Source of the DNA: Hydrogenophilales bacterium
GTDB taxonomy: Bacteria > Pseudomonadota > Gammaproteobacteria > Burkholderiales > Thiobacillaceae
Reading direction: 5' to 3'
NCBI GenBank assembly: GCA_016719465.1
Contig: JADJYY010000019.1
Span: 5,136-69,135 of the forward strand
Length of the DNA stretch: 64,000 nucleotides
Shown: positions 1 through 64,000 of the stretch, one piece after another
How positions within the stretch are numbered: the stretch's first letter is position 1
Layout of the letters: each line of letters starts with the position of its first letter
Made by a program: the position numbers and the translations under genes
Notes under the pieces: generated by a model
The model's input: only the letters and a program-made list of their open reading frames with translations
Told to the model about the DNA's origin: nothing
Databases searched by the model: none

Positions 1-22
1 GGGGGGCGGGGGGGATTTCTCC
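1..22. repeat. Family-A palindromic element, right-end fragment (GGGGGGGATTTC)
   Basis: The sequence ggggggcgggggggatttctcc matches the GGGGGGGATTTC terminus of the other family-A copies. Confidence 0.5.
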
Positions 23-390
23 GCCGATAGCATGCTTCGACCACGCTGAAAATCACCTCCAAGACCGCCTGGGTCTCCGTCAGCACCTGCCGATCGTCGA
101 AACGCACGACCCTCAGGCCCTGAGAGCGTAGCCAGGTATCCCGCGACTCTTCTTTCTTCCTGACTATTGGATCGTCCAAATGCTGGCTGCCATCCAGCTC
201 AATGACCAGCCCGGGCTTGGAAAGCAATCACGATGAAGTGCCCCAGGGGCGCTGCGAGGAAGCGCGGCCCTTTGCCCGTAGAAGCCTCACACGCCTTGGG
301 TCATTGCGCAGGTAGCGCCAAAGTTTCTGCTCCGCGTCCGTCATCCGCCTACGCAAGCCCCTGGCCAGCGGCGCGTTGCGCTGCGCATAT
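1..390 (-). pseudogene. DUF559 (Vsr-like endonuclease domain) gene remnant, disrupted; 3' end runs off the window
   Basis: The reverse-strand translation of ~20-215 reads GLVIELDGSQHLDDPIVRKKEESRDTWLRSQGLRVVRFDDRQVLTETQAVLEVI, a typical DUF559 C-terminal half. Upstream, RRRMTDAEQKLWRYLRN (~300-350) is in frame but separated from it by a TGA. The GHFIV motif lies in another frame, so there is no intact ORF. Confidence 0.5.
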
Positions 391-399
391 CCCCGCCCA

Positions 400-1452
400 T
401 CAGCAAATCCTCGGCAACTGCTCGCCGCTCAACCAATCCACCATCCGCCGCCCGCCGAAGGAAGTCTTCATCTGCACGAAGCCGTTGGCGTCTTCCACCA
501 CCTTGCCGATGACGGCCGCCTCCCGGCCCTGGGGATGGGCGCGCATGGCGGCGAGGAGCTTGTCCGCGTCCGCTGCGGCGCAGACGGCGATGAGCTTGCC
601 TTCGTTGGCGATGTTGATGGGATCCAGGCCCAGCAGTTCGCAGGCGGCGTCCACTTCCGGCTTCACGGGAATCGCGGCTTCCTCCAGGTGGATGCCGACG
701 CCGGACTGGTGGGCGATCTCGTTGATGGTGGCCGCCAGGCCGCCCCGGGTGGGGTCGCGCATGACCTTGATGTTGGCGCCGCTGGCCAGCATGGCGGCGG
801 TCAAACCATTCAACGAAGCCGTGTCGGACAGGATTGGCGCGTCGAAGCTCAGGTTCTCCCGCTTGGACATGATGGCCACACCGTGGTCGCCGACGCTGCC
901 GGACACCAGCAGCACGTCGCCGGGCCGGGCCAGGTCGCCGGAGAGGTGGATGCCCTCGGGCAGGAAGCCGATGCCGGTGGTGGTGATGAAGACGCCGTCG
1001 CCCTTGCCCTGCTCCACCACCTTGGTGTCGCCGGCCACCAGCTTCACGCCGGCTTCGTTCGCGGCCCTGGCCATGGATTCGACGATGCGGGCCAGGTCGG
1101 CGAGGGGAAAGCCCTCCTCCAGGATGAAGCCGGCGGTGAGGTAGAGGGGGGTGGCCCCCATCACCGCCACGTCGTTGACGGTGCCGTGCACCGACAGGCA
1201 GCCGATATCACCGCCGGGGAAGAAGATGGGGGAGACCACGTGGCTGTCGGTGGACACCACCAGCTTGCCCTGGCCCAGCGGCAGGCAGGTGCCGTCGTTG
1301 CCCTGGGCCAGGTACTCGTTGGACAGGTGCTTGGCGAACAGGTCGGTGATGAGTTGCACCATGGCCCGGCCGCCGCCGCCGTGGCTCATGTCCACGCGGC
1401 CGTGCTTGATGTCCAGGGGGCGGGCGTAGCCCTTTTTCACTTGGCCGGACAT
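400..1452 (-). CDS. hypE: Hydrogenase maturation protein HypE (carbamoyl dehydratase)
   Basis: 350-aa ORF starting MSGQVKKGYARPLDIKHGRVDMSHGGGG and ending in the HypE-typical PRIC. It lies in a hypCDE context. Confidence 0.95.
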   Translation of the reverse strand: MSGQVKKGYARPLDIKHGRVDMSHGGGGRAMVQLITDLFAKHLSNEYLAQGNDGTCLPLGQGKLVVSTDSHVVSPIFFPGGDIGCLSVHGTVNDVAVMGATPLYLTAGFILEEGFPLADLARIVESMARAANEAGVKLVAGDTKVVEQGKGDGVFITTTGIGFLPEGIHLSGDLARPGDVLLVSGSVGDHGVAIMSKRENLSFDAPILSDTASLNGLTAAMLASGANIKVMRDPTRGGLAATINEIAHQSGVGIHLEEAAIPVKPEVDAACELLGLDPINIANEGKLIAVCAAADADKLLAAMRAHPQGREAAVIGKVVEDANGFVQMKTSFGGRRMVDWLSGEQLPRIC

Positions 1453-1490
1453 GGGGGAATTCCTTGGCTGTGGGGTTGTTCAAGCGTTGC

Positions 1491-1605
1491 GAAATCCCTC
1501 CTGCCCTCCTTTATCCCCGCATGGGGGCTTTGGGAAAGGGAGGAACCCTTCGGCAAGCACCTGGGAATACTCCCCCCTTTGTAAAGGGGGGCTGGGGGGG
1601 ATTTC
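1491..1605. repeat. Family-A ~115-bp palindromic REP/MITE-like element (hypD-hypE spacer)
   Basis: The element runs GAAATCCCTCCTGCCC...CTGGGGGGGATTTC, with terminal inverted repeats. It holds two internal hairpin modules: CCTCCTTT..AAAGGGAGG and CCCCCCTTTGTAAAGGGGGG. Confidence 0.8.
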
Positions 1606-1630
1606 TCCAACGTATCCCTACGAAAACCTG

Positions 1631-2767
1631 TCATTCAGCCACCTCAACATCTTTGTAACGTCCATAGGTGTAATGCGCCGCGCAGGCCCCCTCCGACGAC
1701 ACCATGCAGCTGCCCATGGGGTTCTCCGGCGTGCACACCGTGCCGAAGATCTTGCAGTCGGTGGGCTTCTTCACGCCGCGCAGGATGGCGCCGCATTCGC
1801 AGGCCTTGTTATCCGGAACCGGCTGGTATTCCAGGTGATAGCGCCGTTCGGCGTCGAACTCGGCGTACTTCTCGCGGATGCGCAGGGCGGAGTACGGCAC
1901 CTCGCCCAGGCCGCGCCATTCGAAGCTGCGGCGCAGCTCGAACACGTCGGACACCAGGTTCTGGGCCTTCTCGTTGCCTTCCGGCGTCACGGCGCGGGTG
2001 AACTCGTTCTCCACCAAGGCCCGGCCCTCGTTGACCTGGCGCACCAGCATGAGGATGGCCTGCATCACGTCCAGGGGCTCGAAGCCGGCGATGACCACCG
2101 GCTTGCGGTACTCCTCGGCGAAGAACTCGTAGGGCCGGCTGCCGATCACCGTGGAGACGTGGGCCGGGCCGATGAAGCCGTCCAGGGGCACGGTGCCCAG
2201 TTCGCGCACCTCCGGCGATTCCAGGATGTTCATGATGGCGGACGGCGTGAGCACGTGGCAGCACAGCACGGTGAAGTTCTTCAGGCCTTCCGCCTGGGCC
2301 GCCTTGATGGCCACCGCCGTGGGCGGCGTGGTGGTCTCGAAGCCGATGGCGAAGAACACCACCTCCTTGCCCGGATTGTCGCGGGCGATCTTGAGGGCGT
2401 CGGTCACCGCGTAGACCATGCGGATATCGCCACCCCGCGCCTTGGCCCGCATCAGCGACAGGCCGCCGGAAGCCGGCACCCGCACCGTGTCGGCGTAGGT
2501 GCAGAGGATGACGCCCCGCTCCAGGGCCAGCTTGATGGCCAGGTCGATGCGGCCGATGGGCAGCACGCACACCGGACAGCCGGGGCCGTGGATCATGCGC
2601 ACGTTCTCGGGCAGCAGGTCCGGCACGCCGTAGCGGGAGATGGCGTGGGTGTGGCCGCCACAGAACTCCATGAAGTTGTAACGGCGGTCGGCGCGGACCT
2701 CGGCGGCGATGGCTTTCGCCAGCACCTGGGCGACATCGCCGTCGCGGAATTCATCGACGTATTTCAT
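1631..2767 (-). CDS. hypD: Hydrogenase maturation protein HypD
   Basis: 378-aa ORF MKYVDEFRDGDVAQ...; CGGHTH and GPGCPVCV motifs. Confidence 0.95.
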   Translation of the reverse strand: MKYVDEFRDGDVAQVLAKAIAAEVRADRRYNFMEFCGGHTHAISRYGVPDLLPENVRMIHGPGCPVCVLPIGRIDLAIKLALERGVILCTYADTVRVPASGGLSLMRAKARGGDIRMVYAVTDALKIARDNPGKEVVFFAIGFETTTPPTAVAIKAAQAEGLKNFTVLCCHVLTPSAIMNILESPEVRELGTVPLDGFIGPAHVSTVIGSRPYEFFAEEYRKPVVIAGFEPLDVMQAILMLVRQVNEGRALVENEFTRAVTPEGNEKAQNLVSDVFELRRSFEWRGLGEVPYSALRIREKYAEFDAERRYHLEYQPVPDNKACECGAILRGVKKPTDCKIFGTVCTPENPMGSCMVSSEGACAAHYTYGRYKDVEVAE

Positions 2768-2773
2768 GGTTTT

Positions 2774-2808
2774 ACCCCCCTCCCCCCTCGGGGGAGGGGC
2801 GGGGGGAT
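2774..2808. repeat. Family-B G/C hairpin repeat (CCCTCCCCCCTCGGGGGAGGGG type), left module
   Basis: cccccctcccccctcgggggaggggcgggggg. The same motif recurs at 4334-4441 and 21351-21397. Confidence 0.6.
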
Positions 2809-2925
2809 AACCAGCGACTTGGCTGCCGTTGTTGGGCAGCCAAGTCGAATGGCTAGTTGTTTCATCAGAGGGAACACGCTTTGCAGATTGGAATAGTTCA
2901 TGTTGATCAACGGTTGCTCCCTCAC

Positions 2926-2958
2926 CCCAATCGTCTCCCGGCGGGAGAGGGAGAAAAG
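2926..2958. repeat. Family-B repeat, right module (…GGGAGAGGGAGAAAAGCGC)
   Basis: ctccctcaccccaatcgtctcccggcgggagagggagaaaag. It has the same terminus as the copy inside hypF (gggggagggagaaaaacgc). Confidence 0.55.
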
Positions 2959-2963
2959 CGCCC

Positions 2964-3194
2964 TCATGCCAACTGCTCCAGCAACCCCGCCTCGGCCATC
3001 AAGGCCAGGGTCTTCTCCGCCTCCTCCGGATCGAGCCGGGTCAGGGCATAGCCCACGTGGACGATGACGTAGTCGCCCACCTTCACGTCTTCGACCAGCG
3101 CCAGGGAGACGTCCTTGCGCACGCCGCCCAGGTCGACGATGGCCAGATCGTTCTCGGCGACTTCCACAACGCGGGCGGGGATGGCGAGACACAT
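2964..3194 (-). CDS. hypC: Hydrogenase maturation chaperone HypC
   Basis: The ORF contains MCLAIPARVVEV... HypC proteins start with Met-Cys, so I placed the start at the internal ATG at 3194 rather than the ORF-track start at 3230. Confidence 0.9.
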   Translation of the reverse strand: MCLAIPARVVEVAENDLAIVDLGGVRKDVSLALVEDVKVGDYVIVHVGYALTRLDPEEAEKTLALMAEAGLLEQLA

Positions 3195-3207
3195 GGCGAA
3201 TTCCTTT

Positions 3208-5712
3208 TCAGCGGATTTGTTGCATTGCAACCCAAGCCTGCCCCAGGCTCAAGCCCCCGTCGTTGGGCGGCGCCTGATTGGCTGTCAGTACGGTCAAGCC
3301 CCGCTCTGTCAGCAGCCGGGTCAGGTTGCGGGAAAGAATGTGGTTGAGAAAACAGCCGCCGCCCAGGGCGACTGTGGTGAGACCTTCCCGGCGGGCGGCG
3401 CGTTCAGTCCAATCCGCCAGGGCCTGGGCCAGGGTGGCGTGGAACAAGGCGGCGCCGAAGGCGGCGTCGGGCTCGTCTGCCAGGCGGGCCAGCAAGGGCA
3501 GCAGATCGAGCCGGCCCGATTCATCGAGCGAGTATCCGTCGGCCAGAGGTTCCACCTCGCCGGCCCCTTCCGCCAAACCCTCCAACAGCATCGCCGCCTG
3601 CCCCTCGTAGGCCATGACCTCCCGCGCGCCCAGCAGGCCGGCGGCGGCGTCGAACCAGCGGCCCAGGCTGGTGGTGGGCGGGCAGTGGACGTCGTGCTCC
3701 AGCAGCACGTGCAGTTGCCGGGCCAGGGGCTGGCTGGGGAAACGGAGGGGAATTTCTTCCGTGCGTCTCAGCCTGAACAAGGCGGCGGCGGCCATGCGCC
3801 AGGGCTCCTTGGCAGCCTTGTCGCCGCCGGGCAGAGGCAGGGGTGAAAGATGGCCCAGGCGGGAGAATTCCGAACCTTCGACCCGCAACAACTCACCGCC
3901 CCAGGCGCTGCCATCGCTGCCCAGGCCCACGCCATCCAGGGCCAGGCCCAGGATGGGTTCGGTCACCCCATGTTCCGCCACCACGGCGGCGATATGGGCA
4001 TGGTGGTGCTGCACGGCGACGGCCGGCACGTTCCACCGGTCCGCCAGTTCCAGGGCGTGGCGGCTGCTGAAGAAATCCGGGTGCAGATCGTGGGCGACGG
4101 CCTCGGGCCGCACTTGCAGGATGTCCAGAAGGTGGTCCGTCACTTCCATCAACATGCCGCAGGTGGCCGGGTTGTCCAGGCCGCCGATGTGCTGGGAGAC
4201 GAAGGCCTCGTCGCCCCGGGTCACGCAGATCGTGTTCTTGAGGTAACCGCCCAGGGCCAGCACCGAGGGGCCGGAGCGGGGCAGGCGGATGGAGCGGGGG
4301 GTGTAGCCGCGGGCGCGGCGGATGAACCCCACATTCCCTCCCCCCTCGCGGGGGAGGGTTAGGGTGGGGGGGGAAGCACCACTGACCATGGCAGCCCAAT
4401 CACCCCCACCCCTGCCCTCCCCCATCAAGGGGGAGGGAGAAAAACGCACCACCGAATCGTCACACCGTACCACGACATCCCGGTCATGCATCAGCACCCC
4501 ATCGGCGATGCCGGCCAGGCGTTCCAGCGCCTCCTCGTTGCGGATCACCAGGGGCTCGCCGCCCGGGTTGGCGCTGGTCATCACCAGCACCAGGTTCTGC
4601 GCTCGATCCATCCAATCCGTGCCGGCGGGCTGTCCCACCGCCTCATGGAAGATCAGCCAATGCAGCGGCGTGTAGGGCAGCATGACGCCCAGCCAGGCCA
4701 GGCCGGGGGCAATGCCGGGCAAGGCCGCGTCGGCCCCCGGCTTCTTGCGCAGCAGGACGATGGGCCGTTCCGGGGATTGCAGCAGTTCGGCCTCGGCGGG
4801 GCTGATCTCCACCCAGTCGGCGATGGAAGCCAGGTTCGCCGCCATGACCGCGAAGGGTTTCTCCTCCCGGTTCTTGCGCTCACGCAGGGTGCGTACCGCC
4901 TCGGCGTTGCGCGCGTCGCAGGCCAGGTGGAAACCGCCCAGGCCCTTGATGGCGACGATCTGGCCGGCTTGCAGGCGATGGAGTGTGTCTGCGATGGGGT
5001 CGGATGGGTTCTGCTGGGCGTCGCTTAATCCCTCCTGTCCTCCCTTTACGAAAGGGAGGGACCCTTTGATAGCGTTAAGAGGTTCCCCCCCCTTTCTTAA
5101 AGCCCTCATCCGAGGATAAAGGGGGCTGGGGGGGATTTCGCCAAGCTCAACCATCTCCAACCCCGGCCCGCACACCGGACACGCCGTCGGCTCCGCATGA
5201 AAGCGCCGGTCGGCCGGGTTGCGGTATTCCCGCTCGCAGTCCGGGCACAGGGGAAACGCCGCCATGCTGGTCTGGGCCCGGTCGTAGGGCAGGCCCCGGG
5301 TCAGGGTGTAGCGGGGGCCGCAGTGGGTGCAGTTGATGAAGGCGTAGCGCCAGCGCCGGTCGGCGGGGTCGAACATCTCCGCCAGGCAGTCCGGGCAGAC
5401 GGCGGTGTCGGGGCCGATCAGGGTCGCGGCCTGCCCTGCCCCGCTTTCCGTGATGGTGAAATCGGCGTGTTCGCCCGTGGCCGGGCCGTCGCTCCAGGTC
5501 AGGTCGCGCACCTGGGCCAGGGGCGGGATTTCCTTGGGCAGGCGGCGGGTGAAGACTTCAATCTGCTCGGGTTCGCCCTCCACCAGGATTTCCACGCCGG
5601 CGGCGTCGTTGCGTACCCAGCCGGCGAGGTTCAGTTCCTGGGCGAGATGCCAGATGTAGGGACGGAAGCCGACGCCCTGGACGATGCCGGTAATGCGGAG
5701 GCGGCGCTGCAC
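3208..5712 (-). CDS. hypF: Carbamoyltransferase HypF (carries two in-frame repeat-derived inserts)
   Basis: 834-aa ORF with these parts:
- an acylphosphatase-like N-terminus (RITGIVQGVGFRPYIW)
- paired CxxC zinc fingers
- a YrdC-like IVAIKGLGGFHLACDA motif
- a Kae1-like C-terminal half. Confidence 0.95.
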   Translation of the reverse strand: MQRRLRITGIVQGVGFRPYIWHLAQELNLAGWVRNDAAGVEILVEGEPEQIEVFTRRLPKEIPPLAQVRDLTWSDGPATGEHADFTITESGAGQAATLIGPDTAVCPDCLAEMFDPADRRWRYAFINCTHCGPRYTLTRGLPYDRAQTSMAAFPLCPDCEREYRNPADRRFHAEPTACPVCGPGLEMVELGEIPPSPLYPRMRALRKGGEPLNAIKGSLPFVKGGQEGLSDAQQNPSDPIADTLHRLQAGQIVAIKGLGGFHLACDARNAEAVRTLRERKNREEKPFAVMAANLASIADWVEISPAEAELLQSPERPIVLLRKKPGADAALPGIAPGLAWLGVMLPYTPLHWLIFHEAVGQPAGTDWMDRAQNLVLVMTSANPGGEPLVIRNEEALERLAGIADGVLMHDRDVVVRCDDSVVRFSPSPLMGEGRGGGDWAAMVSGASPPTLTLPREGGGNVGFIRRARGYTPRSIRLPRSGPSVLALGGYLKNTICVTRGDEAFVSQHIGGLDNPATCGMLMEVTDHLLDILQVRPEAVAHDLHPDFFSSRHALELADRWNVPAVAVQHHHAHIAAVVAEHGVTEPILGLALDGVGLGSDGSAWGGELLRVEGSEFSRLGHLSPLPLPGGDKAAKEPWRMAAAALFRLRRTEEIPLRFPSQPLARQLHVLLEHDVHCPPTTSLGRWFDAAAGLLGAREVMAYEGQAAMLLEGLAEGAGEVEPLADGYSLDESGRLDLLPLLARLADEPDAAFGAALFHATLAQALADWTERAARREGLTTVALGGGCFLNHILSRNLTRLLTERGLTVLTANQAPPNDGGLSLGQAWVAMQQIR
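4334..4441. repeat. Family-B repeat inside hypF coding sequence (in frame, ~108 nt)
   Basis: ccctcccccctcgcgggggagggttagggtgggggg ... ccctgccctcccccatcaagggggagggagaaaaa. It is translated as SPSPLMGEGRGGGDWAAMVSGASPPTLTLPREGGGN. Confidence 0.7.
5025..5139. repeat. Family-A element inside hypF coding sequence (in frame, ~114 nt)
   Basis: TAATCCCTCCTGTCCTCCCTTTACGAAAGGGAGG...GATAAAGGGGGCTGGGGGGGATTTC. It is translated as EIPPSPLYPRMRALRKGGEPLNAIKGSLPFVKGGQEGL. Confidence 0.8.
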
Positions 5713-5715
5713 CCC

Positions 5716-5782
5716 GTAGCCTGGATGGAGCGCAGCGGAATCCGGGGATTTGGACTCCGCAGTTTCCCGGATTACGAAAATG
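5716..5782. repeat. Family-C REP-like hairpin (AATCCGGGG...CCCGGATT)
   Basis: gtagcctggatggagcgcagcggaatccggggatttggactccgcagtttcccggattac. The AATCCGGGG and CCCGGATT arms are inverted repeats. Confidence 0.5.
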
Positions 5783-6235
5783 GCAGATCCGGGCTTACTC
5801 GACTTGCATCACGGAAAAACGTGATATACCAATACCGCCATCAGAGGCGAAGAAAGTAGCAGAATGGAAGGAAAGTGGTTCTTTTCAGACAACCATTCAG
5901 TGCATCACCGCATTTGAAGCTGGACCGACGCCGTCCCCGCAAATCTCCAGTGGGAGGCCATCCCGCTTGGTAGGAAGCCTGCCATCAACCGAAAAATTCT
6001 CGGCTACCACATCGGTCAACAGACAATCAAGCAGCACCATTTTCAAACGTTCATCTTCGGCAAGCGGACCAATGCTCATGGTCTGCTTGTTCAAGCCCGC
6101 ATAAAGGCGGAGGCGAATCCTTATGAAATGCGCCTGGGCCTTTCAACCTTGGTTTAAAGCCGCGTGGCCATCGCGAGCTTTCCGATTGACCTTGGATTGA
6201 TTCACCAAGCGGGGTGATTTCCATTCGAACCTGCA

Positions 6236-7375
6236 TTAACCCTTCGCAGCCAATGCCGCTTCCAACTCCGCGATCCGCTTCTTCAGCAAATCCACATTCG
6301 CCTCCCGCGACCCCTTGGCCTGGGCCAACCCCGCCAGCAGCCACCCCAGCCACTCCCCCATCCCTGCCCCGCTGGTGGCCGAAACCTGCAAGACTTCCAG
6401 CTTGGGGTTCACCCGCCGGGCGAATTCCACGCACTTGGCCACGTCGAAAGTCAGGTAGGGCAGCAGGTCCACCTTGTTGAGGATCATCAGGTCGGCGGCG
6501 TTGAACATGTCCGGGTATTTCAGGGGTTTGTCCTCGCCTTCGGTGACCGAGAGGATGACCACCTTGTGGGCTTCGCCCAGGTCGAAGGCGGCGGGGCAGA
6601 CCAGGTTGCCGACGTTTTCGATCATGAGCAGGCTGTCGTCGGGCAGGGCCAGGCGCTCCAGGGCATGGCCGACCATGTGGGCGTCCAGGTGGCAGCCCTT
6701 GCCGGTGTTGACCTGGATGGCCGGTGCGCCTGTTGCACGGATGCGGTCGGCGTCGTTGCTGGTCTGCTGGTCACCTTCGACAACAGCCACCTTGGCCTTG
6801 TCCTTGAGCAGTTCGATGGTCTTCACGAGCAGCGTGGTCTTGCCGGAGCCGGGGCTGGAGACCAGGTTGACGGCGAAGATGCCGTGCTCGGCGAAGTGCT
6901 TGCGGTTGCCGTCGGCGTAGCGGTTGTTCTTGCCCAGGATGTCCTGCTCGATCCTGACCATGCGCTCCTGGGTCAGGCCCGGCGCGTGGGCGTGGGCGGG
7001 GCCGAGGCCGTAGTGGAGATCGCCTTTTCCAGCACTGCCCTTGTGCTCGTGGTAGTGCATCTGGCCCCCTTCGCCGTGCAGTTCCGAATCGGCGTGGCTG
7101 TGGTCGTGGCCGGCGCCGGCGTCGTGGAGATGGTCGTGCCCGTGATCGTGGCCGGTGTGGCTGTGCTCGTGGCTGTGGACGTGGGGATGGACGTGGCCGT
7201 GCTCGTGGGGATGGCTGTGGCTGGTGCCGTCCGGATGGGTGTGCTCATGGCCGTGGACGTGGCCATGGTCGTGATCGTGTTCGTGGGTGTGGGGGTGGCT
7301 GTGATCGTGCTCATGTTCGTGCTCATGGCCTTCGATCTTGGTTTCACCCTGGCCGCAGCCGCAGACGGTACACAT
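6236..7375 (-). CDS. hypB: Hydrogenase nickel-incorporation GTPase HypB with very long His-rich N-terminal region
   Basis: Start set at MCTVCGCG (ATG at 7375). 42 His (my count) fall in residues ~17-130. A GSGKTT P-loop and [10 protein letters not shown] motif lie in the C-terminal GTPase domain. Confidence 0.93.
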
Positions 7376-7401
7376 AGACAGACTCCTGAAAAATGATGCT
7401 C

Positions 7402-7470
7402 CGTCACCCCGGCTCAGGCCGGGGTCCAGGCCCAACCCGCTCTGGATTCCGGCCTGCCCCGGAATGACGG
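7402..7470. repeat. Family-C palindromic REP (CCGTCACCCCGG...CCGGAATGACGG) in hypA-hypB spacer
   Basis: The terminal inverted repeats are ccgtcaccccggc / gccccggaatgacgg, with internal hairpins. Confidence 0.6.
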
Positions 7471-7477
7471 CATTAAG

Positions 7478-7819
7478 TTATTCCACCAGCAAATCCTTGA
7501 CCCGCATTTCCGTGCCGCCGGTGGCCTGCACCTGGTAACCGCCGCATTTCGGGCAGGCGTCGTAGAGGGCCGTGATCTCCACGGTCTCGCCGCAGGCCAG
7601 GCACCAGCCCTGGCCGGGCAGGCGTTCCAGCTCGACGCGGGCGCCGTCGGCGACGCCGCCTTTCAGCACCACGTCCAGGCAGAAGCTCAGGGCTTCCACT
7701 TCGACGCCGGACAGGGCGCCGATTTCCAGGCGCACTTCGGTGACCCGCTTGAAGCCTTGATTGGCGGCGGTGTCCTCGACGATCTGGAGGATGCCTTCGG
7801 CAAGGGACATTTCATGCAT
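7478..7819 (-). CDS. hypA: Hydrogenase nickel-insertion protein HypA
   Basis: 113-aa ORF MHEMSLAEGILQIVEDTA...; two CxxC pairs (CLACG, CPKCG). Confidence 0.93.
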   Translation of the reverse strand: MHEMSLAEGILQIVEDTAANQGFKRVTEVRLEIGALSGVEVEALSFCLDVVLKGGVADGARVELERLPGQGWCLACGETVEITALYDACPKCGGYQVQATGGTEMRVKDLLVE

Positions 7820-7825
7820 TGATGA

Positions 7826-8947
7826 TCATTGCTCCAACAACTCAACTCCATAGGCCACGCAGGGGTCCAGGGACTGGGACACCAGCCTGGCCGCCGACTC
7901 CAGGCCGGCACCGGCACCCAGGCCGGACAGGGCCTGGGCCAGGGGGCCGGCGGGGTGAAAATTCCATTCCGTGGGCGCGACGATGCGGTACTCCGCGATC
8001 TTGCCGTCCTTCAGCCGCGCCACGTGAAGCAACAGGCCGCGGGAGGTTTCCACGCCGGCCATGCCGGCATTTTCCTCCAAGGGCCAGGCGCGGACCACCT
8101 CCCGGACCACCCCTGAGCGGCCGGCCGAGTCCGGCTCGGCGCGCAGGCGTTGCGGCAGCTCGGCCAGTTCCAGCAGGCGCGCCAGCAGCCGGGCGCCGGC
8201 GCCGCGACCGCGCCGGGCGATCCAGGCGGCCAGCATGGGGTGATCCGCCATGCGGGCCAGGGCGCCGGTTTCGGCGGGGGCGCCATGCCACAGGGGCGCG
8301 GCGCAGAAGGCGGGGTCGGCCAGGGCGCGCCGGGCCAGATCGGCGGCCGGGCCCGCGTCCAGTTTGGCGAGGGGCGGCAGCAGCGCACAACGGCTGACGC
8401 CCGGGTCCGGCCCGTCGCCCATGTCGGCGAACAGTTTCGCCACCAGGCTGCGGCCATCCCGGCGCCAGATGTCGAAGCCGGCCAGGTCCCGGGCCAGCCA
8501 TTGGCCGGGCGACTCGCCCAGCAGGACGGCGCCCAGCAGGTTTTCCAGGACGTCGGCGAAAGCAAGCGGGTCTTCGGCCTTCTGGCGCAGGAGCAGCAGG
8601 CTGGGCATATCCGCTCCGCGCCCGGACTGTTCCGGCCAGTTGAGCAGCAGGCGCCAGGCGTGTTCCTGGGCCAGTTCCACCAGCACGCCGCGTTCGCGCC
8701 ACCGCTGGGCATCGCGGCCGGGAATCAGGCCCCGCGCGGCTTCGCAGGCGGCCTGGGCGGCGACCTTCTGGGCCTTGCCGCACAGGCTGAAGATCAGGCC
8801 GGCCAGGTCGGCGGCCTCTTCCGGCCCGCGTCCGGCCATGAGTTTCTGGGCGAGCTGGGGTCGGGAGGAACGAATCTCCACGTCGGTCACGGCATCCCCA
8901 TGCCGGGTCAGACGGATGTCGATGCGGCCTTCCAGGCTGGAACTCAA
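7826..8947 (-). CDS. hupK: HupK/HoxV-type hydrogenase assembly scaffold (large-subunit-like)
   Basis: 373-aa ORF. The C-terminus SLDPCVAYGVEL resembles the large-subunit DPCxxC motif with one Cys lost. It sits between hupJ and hypA, as in known hup/hox clusters. Confidence 0.75.
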   Translation of the reverse strand: MSSSLEGRIDIRLTRHGDAVTDVEIRSSRPQLAQKLMAGRGPEEAADLAGLIFSLCGKAQKVAAQAACEAARGLIPGRDAQRWRERGVLVELAQEHAWRLLLNWPEQSGRGADMPSLLLLRQKAEDPLAFADVLENLLGAVLLGESPGQWLARDLAGFDIWRRDGRSLVAKLFADMGDGPDPGVSRCALLPPLAKLDAGPAADLARRALADPAFCAAPLWHGAPAETGALARMADHPMLAAWIARRGRGAGARLLARLLELAELPQRLRAEPDSAGRSGVVREVVRAWPLEENAGMAGVETSRGLLLHVARLKDGKIAEYRIVAPTEWNFHPAGPLAQALSGLGAGAGLESAARLVSQSLDPCVAYGVELLEQ

Positions 8948-9513
8948 GACTTATCCCCGGGACGCAGGAAGGCGCCGAAGAAGCCGCGCCGGCTGACGGG
9001 TTGATCCAGCTTGGCGGTGAGCCCCACCGGTGGGGGAGCGGGAGGGGAAGCGGCCGGCGCCGCTGCCGGCTCGGCGGGCGTGAACATTTCCGCCAGGGCC
9101 GCCGCCGCCACTTCCCGGGCGCGGTCCATGTCCGGGAACTCGAACATGGGCGAGAACAGGGAGCTGGTCAGATAGGCGCCCAGTTCGTCTTCGTGGGCGG
9201 TGAGGAATTCGTAGCTGCCCGAGGGCAGTTCCACGTCCCGCTTGCTGCCGCTGGACTCGGGTTCCCAGACGGAGGCCGGGCCGGGCAGGCAGATCAGGCT
9301 CATGAACCAGGGCGTGACGAGGACGCCGACCCAGTCGTCGCGCCAGGGCCGGAAACCCACGGCTTCCACGTCCAGGGCCGGATTGAGGATGGAAACACCG
9401 GCCATGCGCGTGGCGGCGATATGGCGAAAGACCGCCTCAAGGGCGGCGGCCGGGTTCTCTCCCCTTTCATAAAGGGGGGCTGGGGGGGATTTGACGACGG
9501 TGGTCATAGCCAT
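8944..9513 (-). CDS. hupJ: HybE/HupJ/HoxT-family [NiFe]-hydrogenase assembly chaperone
   Basis: 189-aa ORF with core ...NPALDVEAVGFRPWRDDWVGVLVTPWFMSL... Its position follows the rubredoxin gene. The N-terminal ~20 codons lie in a family-A half element, so the exact start is uncertain. Confidence 0.7.
   Translation of the reverse strand: MAMTTVVKSPPAPLYERGENPAAALEAVFRHIAATRMAGVSILNPALDVEAVGFRPWRDDWVGVLVTPWFMSLICLPGPASVWEPESSGSKRDVELPSGSYEFLTAHEDELGAYLTSSLFSPMFEFPDMDRAREVAAAALAEMFTPAEPAAAPAASPPAPPPVGLTAKLDQPVSRRGFFGAFLRPGDKS
9458..9493. repeat. Family-A half element (right module) inside hupJ 5' coding region
   Basis: ctctcccctttcataaaggggggctgggggggatttg. Confidence 0.65.
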
Positions 9514-9521
9514 GCCATGCG

Positions 9522-9575
9522 GAAATCCCCCCTCCCCCCTTTATCCCCGCACGGGGGCTTTAGGAAAGGGGGGAA
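9522..9575. repeat. Family-A half element (left module) immediately upstream of hupJ start
   Basis: gaaatcccccctcccccctttatccccgcacgggggctttaggaaagggggg. Confidence 0.65.
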
Positions 9576-9591
9576 AAAGACGGGTCGCGCG

Positions 9592-9807
9592 CTAATCATC
9601 CAGCACCATGAATTGTTCCCGGGCGCCGTCGCAGTTGGGGCAGCGCCAATGGGGTGGCAGGTCCGCGAAGGGCGTGCCGGGGGGAACCTGCCAGACCGGA
9701 TCGCCGACCGCCGGGTCGTAGACGTGCCAGCAGATCTTGCATTCCAGCCGGGCGTCCGGCGGCAAGCGGCTGGCGTCGCCCAGGAAGGAGCCTTCGAAGG
9801 TGGTCAT
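9592..9807 (-). CDS. hupI: Rubredoxin-type hydrogenase accessory protein HupI/HoxR
   Basis: 71 aa from the internal ATG: MTTFEGSF...CKICWHVYDP...WRCPNCD, which gives two CxxC rubredoxin knuckles. The upstream part of the 182-aa ORF-track frame is non-coding spacer. Confidence 0.9.
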   Translation of the reverse strand: MTTFEGSFLGDASRLPPDARLECKICWHVYDPAVGDPVWQVPPGTPFADLPPHWRCPNCDGAREQFMVLDD

Positions 9808-9866
9808 GGCGGGAATCACTGAACCTGTTTGCACTGCAACATAATGGCCCTCGACACCCGGTTTTG

Positions 9867-9907
9867 TCTCCCCCTTTGTGAGTGGGGGAACAGACGGGGG
9901 GAACTCC
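9867..9907. repeat. Degenerate family-A module
   Basis: tctccccctttgtgagtgggggaacagacggggggaactcc, compared with the consensus ctcccccctttgtaaaggggggctgggggggatttc. Confidence 0.4.
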
Positions 9908-9911
9908 GGTA

Positions 9912-10763
9912 TCAGCCTATCCACTCCAGGACTTCGGTCAGCCGTTCGGCGCTGTCTTCCAGGTCCTCGGCGGCGGCCCGGGCCACCTCGGGCACATCGG
10001 TGACCTCCAGGGTGTTGAGGATGAGGGCATCCTGGGAGTTGAAGAACTGCACCCACCAGACCCGATTGATGCCGGTGGCGGTGATGCGGCAGTTGCCGTA
10101 GCCCCGGGACAGCAGGGTGACCCGGCCCCGGCCCAGGCACTGGTCCAGCCAGGCGGCATCCTCGGGACTGAAGGGCAGCAGGGACAGGTTGATGACGTGG
10201 GTGGCGGCGCTGGGGCGGGCGACCTGCTCGGCGATCTCCGCCACCAGGGCCGGCGCGTTGACCACGCCGGGGGCAAGCTCAACCCGCAAGGGGGCCGCCA
10301 ATCCGTCCTGGCCGGCCAGGCGTACGGCGGCAGGCACATCGCCCACCTCCACCCGGTCGGCGAAGGCGTGGCCTTCCAGGTCCCGGCCGCGTAGGCGCCA
10401 GACGCCGGCGAACACGCTTTCCTGGATAAACAGGGTGCCGGATTCCCCGGTCACCTGGGCGCCCACCTCCCCTTCGCCAAGGACCTGGTCGATCAGGGTG
10501 CGGTCGGCTTCGCTCAAACCGCTCATGTCCAGGCTCACCATGCCCTGACCGGCGCGCCAGTTCTTCACCGCGTCGAGCAGGCGCCCCAGCCAGACGCGGA
10601 CATCGGTGCGCTCGCGCACGTCTTCCGGCTCCGGCAGGATCGGCGGCCGGTAGGTGCGCATGTCGTGGGGCATGGGCAGGTAGTCCAGGGTTTCGTCTTC
10701 CTGCTGGGAGCCGGGACCACGGGTTTCTCCAAATGCAACAACCGGGATGGGGAAAGCATGCAT
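9912..10763 (-). CDS. hupH: HupH/HoxQ (HyaF-like) hydrogenase expression/formation protein
   Basis: 283-aa ORF MHAFPIPVVAFGE... The call rests on its position between hupG and hupI and on family resemblance recalled from memory. Confidence 0.8.
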   Translation of the reverse strand: MHAFPIPVVAFGETRGPGSQQEDETLDYLPMPHDMRTYRPPILPEPEDVRERTDVRVWLGRLLDAVKNWRAGQGMVSLDMSGLSEADRTLIDQVLGEGEVGAQVTGESGTLFIQESVFAGVWRLRGRDLEGHAFADRVEVGDVPAAVRLAGQDGLAAPLRVELAPGVVNAPALVAEIAEQVARPSAATHVINLSLLPFSPEDAAWLDQCLGRGRVTLLSRGYGNCRITATGINRVWWVQFFNSQDALILNTLEVTDVPEVARAAAEDLEDSAERLTEVLEWIG

Positions 10764-10773
10764 GGCGTGATCC

Positions 10774-11223
10774 TCAGTGGCAGGTGTGAGAGGCGGAGGC
10801 GGAACTGACCGGGATGCCGATGGAGGGCGGCCGGTGCGCGGGAGCGGCCAGCAATTCGTTGATGCGGCCCAGGTAGACGGACCAGTCCTGGATGCCGGAA
10901 ATCACACCCACGTAAGCGCCGCCGCGCAGAAACACCAGGGTGGGCCAGCGGTTGAAGCCGTAGCGGGCCTGCATGGCGGGTTCCAGCTCGCTTGCGGCGA
11001 TACCCGCCCGGAAGCGTCCGGGAAAGGCGCGCAGGATTTCCGGCAGCACCACGGCCACGTCCAGGCATTCCGGGTACTGGACCGGGTCGCCGGCGCAGAA
11101 CAGGACGGCATCGCCGGGCGCGGCGTTCCAGGTTTCCAGGTTGCCGGCATCGAGCTGGGGATAGCCGAATTCATCAATGAGTCGGGCGATCAGGGGATGG
11201 ATGGGGGGCTGGTGCGGGGTCAT
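10774..11223 (-). CDS. hupG: HupG/HoxO (HyaE-like, thioredoxin-fold) hydrogenase chaperone
   Basis: 149 aa from the internal ATG (MTPHQPPIHPLIARLIDEFGYPQL...WPTLVFLRGG). The ATG overlaps the hupF stop (ATGA-type junction). Confidence 0.75.
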   Translation of the reverse strand: MTPHQPPIHPLIARLIDEFGYPQLDAGNLETWNAAPGDAVLFCAGDPVQYPECLDVAVVLPEILRAFPGRFRAGIAASELEPAMQARYGFNRWPTLVFLRGGAYVGVISGIQDWSVYLGRINELLAAPAHRPPSIGIPVSSASASHTCH

Positions 11224-11525
11224 GGCGTGATTCCTCTCAGGTGAGGGGGCAATTCGGGGGTGCGCTCGAACAGGTCGGCGAAATGGGCGGAGAGGTCGGT
11301 CTCGCCGGCCATGACGGCTTCCAGCCCGTCCAGGGCGGCATTGATGCGGGCGGCGGATTCGGCGTCGATGATTTCCCGAGCGGCGTCGATGAAGCAGAGC
11401 AGCCAGGTGCCCGGCGCCTGTTCGCCCACCAGGGCCAAGTCGATCCGGCGCTGGCCGCCGCGTCCGTGGCAGAGGGCGACGTAGCCGTTGGACTCGATGA
11501 CCTGCATGGGGAGGCCTAGGCACAT
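11220..11525 (-). CDS. hupF: HypC-family chaperone HupF/HoxL
   Basis: 101-aa ORF starting MCLGLPMQVIE (the Met-Cys start of the HypC family). Confidence 0.85.
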   Translation of the reverse strand: MCLGLPMQVIESNGYVALCHGRGGQRRIDLALVGEQAPGTWLLCFIDAAREIIDAESAARINAALDGLEAVMAGETDLSAHFADLFERTPELPPHLRGITP

Positions 11526-11547
11526 GGCGCGGGACTCCTGGCCGGGT

Positions 11548-11665
11548 TAAATCCCTCCTGTCCTCCTTTATCCCCGCATGGGGGCTTTACATAAGGGAGG
11601 GACCCTTCGGCATGGGGTGACGGGTGTTCTCCCCCCTTTCCTAAAGGGGGGTTGGGGGGGATTTC
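11548..11665. repeat. Family-A element, tandem copy 1 (hupD-hupF spacer)
   Basis: TAAATCCCTCCTGTCCTCCTTTATCCCCGCATGGGGGC...GGGGGGTTGGGGGGGATTTC. Confidence 0.8.
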
Positions 11666-11692
11666 GACGGTAGTGGCATGGCAGGCGTCGCT

Positions 11693-11809
11693 AAATCCCT
11701 CCTGTCCTCCCTTTACAAAAGGGAGGGACCTTTCGGCACAGGTTAATGGGTGTTCTCCCCCCTTTTCTAAAGCCCCCATGCGGGGATAAAGGGGGCGAGG
11801 GGGGATTTC
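11693..11809. repeat. Family-A element, tandem copy 2, inverted internal orientation
   Basis: AAATCCCTCCTGTCCTCCCTTTACAAAAGGGAGG...CATGCGGGGATAAAGGGGGCGAGGGGGGATTTC. Confidence 0.8.
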
Positions 11810-11820
11810 AACAACGCCCA

Positions 11821-12453
11821 TCATCCCGCCACCTCCAGAAACCGCCCATCCCCCATCCGGCAAGCCATCTCGGCGCTGGGCCGCTGGCCTTCGTAGAGGC
11901 CCATCTCCAGGCTGTCCAGGGTGATGCGTTCCGACCCATCGGGCGGCGAGGCGCGGCGCTCGGGCCTGGCCAGCCAGCCGTAGAGGGTGTCCAGGGCGAT
12001 ATCCAACGCGTCCGGCAGACGCGCCTTCACCGTAGCCGAGATGCTGCCGCCGTAGTCGTCCAGGGTTTCCGGCTGGCAGCCGATCAGGGTCACGCTTTCA
12101 GGATGCCAGCCGCGCAGCCTGGCCACGGACAGCACTTCCTGGAAGCCGGTCTGGTGCAGGCTCATCTTCTTGACGCCCATGAAGGCCGGCACCTCCTCGT
12201 CCCGCACCACCTTGAGGCTGCCGGGGGCGAGGCCGTAATCCACCGCGTCCAGGATCAGCAGCTTGCGGCAGCCTTCCACGTAGGGCAGCAGGTAGAGGCC
12301 CTGGGTGCCGCCGTCCAGCAGGCGCACGCCGGCGCGGAAGCGCCAGTCGGCGTGCAACCGCTCCAGGGCGCGGATGCCGAAGCCCTCATCGGCCCAGAGC
12401 AGGTTGCCGATGCCCAGCACCAGGATGTCACAGCGGTAGTCCAGGCCATTCAT
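11821..12453 (-). CDS. hupD: Hydrogenase maturation endopeptidase HupD/HoxM
   Basis: 210-aa ORF MNGLDYRCDILVLGIGNLLWADEGFG, the HyaD/HybD protease signature. Confidence 0.92.
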   Translation of the reverse strand: MNGLDYRCDILVLGIGNLLWADEGFGIRALERLHADWRFRAGVRLLDGGTQGLYLLPYVEGCRKLLILDAVDYGLAPGSLKVVRDEEVPAFMGVKKMSLHQTGFQEVLSVARLRGWHPESVTLIGCQPETLDDYGGSISATVKARLPDALDIALDTLYGWLARPERRASPPDGSERITLDSLEMGLYEGQRPSAEMACRMGDGRFLEVAG

Positions 12454-13166
12454 GGCTTGTCATCCTTGAACATGCGCCAGCCGGACAGCATGGTGGACAC
12501 CAGGCTCTGGCGCGACATGATGTCTTCCCGGATGGCGGCGTAGATGTGCAGCAGCACGAACAGCACCATCACCCACAGGCCCACGTGGTGCCAGGTGTGC
12601 ACGTCCTGGCTCTGGCCGAACAGGGGAATGACCCAGGAGGTGAACAGGGTGTGGGACCAACTGCCTTCCTGGGCACCTTCGCCGTATAGCGCGAAGCCGG
12701 TGACCATCATGAACACCACGGTGGTGAGGAACAGGGTGAACATGGAAAACTGGGCCAGGGGGTTGTGGCCCACGTACTTCTTCGGGTCCCGCTCCAGGAA
12801 CAGGTACCAGCGCAGCTCGAACAGTACTTCCTTCCACCAGGTGCCGTTGAAGATGGGCAGCACGAACAACTGGCGGGCGTGGTGGTTGCCGACGAAGGCC
12901 CAGTAGACGCGGCCCAGGAAGCCGATCAGCAGGACATAGCCGGCGGCGAAGTGGGCGAAGCGGATGTAGCCCATGAGGAAGTTCTCGCTGGCCTCGCCGG
13001 GCTGGCTGGGCAGCGGGCTGGCGATGAACCAGCCGGTGATGGCCAGCACGGTGATGGCCAGGGCGTTGACCCAGTGCCACAGCCGGACCGGCGCTTCGTA
13101 AACGTAGACCGCCTTGACCGCGCGCCCGTGGGCCGCGGCTTCCTGCATGTCTTGTGCTGAGAGCAT
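12450..13166 (-). CDS. hupC: Ni/Fe-hydrogenase b-type cytochrome subunit HupC/HoxZ
   Basis: 238-aa ORF, multi-TM, VRLWHWVNALAITVL motif. It lies directly downstream of the large subunit. Confidence 0.92.
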   Translation of the reverse strand: MLSAQDMQEAAAHGRAVKAVYVYEAPVRLWHWVNALAITVLAITGWFIASPLPSQPGEASENFLMGYIRFAHFAAGYVLLIGFLGRVYWAFVGNHHARQLFVLPIFNGTWWKEVLFELRWYLFLERDPKKYVGHNPLAQFSMFTLFLTTVVFMMVTGFALYGEGAQEGSWSHTLFTSWVIPLFGQSQDVHTWHHVGLWVMVLFVLLHIYAAIREDIMSRQSLVSTMLSGWRMFKDDKP

Positions 13167-13209
13167 GTGTTTCTCCTGGTTAGACGGAGGTGGTCAAGCC
13201 ACGCGGGGA

Positions 13210-13311
13210 GAAATCCCCCCTGCCCCCCCTTTGCAAAGGGGGGAACCTTCCCGCATGGGGATACGCGGATTTGCTCCCCCCTTTCTCGAAGGGGGGCCGG
13301 GGGGGGATTTG
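13210..13311. repeat. Family-A element (hupL-hupC spacer)
   Basis: GAAATCCCCCCTGCCCCCCCTTTGCAAAGGGGGG...CTCGAAGGGGGGCCGGGGGGGGATTT. Confidence 0.75.
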
Positions 13312-13349
13312 CCGCGTTTGGCTCAAGCACCACCGCATGGCAAGCCCGC

Positions 13350-15159
13350 TCACCGTACCCGCACCTTGGTCAACTCCAGCCCCGTCCGGCGCCATGACGT
13401 GGGTCGAACACGCCAGGCAGGGATCGAAGCTGTGCAAGGTGCGCAGGATCTCCAGAGGCTGGTCGGCCTTGGCCACCGGGGTGTTCATCAGGCTGGCCTC
13501 GAAGGCGCCGATCTGGCCCTTGGAATCGCGCGGGCTGCCGTTCCAGGTGGTGGGCACCACGCACTGGTAGTTGTCGATGCGCGTGTCCTTGATCCTGATC
13601 CAGTGGCCCAGGGCGCCGCGCGGCGCCTCGGTGAAGCCGACGCCCTTGGTTTCCTTGGGCCAGGTGGCGGGTTCCCACTTGTCGATGTTGGCCGTGGACA
13701 GGTCGCCGGCCTTCAGGTTGGCCATGAGCTTGTCCTGGAAGTAGCGCATCTTGTGGGCGGCCCAGGAGGCCTCCAGGCCGCGGGCGGCGGTGCGGCCCAG
13801 GGTGGAGAACAGGGCGGTGAGCGGCAGGTCCAGTTTCTTCAACACCATGTCCACCGGCTCCTTGAACTCGGGCTTGTTCTGCACGTAGCCGATGATGTAG
13901 CGGGCCAGGGGGCCCACTTCCATGGCGTGGCCGCGCCAACGGGGGGCCTTGATCCACGAGTACTTGCCGCCCTCGTCGATCTGCTCGATGTTGGTACTGG
14001 TGCCCTTGGCGTTCTTGCCCAGTTCGTAATGGGGCGCGGTTTCGCCGTCCCAGGGGTGCAGGCCCTTCCCGGCGTTGTTGCCCCCCTCGTACTTGAACCA
14101 GGAGTGGTCCACGAATTCCTGCACCTGGTTCGGGTCGCGCAAATCCACTTCATGGACCTTGCTCAGGTCGCCATTGATGATGGCCCCGCGCGGCAGCATG
14201 AGGTTGGCCGCCGAGTAGTCGTTGGCCTTGTCCGGGATGTCGCCGTAGGACAGCACGCTCCTGGAGGACAGGCCGCCGCCATGGGTCCAGTCCTTGTAGA
14301 AGGAGGCAATGGCCAGCAGGTCCGGGATGTAGACCTGGTCGATGAACTCGATGGTGCGGTCGATGATGTAGGACACCAGGTTCAGGCGTTCCATGTTGAT
14401 CGCGCCGACCGCGCCGGTGTCATGCACGTTGATGGCGCACGGCACGCCGCCCACCAGCCAGTTCGGATGCGGGTTCTTGCCGCCGTAGATGGTGTGGATC
14501 TTGACGATGTCCTTCTGGAAATCCAGGGCCTCCAGGTAGTGGGTCACCGCCATCAGGTTGGCCTCCGGCGGCAGCTTGTAGGCCGGGTTGCCCCAGTAGC
14601 CGTTCATGAAGGGGCCCAACTGACCGGATTCGACGAACTTCTTCAGCCGGTTCTGGATGTCGCGGAAATAGCCCGGTGACGACAGCGGCCAGGACGAGAT
14701 GCTCTGCGCCAGTTCCGAGGTCTTCTTCGGATCGGCCTTCAGCGCCGAGACCACGTCCACCCAGTCCAGGGCGTGCAGGTGATAGAAGTGCACCAGGTGG
14801 TCGTGGGCCTGGAGGGTCAACTGCATGATGTTGCGGATGCTGTTGGCGTTCTCCGGAATCTTGATGGCCAGGGCGTCTTCCACGGCCCGCACGCTGGTGA
14901 GGGCGTGGGTGCCGGTACAGACGCCGCAGATGCGCTCCGTGAAGGCCCAGGCGTCGCGCGGATCGCGGCCCTTGAGGATGACCTCCAGGCCACGCCACAT
15001 GGTGCCGGTGGAGACCGCGTTGCGGATCACGTTGTTGGCATCCAGGTTCACTTCCACCCGCATGTGGCCCTCGATGCGGGTCACCGGGTCCACCACCACG
15101 CGCTTGCCGGAGTTGTCGAGCTTGAAGCCCTGCGTTTCGTATGCGCCCATGTCGCTCAC
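13350..15159 (-). CDS. hupL: [NiFe]-hydrogenase large subunit HupL/HoxG, with an apparent +1-nt frame disruption in the C-terminal extension
   Basis: N-terminal RIEGHMRV and [10 protein letters not shown] motifs; C-terminal [10 protein letters not shown] motif. The conserved tail ELTKVRVR-stop (stop at 13350-13352) is out of frame by one nt from ~13377. The uninterrupted frame instead reads on to 13180. Confidence 0.9.
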
Positions 15160-16241
15160 CCTTGCTTGTCGTTACTGTCGGATTGCTTGGAACGGCTCTG
15201 CTTGATGGCGCTGACCGCCGCGTGGGCCACCACGGCGGCGCCCACCACCCCCACCACCGCGCCGCCCACCTGGTCGGCGCTGGATTCCACGCCGAACTGC
15301 TGGATGCCGGTGACCCGGTCGTAGAAGCCGCCCTTGTCCCAGAAGCCGTCCTCGGAACAGCCGATGCAGCCATGGCCGGACTGGATGGGGAAGGACACGC
15401 CGCCGTTCCAGCGCACGGTGGAACAGGCGTTGTAGGTGGTGGGCCCCTTGCAGCCCATCTTGTAGAGGCAGTAGCCCTTGCGCGAACCCTCGTCGTCCCA
15501 GGCTTCGGCGAACTGGCCGGCGTCGAAGTGGGGACGGCGGTAGCACTTATCGTGGATGCGCTGGCCGTAGAACATCTTCGGCCGGCCCTGGCGGTCCAGT
15601 TCCGGGATGCGGTCGAAGGTCAGCATGTAGGTGATGACCCCGGTCATCACCTCGGCGATGGGCGGGCAACCCGGCACCTTGATGATGGGCTTATCAAAGA
15701 TGACCTTGTGCACCGGCGTCGCCTGGGTGGGGTTGGGCTTGGCCGCCTGGACGCAGCCCCAGGAGGCGCAGGAACCCCAGGAGATGATCGCCTTGCAATC
15801 CTTGGCCACGTGCTTCAACTGCTCCAGGAAGGGCTTGCCGCCGATGATGCAGGACATGCCTTCCTGGTTCAGGGGCGGGTTGCCCTCCACCGCCAGGATG
15901 TAGTTGCCCTTGTACCTGGTCATCACCTCGTCGAGGATGGCCTCGGCCTGGTGGCCGGCGGCGGTCATGATGGTGTCGTCATAGTCCAGGGAAATCATGG
16001 ACAGCACCGCGTCCTTGGCCAGGGGATGGCCGGAACGGATGAAGGACTCGGAGCAGCAGGTGCACTCCAGGCCATGCAGCCACAGCACCGGGGTGCGCGG
16101 CTTGGTCTCCATGGCGTGGGCGATTTTCGGCACGAACGCCGGCCCCAGGCCCAGGGAGGCGGCGGTCAGGCTGCAATATTTGAGGAAGCTGCGGCGGGTG
16201 ATGCCCTGCCGCCGCATCACCTCGTAGAAGGTCTCCACCAT
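15156..16241 (-). CDS. hupS: [NiFe]-hydrogenase small subunit HupS/HoxK (Tat signal, O2-tolerant-type cysteine pattern)
   Basis: 361-aa ORF with these parts:
- a twin-arginine signal RRSFLKYC
- [11 protein letters not shown] and [12 protein letters not shown] motifs
- a C-terminal hydrophobic anchor. Confidence 0.95.
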
Positions 16242-16314
16242 GGGCTCGGTCTCCTGTCGGTCGGATTGAAGGCATTCCCGGCCCGGGGATCAGGGGGGAA
16301 TGGCAATCCTGTTT

Positions 16315-16330
16315 AACAAGAACCGTGCCA
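16315..16330 (-). promoter_or_regulatory. Candidate sigma54 (-24/-12) promoter for hupS
   Basis: The minus strand reads TGGCAC-GGTTC-TTGTT, against the consensus TGGCAC-N5-TTGCW. The conserved -12 GC is GT here. The site is ~75-90 nt upstream of the hupS ATG and is followed by an AT-rich tract (~16340-16460). Confidence 0.35.
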
Positions 16331-16602
16331 GCGGCGTCTAAATAATATAAATGCTATTTTACTGATGGTTACGTAGCGCTTATCAACAATCACGTGAACT
16401 TTGTATGTTTACATGCTATTCACTTTGTTTTTAATTTTGATAACTCTGTTTTCACTATCACCCCCCTCGCGAAGCGCCTCGCCTCTTCGGATGAGACCGC
16501 ATCGCCACATCCAGGACGGGATTCTTTTCTGGAGATAAGAGTCTAATTGACGCTTTTGACCTGGGGAATTAGCGTGACCGCACTCATCCAGATGCCTCCG
16601 TC

Positions 16603-17928
16603 ATGAACAGCAAACGCAAACCGATAGTCGTCCTTCTGAGCGGCATGATGCTCGCGTCTCTAGCCATCGTGGCGGCCGATAGCGCATGGAGCGAGGCCCC
16701 CGGCAAGAGCATCGGCAAGAAAACCACCGCCAAGAAGCCCGCCACCAAGAAACCCGCGACGAGGAAATCCAGGCCGGCCGAAACCGGTGTCCTCAAATCC
16801 GCCCCCGCGGCCACCCCCGCCGCCAAGGTCGTCACCAGCCCCGTCAACAAGGTTGAAGTGGCGCCCCCGACCAATCTGCAAGCCTCCGGCACCCTGGCTT
16901 CCGCGCCCAGGGCCATTGCCGCCCCATCGCAAGCCGCCGCCGCAAGCCCCGCCCCCCAGCCCCGGGTACCGGTGCCGACGAACCCCTACCTGACCGTACC
17001 CCAGGCCAATCCCTGGAATGTGGGGATCGTGAAGGCACCGATACCGCCGAACCCCTACGCGAATCCATACCTGGCCTATCGCCAGGCCCCCCTGCCGGCG
17101 GCTCCCACGCCCTGGTCCGCCCCCGTTTTCCAGGCGGCCCCCTATGGCGCGCCGACCTGGGTCAATCCCTTCCTTGCCTTTCAGTTCCCGGCCTTGCCCT
17201 TCCCGGCACCGGTGGCGCCGGCACCCCAGGTTCTCCAGGCGCCCCCCATCATGCCGCCGGCGGTGATCAATCCCTATCTGGCTTACCGGCTCCCGCCAAC
17301 CCAGCCAAACCCGCCGACCCCCTGGACCGCGCCGGCCAGCCAGCCAGCCCCATTCCCGGTTCCAGCCTGGATCAATCCCTTCCAGGGCGCCCAGCAGGCG
17401 ATGATTCCAGTCGTTCCCACGTTGCCGGCATTGACCCCGCCCAACTGGTCCGGCAATCCCTATCTGGCCTATCAACGCCCGCCCGCTCCGGTGCCGGCCA
17501 TCGCTTCCCCGGCGCCCTCCCCGGCGAAACCCATGGCCATCGCTCCGGCCCCCGCGCCCCAGGCCGCCCCCGCCACGCCTTCGCAGTCGGCTGATCAGGG
17601 CGTCACCCCCTGGACCATCCCCTCCCCTCCCCTAACCCGGAAACCCGCGGATAACGTGGCGAGTTCCCTTGTCCCGTCATTGGACGGCCTGAAATCCAGC
17701 CTATTAGCGAGCATCCCCCCCATGGATCAGGCCATCCTGCCGGTGGTCAAAACCGTTTATCCGACGGGGGAGAAACCACTGAAGGTATTGACGTTCAAGT
17801 GCCCGACCGAACTGGTGGGCGTTACGCCTCTGCCGACCAAGGCCCTGCATGAACTGGTGAATCTGGCCATGGACGGCATCAACAGCACCGACCTGCTGCC
17901 CTTCAACATGCAGCAGGTCTGTCAGTAA
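16603..17928 (+). CDS. Secreted proline-rich repeat protein of unknown function
   Basis: 441-aa ORF with high GC3. Its parts are:
- a signal-like N-terminus MNSKRKPIVVLLSGMMLASLAIVAADSAWS
- a Lys/Pro/Ala-rich tract
- three NPYLAY(R/Q) motifs, two of them heading full ~60-70-aa repeats and the third a truncated unit
- a ~65-aa non-repetitive C-terminal domain with 2 Cys. Confidence 0.7.
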   Translation: MNSKRKPIVVLLSGMMLASLAIVAADSAWSEAPGKSIGKKTTAKKPATKKPATRKSRPAETGVLKSAPAATPAAKVVTSPVNKVEVAPPTNLQASGTLASAPRAIAAPSQAAAASPAPQPRVPVPTNPYLTVPQANPWNVGIVKAPIPPNPYANPYLAYRQAPLPAAPTPWSAPVFQAAPYGAPTWVNPFLAFQFPALPFPAPVAPAPQVLQAPPIMPPAVINPYLAYRLPPTQPNPPTPWTAPASQPAPFPVPAWINPFQGAQQAMIPVVPTLPALTPPNWSGNPYLAYQRPPAPVPAIASPAPSPAKPMAIAPAPAPQAAPATPSQSADQGVTPWTIPSPPLTRKPADNVASSLVPSLDGLKSSLLASIPPMDQAILPVVKTVYPTGEKPLKVLTFKCPTELVGVTPLPTKALHELVNLAMDGINSTDLLPFNMQQVCQ

Positions 17929-18015
17929 TCGGCTTGGCAAGCGCCATAGCCCCAGCAGGGAACCGATCGGGATAAGACGAGCCTGATAAGCTGGCATATC
18001 GCCAGGGCTTATCCC

Positions 18016-20432
18016 ATGAATCCGCCTCCAACCCGCCAGGTCATCGAACTGCCCATTTCCGGCATGACCTGTGCCGCCTGTTCCACCCGGCTGGAGAAGA
18101 ATCTGAACCGGCTGGAGGGGGTGAGCGCCAGCGTCAACCTGGCCACGGAGAAGGCGCGGGTGGAATTCGATCCGGCCCTCGCCGACCCCGCCACCATCGC
18201 CGAGCAGGTCAGGAAAACCGGCTTCTCGGTGCCGGCCCAGACCCTGGACCTGGCGATTTCCGGCATGACCTGCGCCGCCTGCTCCACCCGCCTGGAGCGG
18301 GTGCTGAACCAGATGCCCGGCGTCGAGGCGCGGGTCAATCTGGCCACCGAGAAGGCCCGGCTGCGCTACACCCCGGGCCTGGCCAGTGCCGACGATCTGG
18401 TGGCCGCCGTGGCCCGCGCCGGCTTCGCCGCCAGCCCCATCACCGAAGCCAGCCGGGCCGAGGAAAAGGCGCGCAAGGCCGCCGAGTACCGCAACGAGTT
18501 GCGCGTCTTCCTCATCGCCGCCCTCTTCACCCTGCCCCTGCTGGCGCAGATGGTGCCCATGCTGGGCGGTGCCCACCATGTGGAATGGATGCCGCCCTGG
18601 CTGCAATGGCTGCTGGCCACCCCGGTGCAGTTCTGGGCCGGCCACCGCTTCTACACCGGCGCCTGGAACAGCCTGCGCGGCGGCGGCGCCAACATGGATG
18701 TGCTGGTGGCCCTGGGCACCAGCGCCGCCTATTTCTTCAGCGTGGCCGTCATCCTGCTGGGGCTGGACAGCCACGTGTACTTCGAGGCCAGCGCCGCGGT
18801 GGTGACCCTGGTGCGGCTGGGCAAGCTGCTGGAAGCTCGGGCCAAGTCCAGAACTTCCGCCGCCATCGAGCAACTGCTAGGCCTGCAGCCCCGCACCGCC
18901 TGGGTGGAGCGGGAAATGCGGGCGGCGAAGCCGTGGAGGTGGAAGCCGCTCTGCTCAAGGTCGGCGACGTGGTTCGGGTGCGGGCCGGCGAACGGGTACC
19001 GGTGGACGGGCGGGTGCTGGACGGCACCTCCAGCCTGGACGAGAGCCTGCTCACCGGCGAAAGCCTGCCGGTGGCCAAGGCGGTAGGTGACACGGTGCAC
19101 GCCGGTACCCAGAACCTGGACGGCACCCTGCGCGTCCGCGCCGAGGGCGTCGGCGCCCACACCCAGCTCATGGAAATCGTGCGCCTGACCGAGGCGGCCC
19201 AGGGCTCCAAGGCCCCCATCCAGAAGCTGGCGGACCGGATTTCCGGCGTCTTCGTGCCAGCGGTGATCACCATCGCCACCCTCACTTTCGCGGGCTGGTG
19301 GTGGGCCTCGGGCGATTTCACCCAAAGCCTCATTCCCGCCGTGGCGGTGCTGGTCATCGCCTGCCCCTGCGCCCTGGGCCTGGCCACGCCCACGGCGGTG
19401 ATGGTGGGCCTGGGTCGGGGCGCTCAACTGGGCATCCTGGTGCGCTCGGCGGAAGCCCTGGAGCGGGCGGAGAAGCTGGCCGTCCTGGCCCTGGACAAGA
19501 CCGGCACCCTGACCGAGGGAAAGATGGCCCTGGTGGGCCTCACTCCGGCCTCGGGCCTCTCGGAAGAAGCGCTGCTGCGTCTGGCTGCCGCCCTGGAACA
19601 GGGCAGCAGCCACCCCATCGCCCGGGCGGTTCTGGCGGCGGCCGGGGAACGGGGCCTGAGCCTGCCCAAGGTGGAGGGGTTCGAGAACCGGCCGGGTGAA
19701 GGGGTGGTGGGCCTGGTGGAGGGGCGGAAGCTCCGCCTGGGCTCGCTTGCCGAGTCCATCCCATCCCCTCCCCCCGCAAGCGCGGGGGAGCGCGGCGCGA
19801 TGGCTGGCGTATCGAGTATCCATCTGGCGGATGAATCCCGGCTGTTGGGCCGCCTGGATCTGGCCGACCGGCTGCGTCCCACCTCCCGCGCCGCCCTGGC
19901 CCGCCTGAGGGACCTGGGCATCGTCCCGGTCATGCTCACGGGCGACCAGGAAACCACCGCCGCCGCCATCGCCGCCGAGGCCGGCATCGCCGACTTCCGT
20001 GCCCGCGTGAAGCCCGGGGACAAGGCCGCCGCCGTGACCGCGTTGAAGGGCGAGGGCCAGGTCGTGGGCATGGCTGGCGACGGGGTGAACGATGCCCCCG
20101 CCCTGGCCAGCGCCGACGTCAGCTTCGGCATGGCCGGTGGCAGCGACATCGCCCTGGAAGCGGCGGACATCACCTTGATGCGGGCCGACCTGAACGGCGT
20201 GGCGGATGCGGTGGAACTCTCACGGGCGGTGATGAGGAAAATCCGCCAGAACCTGTTCTTCGCCTTTTTCTACAACGTGCTCGCCTTGCCCCTGGCGGCG
20301 GCGGGCCTGCTCAACCCGGTCATCGCCGGGGCGGCCATGGCCCTGTCATCGGTGTCGGTGGTGAGCAATTCCCTGCTGCTCAAGCACTGGCGGCCAAAAC
20401 AGTCGTCCGGGCCGAGGGGATCAGTCAGGTAG
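18016..20432 (+). pseudogene. copA: Copper-translocating P1B-type ATPase CopA, split by a 1-nt frame disruption near 18908-18920
   Basis: The gene has two GMTCAACS metal-binding domains. It also has [21 protein letters not shown] and GDGVNDAP motifs. The first 296 codons are in the frame of ORF 18016..19086 and the rest in the frame of ORF 18585..20432. Total span is 2417 nt, which is not a multiple of 3. Confidence 0.85.
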
Positions 20433-21317
20433 GCCGAGCGCCCAGCTCACCCCCACCAGGGCGCCTGTCAGCAGGACAAAATGGGCGGCGATCAGCCAGC
20501 CGTAACGCCTGCCCAGTTTTTCCGGTGGGTGGTTGGAGATCAGGTAAGGCTTGCCCCAACGCGGTTTGGCGAGGAAGTGACGGGTGGGCTGGGCGCGGAT
20601 TTCCCGATGGCGTTGTTCCACTTCCCGCTCGGCGGCGCGCCGGGCGAGGTCCCATTCCCTTGCGTCGATGGCCCCGTTGCCGTCCAGGTCGAAGCGACCG
20701 TACAGATCCGTCTGGTCGGCCTTCCATTCCCCGAGCAACTCGCCCACGTCGCGGCGCCGGTCGAGCGGGACATGCTCGCCGTTGTCGCTACGGAATTCAC
20801 CCAGGGCATACAGTGAATCGCCCTTGAGCAGGATGTGCTCGGTGGTGCGCCGATCGCCCTGGGTGCGGGTTTCCTGGTGAGCGGCATGGATCTCGGCGCC
20901 GCGGGGATCGACCTGGCATCGACCGGAGCCATCCTCCAGCATGAAAGGCAAATCGCTTTCCCCATGTTCGATCTGCTTCCACTCGCCGTTGTCCCGCTCT
21001 TCCATCGTGTAGCGATACCAGAGGCAGGGCAATTGGCTAAGGGGGCTGAGGAGCTGGGTGTCGGCCAGGGGCTGGCCGGTGCCGACGAGTTCCACATAGC
21101 CCTGGGCGGCGGATGCCACGCGCGAGGTGGGCGTGTCCTGGATCGCCCGGCGCCGGCCCAGAGCGATGAGCCAGGCCCAGAGATTGATGAGCACCGCGAG
21201 GGTAAAGGCCAGCAGCCAGAGCCGATTGGAATCCGACTGGGCGGCGATGCCGAAGGGCACCACCTGCAGGAAGAAGGGCAGCGAGTCGGTGCGCCAGCGC
21301 CCAATCCTGATGCGCAT
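20421..21317 (-). CDS. GIDE-domain membrane protein with a canonical EF-hand loop
   Basis: 298 aa from the internal ATG ([11 protein letters not shown]...). It has two N-terminal TM segments and one C-terminal TM segment. The [21 protein letters not shown] motif is typical of bacterial GIDE proteins (from memory). [12 protein letters not shown] fits the DxDxNGxIxxxE pattern. Confidence 0.7.
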
Positions 21318-21350
21318 CGTTACCGTGCACGTCGCGGAGCGACGCCTGAA

Positions 21351-21397
21351 GCTCCCCGCTCTCGCGGGCGGGAGAGGGGCCGGGGGGTGAGCAAGGG
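21351..21397. repeat. Family-B-like G/C hairpin repeat in lemA-GIDE spacer
   Basis: gctccccgctctcgcgggcgggagaggggccggggggtgag. It is followed by the perfect palindrome CGCGAAGCATGCTTCGCG and the hairpin CCTTGGC..GCCAAGG. Confidence 0.5.
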
Positions 21398-21518
21398 GTT
21401 TCGCGAAGCATGCTTCGCGCCTTGCGAACGGCCTTGGCGGATAAGCCAAGGCGCGCCCCGCAAGGGAGGGAACGGACCGGCGAGGTTCATGCCTCGGTGT
21501 GGCTCGTCGCCATGACCG

Positions 21519-22088
21519 TTAGCCGAACAGGGCCTTCACATCCACGTCCTTCCTATCTTCCTCGCTGAAGGTGAGCAGGGGCTTGGCGGCGAAGCCGAAC
21601 AGGCGGGCGACGAAGTTGTCGGGGAACTGCTCGATGCGCACGTTGTTGATGTTGACGCTGTCGTTGTAGAACTCGCGCCGATCGGCGATGGCGTCCTCCA
21701 GGCCGGAAATGCGCTGCATCAGCTGGTTGAACTGTTCGTTGGCGCGCAGTTCGGGATAGGCCTCGACCACCGCGAATATCTGTCCCAGCCCGGCGCGCAG
21801 GGCGCCTTCCGCCAGGCCCAGGGCGGGGATGTCCTGGGCCTGGCTGGCGGTCTGAACCCGGGCCCGGGCCTCGGTGACCCTCCGCAAGGTCTCCTGTTCG
21901 AACTGCTTGTACTGGCGGCAGGTTTCCACCAGCTTGGGCAACTCGTCATGACGCTGCTTGAGCAGCACGTCGATGTTGGACCAGGCCTTGGAAACGTTGT
22001 GCTTGATCTGGACCAGGGCGTTGAAGATCACCACGCCATAGATCAGCGCGATGAGGACCAGAACCCAGAAGATGATGGCGGTGGACAT
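21519..22088 (-). CDS. lemA: LemA family membrane protein
   Basis: 189-aa ORF with an N-terminal TM helix and the LemA-like core NALVQIKHNVSKAWSNIDVLLKQRHDELPKLVE. There is a strong SD (AGGAGGAAAG) upstream. Confidence 0.88.
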   Translation of the reverse strand: MSTAIIFWVLVLIALIYGVVIFNALVQIKHNVSKAWSNIDVLLKQRHDELPKLVETCRQYKQFEQETLRRVTEARARVQTASQAQDIPALGLAEGALRAGLGQIFAVVEAYPELRANEQFNQLMQRISGLEDAIADRREFYNDSVNINNVRIEQFPDNFVARLFGFAAKPLLTFSEEDRKDVDVKALFG

Positions 22089-22177
22089 GTTCTTTCCTCC
22101 TTTGACGTTGTCATATCGGCATGGCCCGGCCCGTCTTGAGGATGGTCACCGCCGATGCGGGCCCGGGTCGAGGTAAA

Positions 22178-24745
<2,568 letters not shown>

Positions 24746-24895
24746 GGGGGAAGCTGTCTCTGTAAGGAATTGTTATGGTGGGCGAAAATCCGCGCGATTT
24801 TAGCACGCCCACCCTGCCCCGCCGGCCGAAAAAGTGACTCGAAACCGCCCTTGCCGGTAGCATCCGCCAACCTTATCGTCCGCCCGGAGCCCGCC

Positions 24896-26224
24896 ATGCC
24901 CTCGTCGCCCGACCCGCACGCCGATCTGCGCATCGATGCCGGCTGGATCGTGCCCGTGCAGCCCCGGGGCGAGGTGCTGGCGAACCACAGCCTGCTGGTC
25001 CGCGATGGCCGCATCGCCGCCATCCTGCCCACCGGCGAGGCCGATGCCTGGCTATCCGCCAGCCATGTCCGCCTGCCCGGCCACGCGCTGATGCCCGGCC
25101 TGGTGAACCTGCACACCCACGCCGCCATGAATCTCCTGCGCGGCTATGCCGACGACCTGCCCCTGATGACCTGGCTGCGGGACCACATCTGGCCGGCTGA
25201 AAACCGTCACGTTTCGCCGTCCTTCGTGCGCGACGGCACCCGCCTGGCCTGCCTGGAAATGCTCAAGGGCGGCGTGACCTGCTTCAACGACATGTACTAC
25301 TTTCCGGAGGCGGCGGTGGAAGCCTCGGTGGAGGCCGGCATGCGCATCGCCGCCGGCCTGATCGTGGTGGATGCCCCCACCCCCTACGCCGCCGATCCCG
25401 ACGACTACCTGAACAAGGGCCTGGCGACGCGGGATGCCTGGCGCGACCACCCCCTGGTCCAGTTCTGCCTGGCGCCCCACGCTCCCTACACGGTGGGCGA
25501 CCGCAGCCTGGAAAAGATCGCCATCTACGCCGCCCAGCTGGATCTACCGGTGCACATGCACATCCATGAAACCGAGGACGAGATCCGCCACGGCCAGGAA
25601 AAATACGGCCCGCGCCCCCTGGCCCGGCTCAAGGCGCTTGGCCTGCTGGGGCCCGGGCTGGTGGCGGTGCATGCCGTGCATCTCAACGACGAGGAAATCG
25701 GCTGGCTGGCGCAACACGGCTGCCATGTGGCCCACTGCCCGGCCTCCAACCTCAAGCTGGCCAGCGGCTTCGCCCCGGTAGCGCGGCTGCTAGCCGCCGG
25801 CGTCAACGTCGGCGTGGGCACCGATGGCGCGGCCAGCAACAACCGGCTGGACCTGTTTTCCGAGATGCGGCTCACCGCTACCCTGGCCAAGTGTGTCGGC
25901 GGCGATCCCTCCACCCTGCCCGCCCACCGGGCCCTGGAAATGGCCACCCTCGCCGGCGCCCGGGCCCTCGGCATGGAACAGCGCATCGGCTCGCTGGAGG
26001 TCGGGAAAATGGCGGATGTCATCGCCGTGGATCTGGCCGGGGTGGCGACCCAGCCGTGCTACGACCCGATTTCCCAGTTGGTCTACAGCGCCGGCAGGGA
26101 ACAGGTCAGCCACGTCTGGGTCGGCGGCACGGCCGTGCTGGAACATGGCCAGAGCCTGCTGCTGGATGAGGCGGACGCCCTGGCCCGAGCCCATGCCTGG
26201 CGCGGAAAAATCGCGGGCAAATAG
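24896..26224 (+). CDS. mtaD: Amidohydrolase of the MtaD / TRZ-ATZ family (5-methylthioadenosine/S-adenosylhomocysteine deaminase-like)
   Basis: 442 aa from the ATG at 24896 (MPSSPDPHADLRIDAGWIVPV...), with an HTHAAMN metal-binding HxH motif. The upstream part of the 1367-aa ORF-track frame is antisense to gyrA. Confidence 0.8.
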   Translation: MPSSPDPHADLRIDAGWIVPVQPRGEVLANHSLLVRDGRIAAILPTGEADAWLSASHVRLPGHALMPGLVNLHTHAAMNLLRGYADDLPLMTWLRDHIWPAENRHVSPSFVRDGTRLACLEMLKGGVTCFNDMYYFPEAAVEASVEAGMRIAAGLIVVDAPTPYAADPDDYLNKGLATRDAWRDHPLVQFCLAPHAPYTVGDRSLEKIAIYAAQLDLPVHMHIHETEDEIRHGQEKYGPRPLARLKALGLLGPGLVAVHAVHLNDEEIGWLAQHGCHVAHCPASNLKLASGFAPVARLLAAGVNVGVGTDGAASNNRLDLFSEMRLTATLAKCVGGDPSTLPAHRALEMATLAGARALGMEQRIGSLEVGKMADVIAVDLAGVATQPCYDPISQLVYSAGREQVSHVWVGGTAVLEHGQSLLLDEADALARAHAWRGKIAGK

Positions 26225-26245
26225 CGCGCCGGGCTCCCCAACCCC

Positions 26246-26785
26246 TCAGTTCGCGTCGCGCCACTCGCCCGGCCCCAGGCCGGCCAGTTGATGGCCGCCC
26301 ACGGCGGCGCGGATCAGCCGCAGCGTGGGAAAACCGGCCCTGGCCGTCATGCGCCGCACCTGGCGGTTCTTGCCTTCGGTGAGCACGATTTCGATCCAGG
26401 CGGTGGGAATGGCCTTGCGGAAGCGCACCGGCGGATCCCGGGGCCACAGGGCTTCCGGCTGCGCCATCACCCGCGCCCGGGCCGGGCGCGTGACGAAATC
26501 GCCCAGGTCCATGGGCCTTCTCAGGGGTTCGAGGGCCTGGTCGTCCGGATCCCCTTCCACCTGGGCCCAGTAAGTCTTGGGCAACTTGTGGCGAGGATCG
26601 GCCAGCCGATGCTGTAGCGCACCATCGTCGGTTAGAATCAGCAGGCCTTCGCTATCCACATCCAGCCGGCCGGCCGCGTACACCCCCGCAATCGGGATGA
26701 ATTCCTTGAGCCCGGGATGTCCATCCTCGGACGTGAACTGGCTCAATACGCCATAGGGTTTGTTGAACAGGATGATGCGGGCCAT
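26246..26785 (-). CDS. rluE: rRNA pseudouridine synthase, RsuA/RluE family
   Basis: 179-aa [20 protein letters not shown]...[18 protein letters not shown], which carries the catalytic Asp motif. Confidence 0.85.
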
Positions 26786-26819
26786 CGCTTAGTTTTTCGT
26801 TTCTCGATCAGGAGCCATC

Positions 26820-28050
<1,231 letters not shown>

Positions 28051-28070
<20 letters not shown>

Positions 28071-28257
28071 CGGGTGTCGTGACGCGGGGTGGAAGTTCCA
28101 CCCCGAGGCGATGGAGCAGCCCGATCAATTCGTCCGCGATGGGGCCGAGTTCCTCCTTCTGGCGTTCGAGCCCGGCGAGAAGATGCGCGAGTTCGCCTCC
28201 CGGCATGCTCGTGTTCGCCGTGATATCGAGAGGTGGAACCTGATGGGGGGTGTTCAT
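28051..28257 (-). CDS. Hypothetical small protein (68 aa)
   Basis: The internal ATG at 28257 is preceded by AGGAGAGG about 6 nt upstream. GC3 is high by eye. I recognise no family. The 3' end overlaps the icd stop region by 20 nt. Confidence 0.3.
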
Positions 28258-28367
28258 TTTGGCCTCTCCTGCGCCAACGCCTTGTTTGACGTATAGCACA
28301 GGGGGCCAGGATTGGCGGGCGGCAATTGCCCCGCCCGCCGAAAAAACCGGATTACACCGGCACCGAA

Positions 28368-28571
28368 TTACATCGGCTGGATGTTAGAGGCTTGCTTGCC
28401 CTTGGGACCGTCCACCACATCGAAGGTAACGCGCTGGTTTTCCTTCAGGCTTTTGAAGCCTTTGCTCTGGATGGCGGAGAAGTGGGCAAACACATCATCT
28501 CCACCGCCATCCGGGGTGATGAATCCGAAGCCTTTTGAGTCGTTAAACCATTTAACAGTGCCAGTGGCCAT
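28368..28571 (-). CDS. cspA: Cold-shock protein (CspA family)
   Basis: 67 aa: [34 protein letters not shown] (RNP1/RNP2 motifs). Confidence 0.95.
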
Positions 28572-28739
28572 CGAAACCGCTCCTAAACGAAACAAAACGA
28601 TTGACTTGTTCAGCCCGGACAATTGCGGTCCCGAGCCAAACGCCGGCTTTTTACCCGCCAAATAACCGTTCCGTCAATCGGCTTGAAAAAAATCTTCATA
28701 CCGCCACAATCGGCCTGTCATCGCATTCCCCATACATCA

Positions 28740-29051
28740 ATGGCAGTAAGGCATCGCGAGCAGTCGGAGGCGGGCACGGCGATCATCGCAAGCCCGCCGC
28801 CACCGCTATATAAGGTTTTACTTCTGAATGACGATTTCACCCCCATGGATTTCGTCATTCAGGTATTGGAACGTTTTTTTCGCATGGATCGTGAACAAGC
28901 CACGCGCGTCATGCTCAAAGTGCATAATGAAGGCGCCGGGCTGGCTGGTGTCTATCCCCGCGATGTCGCGGAAACCAAGGTTCATCAGGTCACGGATCAT
29001 GCCCGCGAAAACCAGCACCCGCTGCAGTGCGTGATGGAGGAAAACGAATGA
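28740..29051 (+). CDS. clpS: ATP-dependent Clp protease adaptor ClpS
   Basis: 103 aa from the ATG at 28740; [20 protein letters not shown] motif. Its stop overlaps the clpA ATG. Confidence 0.93.
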
Positions 29052-31312
29052 TTGCCCAGGAGTTGGAAGTCAGTCTGCACATGGCCTTCATGGACGCAAG
29101 GCAGAAACGCCACGAATTCATTACCGTGGAACACCTGCTGCTCGCCATGCTGGACAACCCCTCCGCGGCCGAAGTTCTAAGGGCATGCGCGGCCAACATC
29201 GACGACTTGCGCAAGAAATTGTCCGATTTCATCGATCGCCACACGCCACGTGTACCCGGGGAGGCGGATGTGGATACTCAGCCCACCCTGGGCTTCCAGC
29301 GCGTCATCCAGCGCGCCATCCTGCATGTGCAATCCTCCGGGAAGAAAGAGGTCACCGGCGCCAACGTGCTGGTCGCCATCTTCGGGGAAAAGGATTCCCA
29401 TGCCCTGCATTTCCTCACCCAGCAAGGCCTGACCCGGCTGGATGTGGTGAATTTCATCTCCCACGGCATCGCCAGGACACCCCAGGAAGCCGCGTCCAGC
29501 GGCCGCGGGGAAACCGCGGGCGAGCAACAGGAGGCCGAGGAAAAGACCGCCTCCCCCCTGGAGTCCTTCACCAACAATCTCAACAACCTGGCCTTGTCGG
29601 GCAAGATCGACCCGCTGATCGGCCGTGAGCAGGAACTGGAACGGGTGATTCAGACCCTGTGCCGGCGCCGCAAGAACAACCCCCTGCTGGTGGGAGAGGC
29701 GGGCGTGGGTAAAACGGCCATCGCCGAGGGCTTGGCCCGGCGCGTGGTCGAACGGAACGTGCCCGACATCCTGGACGGGGCGACGGTCTATGCCCTGGAC
29801 ATGGGCGCCCTGTTGGCGGGAACCAAGTATCGTGGCGATTTCGAGCAACGCCTGAAAGCCGTCATCAAGCAGCTTTCCAGCAATCCCAAGGCGATCCTGT
29901 TCATCGACGAGATCCATACCGTGATCGGCGCCGGCGCCGCCTCGGGTGGCACCCTCGATGCCTCCAACCTGCTGAAACCCGCCCTGTCGGCGGGGCAATT
30001 GCGCTGCATCGGCGCCACCACCTACGGCGAGTTCCGCGGCATCTTCGAAAAGGATCACGCCCTTTCCCGCCGCTTTCAGAAGATCGACGTGAAGGAACCC
30101 TCCGTCGAGGAAACCGTGCTGATCCTCAAGGGCCTGAAATCCCGCTTCGAGTCCCATCACGGCGTGAAATACACCCAGGGCGCCCTGTCCACCGCCGCCG
30201 AACTGGCGGCCCGCTACATCAACGACCGCCATCTGCCGGACAAGGCCATCGACGTCATCGACGAGGCCGGCGCCGCCCAGCGCATCCAGCCCAAGTCCAA
30301 GCAGAAGAAGGTGATCACGCCCAGGGAAATCGAGGACATCGTCGCCAAGATCGCCCGGGTACCCGCCAAGACCGTGGCCAACGACGAGCGCAACGCCCTG
30401 AGGAACCTGGACCGGGACCTGAAGGCCGTTGTGTTCGGCCAGGACAGGGCCATCGAGGCCATGGCCACGGCCATCAAGATGACCCGTTCCGGACTCGGCA
30501 ATCCCCAGAAGCCCATCGGCTCCTTCCTGTTCTCCGGCCCCACCGGCGTGGGCAAGACCGAGGTGGCGCGGCAACTCGCCTATACCCTGGGCGTGGAACT
30601 GATCCGCTTCGACATGTCGGAATACATGGAACGCCACGCCGTGTCCCGGCTCATCGGCGCGCCGCCCGGCTACGTGGGCTTCGAACAGGGCGGCCTGCTC
30701 ACCGAGGCCATCACCAAGAATCCCTACGCGGTGCTGCTGCTGGACGAGATCGAGAAGGCCCACCCGGACATCTTCAACGTGCTGCTGCAGGTCATGGACC
30801 ACGGCACCCTGACCGACAACAACGGACGCCGCGCCGACTTCCGCAACGTGGTGATCATCATGACCACCAACGCCGGCGCCGAAGCCATGAACAAGACCGG
30901 CATCGGTTTCTCCCTGCCCAAGAAGGCCGGCGACGAAATGGCGGAAATCAAGCGCCTGTTCACGCCGGAATTCCGCAACCGGCTGGATGCCACCATCTCC
31001 TTCGCGCCGCTGAGCGAGGACATCATCCTGCGGGTGGTGGACAAGTTCCTCATGCAACTGGAGGAACAACTCCACGCCAGGAAGGTGGAAACCCATTTCA
31101 CGGACGGACTGCGCGCCTGGTTGGCCCGTAAGGGCTTCGATCCCCTCATGGGTGCCCGCCCGATGGCCCGACTCATCCAGGACACCATTCGCAAGGCGCT
31201 CGCCGATGAATTGCTGTTCGGGCGTCTCAGCGAGGGCGGGGAAGTCACGGTGGACGTGAACGAGAAGGAGGAAATCCAGCTCGCCTTCGCCACCGAGCTC
31301 GAACCCGCCTGA
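29048..31312 (+). CDS. clpA: ATP-dependent Clp protease ATP-binding subunit ClpA
   Basis: 754 aa [35 protein letters not shown]. It has two AAA+ modules with P-loops GEAGVGKTA and GPTGVGKTE. Confidence 0.96.
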
Positions 31313-31341
31313 GCGCCTACCCGAGGCGGATCCCGACCGGC

Positions 31342-31364
31342 GGGCGCGAAAGCGCCCGTTTTCT
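31342..31364 (+). terminator. Rho-independent terminator candidate after clpA
   Basis: GGGCGC-GAAA-GCGCCC followed by GTTTTCT. Confidence 0.55.
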
Positions 31365-32136
31365 ATTGGGTCGCCGGCCGGAACAGTTCGAAGAAGTTCC
31401 GGGTCGTCGCCTCCGCCACCTCGGCGAGGGGAATGCCCCGCAGGCTGGCGATCTCCTCGGCCACGTGGCGCACGTAGGCGGGCTCGTTGCGCCGGCCGCG
31501 ATGAGGCACGGGCGCCAGGTAGGGGGAATCCGTCTCGATCAGCAGCCGCCCCAGGGGGACACGCCGGGCCACGTCCTTCAGATCGCTGGCGCTCTTGAAA
31601 GTGACGATGCCCGAGAGCGAGATATGGAATCCCATATCCAGGGCGAACTTGGCCACGTCCCAGGTTTCGGTGAAACAGTGCATCACGCCGCCCGCATCCC
31701 CGGCCCCCTCCTCCGCCATGATGGCCAGCGTGTCTCCGACGGCATTCCGGGTATGAATGATGAGGGGCTTGCCGGCCAGGCGCGCGGCGCGGATATGGGC
31801 GCGGAAACGGTGGCGCTGCCAGTCCACCTCCTCGCGCTTCATGCGGTAGTAATCCAGTCCCGTCTCGCCGATGGCCAGGACTTTGGGATGGCGGGCCAGG
31901 TCCACCAGCTCCGCCACCGAGGGCTCGCGACCTTCATCATGATCGGGGTGCACCCCCACCGAGGCATAAATATTGTCATGGGCCTCGGCCAGGGCCAGCA
32001 CCCGGGGGAAGGTCTCCAGGCCGACGGCGACACACAGGGCGTGGCTCACGCCGGCAGCCGCCATATTGGCCAGCAGCGGCACGACGCCCTCGGAGAACTC
32101 CGGGAAATCGATGTGGCAGTGGGAGTCTACGAACAT
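31363..32136 (-). CDS. tatD: TatD-family metal-dependent hydrolase (YcfH-like)
   Basis: 257-aa ORF MFVDSHCHIDFPEF... It lies in the conserved tmk-holB-pilZ-tatD context. Confidence 0.9.
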   Translation of the reverse strand: MFVDSHCHIDFPEFSEGVVPLLANMAAAGVSHALCVAVGLETFPRVLALAEAHDNIYASVGVHPDHDEGREPSVAELVDLARHPKVLAIGETGLDYYRMKREEVDWQRHRFRAHIRAARLAGKPLIIHTRNAVGDTLAIMAEEGAGDAGGVMHCFTETWDVAKFALDMGFHISLSGIVTFKSASDLKDVARRVPLGRLLIETDSPYLAPVPHRGRRNEPAYVRHVAEEIASLRGIPLAEVAEATTRNFFELFRPATQ

Positions 32137-32281
32137 GGGGAGAAGGGGAATAGAAAGTGGGGAGTGGGCGGTTCGCAGTCGTTAGAGCGGGTACGGGTTG
32201 TTGCATTTCGATTCGCCTGGCGCGGACACGCAAGTCACCACTCCCCTTCCTACTTCCTACTTCCTACTACCCACTCCCCAA
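32137..32281. repeat. Heptad-periodic inverted-repeat intercistronic element H1 (pilZ stop to tatD ATG)
   Basis: The plus-strand left arm is AGTGGGG AGTGGGC GGTTCGC AGTCGTT. The right arm is ACTTCCT ACTTCCT ACTACCC ACTCCCC. GGGGAGTGGG and CCCACTCCCC are complementary. The element fills the whole 145-nt spacer. Confidence 0.7.
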
Positions 32282-32647
32282 TCACATCGTATGGGTCAGG
32301 CGGGTGGACTTCATGGCATTGCCGAGCATGCCCTCGATCTTCTGGCGAACCGCCGTGGCGCCCTCGCCTTCGTCGAACTGCACGCCGATGCCTTGCTGGC
32401 GGTTGCCCTGGGCGCCGGAGGGGGTGATCCAGACCACCTTGCCGGATATCGGCAACTTGTTGGGTTCATCCATCAGGGTCAGCAGCATGTAGACCTGATC
32501 GCCCATCTGGTAGGGCCGGTTGGTGGGGATGAACAGGCCGCCGCCCTTGACGTAGGGCATGTAGGCGGCGAACAGGGCGGAACGTTCCTTGATGGCCAGG
32601 GAGAGCATCCCGGCTCGGCCGGCTGTCTGGCGCGTGCTTTCACTCAT
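32282..32647 (-). CDS. pilZ: PilZ-domain protein (type IV pilus assembly PilZ-like)
   Basis: 121-aa ORF downstream of holB; GLFIPTNRPYQMGDQVYMLLTLMDE...GIGVQF. Confidence 0.85.
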   Translation of the reverse strand: MSESTRQTAGRAGMLSLAIKERSALFAAYMPYVKGGGLFIPTNRPYQMGDQVYMLLTLMDEPNKLPISGKVVWITPSGAQGNRQQGIGVQFDEGEGATAVRQKIEGMLGNAMKSTRLTHTM

Positions 32648-33638
32648 GGCTGCCTCGGGTTACCTGGACGTAGCGGATGAGCCAGGATTCTAGCAACAAC
32701 TGGGCGCTCAACGGGTGGCGCAACCAGCGGGCGGCCTCGCTCAATTCCCGCTGAAAATCCAGCAGGCCGACCAGGTCCGCCTGCCGGGCGACCTGATCGA
32801 TCGCGGAAGACCGATCGCGAAAATAGCGGTTGCCGCCGGCAGACCGCAGCGCGACGAGGTCGTAGGTCCAGCGGGCCAGCCATCCCCAACTTTCGACCAG
32901 GAAATCCTTTTGCGACTGGGCCAGGGCGCAGGGGTCCATGCGGGCCGGGCGGGCGAGTTCGTCGAGAAAGGCTTCCAGGCGCGATCGCCGTTCCGGATCC
33001 GCGTAGCACAGGGCGGTCAGGGGCGCGCCTCCCGCCTCCGCCAACACATCCTCCGGCGACCCCACCCCGGCCTGTCGCAACCATTCCAGGGCCGCCTCCC
33101 GGGGGGGCGGGCTCACCGCCGCCTGGCGGCAGCGGGAGATCACGGTGGGCAGCAGACGGCCGGGCTGGTGCGATACCAGGATGAGGAGCACGCGGGGCGG
33201 AGGTTCTTCCAGGGTCTTGAGGAGCGCATTGGCGGCGGCGGCATTCATGTACTCCGCCGGATGGACCACCGCCGCGCGCCAGCCGCCGCGATGGGCGGTG
33301 AGACCCAGGAAATCGGTGATGCCGCGCACCGATTCCACGCTGATCTGTTTGCTGGCCTTCTTCGTCACCTTGCCGCTGTCGTCGACCTCCTCCTCCTGGG
33401 GTTCGACCTGGCGGAAGTCGGGATGATTGCCCTGGAGGAACCAGTTGCAGGCATCGCAGACGCCGCAGGCGCCGTTGGCTGTGGGGGCTTCGCACAAGGC
33501 CCACTGGGCCAGTCCCATCGCCAGGTCCCGTTTGCCCACGCCGGCGGGCCCGCGCAGCAGCAGGGCGTGGGGCATGCGTTCCCGATCAACGGTGAGTTGC
33601 CGGAACAGGGGCAGATTCCAGGGGTGGATCACGCCCAT
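32640..33638 (-). CDS. holB: DNA polymerase III subunit delta'
   Basis: 332 aa from the internal ATG at 33638 ([15 protein letters not shown]...); [13 protein letters not shown] and [10 protein letters not shown] motifs. It overlaps the tmk stop. Confidence 0.9.
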
Positions 33639-34237
33639 GACTCCAGGATGCCGGCTAACTGGGCGCGCACGTCCTCCAGACTCCGGCTGCCGTCGATCAC
33701 CCTGATCCGCACCGGATGACGTTCCGCCCGGCGCAGGTAGGCGGCGCGCACGCGGGCATGGAAATCGCCTTTTTCCCGCTCGAACCGATCCGGCGAACGG
33801 GCCGTGGCCAGGCGCCGGGCGGCGATCTCCGTGGGCAGGTCGAACAACAGGGTGAGGTCGGGATTCAGGTCGGCGTGGACCCAGGATTCCAGCACTTCCA
33901 GACGGGCATCGGGCAGGCCGCGACCCCCGCACTGGTAGGCGAAGCTTGCGTCGGTGAAGCGGTCGGAGATCACCACTTCGCCCTTGGCGAGGGCGGGCCG
34001 GATGACCTGTTCGATATGCTCGCGCCGGGCCGCGAACATGATCAGCGCCTCGGTCTCGGCATGCATGGGTTCATGCAGGACGATCTCGCGCAGTTGCTCT
34101 CCCACCGGCGTCCCGCCCGGCTCCCGCGTCATGCGCACGACACGACCCCGCGCGGAGAACCAGGCGGCCAGCCAGTCCAGATGGCTGCTCTTGCCGGCGC
34201 CGTCGACGCCTTCCAGGGTGATGAACAAGCCTTGCAT
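33629..34237 (-). CDS. tmk: Thymidylate kinase
   Basis: 202 aa from the ATG at 34237: [18 protein letters not shown] (P-loop). Confidence 0.93.
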
Positions 34238-34247
34238 GGAGGACTTT

Positions 34248-35246
34248 CTAACGTTTCTGGTAGCGGGACACGGCCCGGTTGTGTGCGTCCAGGTTATCGG
34301 AAAACTCATGCCTGCCGTTGCCCTTGGCGACAAAATACAGGGCCCGGCTCTTGTCCGGATTGAGGGCCGCGCGCAGGGCCTCGGCCCCGGGAAGGGCGAT
34401 GGGGGTGGGCGGCAGGCCGGCCCGGGTATAGGTGTTGTAGGGCGTATCGGTGAGCAGATCGTCCTTGCGCAGGTTGCCGTCGAAACCGGGGCCGATGCCG
34501 TAGATCACGGTCGGGTCGGTTTGCAGGCGCATGCCGATGCGCAGGCGGTTGACGAACACGGAGGCGATCAATGGCCGTTCCTCGGGCGCCCCGGTTTCCT
34601 TCTCGATGATGGAGGCCATGGTCAACGCTTCGTAGGGCGTCCGGTAAGGCAAGCCGCCGGCCCGTGCCGGCCATTGGGCCTCCACCAGCTTCTTCATGGC
34701 GCCGTAGGCGCGCTTGTAGATGGCCAGGTCGGAACTGCCGGCATCGAAGAAATAGGTGTCCGGAAAGAACAGGCCTTCCGGATGGCCTTCGCTGGCATCG
34801 ACCGCCCGGAGCAACTCACCGGCCGACATGCCGGCGCTGTCGTGGCGCAGGTCGGGATGGGCGTCCACCGCCCGACGCATGTCGGCGAAGCTCCACCCTT
34901 CCACGATGGTGAGCTTGCCCAGCACCATCTCGCCCTGGGTGATCTTGCGCAGCAGGGCCATGGGCGTGGTCGGACCATCCAGGGCGTAGCTGCCCGCCTT
35001 GACGTCACCCGCCAGGCCTCGGATGCGCGCGATGAGGACAAAAGCCCAGGGATTTTCCAGGGCGCCCGCGGCGCGCAGGTCCTGACTGGCCTTTTTCAGG
35101 GTGGCGCCGCGCTCGATGGAAAAAGCCAGGGGATAGGCCACGCCCGTTTCCCCCATGGGCGTGCTGGCGTAGTAGAGCAACCAAGCGGCCAGGCCAAGGC
35201 CGGCGAGTAGCGCAAGGGCAAGAAGCCGGGAAATAGGTTTACGCAT
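34248..35246 (-). CDS. mltG: Endolytic murein transglycosylase MltG (YceG family)
   Basis: 332-aa ORF with an N-terminal TM segment; [18 protein letters not shown] motif. Confidence 0.9.
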
Positions 35247-36063
35247 CCAGGAATCCCGCCAGGCGCGGGCCGACGAGGGGTTGGGGCCAGGTTTTATCGC
35301 CCAGGCGGGCCACCCGGCGAAGGCCCATCAGGCTATTGGTCAGCATGACCTCATCCGCGTCCAGCAATGCCGCCAAGTCGAAATCCGCTTCTTCCACGGT
35401 CAGGCCCTCCGCCGCCGCCCTCCGCATCAGCCGGGCTCGGGCCACACCCGCCACACCGCACTGTTCCAGGCTCGGGGTTTGCAGGCGCCCGTTTCGCCAC
35501 AGGAAGAGATTGCTCGACACGCCGCAAACCACTCGGCCGGAGTGATCCAGGAGTATGCCCTCGTCAATGGCGGGATCATTCCATTCCGCCCGGGCCAGGA
35601 CATTCTCCAGGCGATTCAGATGCTTGATGCCGGCCAGGGCGGGCTGCGGCCCCAAGCGCAGCTGGCACACCCGCAGGGTCAGCCCTTCCCTGGGGTATTC
35701 GGCGCCATCACCAGGCCAGCAGGTCAGTATGCGCGTGCATCGCGGGGAGATCGGTGGACGATAGCCGCGCGGCCCTTCGCCGCGAGTCAGCGTAAGGCGG
35801 AGCACGCCCGACGCCGGCAACGGCTCAAGCCGGGCCAGGTCCCGGTCGAGAACCGTCGCGTCGGGACAATCCAGGCCCAGGCGGTTACAGTCCTCGGCAA
35901 GCTTGGCCAGATGATCGCTCCACCAACGCGGCCGGCCGTCCGCGATACGGAGGGTGCGAAACACCCCGTCGCCGTAGTTCAGGCCCCGGTCCAACGCGGC
36001 AATGCGGGTTGCCGCGAGGCCGTTGATCAGAATGCGGGGAAGAACGCCTGGCTGAGCAGCCAT
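35239..36063 (-). CDS. pabC: Aminodeoxychorismate lyase (class IV aminotransferase fold)
   Basis: 274-aa ORF with RGLNYGDGVFRTLR. The fabF-pabC-mltG-tmk order is conserved. Confidence 0.8.
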   Translation of the reverse strand: MAAQPGVLPRILINGLAATRIAALDRGLNYGDGVFRTLRIADGRPRWWSDHLAKLAEDCNRLGLDCPDATVLDRDLARLEPLPASGVLRLTLTRGEGPRGYRPPISPRCTRILTCWPGDGAEYPREGLTLRVCQLRLGPQPALAGIKHLNRLENVLARAEWNDPAIDEGILLDHSGRVVCGVSSNLFLWRNGRLQTPSLEQCGVAGVARARLMRRAAAEGLTVEEADFDLAALLDADEVMLTNSLMGLRRVARLGDKTWPQPLVGPRLAGFLDA

Positions 36064-36085
36064 CGAGCCTACCCGATGGCCGAAC

Positions 36086-37339
36086 TCAAACCCTGCGGAA
36101 GATCAGGGTGCCGTTGGTGCCGCCGAAGCCGAAGTTGTTCTTCAGCGCCAGCTCGATCTTCATGGGCCGCGCCACATTGGCGCAGTAGTCCAGGTCGCAC
36201 TCCGGATCCTGCTCGAAGAGATTGATGGTGGGCGGCGAGACCTGGTGATGCACGGCCAGGGCGGTGAACACGGATTCAACCCCGCCGGCGCCACCCAGCA
36301 GGTGGCCGGTCATGGACTTGGTGGAGTTCACCACCAGCTTGCGCGCCGCGTCGCCGAAGGCCAGCTTGATGGCCTCGGTCTCGTTCTTGTCGCCCAGGGG
36401 CGTGGAGGTGCCGTGGGCGTTGATGTACTGGACCTCATCCGGATTGATGCCCGCGTCGCGCAGGGCGTTGACCATGGAGCGCCTGGGACCGTCGGTATCC
36501 GGCGCGGTCATGTGGAACGCATCGCCACTCATGCCGAAGCCGGCGATTTCCGCGTAGATGCGGGCGCCGCGCGCCCTGGCGTGCTCGTATTCCTCCAGGA
36601 CCATGACGCCGGCGCCCTCGCCCAGCACGAAGCCGTCCCGGTCCTTGTCCCAGGGACGACTCGCCGTGGCGGGATCGTCGTTGCGGGTGGACAGGGCCTT
36701 GGCGGCGGAGAAACCGCCCACGGCCAGGGGACAGACCGTGGATTCGGCGCCACCGCAGACCATCACATCCGCGTCGCCGTGCTCGATCATGCGGGCGCTG
36801 GTACCGATGGCGTGCAGGCCCGTGGTGCAAGCGGTGACCACGGCCAGGTTGGGCCCCTTGAGGCCCAACAGGATGGACAGGTTGCCCGAGATCATGTTGA
36901 TGATGGTGCCCGGGATGAAGAAGGGCGAAATCTTGCGGGGCCCACCGGTTTCCACATAGGTCTGGTGGGTATCCTCGATCATGGGCAGGCCGCCGATACC
37001 CGAACCGATATTGACGCCGATCCGCTCCCGGTTCGCATCCGTGATTTCCAGCCCGGAATCCTTGACGGCATCGATCCCCGCCGCCAGGCCGTAATGGATG
37101 AAGACATCCATGCGCCGGGCCTCCTTGGCGGAGAGGTATTTGGCCACATCGAAGTCTTTGACCTCCCCCGCGATCTGGGAAGGAAACCCGGTGGGATCGA
37201 AGCGGCTGATGCGGGTGATTCCGGAACGACCCGCGATGATATTGGCCCAGCCTTCTTCCACGGTGTTACCCACCGGTGAAATCAAACCTAAGCCGGTAAC
37301 CACCACTCTGCGCCTGGGGGGACGGGAAACCTGGGACAA
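36086..37339 (-). CDS. fabF: 3-oxoacyl-ACP synthase II
   Basis: 417-aa ORF; [13 protein letters not shown] (active-site Cys) and [11 protein letters not shown] motifs. Confidence 0.96.
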
Positions 37340-37356
37340 GATAAGGCTCCTGATGC

Positions 37357-37387
37357 GGAAAAAGAAAAAAACCCGGCCGAGGCCGGG
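37357..37387 (-). terminator. Rho-independent terminator after acpP
   Basis: The minus strand reads CCCGGCCTCGGCCGGG followed by TTTTTTTCTTTTT. Confidence 0.7.
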
Positions 37388-37430
37388 CGCGCGCGCCGCC
37401 GCGAGGCCGGCGACGCGCGGTATACCGCGA

Positions 37431-37670
37431 TTACTTGTTCAGGTGGCCGTTGATGTAATCAACAGCTTGCTGGACGGTGGTGATCTTCTCGGCTTCCTCG
37501 TCGGGAATCTCGCACTCGAAGGCCTCTTCCAGAGCCATCACCAGTTCCACCGTGTCGAGAGAGTCGGCGCCCAGGTCATCCACGAAGGAAGACTCCAGCT
37601 TGACGTCGGCTTCATTGGCGCCCAGCTGCTCGGCGACGATCTTTTTGACACGCTGCTCAATATCACTCAT
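37431..37670 (-). CDS. acpP: Acyl carrier protein
   Basis: 79 aa [17 protein letters not shown]...[13 protein letters not shown] (phosphopantetheine Ser). Confidence 0.97.
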
Positions 37671-37766
37671 CAGAAAACTCCCTACGGGTAGCAAAAAAGC
37701 GGGGGCATTCTAGCAAAACCCCGCGACGAAGAATCAATTGGATGGCGAATAATACGACTTCCCGCC

Positions 37767-38504
37767 TCAATCCATGTACATGCCGCCGTTGACATGCAGG
37801 GTGGCGCCGGTGATGTAGCCCGCCCCATCGGAGGCCAGGAAGGCCACGCCGTGGGCGATATCCTCGGGCGTGCCCAGTTTGCCGAGGGGGATCCGCTCCA
37901 TCAGCTTGCTCCTGGCCGCCTCGGGCAAGGCCTTGGTCATGTCGGTGTCGATGAAGCCTGGCGCCACGCAATTGACCGTGATGCCCCGGCTGCCCACTTC
38001 CTGGGCCAGGGACTTGGAAAACCCGATCATGCCGGCCTTGGCGGCGGCGTAATTGGTCTGGCCCGCGTTGCCGGAGGCCCCCACCACCGAGGCGATGCTG
38101 ATGACGCGGCCGAAGCGGGCCTTCATCATGGGCCGCAGCACGGCGCGGGAAAGGCGAAACACGGAGGTGAGATTGGTGTCGATGATGGACGCCCATTCCT
38201 CGTCTTTCATGCGCATCAGCAGGTTGTCCCGGGTGATGCCGGCATTGTTGACCAGGATATCGATGCGGCCGTGCCGTCCCAGGATGCCGTCGATGGCGGC
38301 GTCCACCTGGGCGGCATCGTTCACGTTCAGCATCAGGCCCTCGCCCTTGAGGCCGGCTTCGGCCAGGCCCGCGCCGATGGCCTCGGCTCCGGACTCGCTG
38401 GTGGCGGTGCCCACCACGATGCAACCGGCCTGGCCCAGGGCGTGCAGAATGGCCTTGCCGATGCCCCGGGATGCGCCGGTGACCAGCGCTACGCGTGCTT
38501 CCAT
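37767..38504 (-). CDS. fabG: 3-oxoacyl-ACP reductase
   Basis: 245 aa from the ATG at 38504, with SD AAGGAG upstream; TGASRGIGKA and YAAAKAG motifs. Confidence 0.95.
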   Translation of the reverse strand: MEARVALVTGASRGIGKAILHALGQAGCIVVGTATSESGAEAIGAGLAEAGLKGEGLMLNVNDAAQVDAAIDGILGRHGRIDILVNNAGITRDNLLMRMKDEEWASIIDTNLTSVFRLSRAVLRPMMKARFGRVISIASVVGASGNAGQTNYAAAKAGMIGFSKSLAQEVGSRGITVNCVAPGFIDTDMTKALPEAARSKLMERIPLGKLGTPEDIAHGVAFLASDGAGYITGATLHVNGGMYMD

Positions 38505-38514
38505 GCTCGCCTCC

Positions 38515-39447
38515 TTAAGTCTTGATTTTCGCCAGGGTGTCCGCCATGGCGGCGGCATCGGCCAGGGCGACGCCGGTGACGCCGTCCACGATGCGTTTGT
38601 TCAGGCCGGCCAGCACCTTGCCAGGGCCACATTCGGCGATCAGTTCGACGCCCCCGGCGGCCATGGCCTGAATGGTTTCGACCCAGCGCACCGGGCTGTA
38701 AAGCTGCCGGGCCAGGGCATCGCGGATGGCCGCCGGATCGGCATGGCCGGCCACGTCCGCGTTGTGCAGAACGGGCACCACGGGCGACTTCACCTCGATG
38801 CCGGCCAGGGCGGCAAGGAGTTTTTCCGCCGCGGGCTTCATGAGGGCGCAGTGGGACGGCACGGATACCGGCAGGGGCAAGGCCCGCTTGGCGCCCTTCT
38901 CCTTGGCCAGGGCGCAGCCCCGGTCCACCGCCGCCCGGTGGCCGGCGATGACCACCTGGCCCGGGGAATTGAAATTGACCGCTTCCAGAATCTCGCCCTG
39001 GGCCGCTTCCGCGCACACGGCGCGCACGGCGGCATCGTCCAGGCCAAGCACGGCGGCCATGGCGCCGACACCTTCCGGCACGGCGGACTGCATGGCCTCG
39101 GCCCGCAAGCGCACCAGTTTCACGGCATCGGCAAAGCCGATGGCATTCGCGCACACCAGGGCGCCATATTCACCCAGGCTGTGGCCCGCCATCAGCGCCG
39201 GCGCCGGACCACCCCGGCTTTGCCAGAGACGGTAAGCCGCCACGCCGGCCGCCAGCATCACGGGCTGGGTATTGACGGTCTGATTCAGGAGATCGGCGGG
39301 GCCGTCGCTCGCCATGATCCAGAGATCCTGGCCCAGGGCATCGGCTGCCTCGGCAAAGGTCTCGCGAACGGGCGCGGCATCGCCATAGCCGGCCATCATA
39401 CCCACCGACTGGGAGCCCTGGCCGGGGAACACGAATGCAAATTTCAT
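38515..39447 (-). CDS. fabD: Malonyl CoA-ACP transacylase
   Basis: MKFAFVFPGQGSQ...GHSLGEY. Start chosen at 39447, which has GGAGA upstream; the ORF-track start at 39471 is also possible. Confidence 0.93.
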   Translation of the reverse strand: MKFAFVFPGQGSQSVGMMAGYGDAAPVRETFAEAADALGQDLWIMASDGPADLLNQTVNTQPVMLAAGVAAYRLWQSRGGPAPALMAGHSLGEYGALVCANAIGFADAVKLVRLRAEAMQSAVPEGVGAMAAVLGLDDAAVRAVCAEAAQGEILEAVNFNSPGQVVIAGHRAAVDRGCALAKEKGAKRALPLPVSVPSHCALMKPAAEKLLAALAGIEVKSPVVPVLHNADVAGHADPAAIRDALARQLYSPVRWVETIQAMAAGGVELIAECGPGKVLAGLNKRIVDGVTGVALADAAAMADTLAKIKT

Positions 39448-39484
39448 GGACATCTCCGATTGATCGCTCAAGCGAACCGACGGG

Positions 39485-40459
39485 TCAAAAACGAACGAGT
39501 ACCGATCCCCAGGTGAAACCGCCGCCGAAGGCTTCCATCAGTACCGTTTCGCCCACCTTGATCTTGCCTTCCCGCACGGCCGTGTCCAGAGCCAGGGGGA
39601 TGGAAGCGGCGGAGGTGTTGCCATGGCGGTCCACCGTAACCACCACCCGCTCCATGCTCATGCCCAGTTTTTTCGCCGTGGCCTGGATGATGCGGATGTT
39701 GGCCTGGTGGGGCACCAGCCAGTCAATGTCGGTCTTGTTCAGGCCGTTGGCCTGCAGGGTTTCATCGACGATGGCGTCCAGGGTATTCACCGCCATCTTG
39801 AACACGGCGTTGCCGGACATGCGCATGTAGCAGGCGCCTTCCTTCTTGAGGGAAACGCCGCCATCCACGAACAGCAGGTCCTGGTAGCGGCCGTCGGCAT
39901 GGAGATGGGTCGCCAGGATGCCGGGCTCATCGGATGCCCGCAGCACCACGGCGCCGGCGCCGTCACCCCAGAGCATGCAGTTGCCCCGGTCGCTCCAGTC
40001 GGTGATGCGGGACAGGGTTTCCGCGCCCACCACCAGGGCGGTCCTGACCTGCCCGGAACGGATGAACTGGTCCGCCACCGACACGGCGTAGACGAAGCCG
40101 CTGCACACGGCCTGCACATCGAAGGCGGGACAGCCGTTGGTGATGCCCAGCTTGGCCTGGAGGACGCAGGCGGTGCCGGGGAATACGCGATCCGGCGTGG
40201 TCGTGGCGACCACGATGAGATCGATTTCGCCGGCGTCGATGCCGGCCGCCTCGATGGCCTTTTCCGCGGCCTGCTGGGCCAGATCGCTGGTGAGCTCGCC
40301 TTCGGCCGCGATATGACGTTCGCGGATGCCCGTGCGCTCGAGGATCCACTCGCTGGTGGTCTCGATCTGGGCCTCGAGTTCCGCGTTGGTCAGCACCCTG
40401 GCGGGAAGATGGCTGCCGGTGCCGATGATTCTCGAATAAATTCTGGACGCCTGATTCAA
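39485..40459 (-). CDS. fabH: 3-oxoacyl-ACP synthase III
   Basis: 324-aa ORF; AVCSGFVYA active-site Cys and [12 protein letters not shown] motif. Confidence 0.95.
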
Positions 40460-41502
40460 GCGGGTTCTCCTTCCTGGGCCAGGCCTTCGCCGCCGCCGTT
40501 GTGGATGCCGACCTGCTCGGCGATGCGCCGCAACAGACCGCCGCGCACTTCCTCGGCCGCCTTGAGGATGGCCTGTTCGAAGGCGAATACGTCGGCGGAG
40601 CCGTGGCTCTTGATGATCACGCCGTTGAGCCCCAGCAGGCTGGCGCCGTTATAGCGGCGCGGATCCAGCTTGCGCTTGAAGGCGCGCAACACGGGCAAGG
40701 CGATGATGCCGGCCAGGCGGGTGATGAGGTTTTTCTTGAATTCACCGCGCAACTGGTCGGCCATCAGCTTGGCCAGGCCTTCCGATGTCTTCAAGGCGAT
40801 ATTGCCGACGAAGCCGTCGCACACCACCACGTCCACGGTGCCCTTGTAGATGTCGTCGCCTTCCACGTTGCCCTGGAAATTGAGACCGCTGGTCTTGAGC
40901 AACTCGCCGGCCTGTTTCACCACCTCGTTGCCCTTGATGTCTTCCTCGCCGATATTGAGCAGGCCCACGCTGGGCCGCTCCTTGTGCTCGATGGCCGCGG
41001 CCAGGGCCGCCCCCATGATGCCGAACTGGAGCAGATGCTCGGCGCTGCAATCCACGTTGGCGCCCAGGTCCAGCACGTAAGTGCTGCCGGCGCGGGAAGG
41101 CAGGGTGGAAGCGATGGCGGGTCGATCGATGCCAGGCAGGGTTTTCAGTACGAAGCGGGAAACCGCCATGAGGGCGCCGGTATTGCCGGCGGAAACGCCG
41201 GCATCGGCCTCGCCGCGTTTCACCAGGTCGGCGGTCACGCGCATGGAGGAGTCCTTCTTGGTGCGCAAGGCGACCGGCAAGGGGTCGTCCATCTTCACCA
41301 CCTCGCTGGCGTGATGGACGCGCAGCCGGGTGCCCGGCTCGGCCTTGTTGGCTTTCAGTTCGGCGCGGATCACATCCGCCAGGCCGACCAGGACGATGTT
41401 GATGTCCGGCTCCTGGCGCAGGAAGTCCAGCGCGGCCCTGACGGTGACATGGGGACCGTGATCGCCCCCCATGGCGTCAATGGCGATTGTGATTTCTCGC
41501 AT
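40456..41502 (-). CDS. plsX: Phosphate acyltransferase PlsX
   Basis: 348-aa [20 protein letters not shown]... Confidence 0.95.
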
Positions 41503-41567
41503 GGTCGATCAGCCTGGCCGCGCGAGGACGCTCGCCCCCGCATGGCATTGCCGGTCGCGGAGAAGGA

Positions 41568-41753
41568 TCAGCTGTTGTCGGCCTTGGTGCTGACGACCTT
41601 GCGGCCACGATAGTAGCCGTTGGGGCTGATGTGGTGGCGCAGGTGCATTTCGCCGGTGGTGGCTTCCACGGCGGTGGGCGGCGTGGTCAGAAAATCGTGG
41701 GCGCGATGCATGCCGCGCTTGGAAGGGGACTTCTTGTTCTGTTGAACGGCCAT
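41568..41753 (-). CDS. rpmF: 50S ribosomal protein L32
   Basis: 61 aa [20 protein letters not shown]... Confidence 0.95.
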
Positions 41754-41781
41754 AACGTTCTCCTTGATTAAAACCTGTAAA

Positions 41782-42219
41782 TCAGGCCTGAAAGCCCGCG
41801 CCGCACCGCCCATCCTCATGACGGGGCGATACCGGCAGGCTCAAAATAATCTCGTCTTCCACCAGGCTTGCCACATCCAGGGGCGCTTCCGCGACCAGGG
41901 CATCCACCAGGGGATCTTCACTTTCCCAACGTTCCAGCTCGGCCTCATCCCGCGCCACGGACAGAACATTGCTCAATTCAAGCCGCTCCGGAAACTTTTC
42001 CAGACAACGCTGGCATGTCAGCCAAAGCCGGGCGTCGATCCGCAGCCGCAATACGGGCCGGCCCGCCTCCGATCCGCCCGCAATATGGTATTGCACTGCA
42101 ACATCATCTGAGGTCAAATTGTCGCGCAAGCGGGGCAACTCATCGACACGCAACTCGCCTTCCAGGCTTCCGCCGGAGCGGGCGAAGCGCAGCGCGTCCA
42201 AGAGTGCCGGTGCAGACAT
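41782..42219 (-). CDS. yceD: YceD (DUF177) family protein
   Basis: 145-aa ORF directly upstream of rpmF, with the acidic C-terminal half typical of DUF177. Confidence 0.85.
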
Positions 42220-42325
42220 AAGCCGGAAATGCTAAGCTTTACGGCCCTTTTTGTCAAAGTTACGAGGCCATTCAGAACAGGTTTCTTTCTGGAATCCTCT
42301 CGGTGCCACCTTCAAAGGCCATAGC

Positions 42326-43744
42326 GTGATCAAGAAGATACTCATTGCCAACCGGGGCGAGATCGCCGTCCGCATCGTGCGGGCTTGCAAGGAGATGGGG
42401 ATCAAGTCGGTGGCCATTTACACCGACGCCGATCGCCATGCCCTCCATGTCAAGAAGGCCGACGTGGCCTACAACATCGGCTCCGACCCGGTCCTGGGCT
42501 ACCTCAACGCCCACAACATCGTGAACCTGGCGGTAGCCTCGGGCTGCGACGCCCTCCATCCCGGCTATGGCTTCCTCTCGGAAAACCCCGTCCTGGCGGA
42601 AGTGTGCGCCCGGCGCGGCATCAAGTTCATCGGCCCCTCGCCGAAGGTCATCACCCAGATGGGCGACAAGATCCAGGCGCGCCAGGCCATGATCAAGGCC
42701 GGCATCCCGGTGGTGCCCGGTTCCGACCACAATCTCGAGAATGCCGAGGAAGCCCTGAAACTGGCCAAGGAAATCGGCTATCCGGTCATGCTCAAGGCCA
42801 CCAACGGCGGCGGCGGGCGCGGCATCCGGCGCTGCGACTCCGACGACGAGCTGGTCAAGAACTACGAGCGGGTGGTATCCGAAGCCACCAAGGCCTTCGG
42901 CAAGCCCGAGGTGTTCATCGAGAAGTGCGTGGTGAATCCCAAGCACATCGAGGTGCAGATCATCGGCGACAGCCACGGCAACTGCGTGCATCTGTACGAG
43001 CGGGACTGTTCCATCCAGCGCCGCAACCAGAAGCTCATCGAGATCGCCCCCTCGCCCCAGTTGACCGATGCCCAGCGGGAATACATCGGCAAGCTGGCGG
43101 TGCGCGCCGCCAAGGCGGTGGGCTACGAGAACGCCGGCACCGTCGAGTTCCTGCTGGACCACGACAACCAGTTCTACTTCATGGAGATGAACACCCGCCT
43201 CCAGGTGGAACACACGGTGACCGAGAACATCACCGGCATCGACATCGTCCAGGAACAGATCCGCATCGCCGACGACCTGCCCCTGCAATACAGACAGGAG
43301 GACATCCGCTATCGCGGCTTCGCCATGGAATTCCGCATCAACGCGGAAGACCCCCAGAACAGTTTCCTGCCCAGCTTCGGCCGCATCACCCGCTATTACG
43401 CGCCCGGCGGCCCCGGCGTGCGCACCGACGCGGCCATGTATTCCGGCTACACCATTCCGCCCTATTACGACTCCATGTGCGCCAAGCTCACCGTCTGGGC
43501 CCTGAACTGGGAGGCGGTCATCGAGCGGGGCCGGCGCGCCCTGGACGACATGAAGGTCTACGGCGTCAAGACCACCATCCCCTACTACCAGGAAATCCTG
43601 CTCTGCCCGGATTTTCGCACCGGCCGCTTCAACACCGGCTTCGTCGACGCCCACCCGGAACTCCTCAACTACGCGGTCAACCGCCCCCCCGAGCACGTGG
43701 CCGTGGCGCTCTCCGCGGCCATCGCCGCCCACCTCGGCATCTGA
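42326..43744 (+). CDS. Biotin carboxylase subunit (pyruvate carboxylase subunit A type)
   Basis: The GTG start at 42326 gives (M)IKKILIANRGEIAVRIVRACKEMGI... It has an ATP-grasp core and is followed by a carboxyltransferase/biotinyl subunit. Confidence 0.88.
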   Translation: MIKKILIANRGEIAVRIVRACKEMGIKSVAIYTDADRHALHVKKADVAYNIGSDPVLGYLNAHNIVNLAVASGCDALHPGYGFLSENPVLAEVCARRGIKFIGPSPKVITQMGDKIQARQAMIKAGIPVVPGSDHNLENAEEALKLAKEIGYPVMLKATNGGGGRGIRRCDSDDELVKNYERVVSEATKAFGKPEVFIEKCVVNPKHIEVQIIGDSHGNCVHLYERDCSIQRRNQKLIEIAPSPQLTDAQREYIGKLAVRAAKAVGYENAGTVEFLLDHDNQFYFMEMNTRLQVEHTVTENITGIDIVQEQIRIADDLPLQYRQEDIRYRGFAMEFRINAEDPQNSFLPSFGRITRYYAPGGPGVRTDAAMYSGYTIPPYYDSMCAKLTVWALNWEAVIERGRRALDDMKVYGVKTTIPYYQEILLCPDFRTGRFNTGFVDAHPELLNYAVNRPPEHVAVALSAAIAAHLGI

Positions 43745-43759
43745 ACGGAAGAAATCAAG

Positions 43760-45613
43760 ATGACTCAAGTCAAGATCACCGACCTGGTTCTGCGCGACGG
43801 ACATCAATCCCTGATCGCCACCCGCATGCGCACCGAGGACATGCTGCCCATCTGCGGCAAGCTCGACAGCGTGGGCTTCTGGTCCCTGGAAGCCTGGGGC
43901 GGCGCCACCTTCGACGCCTGCGTGCGCTTCCTCAAGGAGGACCCCTGGGAGCGCCTGCGCAAGCTGCGCCGGGCCCTGCCCAATTCCCGCATCCAGATGC
44001 TGCTGCGCGGCCAGAACCTGCTGGGCTATCGCCACTATCCCGATGACGTGGTGCGCGCCTTCGTCCAGAAATCCGCCGACAACGGCGTCGATGTGTTCCG
44101 CGTGTTCGACGCCATGAACGACATCCGCAACCTGCGCGTGTCCATCGAAGCGGTGAAGGCCGCCGGCAAGCACGCCGAGGGCACCCTCAGCTACACCACC
44201 AGCCCGGTGCACGACATCCCCTATTTCGTCGCCATGGCGCGCGAACTGGAAGCCATGGGCAGCGACACCCTGGCCATCAAGGACATGGCCGGCCTGCTCA
44301 CGCCCTACACCACGGCGGAGTTGGTGAAGGCCATCAAGGCCGCCGTCTCCATTCCCATTCACCTGCACAGCCACGCCACCTCCGGCCTGGCCAGCATGGT
44401 CCACATGAAAGGCGTGGAAGCCGGCGCGGTGATGATCGACACCTGTATTTCCGCCTTCTCCGAAGGCGCCAGCCACCCCACCACGGAAAGCCTTGTGGCC
44501 GCCTTCGCCGGCACCGAGTACGACACCGGTCTTGACTTGGGCAAGCTCCAGGAAATCGCCGCCTATTTCCGGGAGGCGCGCAAGAAATACTGGCAGTTCG
44601 AGATGACCGGCCCCCAGGTGGATACCCGCATCCTGGTCTCCCAGGTGCCGGGCGGCATGATTTCCAACCTGAGCAACCAGCTCAAGGAACAGGGCGCCCT
44701 GAACCGGATGGACGACGTCCTGGCGGAAATCCCCCGGGTGCGCGCCGACCTGGGTTTTCCGCCCCTGGTCACCCCCACTTCCCAGATCGTCGGTACCCAG
44801 GCCGTGCTCAACGTGCTCACCGGCGGCCGCTACAAGTCGGTCACCAACGAGGTGAAGAACTACCTGCTGGGCCGCTACGGCGCCGCGCCGGGCACGGTCA
44901 ACGAGGAAGTGAAAAAGATGGCCGTGGGCAACCAGGAGGTCATCACCTGCCGTCCGGCCGACCTGATCGGCGACGAACTGGACAAGCTGCGCGGCGAAGC
45001 CGAGGGCCTGGCCAAGTCCGACGAGGACGTGCTGACCTACGCCATGTTCCCGGACATCGGCCGCACCTTCCTGCAGGAACGGGCCGCCGGCACCCTGACG
45101 CCGGAAACCCTGCTGCCGCCGGAATCCCGCGAGGCCATGTCCTGCCCCGCCGTCTACGCCCCCAGCGAATTCAACGTCACCCTGCACGGCGAGACCTACC
45201 ACATCCGCATCAAGGGCACCGGCCACGGCGGCGAGGGCCAGCGGCCGTTCTACGTGCACGTGGATGGCGTCGCCGAGGAAGTCCTGCTGGAAGCCCTGGA
45301 CGAGGTGGAAGTCACCCCGGGCACGGCCGCGCCCCGCAAGGCTTCCGGCAAGAAGGACAGCGGCGGCAGCAAGCAGCGTCCGCGCCCTACCCACGCTGGC
45401 TGCGTCACCACCGCCATGCCCGGCACCATCGTCGACGTCAAGGTCAAGCCCGGCGACAAGGTCAAGGCCGGCGACGGCGTGCTGGTCATCGAGGCCATGA
45501 AGATGGAAAACGAGGTGCAGGCCCCGGTGGCGGGCACCGTGGTCCAGGTCCATGTGGCCAAGGGCGACGCGGTGACGCCGGATCAGGTCCTGGTGGAGAT
45601 ACAGCCTGAGTAA
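43760..45613 (+). CDS. Carboxyltransferase + biotin carrier subunit (pyruvate carboxylase subunit B / OadA-like)
   Basis: 617-aa ORF MTQVKITDLVLRDGHQSL... with a C-terminal biotinyl motif VIEAMKMENEV. Confidence 0.88.
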   Translation: MTQVKITDLVLRDGHQSLIATRMRTEDMLPICGKLDSVGFWSLEAWGGATFDACVRFLKEDPWERLRKLRRALPNSRIQMLLRGQNLLGYRHYPDDVVRAFVQKSADNGVDVFRVFDAMNDIRNLRVSIEAVKAAGKHAEGTLSYTTSPVHDIPYFVAMARELEAMGSDTLAIKDMAGLLTPYTTAELVKAIKAAVSIPIHLHSHATSGLASMVHMKGVEAGAVMIDTCISAFSEGASHPTTESLVAAFAGTEYDTGLDLGKLQEIAAYFREARKKYWQFEMTGPQVDTRILVSQVPGGMISNLSNQLKEQGALNRMDDVLAEIPRVRADLGFPPLVTPTSQIVGTQAVLNVLTGGRYKSVTNEVKNYLLGRYGAAPGTVNEEVKKMAVGNQEVITCRPADLIGDELDKLRGEAEGLAKSDEDVLTYAMFPDIGRTFLQERAAGTLTPETLLPPESREAMSCPAVYAPSEFNVTLHGETYHIRIKGTGHGGEGQRPFYVHVDGVAEEVLLEALDEVEVTPGTAAPRKASGKKDSGGSKQRPRPTHAGCVTTAMPGTIVDVKVKPGDKVKAGDGVLVIEAMKMENEVQAPVAGTVVQVHVAKGDAVTPDQVLVEIQPE

Positions 45614-45753
45614 TCAGTGAAGGGGGAAGGGTCCGCGCCTTGGGCGCTCAAGGGGGAAGGGTAAAAGCCCGCCCCTTCACCCTTCACCCTTCACCCTTCA
45701 CCCTTCACCCTTCACCCTTCACCCTTCACCCTTCACCCTTCACCCTTCACCCC
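45614..45753. repeat. Heptad-periodic intercistronic element H2 incl. (CCTTCAC)x11 at 45674-45750
   Basis: G-rich segments GTGAAGGGGGAAGGGT (45617-45632) and AAGGGGGAAGGGT (45650-45662) come first. CCCGCC and 11 perfect CCTTCAC units follow, then CCC and the maf ATG. Confidence 0.9.
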
Positions 45754-46344
45754 ATGCGCCTCGTCCTGGCCTCCACCTCCCCCTACCGCCGCGAACTGTT
45801 GGCGAGGTTGGGCGTGCCCTTCGAGGTGGCGGCACCGGAAGTGGACGAGACGCCGCTGCCCGGCGAATCCCCCGACGACACCGCCCAGCGCCTGTCCGTG
45901 TTGAAGGCCCGGGCCGTCGCGGCACGTTTTCCCGATGCCCTGATCATCGGCTCGGATCAGGTCGCCTTGCTCGAAGGCGTGCAACTGGGCAAACCCGGCA
46001 GCCACGAAAACGCGGTGGTCCAACTGCGCGCCATGCGTGGCAAGACCCTGGAATTTCACACCGCACTGACCCTGCTGAACGCGAAAACCGGCTCGGTCCA
46101 GACAGCCAACGTACCCGTTCGCCTGGTGATGCGGAATTACAGCGATGCCCAGATCGAGACCTATCTGAGGAAGGACCAGCCCTACAACTGCTGCGGCAGC
46201 GCCCGTAGCGAGTCCCTGGGCATCGCCCTCATCGCCCGTTACGAGACCGAGGACCCCAATGCCCTGGTGGGCCTGCCCCTGATCAAGCTCACGGAGATGC
46301 TGGCCAACGAAGGCCTGGACGTGCTGACTTACGGGGAGGAGTAA
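45754..46344 (+). CDS. maf: Maf-like nucleoside triphosphate pyrophosphatase
   Basis: 196 aa from the ATG at 45754: MRLVLASTSPYRRELLARLGVPFEV... Confidence 0.9.
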   Translation: MRLVLASTSPYRRELLARLGVPFEVAAPEVDETPLPGESPDDTAQRLSVLKARAVAARFPDALIIGSDQVALLEGVQLGKPGSHENAVVQLRAMRGKTLEFHTALTLLNAKTGSVQTANVPVRLVMRNYSDAQIETYLRKDQPYNCCGSARSESLGIALIARYETEDPNALVGLPLIKLTEMLANEGLDVLTYGEE

Positions 46345-46347
46345 GGC

Positions 46348-47103
46348 GTGCCCTCGCAAGGCGAGGATGAAAGGAACGAGAAGAAGCTTGTGCCTGGCAC
46401 CCTGTTCCTCATCCCCACCCCCCTCGGCGATACCCCACTGGAACACGTCCTGCCCGAGGAGACCCGCCGCATCGCCGCCGGGCTGTCGGTCTTCATCGTC
46501 GAACAGGCCAAGACCGCGCGCGCCTTCCTCAAGCAGGTGCCCACAGCAACTCCTTTACAGCAACTGACCCTGCTGGAACTCAACGAACACACGCCGAAAG
46601 ACCGTCTCGAAAACCTGCTTGCCCCCCTCCTGGCCGGGCAGGATGTGGGCCTGGTCTCGGAGGCCGGCTGCCCGGCGGTGGCCGATCCGGGCGCCGATCT
46701 GGTCCGCCTGGCCCACCGCCACGGCATCCATGTGCGACCGCTGGTGGGGCCTTCTTCCATCCTGCTGGCCCTGATGGGTTCCGGCCTGGTCGGGCAACGC
46801 TTCGCCTTCCACGGCTACCTGCCGACCAAACCGGAAGACCGGGCCAAGGCCTTGCGCGAACTGGAAAAACGCGCGGAGAAGGACGATGCGGCCCAGGTCT
46901 TCATCGAGACGCCGTATCGCAACTCCGCCATGCTGGAAGCCATCCTGGCGGCCTGCCGGGACGACACCCTGGTAACGATCGCCCGCGATCTGACCCTGGA
47001 GGGTGAATATCTGGTCACCCGGCCGGTGTCGGCTTGGCGCGTTAGCGCGCCGGACATCCAGAAACGTCCGACCGTCTTCCTGCTGTACCGTCCCAAAACC
47101 TGA
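46348..47103 (+). CDS. SAM-dependent methyltransferase, tetrapyrrole-methylase (RsmI-like) fold
   Basis: 251-aa ORF with a GTG start; LFLIPTPLGD and GLVSEAGCPAVADPG motifs. Confidence 0.75.
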   Translation: MPSQGEDERNEKKLVPGTLFLIPTPLGDTPLEHVLPEETRRIAAGLSVFIVEQAKTARAFLKQVPTATPLQQLTLLELNEHTPKDRLENLLAPLLAGQDVGLVSEAGCPAVADPGADLVRLAHRHGIHVRPLVGPSSILLALMGSGLVGQRFAFHGYLPTKPEDRAKALRELEKRAEKDDAAQVFIETPYRNSAMLEAILAACRDDTLVTIARDLTLEGEYLVTRPVSAWRVSAPDIQKRPTVFLLYRPKT

Positions 47104-47106
47104 TCA

Positions 47107-47968
47107 TCAAAACGCCTCGCGCATGCGCAGATAGCTGGCGAAGCGGGGCAGGCCGTTCTTGTTCAGTTCGCGGTAGCGGTAGGTGATCAAGGCGCCGATG
47201 GGTGGTGGCGCGCGGCGGGTTTCATCCTTGAAACCGGTGCCGATCCGGAAGCGCCGGCCATCCGTCATCTCCACCCGCAACGCCCCCAGCATGCCCCGGT
47301 ACCTGCCCTGTCCCGGCACATGGCCGATGACGGTGGCTTCCGCGTCCAGCCAGGGCTTCACTTTCAGCAGGACATCGCCGCGTCCGGTCACGTAGGGCGC
47401 ATCCGCCAGGTGCAGCATCAAGCCCTCGCCTCCAGCCCGCACCACTTCGTTCATGCGCCGCATCAGTTCCGCCCGATCGGCCACGCGATAATGCTCCACG
47501 GCTTGCAGCCAGGGCACCGCGGAAGTCCGGACAAGGGCCCCCATGGCTTCGATCCGTTCGCTGAAGGTACCTGGCGCCTCCGGCAGTTCGAACACCATGT
47601 AGCGCACCTGGCGCCACTCCTCGTCCACGGGCTTGTTGCTTGCGCACGATGCCGGAGAGGCGGTCGAAACCGCCACGACCGAGCCAGAGTTCCCCATCCA
47701 GGGGCCGGGCTGGAAACCCGGCGGTGAACCAGGCGGGCGCGTGGACCGCCTGGCCGCTACGGAACCACAAGGACTTGCCGTCCCAGAATGCCCGGGCGCC
47801 ATCCAGCTTCTCGCTGACCCAATACAGCGAAACATCGGTCTGGTTCTGGAAGACGTTGGCGAGCAACAAGGCCGGGGCCGAAGGATGCTCATCGGCGAGG
47901 GAGGCCCGCGCCAGCCCAACCAGCAGCAGGAAGCCGACGAGAACGAGGCACCAGGGGCGTCGGATCAT
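47107..47968 (-). pseudogene. Periplasmic ATP-dependent DNA ligase (LigE-like), with a 1-nt frame disruption near 47632-47641
   Basis: The N-terminal part (frame of ORF 47222..48040) has a signal-like MIRRPWCLVLVGFLLLVGLARA and the adenylation motif SEKLDG. The C-terminal part (frame of ORF 47107..47919) continues KPVDEEWRQVRYMVFELP...LMLHLADAPY. The span is 862 nt, which is not a multiple of 3. Confidence 0.8.
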
Positions 47969-47987
47969 GGGCCCCCGACGGGCGGCA

Positions 47988-48875
47988 TCAGACCGGAAAA
48001 ACCCCGGTGGACAGGTAGCGGTCGCCCCGGTCGCAGACAATGGAGACGATGACCGCGTTCTCCACCTCCCTGGACAGTTGCAGGGCGGCGTACAGGGCGC
48101 CGCCCGAGGAGATGCCGGCGAAGATGCCCTCCTCGCTGGCCAGGCGCCGAGCGGTCTCCTCGGCGGCGGCCTGGCCCACGTAGATCATGCGGTCCACCCG
48201 GTCGTAGTCGCAGATGCTGGGCACGTATTCCGCCGGCCACTTGCGGATGCCGGGAATCTGGGCGCCCTCCTCCGGCTGCACGCCGACGATCTGGATGGCC
48301 GGGTTCACTTCCTTGAGGTAGCGGGAGCAGCCCATGATGGTGCCGGTGGTGCCCATGCTGGAGACGAAGTGGGTGACGCGCCCTTCCGTGTCGCGCCAGA
48401 TCTCCGGGCCGGTGGATTCGTAATGGGCCGCCGGGTTATCCGGGTTGGAGAACTGGTCGAGGATCTTGCCCCGGCCTTCCCGCTGCATCTGCTCGGCCAG
48501 GTCGCGGGCGCCTTCCATGCCGGCTTGCTTGCTCACCAGCACCAGGTCGGCCCCATAGGCCTTCATGGTCTGGCGCCGTTCGATGGAGAGGTGCTCGGGC
48601 ATGATCAGCACCATGCGGTAGCCGCGGATGGCGGCGGCCATGGCCAGGGCGATGCCGGTGTTGCCGCTGGTGGCCTCGATCAGGGTGTCGCCGGGCCTGA
48701 TCTCGCCCCGTGCCTCGGCCTTGGCGATCATGGACAGGGCCGGACGGTCCTTCACGGAGCCAGCCGGGTTGTTGCCCTCCAGTTTCACCAGCACCACGTT
48801 GGAGGTTTCGCCCGGCAGCTTCTTCAGGCGGACCAGGGGAGTGTTGCCGACGAAATCTTCGATGGATTTGTACAT
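47988..48875 (-). CDS. cysM: Cysteine synthase B (O-acetylserine sulfhydrylase)
   Basis: 295-aa ORF; NPAGSVKDRPAL (PLP Lys) and TSGNTGIALA motifs. Confidence 0.92.
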   Translation of the reverse strand: MYKSIEDFVGNTPLVRLKKLPGETSNVVLVKLEGNNPAGSVKDRPALSMIAKAEARGEIRPGDTLIEATSGNTGIALAMAAAIRGYRMVLIMPEHLSIERRQTMKAYGADLVLVSKQAGMEGARDLAEQMQREGRGKILDQFSNPDNPAAHYESTGPEIWRDTEGRVTHFVSSMGTTGTIMGCSRYLKEVNPAIQIVGVQPEEGAQIPGIRKWPAEYVPSICDYDRVDRMIYVGQAAAEETARRLASEEGIFAGISSGGALYAALQLSREVENAVIVSIVCDRGDRYLSTGVFPV

Positions 48876-48962
48876 AGGTGAAAGTAGTCAGTTGGCAGTC
48901 ATCAGTGGGCGGTAGCGAGGGCGGTGGCTGGATTCCGCCTACTGGCGACTGCCTACTGTCGA
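48876..48962. repeat. Heptad-periodic inverted-repeat intercistronic element H3 (ugd stop to cysM ATG)
   Basis: Plus strand reads AGTAGTC AGTTGGC AGTCATC AGTGGGC GGTAGCG ... CTACTGG CGACTGC CTACTGT CGACTAG. The arms are ~29 nt and imperfectly complementary. The element fills the whole 87-nt spacer. Confidence 0.75.
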
Positions 48963-50129
48963 CTAGTCTTTTCCGAACAGATCCCGGCTGTAGACCTTGT
49001 CCGCCACATCGCGGATGTCGTCGGTGATGCGGTTGGCGACGATGACGTCGGATTGCCGCTTGAATTCGGCCAAGTCATTGACGACCCGTGAGTGGAAGAA
49101 CTCCGCGTCCTTCAGCACCGGCTCGTAGACGATGACCTCGATGCCCTTGGCCTTGATGCGCTTCATGATGCCCTGGATGCTGGAGGCGCGGAAGTTGTCC
49201 GAGCCGCTCTTCATGATCAGGCGATGGACGCCGACGATCCTGGGCTTGCGACTGAGGATGCTGTCGGCGACGAAGTCCTTGCGGGTGGTGTTGGAATCGA
49301 CGATGGCGCGCATCAGGTTCTGGGGCACGTCCCGGTAGTTGGCCAGGAGTTGCTTGGTGTCCTTGGGCAGGCAGTAGCCGCCATAGCCGAAGGAAGGATT
49401 GTTGTAGTGCTCGCCGATGCGCGGGTCCAGGCAGACACCCTGGATGATGTGCTTGGTGTCCAGCCCGTGGGTGGCGGCGTAGGTGTCCAGTTCGTTGAAG
49501 TAGGCCACGCGCATGGCCAGGTAGGTATTGGCGAACAGCTTGATGGCCTCGGCCTCGGTGGAGTCGGTGAACAGCACCGGGATGTCCCGCTTGATGGCAC
49601 CCTGCTTCAGCAGGCTGGCGAAGGTCGCCGCCCTCTCGGATTGCTCGCCAATGATGATGCGGGAGGGGTGGAGGTTGTCGTAGAGGGCTTTGCCCTCGCG
49701 CAGGAATTCGGGTGAGAAGATCAGGTTTTCACAGTTGAACTCCGCCTTCAGCTTGGCGGTGTAGCCTACCGGCACGGTGGACTTGAGGATCATCACCGCC
49801 TTGGGGTTGATCGCCTTGACATCGCGGATCACCGCCTCGACGGACCGGGTGTTGAAGTAGTTGGTCTCGGTGTCGTAGTCGGTGGGGGTGGCGATGACCA
49901 CATACTCGGCCCCGGCATAGGCGTCGGACTTGTCGAGGGTGGCCCGGAAGTTCAGGGGCTTGTTGCTCAGGTAGTCCTCGATTTCGCTGTCGATGATGGG
50001 CGAAACCTTGCGATTGAGCATCTCCACCTTCTCGGGGACGATGTCGAGGGCCACCACTTCATTGTGCTGGGCCAGCAGGATGGCGTTGGAGAGACCGACG
50101 TAGCCGGTGCCCGCGATGGCAATCTTCAT
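48963..50129 (-). CDS. ugd: UDP-glucose 6-dehydrogenase
   Basis: 388-aa [19 protein letters not shown]...; [10 protein letters not shown] catalytic Cys motif. Confidence 0.95.
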
Positions 50130-50146
50130 GGTTGTTACCGTTTTCT

Positions 50147-50863
50147 TCAGGTTGATCGAGCGCCGATTTCAGCGGAAATTTGTTTCAGCGTGGCGACGGG
50201 ATCGGCCGACTGGGTGATGGGCCGGCCGATGACCAGATAATCGGCACCGGCCCGCAAAGCTTGAATCGGCGTAAGGACGCGGGTCTGATCGCCGACCTCG
50301 CCGCCGGCGGGGCGAATGCCCGGCGTGACCAGGCGGAAATCCGGCCCCAATTCCCGGCGCAGGGCGGGGGCCTCCAGGGCGGAACAGACCACGCCATCCA
50401 GGCCCGCTTCGGCGGTGAGACCGGCCAGGCGCAGGACCTGTTGCTCGGGGCCGGCATCGACGCCGATGGCGCCCAGTTCCTCCGGCCCCATGCTGGTCAA
50501 TACCGTCACGGCGATCAGCAACGGACGCCGTTCCAGTCCCTCCAGCGCTTCCCGGGCGGCGGCGAGCATGCGCGGTCCACCCGAAGCATGCACGTTCACC
50601 ATCCACACCCCGAGCCGAGCCGCCGCCCTGCAGGCCTGGGCCACGGTATGGGGGATGTCGTGGAACTTCAGGTCGAGGAACACCGCATAGCCCAGGGCCA
50701 CCAGTTCGCGCACGAAATCGGGGCCGGCGGCCACGAACAGTTCCTTGCCCACCTTGAGCCGGCAGAGTTCCGGACTCAGGCGGGCGACGACGCGGCGGGC
50801 CGATTCCGCATCCGGGTAATCCAGGGCGACGATGATGCGCGGGCCGAGGCCGGGCTCAGTCAT
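50147..50863 (-). CDS. pyrF: Orotidine 5'-phosphate decarboxylase
   Basis: 238-aa ORF; IVALDYP and [10 protein letters not shown] motifs. Confidence 0.94.
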
Positions 50864-52013
50864 GCTCCGACCTTTCCGGGGGAATGCTCTCCCAGCGCGC
50901 GCAGGCCGGGCATTGCCAGAAATACTGGCGCGCCTTGAAGCCGCAGCTCGCGCACTGGTAATAGGCGGTGCGACTGACCTGGCGATGCACCAGGTCCTGG
51001 GCCAGACGGCCCTCCACCGACTCCACGTTCACCGCGTTGCTGGCCTGAAGATAATCATCCAGGGCGCGCAGGCTGGGATGGCGCTTGAGCTCCTCGGCGG
51101 CGAGCTGGCGCGCGGCCTCCCAGCCCTGATTTTCCGCCACGGTCTGGAACAGCAGGTGCAACAGGTCCGGGCTGGAGCTTCGATCCAGGTACGCCTTCAG
51201 CAGCGCGATCACCTGCTCTTGCCGTCCCAGGCGGGTATGGACCTGAACCAGGCGTTCGGCGACGGTGGACAGATAGGCCGGATTGAGTTCTTCCAGGCGT
51301 CTCCAGGCCGCGATGGCGTCTTCGTCGCGGCCCGCCTTGATCTCCAGGTCGCCTTTCAGCAGCCAGGCCCTGGCCGAACGCTTGTTCTCGTCGAGGGCGT
51401 GTTCCAGGAAGGCCCGCGCGGCCTCGATGTCGCCCTTGAGCATGGCGGCCACGGCCAATTCGCAATAATAGTGGGCGGTATCCGCGTTCTGGGCCGGGCA
51501 ACCCAGTTTTTCCAGTCGTCCGGCCGTCTGGATGGCCTGCTCCCAATCCTTGGTGAGCACCTGGATTTCAAGGATGTTGCGCAGGGCGTCCAGGGCGTGG
51601 ATGCCGCTTTCAAGGCGGCGGAAGACGGACTCGGCCCGATCCAGCAGACCCGATTTCAGGAAATCCTGGCCCAGTTCGTACAAGGCCTTCATGCGCTGGT
51701 CCTGGGACAGGTCCGCCCGATCCACCAGGTTCTGGTGGATGCGGATGGCCCGGTCCAGTTCGCCGCGACGACGGAACAGGGCGCCCAGGGCGAAGTGCAG
51801 CTCCAGGGTGTCCGGATCCATCTTGGCCACTTCCAGGAAGGCCTCGATGGCCTTGTCCGGCTGCTCGTTGAGCAGGTAGTTGAGGCCCTTGAAATAGGAG
51901 CGGGGCACCGCCCGGGACTCCTGCATGACGTGGCGGATATCCACCCGCGCCGCCACCCAGCCCAGGGCGAAGAACAGGGGGATGACCAGCAGATACCAGG
52001 CTTCGAATTCCAT
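50856..52013 (-). CDS. lapB: Lipopolysaccharide assembly protein LapB (YciM)
   Basis: 385-aa ORF with an N-terminal TM segment, TPR repeats and a C-terminal zinc-finger CASCGF...CPACARW. Confidence 0.9.
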
Positions 52014-52015
52014 GC

Positions 52016-52261
52016 TCAGTTCCTATCCAATTCTTTCCTCAAGCCGCGCAATTCACGATGGCTGCGCAGCAGGCGCATGGAACAGGCAAGCAGGCCGATG
52101 AGCAGCCCCAGGGCGAACACCACCAGGATGACCAGCGAAAGCGGCGCCTGCCATTCCAGGCCGAGGAAATACCTCAACGTGACCGTGTCGCTGTTCAGGG
52201 CCGCGAATCCCAACAGGAGAAGGAACAAGATGATTTTTACGGAGAGTGCCAGCAAACGCAC
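52016..52261 (-). CDS. lapA: Lipopolysaccharide assembly protein LapA (YciS/DUF1049)
   Basis: 81-aa two-TM ORF immediately upstream of lapB. Confidence 0.8.
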   Translation of the reverse strand: MRLLALSVKIILFLLLLGFAALNSDTVTLRYFLGLEWQAPLSLVILVVFALGLLIGLLACSMRLLRSHRELRGLRKELDRN

Positions 52262-52360
52262 GAGGGGAGCCGGGTCTTGGAATGAGCGGGATTGTAGAGG
52301 CTATTTCAGCCGGAATCATGCCCTTGCCGGATCAGGCCCGGACAACGATGTTCCACCAAG

Positions 52361-52390
52361 AAAAAAGGCGCCGACATGAGCGGCGCCTTC
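52361..52390 (-). terminator. Rho-independent terminator after ihfB
   Basis: The minus strand reads AAGGCGCCGCTCATGTCGGCGCCTT followed by TTTTT. Confidence 0.7.
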
Positions 52391-52412
52391 GAATGCACAA
52401 CTTGGACGAGCT

Positions 52413-52697
52413 TTATTCCTGGAAATCCACGCGATCGCGCAATTCCTTGCCCGCCTTGAAGTGGGGCACATACTTGCCCTCGACATGGACCTTCTCGCCG
52501 GTCTTGGGGTTGCGCCCCACCCGGGGCGGGCGGAAATTCAGGCTGAAACTGCCGAACCCGCGGATCTCGATGCGTTCCCCTTCCACCAGACTGCTGGTCA
52601 TGGCATCCAGGATCGTCTTCACCGCCAGTTCGGCATCCGCCGCCACCAGGTGAGGATGGCGCTCCGCCAGCCGGGCGATAAGCTCCGACTTGGTCAT
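52413..52697 (-). CDS. ihfB: Integration host factor subunit beta
   Basis: 94 aa from the ATG at 52697: [17 protein letters not shown]...[10 protein letters not shown]. Confidence 0.94.
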
Positions 52698-52711
52698 GGC
52701 GCCCACTTCAA

Positions 52712-54427
52712 TCATTCAGCGCTCTTGTTGTCGAGCTTGGCCTTGAGCAGGGCACCCAGGTTGGTGGTGCCGGTGGACTGCTCGGAAGCCAGCTTGCGCA
52801 GGGCCTCGGACTGCTCGGCGGCATCCTTGGCCTTGATGGACAAGTTGATCTGGCGGTTCTTGCGATCGATGTTGATGATCACGGTCTCCACCTCGTCGCC
52901 TTCCTTCATGTGGTTGCGGATGTCCTCGACCCGCTCGCGGGAAACCTCGGAAGCGCGCAGGTAGCCTTCCACCTCGCCGTCCAGGGTCACCACGGCGCCC
53001 TTGGCGTCCAGGGACTTGACGCTGCCCTTGACGATGGAACCCTTGTCATGGGTGGCCACGTAGGCGTTGAAGGGATCGTTCTCCATCTGCTTGACGCCCA
53101 GGGAGATGCGTTCCTTCTCCACGTCGATGGCCAGCACCACGGCTTCCACTTCCTCGCCCTTGCGGTAGTTGCGCAGGGCTTCCTCGCCGGCCAGGCTCCA
53201 GGACAGATCGGACAGGTGCACCAGACCGTCGATGCCGCCGTTCAGGCCGATGAACACGCCGAAGTCGGTGATGGACTTGATCTGGCCGCGGACCTTGTCG
53301 CCCTTCTTGTAGTTCATGGCGAAATCGTCCCAGGGATTGGACTTGCACTGCTTCATGCCCAGGGAGATGCGGCGGCGATCCTCGTCGATCTCCAGCACCA
53401 TGACTTCAACCTCGTCGCCCAGGGAAACCATCTTGGACGGATTGACGTTCTTGTTGGTCCAGTCCATCTCGGAGACGTGCACCAGGCCTTCGATGCCCGG
53501 CTCGATCTCGACGAAGCAGCCGTAGTCGGTCAGGTTGGCCACCTTGCCGAACATGCGGGTGCCGGTGGGGTAACGACGCGACAGGCCCACCCACGGATCT
53601 TCGCCCAGCTGCTTCAGGCCCAGGGAGACGCGGTTCTTTTCCTGGTCGAACTTGAGCACCACGGCGGTAACTTCGTCGCCCACGGTGACCACTTCGGAGG
53701 GATGCTTGACCCGACGCCAGGCCAGATCGGTGATGTGCAGCAGGCCGTCGATGCCGCCCAGATCCACGAAGGCGCCGTATTCGGTGATGTTCTTGACCAC
53801 GCCCTTGACCTGGGCGCCTTCCTTCAGGTTGGCCAGCAGGGACTCGCGCTCGGCGCCCATGCTCTGTTCCAGCACGGCCTTGCGGGACACCACCACGTTG
53901 TTGCGCTTGCGGTCCAGCTTGATGACCTTGAATTCGGATTCCTTGTTCTCGAAGGGGGTGGTGTCCTTGATGGGACGCACGTCCACCAGGGAACCGGGCA
54001 GGAAGGCGCGGATGCCGTTGCACATGACCGTGAGGCCGCCCTTGACCTTGCCGTTGATCACGCCCTTGACCACGCGACCTTCTTCCATGGCCGCTTCCAG
54101 GTCCAGCCAGGCGGCCAGGCGACGGGCGCGATCGCGCGACAGCTTGGTGGCGCCGTAACCGTCCTCGATGGATTCGATGGCGACCTGGACGAAATCGCCC
54201 ACGGTCACTTCCACTTCGCCGCGGTCGTTCTTGAACTCCTCGACGGGGATCAGGCTCTCGGACTTGAGGCCGGCGTTGACGGTGACGAAGTTGTCATCGA
54301 TGCCGACGACTTCGGCGGTGATGACTTCGCCATGACGCATTTCCTGTTTGGAAATGCTTTCCTCGAACATGGCGGCAAAGGATTCCATGGATTCCATGGC
54401 GGGTTGGGTAGCGGTTGCGGTGGACAT
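52712..54427 (-). CDS. rpsA: 30S ribosomal protein S1
   Basis: Start set at [24 protein letters not shown] (ATG at 54427). The protein has six S1 repeats. The exact start is uncertain by up to ~12 codons. Confidence 0.93.
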
Positions 54428-54468
54428 GTAGGGACCTGAGTAAAACCGTGTCGCCACGGCGGGTTGGT

Positions 54469-54520
54469 TAAAAAACAAAACCGAAAGGCGCACCGGTCTT
54501 TCCCGGGCACGGCCTTTCGG
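54469..54520 (-). terminator. Rho-independent terminator candidate after cmk
   Basis: The minus strand reads CCGAAAGGC-(22 nt)-GCCTTTCGG followed by TTTTGTTTTTT. Confidence 0.55.
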
Positions 54521-54524
54521 CGGT

Positions 54525-55196
54525 TCAAGCGGCGGAGGCTGTCCGGTACCCCTGGAGCACCCGCTCCACGGCCTGGGAAATGGTCAGGCCGGTGGTATCC
54601 AGCAAAGCGGCATCCGCCGTCTGTTTCAGGGGAGCGGCGGCGCGGGCGGCATCGCGCGCATCCCGTTCGCTCAAGTCCTGAAACAGGGCGGCGAGATTAG
54701 CATCGAAACCTTTTTCAATCAACTGCTTATAGCGCCTTTGCGCGCGCGCCTCGCGGCTCGCCGTGAGGAAGATTTTGACGGTGGCGTCCGGAAATACCAC
54801 CGAGCCCATGTCGCGTCCGTCGGTCACCAGGCCGGGGGCCTGGCGAAAGGCCCGCTGGCGCTCCAGCAGGGCGGCGCGCAGCACCGGCATGGCGGCGATC
54901 TTCGAGGCGGCGCGGCCCGCCTCCTCGGTGCGGATGGCATCGCCCACCGCTTCCCCGTCCAGAAACACCTCGCCCCCTTCGAAGCGCAGGTCCAGCCCCC
55001 TGGCCAGTTCCGCCAGCGCCGCCTCGTCGTCCAGGGACAGACCGGCGCGCTGGGCGGCATGGGCGGTGACCCGGTAGATGGCGCCGCTGTCCAGGTAATG
55101 AAAGCCCAGGGCCTGGGCCACCAGGGCGGCCACGGTGCCCTTGCCGGAGGCGGAAGGGCCGTCGATGGCGATGACGGGGATGCTTGGAGCAGTCAT
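54525..55196 (-). CDS. cmk: Cytidylate kinase
   Basis: 223 aa from the internal ATG: [21 protein letters not shown]. The ATG overlaps the aroA stop. Confidence 0.93.
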
Positions 55197-56515
55197 GAGG
55201 CGCGGAAGCTGGAAGCGTGGGTGATGGCGCCGAAGCGCTCGAAATAATCCGGGAAGGTCTTGGCCACGCACTTGGGATCGTTGATGCGCACCGGCACGCC
55301 GCCCAGGGCCACCAGGGAGAAGCACATGGCCATGCGGTGGTCGTCGTAGGTGTCGATTTGCGCGTTGGGTGTCAGCTTGGCGGGCGGGGTGACGCGGATG
55401 AAATCCCGCCCTTCCTCGACGGAGGCGCCGAGTTTGCGTAATTCCGTGGCCATGGCGGCGATGCGGTCGGTTTCCTTGACGCGCCAACTGGCGATATTGG
55501 ACAGCGTAGTGGTGCCGTTGGCGAACAGGGCCAGCACCGCCAGGGTCATGGCGGCATCCGGGATGTGGTTGCAGTCCAGGTCGATGGCGTGGAGCTTGTC
55601 GGCGCAGCCCAGGCGGCATTCGATCCATTCGGCCGACGCATCCCGACCGAAGCCGATCTCGGCGCCCATCCTGGCCAGGGCCTCGGCGAAGCGCACATCG
55701 CCCTGGATGCTGTCGCGGCCCACGCCCTGGACCCGCACCGGGCCGTGGCCGATGGCGCCGGCGGCGAGGAAGTAGGAGGCCGAGGAGGCATCGCCTTCCA
55801 CCAGGATTTCCGTGGGGCTGCGATAGGTGGCGACGGGCACGGTGAAGCGTTGCCAGCCTTCCCGGACCACTTCGATACCGTAGCGTTGCATCAGGTTGAG
55901 GGTGATCTCCACGTAGGGCTTGGAGATCAACTCGCCTTCCACCCGGATCACCACTTCCCGCCCCAGCAGGGGCGCGGCCAGCAGCAGACCAGTGAGGAAC
56001 TGGCTGGAGACGTTGCCCTTGACGCCGATCTCCCCCTCGACCGGCTCGGGAGGCGCGATGTGCAGGGGCGGGAAGCCGTCGTTTTCCGTGTAGTCGATCT
56101 GGGCGCCGGCCTGGCGCAGGGCATCCACCAGGTCGCCGATGGGCCGCTCGTGCATGCGCGGCACGCCGGACAGGGTGTAATCGCCGTGGGCGAAGGCGCA
56201 GGCGGCGGTGAGGGAGCGGAAGGCGGTGCCGGCGTTGCCCAGGAACAGGTTGGCGTATTTCACCGGGAAGGGGCCGCCCACCCCGTCCACCCGGTAGTCA
56301 TCCGTGCCCTCGATGCGCTGCCAGTCCACGCCCAGGCGATGCAGGGCGTCCAGCATCACCCGGGTGTCGTCGGAATCCAGCAGGCCCTTCACCAGGGTCT
56401 GCCCGGAGGCCAGGGCCGAGAGCAGGAGAATGCGGTTGGAGATGCTTTTCGAACCGGGCAGCCGCACTGTCCCCCGGGCGCCGGACAGGGCCGGCAGGTC
56501 GAGATAATCCATCAC
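55193..56515 (-). CDS. aroA: 3-phosphoshikimate 1-carboxyvinyltransferase
   Basis: 440-aa ORF; [14 protein letters not shown] motif. Confidence 0.95.
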
Positions 56516-57375
56516 TTACCCTTAATCCAATGTTGCCGTGCTTCCCGGGCCCGGCTGAACAAGTCCTCCAGCGCCGCGCCGTCGCCGGCCGCCACCCACT
56601 CGCGGATGTTCGCCAACTTGTCGATGAAGGCATCCAGTTCGACCACCAGGGCATCCTTGTTGGCCAGGGCGATATCCCGCCACATTTCCGGATGGCTGCC
56701 GGCGATGCGGGTGGAATCGCGAAAACCGCTGCCCGCATGCAGGAAATACGTTTCCGCGTTGGGGCGGCCGGCGAGTTCGTCCATCAGCGCGAAGGCCACC
56801 AGATGGGGCAGGTGGCTGACCGCCGCGTAAACCTTGTCGTGCTGCATGGGTTCCATGTTGGTGACCTGGGCGCCGCAGGCCTTCCACAGTGCCTGGACGG
56901 CTTCGACGTCTTGTGGCCGGTTTTCAGGGAGGGGGGTCAGGATGCAGGGCTTGCGCTGGAACAGGCCGCTACGGGCGGCCTCGGCGCCACTGGTCTCGGC
57001 GCCGGCGATGGGGTGGCCTGGCACGAAGCGGGCAATTTTTTCACCCAGGCCCGCCCGGGCGACGGCGATCACATCCTGCTTGGTGCTGCCGGCGTCGGTG
57101 AGGATGCAGTGGGGCGGCACGGTCGGGGCGATATCCCGGAACAGGGCGGCCATGGCGCCGACCGGGATGGCGATCATGACCAGATCGGCATCGGCCACCG
57201 CTTCGCCGGCGTGCTCGGCGATGGCATCGATGATGCCCAGTTCCCGGGCCTTCTCCAGGTTGGCCCGGCCGCGCCCGACGCCGGTTATCCGCCCCACCAG
57301 CCCCTTCTTCTTCAGGTCCAGGGCGAAGGAACCGCCGATCAGGCCGACGCCAATGACGACCAGGTGATCGATCAC
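56512..57375 (-). CDS. tyrA: Prephenate/arogenate dehydrogenase
   Basis: The GTG start at 57375 (GTGA overlap with the hisC stop) gives [20 protein letters not shown] (Rossmann). The upstream part of the ORF-track frame is not coding. Confidence 0.85.
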
Positions 57376-58487
57376 TTCGCCCCCAGAATCTCGCCCAGGG
57401 CGGCGAGGCAGCGCGCATTCTGTTCCGGCAGGCCGATGCTGACGCGCAGGTACTCGGGCATGGCGTAGTTGGCCACCGGCCGCACGATGACCCCCTTGCG
57501 CAGCAGGGCCTGGAACACCGGGCCGGCATCGCCGCCGGGGGCGACCCGGACCGCGACGAAATTGCCGGCGGAGGGAATCCACTCCAGCCCCAGCCCGCGG
57601 AAGCCCTCGGTGAACTGGGCCATGCCGTCATCGTTCAGCCGCTTGGTCCGGTCCAGGAACTCCGCGTCGTCCAGGGCGGCGGTGGCGGCGGCCAGGGCCA
57701 GGCTGTTGACGTTGAAGGGCTGGCGCACCCGGTTCAGCAGGTCCGCCACCTCCGGCCGGCATGCCGCGTAGCCGACGCGCAGGCCGGCCAGGCCGTAGGC
57801 CTTGGAGAAGGTGCGGGTGAGGATCAGGTTGGGGAACTCTTCCAGCCATTGCAGGGACGGCGCCCGCCGCGCCGGGTCCATGTATTCCACATAGGCCTCG
57901 TCCAGCACCACCACGGCCTCGGTCCGGGACAGGGCGGCCAGGGCGGCATGCAAGGCGCCGTTGTCGAGCAGGGTGCCGGTGGGGTTGTTGGGATTGGCGA
58001 TCCAGACCACGCGGGTGTGGCTTTTCACCCGGGCCAGCATGGCGTCCAGGTCGTGGCCGAAATCCTTGGCCGGCGCCTCGATGCCGATGGCGCCGGCGGC
58101 CTGGGTGGCCAGGGGATAGACGGCGAAGGCATGGCGCGAATAGACGGCGGAGGTACCCGGCGCCAGGAAGGCCCGGGCCACCAGGTCCAGCACGTCGTTG
58201 GAGCCGTTGCCCAGGACGATCTGGTCCAGGCCCACATCCAGCCGGGCCGCCAGGGCGGACTTCAGGGCGTAGCCGTTGCCGTCCGGATACAGGGCGATTT
58301 CGGCCATGGCATCGGTGATGGCCTGTTTCGCCCTGGAGCCGATGCCCAGGGGATTCTCGTTGGAAGCCAGCTTGACGATGTCCGCTTCGTTCAGGCCCAT
58401 CTCCCGGGCCAGTTCGGAAATCGGCTTGCCGGGCTGGTAGGGGGCGATGGCGCGGACGTAGTGGGGAGACAGTTCGGAGAGGGACAT
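57372..58487 (-). CDS. hisC: Histidinol-phosphate / aromatic aminotransferase
   Basis: 371-aa ORF; LASNENPLG and RTFSKAYGLAGLR (PLP Lys) motifs. Confidence 0.92.
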   Translation of the reverse strand: MSLSELSPHYVRAIAPYQPGKPISELAREMGLNEADIVKLASNENPLGIGSRAKQAITDAMAEIALYPDGNGYALKSALAARLDVGLDQIVLGNGSNDVLDLVARAFLAPGTSAVYSRHAFAVYPLATQAAGAIGIEAPAKDFGHDLDAMLARVKSHTRVVWIANPNNPTGTLLDNGALHAALAALSRTEAVVVLDEAYVEYMDPARRAPSLQWLEEFPNLILTRTFSKAYGLAGLRVGYAACRPEVADLLNRVRQPFNVNSLALAAATAALDDAEFLDRTKRLNDDGMAQFTEGFRGLGLEWIPSAGNFVAVRVAPGGDAGPVFQALLRKGVIVRPVANYAMPEYLRVSIGLPEQNARCLAALGEILGAK

Positions 58488-58520
58488 GGAATGGGGCTTG
58501 AACGTGGGCTTGAACAGGCT

Positions 58521-59582
58521 TCAGGCGGCGATGGGATAGGCGCCCAGCACCTTGAGGAAGGTGCAATGTTCCCGCACGGCCTCGAGGGCGCGCTGGATCT
58601 CGGGGTTGCTGCTGTGGCCTTCCAGATCCACATAGAACACGTATTCCCAGGCGCCGCTGCGGGCTGGCCGGGATTCCAGCTTGGACAGGCCGATGTCGTG
58701 GCCGGCGAAGGGGGCCAGCAGTTCCAGAAGGGCGCCGGGTTTGTTGCGCACCGATAGCACCAGGGAGGTCTTGTCGCGCCCGGAGGGCGCGGTCTCTTCC
58801 GGCCCCAGCACCAGGAAACGGGTGGTGTTGTTGGGCTCGTCCTCGATGTCGCGGGCGACGATGGCGAGACCATGGCGCTCGGCCGCCAGTTCGCCGGCGA
58901 TGGCGGCGGCCTCCGGGTTCCCCGCTGCCATGCGGGCGGCTTCGCCGTTGCTGGTGACGCGGATGGTTTCGACGCCGGGCAGGTGCTGGTTCAACCACTC
59001 GTGACACTGGCCCAGGGACTGGGCGTGGGAATAGACCGCCTTGATGCCGTCCAGGCCCTCGCCCTTGCGCATGAGGTGCTGACGCACGCGCAGCATCACC
59101 TCGCCGCAGATTTTCAGGGGGCTGTTGAGCATCAGGTCCAGGGTCCGGTTCACCGCCCCTTCCGTGGAGTTCTCCACCGGCGCCACGCCGTAGTGGGCTT
59201 CGCCCCGCTCCACCGCCTGGAACACCTCGTCGATGCTGGCGCAGGGCAGGCCGATGGCGGCATGGCCGAAGTGCTTGATGGCGGCGGCTTCGGAGAAGGT
59301 GCCCTCCGGCCCCAGGTAGGCGATGGTCAGGGGCTGCTCCAGGGAGCGGCAGGCGGACATGATCTCCTTGTAGATGACGGAGACGGATTCCGGCGTCAAG
59401 GGTCCCGGATTCGTGGACTGCATGCGCCTCACCACCTGGGCTTCCCGCTCCGGCTTGTAGATGACGCCGTTCTTGAGATGGCCGACTTCCTGGGCCAGAC
59501 GGGCCCGCTCGTTCAGCAGCTGGAGAACCTGGTCGTCGACCGCGTCGATGCGGTTGCGCAGGGAAAGGAGCGCGTCGCTCAT
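58521..59582 (-). CDS. pheA: Bifunctional chorismate mutase / prephenate dehydratase
   Basis: 353-aa ORF with a CM domain (LRNRIDAVDDQVLQLLNERA), a PDT domain and a C-terminal ACT domain (TRFLVLG...ESRP). Confidence 0.93.
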   Translation of the reverse strand: MSDALLSLRNRIDAVDDQVLQLLNERARLAQEVGHLKNGVIYKPEREAQVVRRMQSTNPGPLTPESVSVIYKEIMSACRSLEQPLTIAYLGPEGTFSEAAAIKHFGHAAIGLPCASIDEVFQAVERGEAHYGVAPVENSTEGAVNRTLDLMLNSPLKICGEVMLRVRQHLMRKGEGLDGIKAVYSHAQSLGQCHEWLNQHLPGVETIRVTSNGEAARMAAGNPEAAAIAGELAAERHGLAIVARDIEDEPNNTTRFLVLGPEETAPSGRDKTSLVLSVRNKPGALLELLAPFAGHDIGLSKLESRPARSGAWEYVFYVDLEGHSSNPEIQRALEAVREHCTFLKVLGAYPIAA

Positions 59583-59589
59583 CTTGGCA

Positions 59590-60768
59590 TCATTCCAGCG
59601 GCAGGTAGCGGATGCGGGACACGCCCTGGATGGCGGCGAGCTGGGCGATCACCGCATCGGGCACGGCGCTGTCCACGTCCACCAGGGTGAAGGCCATGTC
59701 GCCCTTGGACTTGTTCACCATGTTGTGGATGTTGAGGCCGGCGCCGGCCAGGGTGGTGGAGATCTGGCCCAGCATGTTGGGCACGTTGGCGTTGGCGATG
59801 GCCAGGCGGAAGGCGGATTCCCGGGGCAGGCTGAGGTTGGGGAAATTCACCGAATTGAGGATGTGGCCATTCTCCAGGTAATCGGCCACCTGCTCGGCCA
59901 CCATGATGGCGCAGTTCTCCTCCGCCTCTTCCGTGGAAGCGCCCAGGTGGGGCAGGGCCACGAAACGCTCGTGCTGGCGCAGCAGGTTGCTGGGGAAGTC
60001 GCACACGTAGGCGTGCAGCTTGTTGTCTTTCAGGCCGGCCAGCACGGCTTCCTCGTTGACGATACCGTCCCGGGCGAAGTTGAGCAGCACGCAGCCCTTC
60101 TTCATGACCTTCACCCGCTCGGCATTGATCAGATCCTTGGTGGCGGGTACCAGGGGGGTGTGCAGGCTGATGAAATCGGAATGCTTGACCAGATCGTCCA
60201 CCGAGGCGGCCTTCTTGACCTGTGACGGCAGGCGCCAGGCCGCGTCCACGGTGATCTCCGGATCGAAGCCGATGACATGCATCCCCAGGCGGATGGCGGC
60301 ATCCGCCACCAGGGAACCGATGGCGCCCAGGCCGATCACGCCCAGGGTGCGGCCCGGCAGTTCGTGGCCGACGAAATGCTTCTTGCCCGCTTCCACCTGC
60401 TTGTGCAGGGATTCGTCGTCGCCGTGCAGGCCGGCGACGAAATTCAGGGCCGGCAGCAGGTTGCGGGCGCCCAGCAGCATGCCGGCGATGACCAGCTCCT
60501 TCACCGCGTTGGCGTTGGCGCCGGGGGCGTTGAACACCACCACGCCCCGCTCGCTCATGGCCTTCACCGGGATGTTGTTGGTGCCGGCGCCGGCCCTGCC
60601 GATGGCCAGCACGCTGTCCGGGATGGGCATCTCGTGCATGACCTGGGAACGCACCAGGATGGCGTCGGGGTTTTCCAGGTCGTTGCCCACGCTGTAGTTC
60701 TCGGGCAGGCGGGCAAGCCCCCGCTTGGAAATCGCGTTCAGGGTGAGGATTTTCTGAGCCTTGGCCAT
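59590..60768 (-). CDS. serA: D-3-phosphoglycerate dehydrogenase (with C-terminal ACT domain)
   Basis: 392-aa ORF; GLGAIGSLVA NAD-binding motif; 2-hydroxyacid dehydrogenase core. Confidence 0.85.
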   Translation of the reverse strand: MAKAQKILTLNAISKRGLARLPENYSVGNDLENPDAILVRSQVMHEMPIPDSVLAIGRAGAGTNNIPVKAMSERGVVVFNAPGANANAVKELVIAGMLLGARNLLPALNFVAGLHGDDESLHKQVEAGKKHFVGHELPGRTLGVIGLGAIGSLVADAAIRLGMHVIGFDPEITVDAAWRLPSQVKKAASVDDLVKHSDFISLHTPLVPATKDLINAERVKVMKKGCVLLNFARDGIVNEEAVLAGLKDNKLHAYVCDFPSNLLRQHERFVALPHLGASTEEAEENCAIMVAEQVADYLENGHILNSVNFPNLSLPRESAFRLAIANANVPNMLGQISTTLAGAGLNIHNMVNKSKGDMAFTLVDVDSAVPDAVIAQLAAIQGVSRIRYLPLE

Positions 60769-60795
60769 CTGGGTCTCTCCAGGGATATCCGGGAT

Positions 60796-60826
60796 ACAAA
60801 AACAGGCCGGCGCCCGGGCGCCGGCC
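60796..60826 (-). terminator. Rho-independent terminator after serC
   Basis: Perfect 22-nt palindrome GGCCGGCGCCCGGGCGCCGGCC, followed on the minus strand by TGTTTTTGT. Confidence 0.7.
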
Positions 60827-60842
60827 GCGAAGGGGCGGAAAA

Positions 60843-61925
60843 TCAGCCGCGCGTCTTCTCGAAGTCCTTCATGTAATCCACCAGCGCCTGCACGCCTTCC
60901 ACCGGCATGGCGTTGTAGATGGAGGCGCGCATGCCGCCCACGGAGCGGTGGCCCTTCAGCTGCACCAGGCCGCGCGCCTTGGCGCCCTTGAGGAAATCCT
61001 CGTCCAGGGCGGCGTCCTTCAGGGTGAAGGGGATGTTCATCAGGGAGCGGTTTTCCCTGGCCACCGGCGAGTTGTAGAAGCCGGTGGCATCCAGGTAGTC
61101 ATACAGCAGCCCGGCCTTCTGGCGGTTGGTCTTTTCCATGGCGGCCAGGCCGCCCTTGGCCTTCAGCAGCTTGAACACCAGGCCGGCGATGTAGATGCCG
61201 TAGGTGGGCGGGGTGTTGTACATGGACTCGTTGTCGGCGTGGGTCTTGTAGTCGAACATGGTGGGCGTGCCGGCCACGGTCTGGCCGATCAGGTCGTCGC
61301 GCGCGATCACCACGGTGACGCCGGCCGGGCCGATGTTCTTCTGGGCGCCGGCGTAGATCAGGCCGTACTTGGACACGTCCATGGGCCGCGACAGGATGGT
61401 GGAGGACATGTCGGCCACCAGGGGCACGTCGCCGGTCTGGGGGGTCCAGAAGATTTCCACGCCACCGATGGTTTCATTCGGCGTGTAATGCACGTAGGCG
61501 GCGTTGGGGTCCAGCTTCCAGGCGTCCTGGGCGGGGGCATAGGAGAAGTTCTTGTCCTCGGAACTGGCCACCACGTTCACGGCGCCGTATTTCTTGGCTT
61601 CCTTGATGGCCTTCTTGGACCATTCGCCGGTGTTCAGGTAGTCGGCGGAAGCCTTGCCGCGCAGCAGGTTCATGGGAACCATGGCGAACTGGCTGGAGGC
61701 GCCGCCCTGGACGAACAGCACCTTGTAGTTGGCGGGAATGCCCATCAATTCCCGCAGATCGGCCTCGGCCTGGGCCTGGATGCCCATGTATTCCTTGCCG
61801 CGATGGGACATTTCCATGACGGACATGCCGCAGCCCTGCCAGTTGACCAGTTCGTCGCGGGCCTGTTCCAGGACTTCACGGGGCAAAACCGCCGGACCGG
61901 CGCTGAAGTTGTAGATACGTTCCAT
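60843..61925 (-). CDS. serC: Phosphoserine aminotransferase
   Basis: 360-aa ORF MERIYNFSAGPAVLP... Confidence 0.95.
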   Translation of the reverse strand: MERIYNFSAGPAVLPREVLEQARDELVNWQGCGMSVMEMSHRGKEYMGIQAQAEADLRELMGIPANYKVLFVQGGASSQFAMVPMNLLRGKASADYLNTGEWSKKAIKEAKKYGAVNVVASSEDKNFSYAPAQDAWKLDPNAAYVHYTPNETIGGVEIFWTPQTGDVPLVADMSSTILSRPMDVSKYGLIYAGAQKNIGPAGVTVVIARDDLIGQTVAGTPTMFDYKTHADNESMYNTPPTYGIYIAGLVFKLLKAKGGLAAMEKTNRQKAGLLYDYLDATGFYNSPVARENRSLMNIPFTLKDAALDEDFLKGAKARGLVQLKGHRSVGGMRASIYNAMPVEGVQALVDYMKDFEKTRG

Positions 61926-61942
61926 GATGCTCAGTGTCCTTC

Positions 61943-62836
61943 CTAGTGGGGGTCTGTCTTTGCGGATTCCGCGGCTTCGGCTTGATGTTCCGCCGATGCC
62001 TTGGGGGAAGCTTCCCGGGCGGGCGCCTTGCGCGGAGTCGCGCGGGACGCAGCCTTGGGCGCGGGGGCATCGAGCCCCCGCATGAGGTCCAGCTTGGCGA
62101 TCCTGGCCGGATCGGTCTCGCCGTTGACGTTGACGATGTTGAGCTTGCCCTGGCCCTGCTTCATCTCGTTCCTGAAGTCATAGACGGCGCCCACCACGGT
62201 GAGCCGGCCGCTCATGACTTCCGCCTCGAACTTGCCCAGGGCCAGGCGGACCTGGTTGTTCACGTTCTGCTTGACGCTGTTCAGGCCCGGGTCACCCTTG
62301 GCGATCTGGATGGTATCCAGTTCCCGCTGGATGCTGGGGGATTCCTGGCCATAGTCGCCGGCTGCCGCCTTGATGGCGCCGCAGGCCACATGGCCGACGA
62401 CCAGCAGCAGGGGTGTATGCAGGTGGTGCACGCCGTATTCCACCGAGCCTTCGGCCGTGGCGATCTGGTTGCCGATATTGCGGATCATGAACAGATCGCC
62501 ATCCGGCGTGTCATCCAGGGCGTGAGTATGGACCCGGGAGTCGGAACAGGTCACCACCGTGGCGCGGGGATGCTGATCATTCAGGAACGGCTTGAAATGG
62601 GCGGGACCCTTGGCGCCCATGAAATCCCGATTGCCGCGCGCGATCTCGCGCATGATCTCCCGGGCGCCCTCGGGTGTTTTCTTGTCGCTCAGGCTGGCGG
62701 CATACTCGCGCATCACCTCCTTGACGATGGCCCGGATCTTGTCCTTTTCCGCCTCGTTCGCGGTCACCGGCTCCGCGGCCGATACCGATACGAACATGGC
62801 CATCCCCAACGCGACCAGCCCAATGGAACGTTTCAT
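61943..62836 (-). CDS. Secreted beta-class carbonic anhydrase with Ala/Pro/Lys-rich C-terminal tail
   Basis: 297-aa ORF with the signal-like N-terminus MKRSIGLVALGMAMFVSVSAAEP. It has CSDSR and GHVACG zinc-ligand motifs. The ~55-aa low-complexity tail reads PAPKAASRATPRKAPAREASPKASAE. Confidence 0.8.
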   Translation of the reverse strand: MKRSIGLVALGMAMFVSVSAAEPVTANEAEKDKIRAIVKEVMREYAASLSDKKTPEGAREIMREIARGNRDFMGAKGPAHFKPFLNDQHPRATVVTCSDSRVHTHALDDTPDGDLFMIRNIGNQIATAEGSVEYGVHHLHTPLLLVVGHVACGAIKAAAGDYGQESPSIQRELDTIQIAKGDPGLNSVKQNVNNQVRLALGKFEAEVMSGRLTVVGAVYDFRNEMKQGQGKLNIVNVNGETDPARIAKLDLMRGLDAPAPKAASRATPRKAPAREASPKASAEHQAEAAESAKTDPH

Positions 62837-62940
62837 CTGTCACCCCTTGAAGCAAAAATTGTAACCAAATATCGACAGAGGAAGCGGAATCTTCAGATCG
62901 AGGAGTGGGCCTTTTCGGGCACTCGCGCGCCTGGCTCGGC

Positions 62941-64000
62941 TCAGTCCCGGCCCGAGCGCCAGATGGCGTAGATGATCCAGAGGCTGTTGAAAAACGCCAC
63001 CACGAAACCCAGCAGGCCGAACAACGGCAGTCCGAACAGTTCCGGCCCGCCCTCCACGGTCATGATGATGCTGGAGCCCACCACCAGCGAAGCGGTCAGC
63101 ACGCCCATGGTCAATCGGTTGGCGGCTTGATTGAGTTGCAGGCCGAAATGGTCCAGGCGCTTGAGATCCAGATCGATGCGCAACCGGCCCCGGCGCGCCA
63201 TGCGGAACAGGCGCGCCACATCCCGCGGCAGGCCGACCACGATCTCGGCGATTTCCCGCAAGCCGCGCCGCGTCCGCCGGGCCAGGGCCTGGGGCGAATA
63301 GCGCGCCTCCATCACCCGCCGCACGAAGGGCGTCAGGTGATCCACCATGTGGAAGGCCGGATCGAGCTGGTAGCCCAGGCCCTCCAGGGTGATGATGGCC
63401 TTGAACAGCAGGGTCAGGTCGGGCGGCAGGGACAGGTGGTTGTCGCGCATGACCCCGGTGACTTCGCTGAGCAGGGCGCCGATGCGGATGTCCTTGAGGG
63501 ACAGGTTGTCATAGCCGAACACCATCTCCGAAATGTCATAGGCCAGGTGTTCCTCGTCGATCTCCGCGTCCCCCGCCCACTGGGTGAGGACATTGAGCAT
63601 GCCGGCCTCGTTCTTCTGGATGAGCGCTTCCAGGAAATCGATGAGCTGCTCACGGCGGCTGTCGGTGATGCGGCCCACCATGCCGAAATCCAGCAGCCCC
63701 AGGCGATTGCCCGGCAGGTAGACGACGTTGCCGGGATGGGGATCGGCATGGAAGTACCCGTCGATCAGGATCATCCTGAGCACCGCGTCGGCGCCCCGGG
63801 CCGCCAGCAGCGTCAGGTCGAAGCCCTCCGCCCGGGCGCGCGCCATTTCCGTGCCGGGCACGCCCACCAGCTCTTCCTGGACGTTCACGCTTTCCGCGCA
63901 GTATTCCCAGTACACGCGGGGGATATGCACGGTGTCGTCATCCCTGAAGCGTTCCGCGAAGGACTCCAGATTGCGGGCCTCCTTGATCAGGTCGAACTCC
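62941..64000 (-). CDS. ubiB: UbiB/ABC1-family kinase-like protein (5' end beyond window)
   Basis: The ORF frame is open to the window edge. It has FHADPHPGN and LGLLDFGMVG motifs and two C-terminal TM helices. Confidence 0.85.
   Translation of the reverse strand, partial: EFDLIKEARNLESFAERFRDDDTVHIPRVYWEYCAESVNVQEELVGVPGTEMARARAEGFDLTLLAARGADAVLRMILIDGYFHADPHPGNVVYLPGNRLGLLDFGMVGRITDSRREQLIDFLEALIQKNEAGMLNVLTQWAGDAEIDEEHLAYDISEMVFGYDNLSLKDIRIGALLSEVTGVMRDNHLSLPPDLTLLFKAIITLEGLGYQLDPAFHMVDHLTPFVRRVMEARYSPQALARRTRRGLREIAEIVVGLPRDVARLFRMARRGRLRIDLDLKRLDHFGLQLNQAANRLTMGVLTASLVVGSSIIMTVEGGPELFGLPLFGLLGFVVAFFNSLWIIYAIWRSGRD

Follow-up and report, generated by a model that had tools for sequence, protein, structure and literature searches.

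The closest described elements are the heptameric (GGGAATC / GGGANTN)n simple sequence repeats (SSRs) and convergent repeat pairs of Xanthomonas campestris and X. citri (Rehm et al. 2015, PLoS One, PMC4692102). The (GGGANTN)n repeats are 89-93% intergenic, and 70-75 sites per genome are convergent array pairs capable of forming a stem-loop (PMC4692102). On the coding strand the G-rich arrays lie 0-50 nt past stop codons or overlap them, the C-rich arrays precede start codons, and in related species the repeats occupy the same spacers but vary extensively in length and sequence (PMC4692102). The same paper mentions the STRR heptanucleotide repeats of cyanobacteria. Direct repeats of another heptamer, TAACTGA, occur in marine Beggiatoaceae, Thiocystis, cyanobacteria and some Bacteroidetes (MacGregor 2015, Front Microbiol, PMC4679880). 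In Beggiatoaceae the largest class of these arrays ends 1 nt before a start codon, and a Shine-Dalgarno (SD) sequence is present in only ~10% (PMC4679880). According to the account of Mrazek (2007) given in PMC4679880, heptanucleotides are the commonest class of long SSRs, with slippage as the proposed cause. The Xanthomonas repeats fall into this class.

In a 64,000-nt stretch of DNA from a Thiobacillus-like bacterium, referred to here as the window, three stop-to-start spacers (H1, H2 and H3, Table 1) are each filled by a heptad hairpin. The original prediction had grouped them as one architectural class of intercistronic hairpins, and the coordinates, the layout, the folds and the 7-nt period were all confirmed. 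The gene just 5' of H2, pycB, encodes a pyruvate/oxaloacetate carboxylase B subunit with a biotinyl domain. Since the Pfam matches of the downstream proteins begin at residues 1-5 in each case, the start codons of tatD, maf and cysK are sound.

Table 1. Positions of the three heptad-filled spacers, their flanking genes and their parts in the window
Feature	Position	Strand	Description
H1	32137-32281	-	spacer pilZ>tatD
Genes flanking H1	31363-32647	-	pilZ 32282-32647, tatD 31363-32136
H1 5' arm	32238-32281	-	TT GGGGAGT GGGTAGT AGGAAGT AGGAAGT AGGAAGG GGAGTGG (gene sense)
H1 core (centre)	32172-32237	-	reverse complement, ~82% identity, of the same-spacer core in strains L001-L010
H1 3' arm	32137-32171	-	CCGCCC ACTCCCC ACTTTCT ATTCCCC TTCTCCCC; abuts tatD ATG at 32136
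H2	45614-45753	+	spacer pycB>maf
Genes flanking H2	43760-46344	+	carboxylase B subunit 43760-45613, maf 45754-46344
H2 5' part	45614-45667	+	GTGAAGGGGGAAGGGT, GC mini-hairpin, second copy AAGGGGGAAGGGT, AAAAG
H2 GC mini-hairpin	45633-45647	+	CCGCGCC-TTG-GGCGC
H2 3' arm	45668-45753	+	CCCGCC then (CCCTTCA)x11.4; ends at maf ATG (45754)
H3	48876-48962	-	spacer udg>cysK
Genes flanking H3	47988-50129	-	UDP-glucose dehydrogenase (udg) 48963-50129, cysK 47988-48875
H3 5' arm	48935-48962	-	TCGA CAGTAGG CAGTCGC CAGTAGG CGG; from udg stop TAG (48963-48965)
H3 centre	48913-48934	-	AATCCAGCCACCGCCCTCGCTA
H3 3' arm	48876-48912	-	CCGCCC ACTGATG ACTGCCA ACTGACT ACTTTCA CCT; then cysK ATG (48875)
CCGCCC at inner start of 3' arm	32166-32171		H1
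CCGCCC at inner start of 3' arm	45669-45674		H2
CCGCCC at inner start of 3' arm	48907-48912		H3
TRF period-7 array	32246-32268		3.3 copies
TRF period-7 array	45673-45752		11.4 copies, 100% matches
TRF period-7 array	48937-48958

Like the Xanthomonas SSRs, H1-H3 consist of tandem heterogeneous 7-nt units, typically ~4, with a few conserved positions; they are intergenic (~90% there), lie mostly between co-directional ORFs with housekeeping neighbours, and form a stem-loop from convergent arrays, with the G-array after a stop, the C-array before a start and same-site variation in relatives. In contrast to Xanthomonas, the host is a betaproteobacterium and the unit has an AGT/ACT or GTAG/CTAC core instead of GGGAATC/GGGANTN. 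With respect to the quadruplex-forming Xanthomonas unit, only the H2 antisense repeat, (TGAAGGG)n, corresponds to G3N4 and is quadruplex-capable, by spacing alone. H1-H3 fill the spacer up to the ATG, whereas in Xanthomonas the downstream ORF is on average 160 nt away, and a flip of the core between strains, seen here (below), has not been reported for the Xanthomonas repeats. The TAACTGA arrays resemble H1-H3 in being sense-oriented, ACT-containing heptads just before starts, overlapping the place of the ribosome binding site, in preceding genes mostly without an SD, housekeeping genes included, and in being interrupted by related 7-mers. No TAACTGA array was found in the window, the nearest sequences being ACTGATG and AACTGAC in H3 and, in Sulfuricella (L018), a (CAACTGA)n array upstream of fabD (5-6/7 matches). 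Unlike H1-H3, the TAACTGA repeats have one fixed direct unit (1 inverted case among 170), lack a 5' complementary arm or predicted structure, and occur in low-GC genomes. The cyanobacterial STRR repeats (Mazel et al. 1990) are said to be AGT-core tandem heptamers (e.g. CCCCAGT, CAACAGT) that are intergenic and often inside operons; compared by description only, they differ from H1-H3 in phylum and in forming mostly direct arrays. H1-H3 thus belong to a kind of element known from Xanthomonas, cyanobacteria and Beggiatoa. The statement that no heptad-built family had been described in proteobacteria is contradicted by the Xanthomonas and Beggiatoaceae papers (PMC4692102, PMC4679880).

The arms are built of phased heptads, NNNNAGT in the 5' arm and ACTNNNN or ACCCTTC in the 3' arm; in H1 the NNNNAGT heptads begin 2 nt past the pilZ stop. 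Runs of at least four in-phase ACT or AGT triplets, of which ~0 are expected, occur in the entire 64 kb in H1 and H3 only. The ACY-N4 heptads originally read into the C-rich arms are real as a 7-nt period, but in the H1 3' arm just 2/4 units follow them strictly, and the cleaner heptads of H1 are those of its 5' arm (AGGAAGT x3). Similarly, CCGCC(C) does open the 3' arms of H1, H2 and H3, but it is missing in strain variants and in the sister species. At the same inner position H1 and H3 have in common the 10-mer ACCGCCCACT, with 3 copies in the window against 0.19 expected. The units themselves differ (AGGAAGT, GTGAAGG, CAGTAGG), and in H2 the arms are unbalanced, with ~4 G-units against 11-14 C-units. 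Each spacer is predicted to form one long stem-loop (-58.2, -50.4 and -35.8 kcal/mol for H1, H2 and H3; z = -3.2, -3.6 and -5.4), more stable than 200/200 shuffles. Rfam covariance models gave no gathering-level match in the window, only miRNA-precursor noise (E >= 0.08). A second, unrelated palindromic repeat family occupies further intercistronic spacers within the same window; palindromes colonising spacers are therefore ordinary in this genome.

Comparison with other strains revealed that the elements are variable where their surroundings are not. The H2 repeat, with 11.4 copies in the window, reaches 14.4 in near-identical strains, and single 7-nt units of H1 have been gained or lost among strains with identical TatD. 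In strains with an inverted H1 core, pilZ and tatD have 100% nucleotide identity with the window and the 8-kb flanks 99.5-99.7%, whereas H1 is alignable solely as the reverse complement, at ~82% identity. An invertible DNA switch (inverton) was considered for H1 and rejected: both orientations exist, but at ~82% identity, and there is no promoter-like site. In a sister species (L014; PlsX identity 85%) all three orthologous spacers contain different heptads, GGTAGNN / NNCTACC, surrounding a GCGCGCC..GGCGCGC mini-hairpin; these three copies are 79% alike in an end-to-end alignment over ~105 nt, and their folding energies are -55 to -64 kcal/mol. That both species have an element in each of these spacers suggests retention or targeting. 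Among other relatives, L016 has GC hairpins without heptads, and in L015 the pycB>maf spacer is just 12 nt long and lacks the element; the claim that the hairpins occupy the spacer exactly is therefore correct as to the stop-to-start coordinates but partly circular.

The GTAG/CTAC heptad core of L014 is conserved in many metagenomic copies. Elements of this kind are widespread: of 120 metagenomic GTAG-heptad arrays, 24 had an inverted partner in the G-arm>C-arm arrangement and 3 in the opposite one. By spacer type, 11 elements were co-directional, 3 convergent and 1 divergent (L177 is among the evidence for convergent/divergent spacers); they hug stop codons, and the next start lies 7 to 201 nt away. 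In the window, the G-rich arm coming first had been taken as an orientation bias. That argument is void because a palindrome has the same reading on both strands: H3 is an AGT-run followed by an ACT-run on the + strand as well, and the H1 core is flipped among strains.

The explanation that we favour, by a modest balance of probability, is that H1-H3 are palindromic heptanucleotide microsatellites. They would be shaped by processes acting on the DNA, and their effects on mRNA are probably incidental. Such an element would consist of two inverted arrays of 7-nt units around a short GC-rich core, with NNNNAGT / GTAGNNN in the 5' arm and a complementary 3' arm. Three routes would remodel it: replication slippage by 7-nt steps, as seen between the strains; inter-arm exchange or template switching, which would flip the core and keep both arms on one unit (the core flip and the joint change of both arms are observed, and from these we infer the mechanism); and, in some genomes, copies spreading or being homogenised with one another, as seen in L014. 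The element would persist in short spacers since no gene is disrupted there, and its 5' arm would offer stops in several frames on both strands.

The mutual similarity of the L014 copies, together with their GTAG/CTAC core, would also be expected of a mobile or copy-converting REP/REPIN- or MITE-like element. In that case a REP-associated tyrosine transposase (RAYT) or a similar enzyme would have spread a palindrome with a GTAG head, and the heptads would be reiterated recognition or cleavage motifs. GTAG is reportedly the conserved 5' head of REPs (Nunvar 2010, Ton-Hoang 2012). REP, BIME and REPIN elements of gamma- and betaproteobacteria, which stabilise upstream mRNA, resemble H1-H3 in being imperfect palindromes in short post-stop spacers, operon-transcribed and strain-variable, with GTAG/CTAC as the outermost motif. 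Conversion from a paralogous copy would fit the sequence jump of H1 beside identical flanks, and a fixed G-arm-first type is what descent from one element predicts. We nevertheless regard mobility as rather improbable. REPs are tens to hundreds of copies of a single conserved 20-40-nt unit and have a cognate RAYT gene, whereas H1-H3 have arms made of 7-nt tandem arrays, and no two of the three copies in the window use the same unit. Despite the inverted-repeat arms expected of a MITE, target-site duplications are visible at none of the copies. A tblastn search of ~2.1 Mb (window and loci) for a RAYT-like ORF gave no match, which is weak evidence because the E. coli RayT query sequence was approximate. 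The presence of elements in the three corresponding spacers of both species speaks for inheritance and against repeated transposition, and the Xanthomonas heptamer repeats have no association with IS elements or transposons (Rehm et al., PMC4692102).

A function at the level of the mRNA was the leading proposal of the original prediction: the hairpin would join the upstream stop to a downstream SD-less start and allow coupled re-initiation. For such translational coupling, a terminating ribosome would melt the base of the stem, expose the start and re-initiate. In a variant of this explanation the ACU-N4 heptads would form an array bound by a protein with affinity for single-stranded RNA (S1, CspA-like or CsrA-like), and this protein would drive or adjust initiation without an SD. 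The geometry is suitable, the stems in the window and in L014 beginning 0-9 nt past the stop and ending 0-10 nt short of the AUG, and among 37 genes the energies of pairing with the anti-SD are poorest at these three starts (+0.7 to +3.6 kcal/mol). The Beggiatoaceae arrays, which point mostly to starts, have been proposed to play a translational role (PMC4679880), and the Sulfuricella unit before fabD matches TAACTGA in 6/7 positions; the 24:3 excess of the G-arm-first type is also in agreement with such a role. However, the absence of an SD, though correct for the three starts, is not distinctive: a 4-nt SD precedes only ~15/37 neighbouring genes, ~22/37 (~60%) being SD-less, and tatD and maf are SD-less also in relatives without heptads. 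Conversely, an ordinary SD follows some metagenomic or relatives' copies (L110, L129, L018). Pairing near the start is not conserved, as the final 16 nt before the AUG are unpaired in L003, the unit numbers of the arms are unbalanced and polymorphic, the orientation of the core flips between strains, some copies lie in convergent or divergent spacers, and the gene pairs pycB/maf and udg/cysK are functionally unrelated. Taking these observations together, a dedicated stop-to-start re-initiation device is not upheld, and a functional mRNA element in the wider sense seems unlikely to us; the REP/BIME-like fallback came nearer the mark.

Very unlikely, in our judgement, is transcription punctuation, i.e. 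a terminator or attenuator lacking a U-tract or, in H2, a Rho loading site, with the copy number tuning downstream read-through. The pycB>maf spacer of other lineages does contain a classic intrinsic terminator (a plain one in Methylophilaceae), and H2 is predicted to expose 80-100 nt of mostly unpaired, G-free, C-rich RNA, (CCCUUCA)11-14, the textbook composition of a rut site. In favour, too, a G-rich arm made first would hide the C-rich arm from Rho once that is made. A long unpaired C-rich stretch is, however, absent from H1 and H3. None of the stems is followed by a U-tract, the ATG coming after each, and a terminator/promoter scan (31000-50500) detected no pattern at H1-H3. Moreover, holB, pilZ and tatD form a conserved, tightly packed cluster whose genes overlap or have short spacers between them.

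If H1-H3 are palindromic microsatellites, as we favour, they would be transcribed in the operon mRNA, where the predicted strong stem-loop bridges the stop codon and the following start. This may protect the 3' end of the upstream cistron and may variably mask the SD-less downstream start, whose translation would therefore depend partly on ribosomes finishing the upstream gene. Such RNA-level consequences are likely to be by-products with no designed function. Pure local slippage does not account for everything: the 3-4-nt core (AGT/ACT, GTAG/CTAC) is conserved across loci, species and even phyla, and the G-arm-first excess, the similarity of the L014 copies and the 10-mer common to H1 and H3 are left unexplained. 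The 18% divergence of H1 beside 0% in the flanks fits no simple model.

A bolder proposal, which we consider improbable, is that fixed-polarity heptad palindromes, 5'-(GTAG/AGT)...(CTAC/ACT)-3', are a widespread and selected form of operon punctuation. As the palindrome is alike on both strands, any transcript would first meet stops in all frames and then a G-poor, SD-free run to the start. If this were true, the hairpin would insulate cistrons and direct either ribosomes or an RNA-binding protein that reads the heptads to starts without an SD, and the number of units would be a dial tunable by slippage.

The three intercistronic heptad hairpins, H1, H2 and H3, are listed below together with the copies of a second palindromic family. 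The window has a G+C content of 65.5%, and its nearest relatives by PlsX are Thiobacillus MAGs (82-85% identity). The original prediction had placed H1, H2 and H3 between a stop and a start codon, which is correct; the start codons of tatD, maf and cysK are reliable, because the Pfam alignments of TatD, Maf and CysK begin at residues 1-5. A long imperfect stem-loop is predicted for each spacer (-58.2, -50.4 and -35.8 kcal/mol for H1, H2 and H3, respectively), and none of 200 dinucleotide shuffles matched the folding of any of them. The 7-nt periodicity is genuine: TRF found period-7 arrays in all three, and in-phase runs of at least four ACT or AGT occur at no site outside the spacers in 64 kb (about 0 expected). 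CCGCCC stands at the inner end of the 3' arm in all three, where H1 and H3 also have ACCGCCCACT in common, a sequence present in 3 copies in the window vs 0.19 expected. The existence of hairpin-forming heptad spacers was thus confirmed. Rfam searches, performed with the whole window at gathering level and with H1-H3 by E-value, returned nothing meaningful.

Positions of the palindromic elements in the window
Element	Position	Strand	Location
H1	32137-32281	-	pilZ stop to tatD ATG
H2	45614-45753	+	stop of biotin-carboxylase-type B subunit to maf ATG
H3	48876-48962	-	UDP-glucose dehydrogenase stop to cysK ATG
Second family, copy 1	1491-1608		first 14 kb
Second family, copy 2	5017-5139		first 14 kb
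Second family, copy 3	9454-9577		first 14 kb
Second family, copy 4	11549-11676		first 14 kb
Second family, copy 5	11677-11810		first 14 kb
Second family, copy 6	13185-13336		first 14 kb

The second dispersed family is unrelated to H1-H3. Its six copies, approximately 120-130 nt long, consist of nested C-first hairpins (AAATCCCTCC..AAGGGAGGG..CTCCCCCCTTTCCTAAAGGGGGG..GGGGGGGATTT), and several of them fill spacers between genes on the same strand. The window also contains a C-run/G-run inverted repeat with 36-nt arms at 4335-4438 (TCCCTCCCCCC..GGGGGAGGGA), which sits within an apparent single long minus-strand ORF (3208-5808) and resembles a metagenome contig, L186 (about 92% over 35-41 nt). A tandem repeat at 7163-7330 (period 78, 2.2 copies, nested 12- and 24-nt periods, GTGG/ATGG-rich) lies in the minus-strand ORF 6236-7477 and is probably a repetitive protein segment.

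TatD identical to that of the window was found in 10 contigs. Apart from L005, which is chimeric, the other nine have a pilZ-tatD spacer of 135-147 nt that varies by whole heptads. H1 of the window aligns with the nine spacers only as the reverse complement (local score 125 vs 40, about 82% identity), and beside it pilZ and tatD are 100% nucleotide-identical and the 8-kb flanks 99.5-99.7% identical. Relative to L003:9859-10000, H1 is inverted and approximately 18% diverged, about 45-fold the mean divergence of the flanks. Such a local jump could stem from clustered template-switch mutations or from conversion by a paralogue that was not seen. An active inversion switch was rejected, because the two orientations differ by about 18%. 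In H2, (CCCTTCA) is repeated 11.4 times in the window vs 14.4 times in two near-identical contigs, numbers that are uncertain because short-read assemblies break at this array: one of the two 14.4-copy contigs breaks inside it, and at L011:1-118 the contig starts within it. H3 was identical in three contigs. L005 (192-243 and 9935-10000) encodes the exact TatD of the window, but its upstream half comes from another organism (PilZ 56% identical, GC 61%); the two halves meet inside the 3' arm of H1, and the foreign part carries (TTTTTAG)4 directly upstream of rpmF. Either the assembly is chimeric here or the repeat was a site of recombination.

In L014, a sister-species Thiobacillus MAG, all three orthologous spacers contain a heptad palindrome, and the flanking proteins are 81-94% identical to those of the window. 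The order is 4-5 GGTAGNN-type heptads, a GCGCGCC-N3-4-GGCGCGC mini-hairpin, 4-5 NNCTACC-type heptads and the ATG, with predicted folds of -55 to -64 kcal/mol (z = -6.6 to -8.0). The three copies form a mutually similar family (79% column identity), unlike the palindromes of the window; the units differ in both arms, therefore both arms switched unit together between the species. Other relatives vary further. At two of the three spacers, L016 carries GC hairpins that lack heptads. In Methylophilaceae and relatives (L021, L023, L027, L028, L030, L031, L033, L049, L053) the pycB-maf spacer contains a textbook hairpin-plus-T-run terminator, so pycB and maf are separate transcription units there. 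The fabH-fabD spacer carries (GTCAGTT)n...(AACTGAC)7 followed by AAGGA and ATG in Sulfuricella L018, and CGACTAC-type arrays in the Burkholderiales MAG L060. At H1-H3, scans for terminator and promoter patterns found none, which rules out an intrinsic terminator and a promoter-carrying inverton; that these elements act at the level of transcription at all appears very doubtful.

These comparisons bear on several features to which the original prediction had attached significance. The order of G-rich arm first and C-rich arm last had been listed as a shared polarity relative to transcription. An inverted repeat A-loop-A' has identical arms on both strands, hence this order holds whichever way the element lies, and H3 reads as an AGT run followed by an ACT run on the plus strand too, though its genes are on the minus strand. 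The order of the arms thus characterises the type of element and is no orientation bias; orientation is readable solely from the asymmetric core, which is not fixed. The proposed CCGCC(C) signature is present in the window, but H1 of L003 and all three L014 elements are without it, which rules it out as a mark of the family. The missing SD is not specific to the elements either, since no more than about 15 of the 37 neighbouring genes show a 4-nt SD, and tatD and maf are without SD in heptad-free relatives (Thiobacillus, Sulfuricella, Methylophilaceae). That each element fills its spacer exactly says little more than that element and spacer are one and the same; in L015 the pycB-maf spacer is 12 nt.

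The belief that no such family had been described in proteobacteria was wrong (PMC4692102, PMC4679880). X. campestris and X. citri contain 186 and 183 sites, respectively, of (GGGANTN)n heptamer SSRs, which are 89-93% intergenic, mainly between co-directional ORFs, and 70-75 sites consist of two convergent arrays able to form stem-loops (PMC4692102). G-rich arrays on the coding strand lie 0-50 nt after the stop codon or overlap it, and C-rich arrays on the coding strand lie directly upstream of starts; the two species have SSRs at the same sites with extensive variation in length and sequence, and no tie to mobile elements was found (PMC4692102). The majority of the Beggiatoaceae TAACTGA arrays are oriented to the start codon, the largest class ending 1 nt upstream; an SD is present in only about 10%, and S1, Csp or CsrA were put forward as candidate binders (PMC4679880). 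According to Mrazek (2007), as cited in these two papers, heptanucleotides dominate among long SSRs, for which polymerase slippage was proposed as the cause. H1-H3 therefore add a new lineage and new units to a kind of bacterial repeat that had been described before; the literature searched gave no report of such heptad elements in betaproteobacteria, including Thiobacillus.

GTAG/CTAC heptad arrays are common in environmental contigs: a metagenome scan for four GTAG heptads in phase yielded at least 120 stretches (L094-L213). Among the matches listed, 24 had an inverted partner in the G-arm-first arrangement and 3 in the opposite one, 77 were single arrays and 16 were at contig ends; the contigs with GTAG/CTAC arrays ranged from 31 to 70% GC, and the recurrent units included CAGTAGN (also in H3 and L003 H1) and GGAAGTA (also in window H1). 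A 3-4-nt core (AGT/ACT, GTAG/CTAC) is found again in different phyla. The listed paired elements are flanked by co-directional (11), convergent (3) or divergent (1) ORFs. Their 5' arm abuts or overlaps the stop codon (gap -18 to +29 nt), which is often the TAG of a heptad, and the downstream start is 7-201 nt away, in some cases with an ordinary SD. At L177:2935-3045, divergently transcribed genes flank a GGTAGNN/NNCTACC palindrome close to the L014 family, therefore this kind of element is not limited to stop-to-start spacers. One gene beside it begins MATIQATRVKKGMLVKMGED and resembles an EF-P family protein. All 12 arrays inside long ORFs among the matches listed have the CTAC form on the coding strand, as expected, since a GTAG array closes every frame. 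For the same reason the apparent preference of single G-type arrays for positions after stops is trivial, and ORF calls on short metagenome contigs are too noisy for the orientation of single arrays. The 24:3 excess among the matches listed may reflect inward-facing TAG of the 5' arms in three frames on both strands, barring read-in from neighbouring ORFs, a reason that does not hold in general, as GGGAATC is free of stop codons. Alternatively, a C-rich arm transcribed first may be exposed to Rho.

Unit changes in 7-nt steps, a core flip between near-identical strains, presence or absence in relatives and a concerted unit change of both arms between sister species were all observed directly. 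On balance, we lean slightly towards regarding H1-H3 as a palindromic microsatellite at the DNA level whose RNA effects are incidental. Slippage would create and resize the arrays, inter-arm exchange or template switching would flip the core and keep the arms alike, and, judging from the three L014 copies, homogenisation or spread of copies inside one genome may also occur. A REP/RAYT-like mobile element seems a poor candidate. By tblastn, an approximate E. coli RayT query gave no match in approximately 2.1 Mb of window and loci, a negative that carries little weight. In the RNA, the stem would link the surroundings of the stop codon with those of the start, and might protect the 3' end of the upstream cistron and mask the next start. 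Taken as a whole, the interpretation in the original prediction was supported in part. A dedicated stop-to-start coupling device is nevertheless unlikely, because predicted masking differs between strains (in L003 the tatD AUG is preceded by 16 unpaired nt, whereas pairing extends to -2 in the window) and most of the C-rich arm of H2 has no pairing partner.

In many bacterial genomes, no class of long simple repeat is more common than heptanucleotide repeats, and H1-H3 extend this phenomenon to Thiobacillus-like betaproteobacteria. They are compact, testable cases in which a single palindrome makes up the entire spacer that separates two housekeeping genes. Models are constrained by the core flip and divergence next to identical flanks, by the joint switch of the arms and by the excess of one type among the matches listed. 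If the elements do couple or tune SD-less translation, operon regulation would gain a new layer; if they do not, they would offer a clean system for slippage and palindrome dynamics.

What the first reader, a model, noticed from the sequence alone, without database searches (positions are those of the whole stretch)
45614..45753. Eleven perfect CCTTCAC heptamers ending 3 nt before the maf ATG, paired with complementary G-rich segments next to the upstream stop codon
**What the sequence shows**
- The whole 140-nt spacer between the pyruvate-carboxylase B-subunit stop (TAA 45611-45613) and the maf ATG (45754) is one structured element.
- It reads: TCA-GTGAAGGGGGAAGGGT ... AAGGGGGAAGGGT-AAAAG-CCCGCC-(CCTTCAC)x11-CCC-ATG.
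- I counted the 11 units base by base (45674-45750) and found no substitutions.
- GTGAAGGGGGAAGGGT is complementary to ACCCTTCACCCTTCAC at 15 of 16 positions, so many slipped hairpin registers are possible.
- In the outermost register the stem base places the stop codon 3 nt before the stem and the start codon 3 nt after it.
- maf has no purine-rich Shine-Dalgarno sequence. The 80 nt before its ATG are pyrimidine repeats.

**Why it matters**
- A perfect 7-nt repeat array, whose unit is not a multiple of 3, is a classic slipped-strand substrate. Copy-number change could alter hairpin length or register and hence maf expression.
- In form it resembles the heptanucleotide STRR repeats known from cyanobacteria.
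Basis: partly seen in the sequence, partly recalled or inferred. Interest (0 to 1): 0.65.

Follow-up and report, generated by a model that had tools for sequence, protein, structure and literature searches.

The report
Variable heptamer repeat upstream of maf
The perfect 7-base repeat between the pyruvate-carboxylase B gene and maf is real, pairs with a G-rich partner, and changes copy number between close relatives, but it belongs to an already described class of bacterial heptamer repeats whose function is still unproven.

Summary
(CCTTCAC)x11 lies at 45674-45750, perfect, 3 nt before the maf ATG. G-rich partner segments and a small GC stem-loop fill the rest of the 140-nt pycB-maf spacer.

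Related metagenome contigs carry 5, 5, 9, 9 (with one substitution), at least 12 and 14 units. In strain pairs about 98.5% identical, the array holds the only indel.

The same junction in other relatives carries the same architecture built from other heptamers (ACTGCCG, CTACCAG, TTGCCCC, CCCCATG). Each has a complementary 5' arm, and several share a conserved stem-loop, TCCGCGCC-NNN-GGCG. Most relatives have only a 0-30 nt, translationally coupled junction.

Arm complementarity exceeds what base composition gives. Predicted RNA folding uses about 5 units. Further units form an unstructured leader without a Shine-Dalgarno (SD) sequence.

The window holds two more such elements, and one of them is inverted between strains.

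This is a new member of a known kind:
- prokaryotic heptanucleotide long simple sequence repeats;
- convergent G-rich heptamer pairs of Xanthomonas and Nostoc;
- functionally closest, the Haemophilus hmw 5'-UTR heptamer/G-rich hairpin.

It is not a cyanobacterial STRR. Any effect on maf expression remains inferred.

The parts
43760..45613 (+). pycB-type gene (pyruvate carboxylase subunit B / OadA-like, with a C-terminal biotinyl domain); stop TAA at 45611-45613
   Evidence: NCBIfam PRK09282 906.9 bits and TIGR01108 834 bits. Synteny with maf is conserved in relatives.
45617..45632 (+). 5' G-rich arm, copy 1: GTGAAGG GGGAAGG GT. It is the degenerate complement of the heptamer array and resembles the SD region of relatives that lack the element.
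   Evidence: Sequence. GTGAAGG match on the complementary strand. 15/16 complementarity to two units. L131 has GGTGAGGGGGATGG in the same place, followed directly by the ATG.
45633..45649 (+). Central GC stem-loop CCGCGCC-TTG-GGCGC (stem 45635-45639 / 45643-45647). It is conserved as T(C/G)CGCGCC-NNN-GGCG in seven alleles whose arms differ completely.
   Evidence: Fold. Alleles window, L216, L120, L142, L121, L215 and L233. Absent in L134, where a 30-nt deletion lies between the two 13-nt direct repeats.
45650..45662 (+). 5' G-rich arm, copy 2: AAGGGGGAAGGGT, a direct repeat of 45620-45632
   Evidence: Exact match. It pairs with the first array units in the minimum-free-energy structure.
45663..45673 (+). 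Linker AAAAGCCCGCC, the loop of the inner helix. L151 has the homologous context AACAGCCCCCTTCACCCC with a single CCTTCAC.
45674..45750 (+). (CCTTCAC)x11, a perfect and copy-number-variable array. On the minus strand it reads (GTGAAGG)x11, which contains GGGTGAA units, i.e. G3N4.
   Evidence: Alleles with 5, 5, 9, 9, at least 12 and 14 units.
45751..45753 (+). CCC between the last unit and the start codon; no SD
45754..46344 (+). maf (Maf-family nucleotide pyrophosphatase, 196 aa)
   Evidence: TIGR00172 155.6 bits. Homologues of 192-199 aa with full coverage.
32137..32281 (-). Second element of the same architecture, in the pilZ-to-tatD spacer. It runs: stop, G-rich arm with (GTAGGAA)x3, TCCGCGCC-AGGCG centre, C-rich arm ending at the ATG.
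   Evidence: Length is polymorphic (133-163 nt), and the inner roughly 100 nt are inverted in other strains whose flanks are identical.
48876..48962 (-). Third element, in the ugd-to-cysM spacer. It has degenerate CAGTAGG-type units on the 5' side and ACTGNNN units on the 3' side, ending 11 nt before the ATG.
   Evidence: Identical in L001, L221 and L222.

Best explanation
**What it is (shown)**
- It is an intercistronic inverted pair of heptanucleotide simple-sequence repeats.
- The parts are a degenerate G-rich 5' arm, a small conserved GC stem-loop, and a perfect C-rich 3' array.
- It has grown inside a junction that is normally tiny and translationally coupled, in a Thiobacillaceae-like betaproteobacterium from activated sludge.

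**How it changes**
- The array gains and loses whole units. This is shown between strains; replication slippage as the cause is inferred.
- The arms stay complementary. Whole spacer alleles built from other heptamers replace one another between near-identical strains. This is shown.
- Template switching across the palindrome, or short-tract recombination, is the inferred cause.

**What it does (inferred)**
- The spacer is probably transcribed with pycAB and maf.
- In the RNA, the G-rich segments pair with about five units nearest the centre. That gives a stable imperfect hairpin of about -50 kcal/mol just after the pycB stop.
- All further units form an unstructured C/U/A-rich leader without an SD in front of the maf AUG.
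- The element therefore uncouples maf translation from pycB.
- Copy number sets how exposed the AUG region is: masked at 5 units or fewer, open at 8 or more.
- I read it as a quantitative, largely non-adaptive by-product of repeat dynamics, not a dedicated on/off switch.
- By analogy with the Haemophilus hmw 5'-UTR, the imperfect hairpin is a candidate RNase III site.
For: **Copy-number alleles**
- 11 units in the window and 14 in L001, which encodes an identical Maf.
- 4+1+4 units in L134 and at least 12 in L214.
- 9, 5 and 5 units in L216, L217 and L218, which encode an identical Maf.
- The sole gaps between strains 98.5% identical are 28 nt (L216 vs L217) and 14 nt (L154 vs L156).

**Same architecture with other units at the same junction**
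- ACTGCCG (L120, L142); CTACCAG, CTACGCG and ACTACCG (L121, L215, L158, L233).
- TTGCCCC (L154, L156); CCCCATG (L166); CCGAAAC (L178).

**Ancestral state and origin**
- Most relatives have an overlapping or 2-30 nt junction.
- L151 holds a single CCTTCAC in the homologous context, which points to amplification in place.

**Complementarity and conservation**
- Permuted-unit tests for seven pycB-maf alleles gave 0/98, 0/98, 1/413, 9/413, 0/98, 0/203 and 6/133 permutations folding as well as the real unit.
- The stem-loop is conserved across seven alleles.
- The non-array spacer of the window against L216 has 7 mismatches in 57 nt, against a maf third-position divergence of 0.306 (P = 0.001).

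**Folding**
- The minimum free energy is constant at -50.4 kcal/mol for 5 to 20 units.
- P(paired) for the last 15 nt is 0.73, 0.70, 0.31, 0.18, 0.12 and 0.08 for n = 3, 5, 8, 11, 14 and 20. The start codon is always open.

**Transcription**
- No promoter-like or plus-strand terminator-like site lies in 45000-46500.
- Metatranscriptome contigs cover both pycB and maf at similar word depth.

**Class behaviour**
- Period-7 arrays dominate around such loci: 60 against 10 or fewer for any other period.
- The pilZ-tatD element is equally variable.

**Precedents**
- PMC4692102, PMC4679880 and PMC12721329.
Against: - No expression, structure-probing or end-mapping data exist for this locus.
- RNA contigs do not span the array. 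Contig depth is a poor measure of expression.
- Copy numbers come from consensus assemblies of different strains.
- Against whole-sequence shuffles the fold is unremarkable (z = -1.77).
- Within the CCTTCAC class, changes in the left arm (GTGAAGG to GTAAAGG or GTAATGG) weaken pairing and are not compensated. Selection for the stem is therefore weak at best.
- Stem-loop conservation shows no covariation, so it says nothing about RNA as against DNA.
- Many relatives lack the element, so it is dispensable.
Confidence: 0.55

Rival explanations
1. Selectively neutral repeat debris. The array and its partner arise and turn over by mutation alone, and copy number has no measurable effect on maf or pycB.
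For: - The element is absent from most relatives, which have a compact junction.
- Similar elements sit at unrelated housekeeping junctions: pilZ-tatD, ugd-cysM, and ftsH-folP in Gallionella.
- Left-arm changes are not compensated.
- Rehm et al. found no regulatory role for the analogous Xanthomonas repeats (PMC4692102).
Against: - The central stem-loop and the non-array spacer are conserved beyond the synonymous-site expectation.
- Predicted exposure of the AUG region changes strongly with n.
- In the one analogous system that has been tested, hmw, copy number does change expression (PMC12721329).
Confidence: 0.22
2. A DNA-level G-quadruplex / i-motif element. (GGGTGAA)n on the template strand of maf, and the four G-tracts just after the pycB stop, fold into G4 DNA or RNA. 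These modulate transcription, replication or mRNA stability.
For: - The minus strand carries 11 G3 tracts with 4-nt loops. The plus strand carries G5-AA-G3 ... G5-AA-G3 around a hairpin. By established knowledge this meets the canonical rule of four G3+ tracts separated by 1-7 nt.
- GGGAATC and GGGGATT heptamers with the same placement form G4 in vitro. That placement is the G-rich strand just after a stop, or on the non-coding strand just before an ORF (PMC4692102).
- In the genome-contig loci, nearby pairs of opposite orientation are always G-rich arm first (8 of 8, two-sided P = 0.008).
Against: - Alleles at this same junction with the same architecture are built from units without G-tracts: ACTGCCG, CTACCAG, ACTACCG. 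G4 potential is therefore not the common denominator.
- There is no experimental test here.
Confidence: 0.1
3. A small dispersed (MITE- or REP-like) element. The whole unit of arm, stem-loop and arm is copied between intergenic sites or exchanged between loci. The heptamer array is its terminal repeat.
For: - In three runs, a contig carries 43-52 nt of the left arm plus stem-loop (2 mismatches) behind a different gene end...CTGTTGTAAAT.
- There are three elements of one architecture in 64 kb, two of them sharing TCCGCGCC.
- The same heptamer types recur at different loci (ACTGCC at ugd-cysM and in the L120 pycB-maf allele).
- Spacer alleles are swapped within flanks at least 98.6% identical, and the differences are confined to the spacer +/- 40 nt.
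- A REP-like palindrome occupies the same junction in L143.
Against: - There are no target-site duplications or defined termini.
- The CCTTCAC allele has persisted at this site across about 11% nucleotide divergence, diverging in step with its flanks.
- L151 suggests amplification of a resident unit in place.
- No transposase or RAYT gene was seen or sought in the window.
- No further copies were found among the loci held.
Confidence: 0.15
4. A dedicated phase-variation (contingency) switch that turns maf on and off for adaptive benefit.
For: - It is a perfect array whose unit is not a multiple of 3, next to a start codon, and it varies between strains.
- Heptamer and tetramer repeats in 5' UTRs do tune adhesin genes in Haemophilus and Moraxella (PMC12721329, PMC4679880).
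Against: - The array lies outside the reading frame and outside any promoter-like spacing.
- Maf is a housekeeping nucleotide pyrophosphatase.
- Equivalent arrays precede folP, tatD and cysM.
- Rehm et al. argue against phase variation for the analogous class (PMC4692102).
Confidence: 0.05

Closest known systems
Heptanucleotide long simple sequence repeats of prokaryotes (Mrazek et al. 2007, as summarised in PMC4679880; also 'Satellites in the prokaryote world', PMC6749651)
   Same: - Perfect tandem 7-nt units, longer than chance, mostly intergenic.
- Abundant in some Betaproteobacteria.
- Slippage is the proposed mechanism.
- The period-7 excess is reproduced here.
   Different: That work is a genome-wide census. 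It does not describe the complementary partner arm, the conserved stem-loop, or the turnover of alleles at one orthologous junction.
Quadruplex-forming GGGAATC / GGGGA(C/T)T heptamer repeats of Xanthomonas and Nostoc (Rehm et al. 2015, PMC4692102)
   Same: - G3N4-type unit with 2-26 copies, between co-oriented ORFs.
[quoted passage not shown]
- There are 70-75 convergent inverted pairs per genome.
- Length and sequence vary between close relatives while the type (single or inverted pair) is kept.
- Function is unknown.
   Different: - The unit (GGGTGAA) and the host differ.
- Here one arm is a long perfect array and the other is short and degenerate.
- A conserved GC stem-loop sits between the arms.
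- Alleles without G-tracts occupy the same site.
Haemophilus influenzae hmw1A 5'-UTR hairpin (Rapun-Araiz et al. 2025, PMC12721329)
   Same: - A transcribed pyrimidine-rich heptamer array (AUCUUUC)n pairs with a G-rich stretch in a long imperfect hairpin.
- A fixed number of repeats is used, and extra repeats leave the hairpin unchanged. The same is predicted here.
- Copy number tunes expression of the downstream gene.
   Different: - That is a pathogen adhesin with its own promoter. This is an intercistronic spacer of a housekeeping operon.
- The order is mirrored: there repeats 5' and G-rich 3', here the opposite.
- RNase III cleavage and the expression effect are shown there and untested here.
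TAACTGA direct repeats of marine Beggiatoaceae and cyanobacteria (MacGregor 2015, PMC4679880)
   Same: Heptamer direct repeats that end a few nucleotides before start codons, replace a recognisable SD, and sit before housekeeping genes.
   Different: - Only 2-6 copies.
- One unit is used genome-wide.
- No inverted partner (one indirect repeat among 170 sets).
Cyanobacterial STRR heptamers
   Same: Tandem heptanucleotide repeats in intergenic DNA.
   Different: STRR families are defined by cyanobacterial hosts and specific units (for example CCCCAGT). Neither applies here.
REP / BIME / REPIN extragenic palindromes (PMC3116915)
   Same: - Intergenic hairpin-forming elements at operon junctions, dispersed within a genome.
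- A REP-like palindrome occupies this very junction in L143.
   Different: - REPs are fixed sequences of about 20-40 nt, not tandem heptamers.
- They are linked to RAYT transposases.
- They show no unit-wise length variation.

Membership tests
Prokaryotic heptanucleotide long simple sequence repeat (LSSR) | Head-to-tail perfect copies of a 7-nt unit, longer than expected by chance | tested here: met
   11.4 copies at 100% identity. 30 matches against 8.1 expected, with 0 of 100 shuffles reaching 30.
Prokaryotic heptanucleotide long simple sequence repeat (LSSR) | Unit-wise copy-number variation between strains | tested here: met
   5, 5, 9, 9, 11, at least 12 and 14 units. Sole gaps of 28 nt and 14 nt in pairs 98.5% identical.
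Convergent G-rich heptamer pairs / G4-forming heptamer SSR (Rehm 2015) | Unit with a G3+ tract, and at least 4 units so that a quadruplex motif exists | tested here: met
   (GGGTGAA)x11 on the minus strand. This meets the sequence motif only.
Convergent G-rich heptamer pairs / G4-forming heptamer SSR (Rehm 2015) | [quoted passage not shown] | tested here: met
   The G-rich arm starts 3 nt after the pycB stop. The G-rich complement of the array ends 3 nt before maf. 8 of 8 nearby pairs in other genomes have the G-rich arm first.
Convergent G-rich heptamer pairs / G4-forming heptamer SSR (Rehm 2015) | Quadruplex actually forms | not testable with these tools
   Needs CD or NMR. Alleles without G-tracts at the same site argue that a quadruplex is not required.
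Cyanobacterial STRR | Cyanobacterial host and one of the STRR unit sequences | tested here: not met
   Maf relatives at about 90% identity are named Thiobacillaceae, Hydrogenophilales, Gallionellaceae or Betaproteobacteria. The unit CCTTCAC is not an STRR unit (from memory).
SSR-driven phase-variation (contingency) locus | The repeat lies in the reading frame or between promoter elements, so unit changes switch the gene on or off | tested here: not met
   The array lies between a stop and a start codon. No promoter-like site lies in 45000-46500.
SSR/G-rich 5'-UTR hairpin of the hmw type | The transcribed repeat pairs with a G-rich stretch; a fixed number of repeats is used; extra repeats do not change the hairpin | tested here: met
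   This is a prediction only. The minimum free energy is -50.4 kcal/mol for 5-20 units, with the same helices. Specificity was shown by unit permutation. Transcription of the array itself is not shown.
SSR/G-rich 5'-UTR hairpin of the hmw type | RNase III cleavage, and expression dependent on copy number | not testable with these tools
   Only assembled metatranscriptome contigs were available, and they stop at the repeat.
Intrinsic terminator | GC-rich hairpin followed by a U-tract | tested here: not met
   No plus-strand site in the scan. The stem-loop is followed by TCAAGGGGG.
Any curated RNA family (Rfam 15) | Score at or above the family's gathering threshold | tested here: not met
   The best hits score 12-20 bits against thresholds of 70-90 bits, and all are eukaryotic families.
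REP / REPIN / MITE | Near-identical copies dispersed in one genome, with defined ends | tested here: inconclusive
   One further copy of the left 43-52 nt lies behind another gene in runs X1, X3 and X26. No other copy was found in the window or the held loci. No whole genome was available.

The most novel reading that the evidence does not exclude
Inverted heptamer elements may be a distinct, self-renewing class of intercistronic element in Nitrosomonadales-type betaproteobacteria.
- A conserved GC stem-loop would nucleate two complementary heptamer arms.
- The arms would be rewritten together far faster than the flanking genes, by unit expansion, unit switching and even inversion of the interior. 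A transcription- and RNase III-dependent process like the one reported for hmw might drive this.
- The elements would act as tunable couplers, setting how much of a downstream cistron is translated.
Probability: 0.12. Interest if true: 0.65.

Novelty: new member of a known kind. Interest (0 to 1): 0.4.

Why it matters
Heptanucleotide repeats are the commonest long simple repeats in many bacteria. More than thirty years after they were first described, their function and the reason for the 7-nt period remain unknown.

This junction offers a natural allelic series at one housekeeping operon:
- no element;
- a proto-element with a single unit;
- 3 to 14 or more units;
- five or more different units;
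- with and without the central stem-loop.

That series could be moved into reporters to test directly three questions:
- whether such repeats tune translation of an SD-less cistron;
- whether the partner arm and stem-loop matter;
- whether the findings on the Haemophilus hmw hairpin extend to non-pathogens.

For annotation, the finding explains two things:
- why short-read assemblies break at this point;
- why gene callers sometimes extend maf upstream through the array, which is free of stop codons (215-aa and 234-aa calls).

Tried and rejected
**Steps that gave nothing**
Only Logan contigs were available for the flanks, and they break at the array.
- Similarity to plasmid records: none.
- Rfam: only chance hits far below threshold.
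- Promoter/terminator scan: nothing on the plus strand.
- The central stem-loop as a dispersed motif in the window: 2 matches, at chance level.
- GC skew for replication direction: uninformative.
- Exact-protein look-ups with PycB and the RsmI-like protein to gain more alleles: not on record.
- The Elhai 2008 paper on small mobile repeats within cyanobacterial heptamer arrays is not held. That resemblance rests on memory only.

**A test that was inconclusive**
- A crude test of where arrays sit relative to ORFs, on 110 arrays from other genomes, could not decide. GTGAAGG itself contains TGA, and long spurious ORFs abound in GC-rich DNA. I make no claim from it.

**Ideas considered and rejected**
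- An N-terminal extension of Maf through the array (ORF 45640-46344, PFTLHPS repeats). Homologues start at the ATG. The upstream frame is not conserved, and changes of 7 nt break it.
- An assembly artefact. The array recurs in independent assemblies from several projects.
Full report
**1. The observation**

- The stop TAA is at 45611-45613, followed by TCA.
- GTGAAGGGGGAAGGGT lies at 45617-45632.
- A small stem-loop, CCGCGCC-TTG-GGCGC, follows, then TC.
- A second AAGGGGGAAGGGT lies at 45650-45662, followed by AAAAGCCCGCC.
- Then come eleven perfect CCTTCAC units (45674-45750), CCC, and the ATG at 45754.

Tandem Repeats Finder gives 11.4 copies of period 7 at 100% identity. The heptamer occurs 30 times in the window against 8.1 +/- 2.6 expected. 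The 13-mer occurs exactly twice.

The flanking genes are a biotin carboxylase, a PycB/OadA-type carboxyltransferase with a biotinyl domain, Maf, and an RsmI-like methyltransferase.

The maf start at 45754 is secure. Homologues are 192-199 aa long and align from residue 1.

No promoter-like site and no plus-strand terminator-like site lies between the genes. No Rfam family matches.

**2.

Runs that hold this sequence are activated-sludge, wastewater and soil metagenomes. Maf relatives at about 90% identity are labelled Thiobacillaceae, Hydrogenophilales, Gallionellaceae or Betaproteobacteria.

Independent assemblies give an allelic series instead:

| Locus | Maf identity to window | Units |
|---|---|---|
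| L001 | 100% | 14 |
| L214 | 97% | at least 12 |
| L134 | 99% | 4+1+4, with one CCTTTAC; lacks 30 nt between the two 13-nt direct repeats |
| L216 | 93% | 9 |
| L217 | 93% | 5 |
| L218 | 93% | 5 |

L216, L217 and L218 all encode the same Maf protein.

L216 and L217 are 98.5% identical over 3.6 kb, and their only gap is 28 nt, which is four units. L154 and L156, which carry a different heptamer, are 98.6% identical, and their only gap is 14 nt. The array is therefore a length hot spot. The refutation criterion 'invariant array' is not met.

**3. The same junction in relatives**

The pycB-maf synteny is conserved.

Most relatives have a compact, coupled junction. The stop and start overlap (GAGTGA/GTG), or the spacer is 2-30 nt.

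Several lineages carry the same architecture built from other heptamers. Each has a degenerate complementary 5' arm:
- ACTGCCG / ACTGACC, with GTCAGTN units on the left (L120, L142).
- CTACCAG, CTACGCG / CTACCCG, and ACTACCG, with NGTAGNN units on the left (L121-L130, L215, L158 with at least 13 units, L233).
- TTGCCCC, with GGGGCAA on the left (L154 x6, L156 x4).
- CCCCATG (L166).
- CCGAAAC (L178).

Seven alleles from three heptamer classes share the central stem-loop T(C/G)CGCGCC-NNN-GGCG. The loop is free to vary.

L131 has only three G-rich heptamers (GGTTAGG GGTGAGG GGGATGG) that serve as the SD region. L151 has a short G-rich/C-rich pair with a single CCTTCAC in the homologous context. 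The series therefore looks like growth in place from a G-rich SD region and a single unit.

Contact with both genes follows from the small ancestral spacer. It is not in itself evidence of design.

**4. Is the pairing real?**

Whole-sequence shuffles do not single out the fold (z = -1.77).

Permuting the letters within the unit keeps composition and periodicity. With that control the real unit is far better in six of seven pycB-maf alleles. The counts of permutations folding as well are 0/98, 0/98, 1/413, 9/413, 0/98, 0/203 and 6/133. The arms are therefore specifically complementary.

Within the CCTTCAC class, however, changes in the left arm are not compensated. Stem-loop conservation shows no covariation.

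Arm agreement could come from selection on a hairpin. It could equally come from template switching across a quasi-palindrome, an established mutational route (from memory). The data do not decide between them.

The non-array part of the spacer is conserved. Between the window and L216 it has 7 mismatches in 57 nt, whereas maf third positions differ at 0.306 (P = 0.001).

**5. What copy number would do**

In the predicted RNA ensemble, the two G-rich segments pair with about five units nearest the centre. The energy stays at -50.4 kcal/mol for 5 to 20 units, and extra units remain single-stranded.

The probability that the 15 nt before the AUG are paired is:

| Units | P(paired), last 15 nt |
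|---|---|
| 3 | 0.73 |
| 5 | 0.70 |
| 8 | 0.31 |
| 11 | 0.18 |
| 14 | 0.12 |
| 20 | 0.08 |

The AUG itself is always open.

Translation without an SD depends on local absence of structure (established knowledge, from memory). Short arrays would thus mask the maf start region and long arrays would expose it. This is inference.

Metatranscriptome assemblies hold both pycB and maf at similar word depth. That is consistent with co-transcription, but the contigs stop at the repeat.

**6. The wider class**

- Arrays reach 17 units.
- In Betaproteobacteria several loci repeat the full architecture. In Gallionella (L037) the order is: TGA stop, G-rich arm, GCGCGC-TTC-GCGCGC stem-loop, (CCTTCAC)x13, then directly the ATG of folP. 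L045, L002, L051 and L112 are further examples.
- Where both orientations lie near each other, the G-rich arm comes first in 8 of 8 cases.
- Around these loci, perfect arrays of period 7 outnumber every other period: 60 against 10 or fewer.

The window itself holds two more elements on the minus strand:
- pilZ-tatD (32137-32281);
- ugd-cysM (48876-48962).

**7. Allele replacement and an inversion**

*Window against L120.* Identity on the maf side is 98.6%. The last 349 nt of pycB differ at only 5 positions. The spacer cannot be aligned.

*The pilZ-tatD element.* Contigs that encode the identical TatD have spacers of 133-163 nt.
- In one allele class the inner roughly 100 nt are the reverse complement of the window's, at 82-86% identity.
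- About 1.5 kb of flanks differ at a single position.

*The ugd-cysM element.* This degenerate element is invariant.

*A second copy.* In three runs, a contig carries the left arm and stem-loop of the pycB-maf element behind a different gene end.

Together these show that such spacers are the fastest-changing parts of these genomes. They leave room for movement or exchange between loci. I could not resolve that without a whole genome.

**8. Comparison with what is known**

- Heptanucleotide units are the most abundant long simple repeats in many prokaryotes, including Burkholderia (Mrazek 2007, as reviewed in PMC4679880; PMC6749651).
- Rehm et al. (PMC4692102) describe G-rich heptamers in Xanthomonas and Nostoc. 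These share the placement rule seen here, show 70-75 convergent inverted pairs per genome, and vary between relatives. No function was demonstrated.
- MacGregor (PMC4679880) describes TAACTGA repeats that end just before SD-less start codons.
- Rapun-Araiz et al. (PMC12721329) show that the Haemophilus hmw heptamer array is transcribed and pairs with a G-rich stretch in a hairpin that uses a fixed number of repeats. RNase III cuts it, and it tunes expression.

The present element fits this kind in form and in predicted behaviour. It is not an STRR. It fails the defining placement of a classical contingency locus.

The observation that alleles without G-tracts occupy the same site argues that quadruplex formation is not the common requirement.

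**9. Verdict**

The element is a real, hypervariable member of a known class. Its value lies in the natural allelic series at one junction. Its function is inferred, not shown.

Noticed in passing
window 32137-32281 (minus strand; pilZ 32282-32647 to tatD 31363-32136): A second inverted heptamer element: (GTAGGAA)x3, a TCCGCGCC-AGGCG centre, and a C-rich arm ending at the ATG. In contigs that encode the identical TatD, the spacer is 133-163 nt. In one allele class the inner roughly 100 nt are inverted at 82-86% identity, while about 1.5 kb of flanks differ at one position.
   Followed up: partly
window 48876-48962 (minus strand; ugd 48963-50129 to cysM 47988-48875): A third element, with degenerate CAGTAGG-type units on the 5' side and ACTGNNN units on the 3' side. 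It uses the same heptamer type as the pycB-maf allele of L120 and L142. It is identical in L001, L221 and L222.
   Followed up: partly
runs X1, X3 (DNA) and X26 (RNA), laid on window 45614-45665: A contig carries the G-rich arm plus stem-loop (2 mismatches) directly behind a different sequence, ...TTCGGACGTGCGCCGGTTGCTGTTGTAAAT. At least one further copy of this part of the element therefore exists at another locus in the community.
   Followed up: partly
window 1453-1630, 2768-2963, 5017-5155, 9449-9577, 11526-11820, 13202-13314: Families of REP-like hairpins built from C6/G6 runs (for example CCCCCCTTT-loop-AAAGGGGGG and TCCCCGCATGGGGGC). They often lie several in a row, in intergenic spacers of a hydrogenase-maturation (hyp) gene region.
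   Followed up: no
window 47107-48040 (minus strand): The periplasmic-type ATP-dependent DNA ligase gene is split over two reading frames. In L001, L120 and others it is one gene of 286 aa. This is either a frameshift pseudogene or an indel error of the assembly.
   Followed up: partly
window 7095-7337 (within hypB 6236-7435, minus strand): Tandem repeats of 12, 24 and 78 nt encode a histidine-rich stretch near the N-terminus of HypB (NCBIfam PRK10463 and HypB_prefix_1).
   Followed up: partly
window 45439-45475: An 18-nt tandem duplication inside pycB (KVKPGD KVKAGD), in the biotinyl-domain region.
   Followed up: no
L037 7130-7302 (minus strand of locus; Gallionella sp. PLWV01000008): The ftsH-like to folP junction has the same architecture: TGA stop, G-rich arm, GCGCGC-TTC-GCGCGC stem-loop, (CCTTCAC)x13, then directly the ATG.
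   Followed up: no
L143 and L174 (pycB-maf spacers of relatives): In L143 the same junction holds a REP-like long palindrome (GTAGGAGTGACCTTGGCCGCGA...TCGCGGCCAAGGCCGCTCCTAC). In L174 it holds a 305-nt spacer with (TTAGGAA)x3 and several G/C-run hairpins.
   Followed up: no
L051 1740-1900: The stop codon of the upstream gene (…GAAGAAGAAGTGA) lies inside the first GTGAAGG unit. The G-rich orientation supplies TGA in all three frames within 21 nt, whereas the C-rich orientation has no stop in any frame.
   Followed up: no
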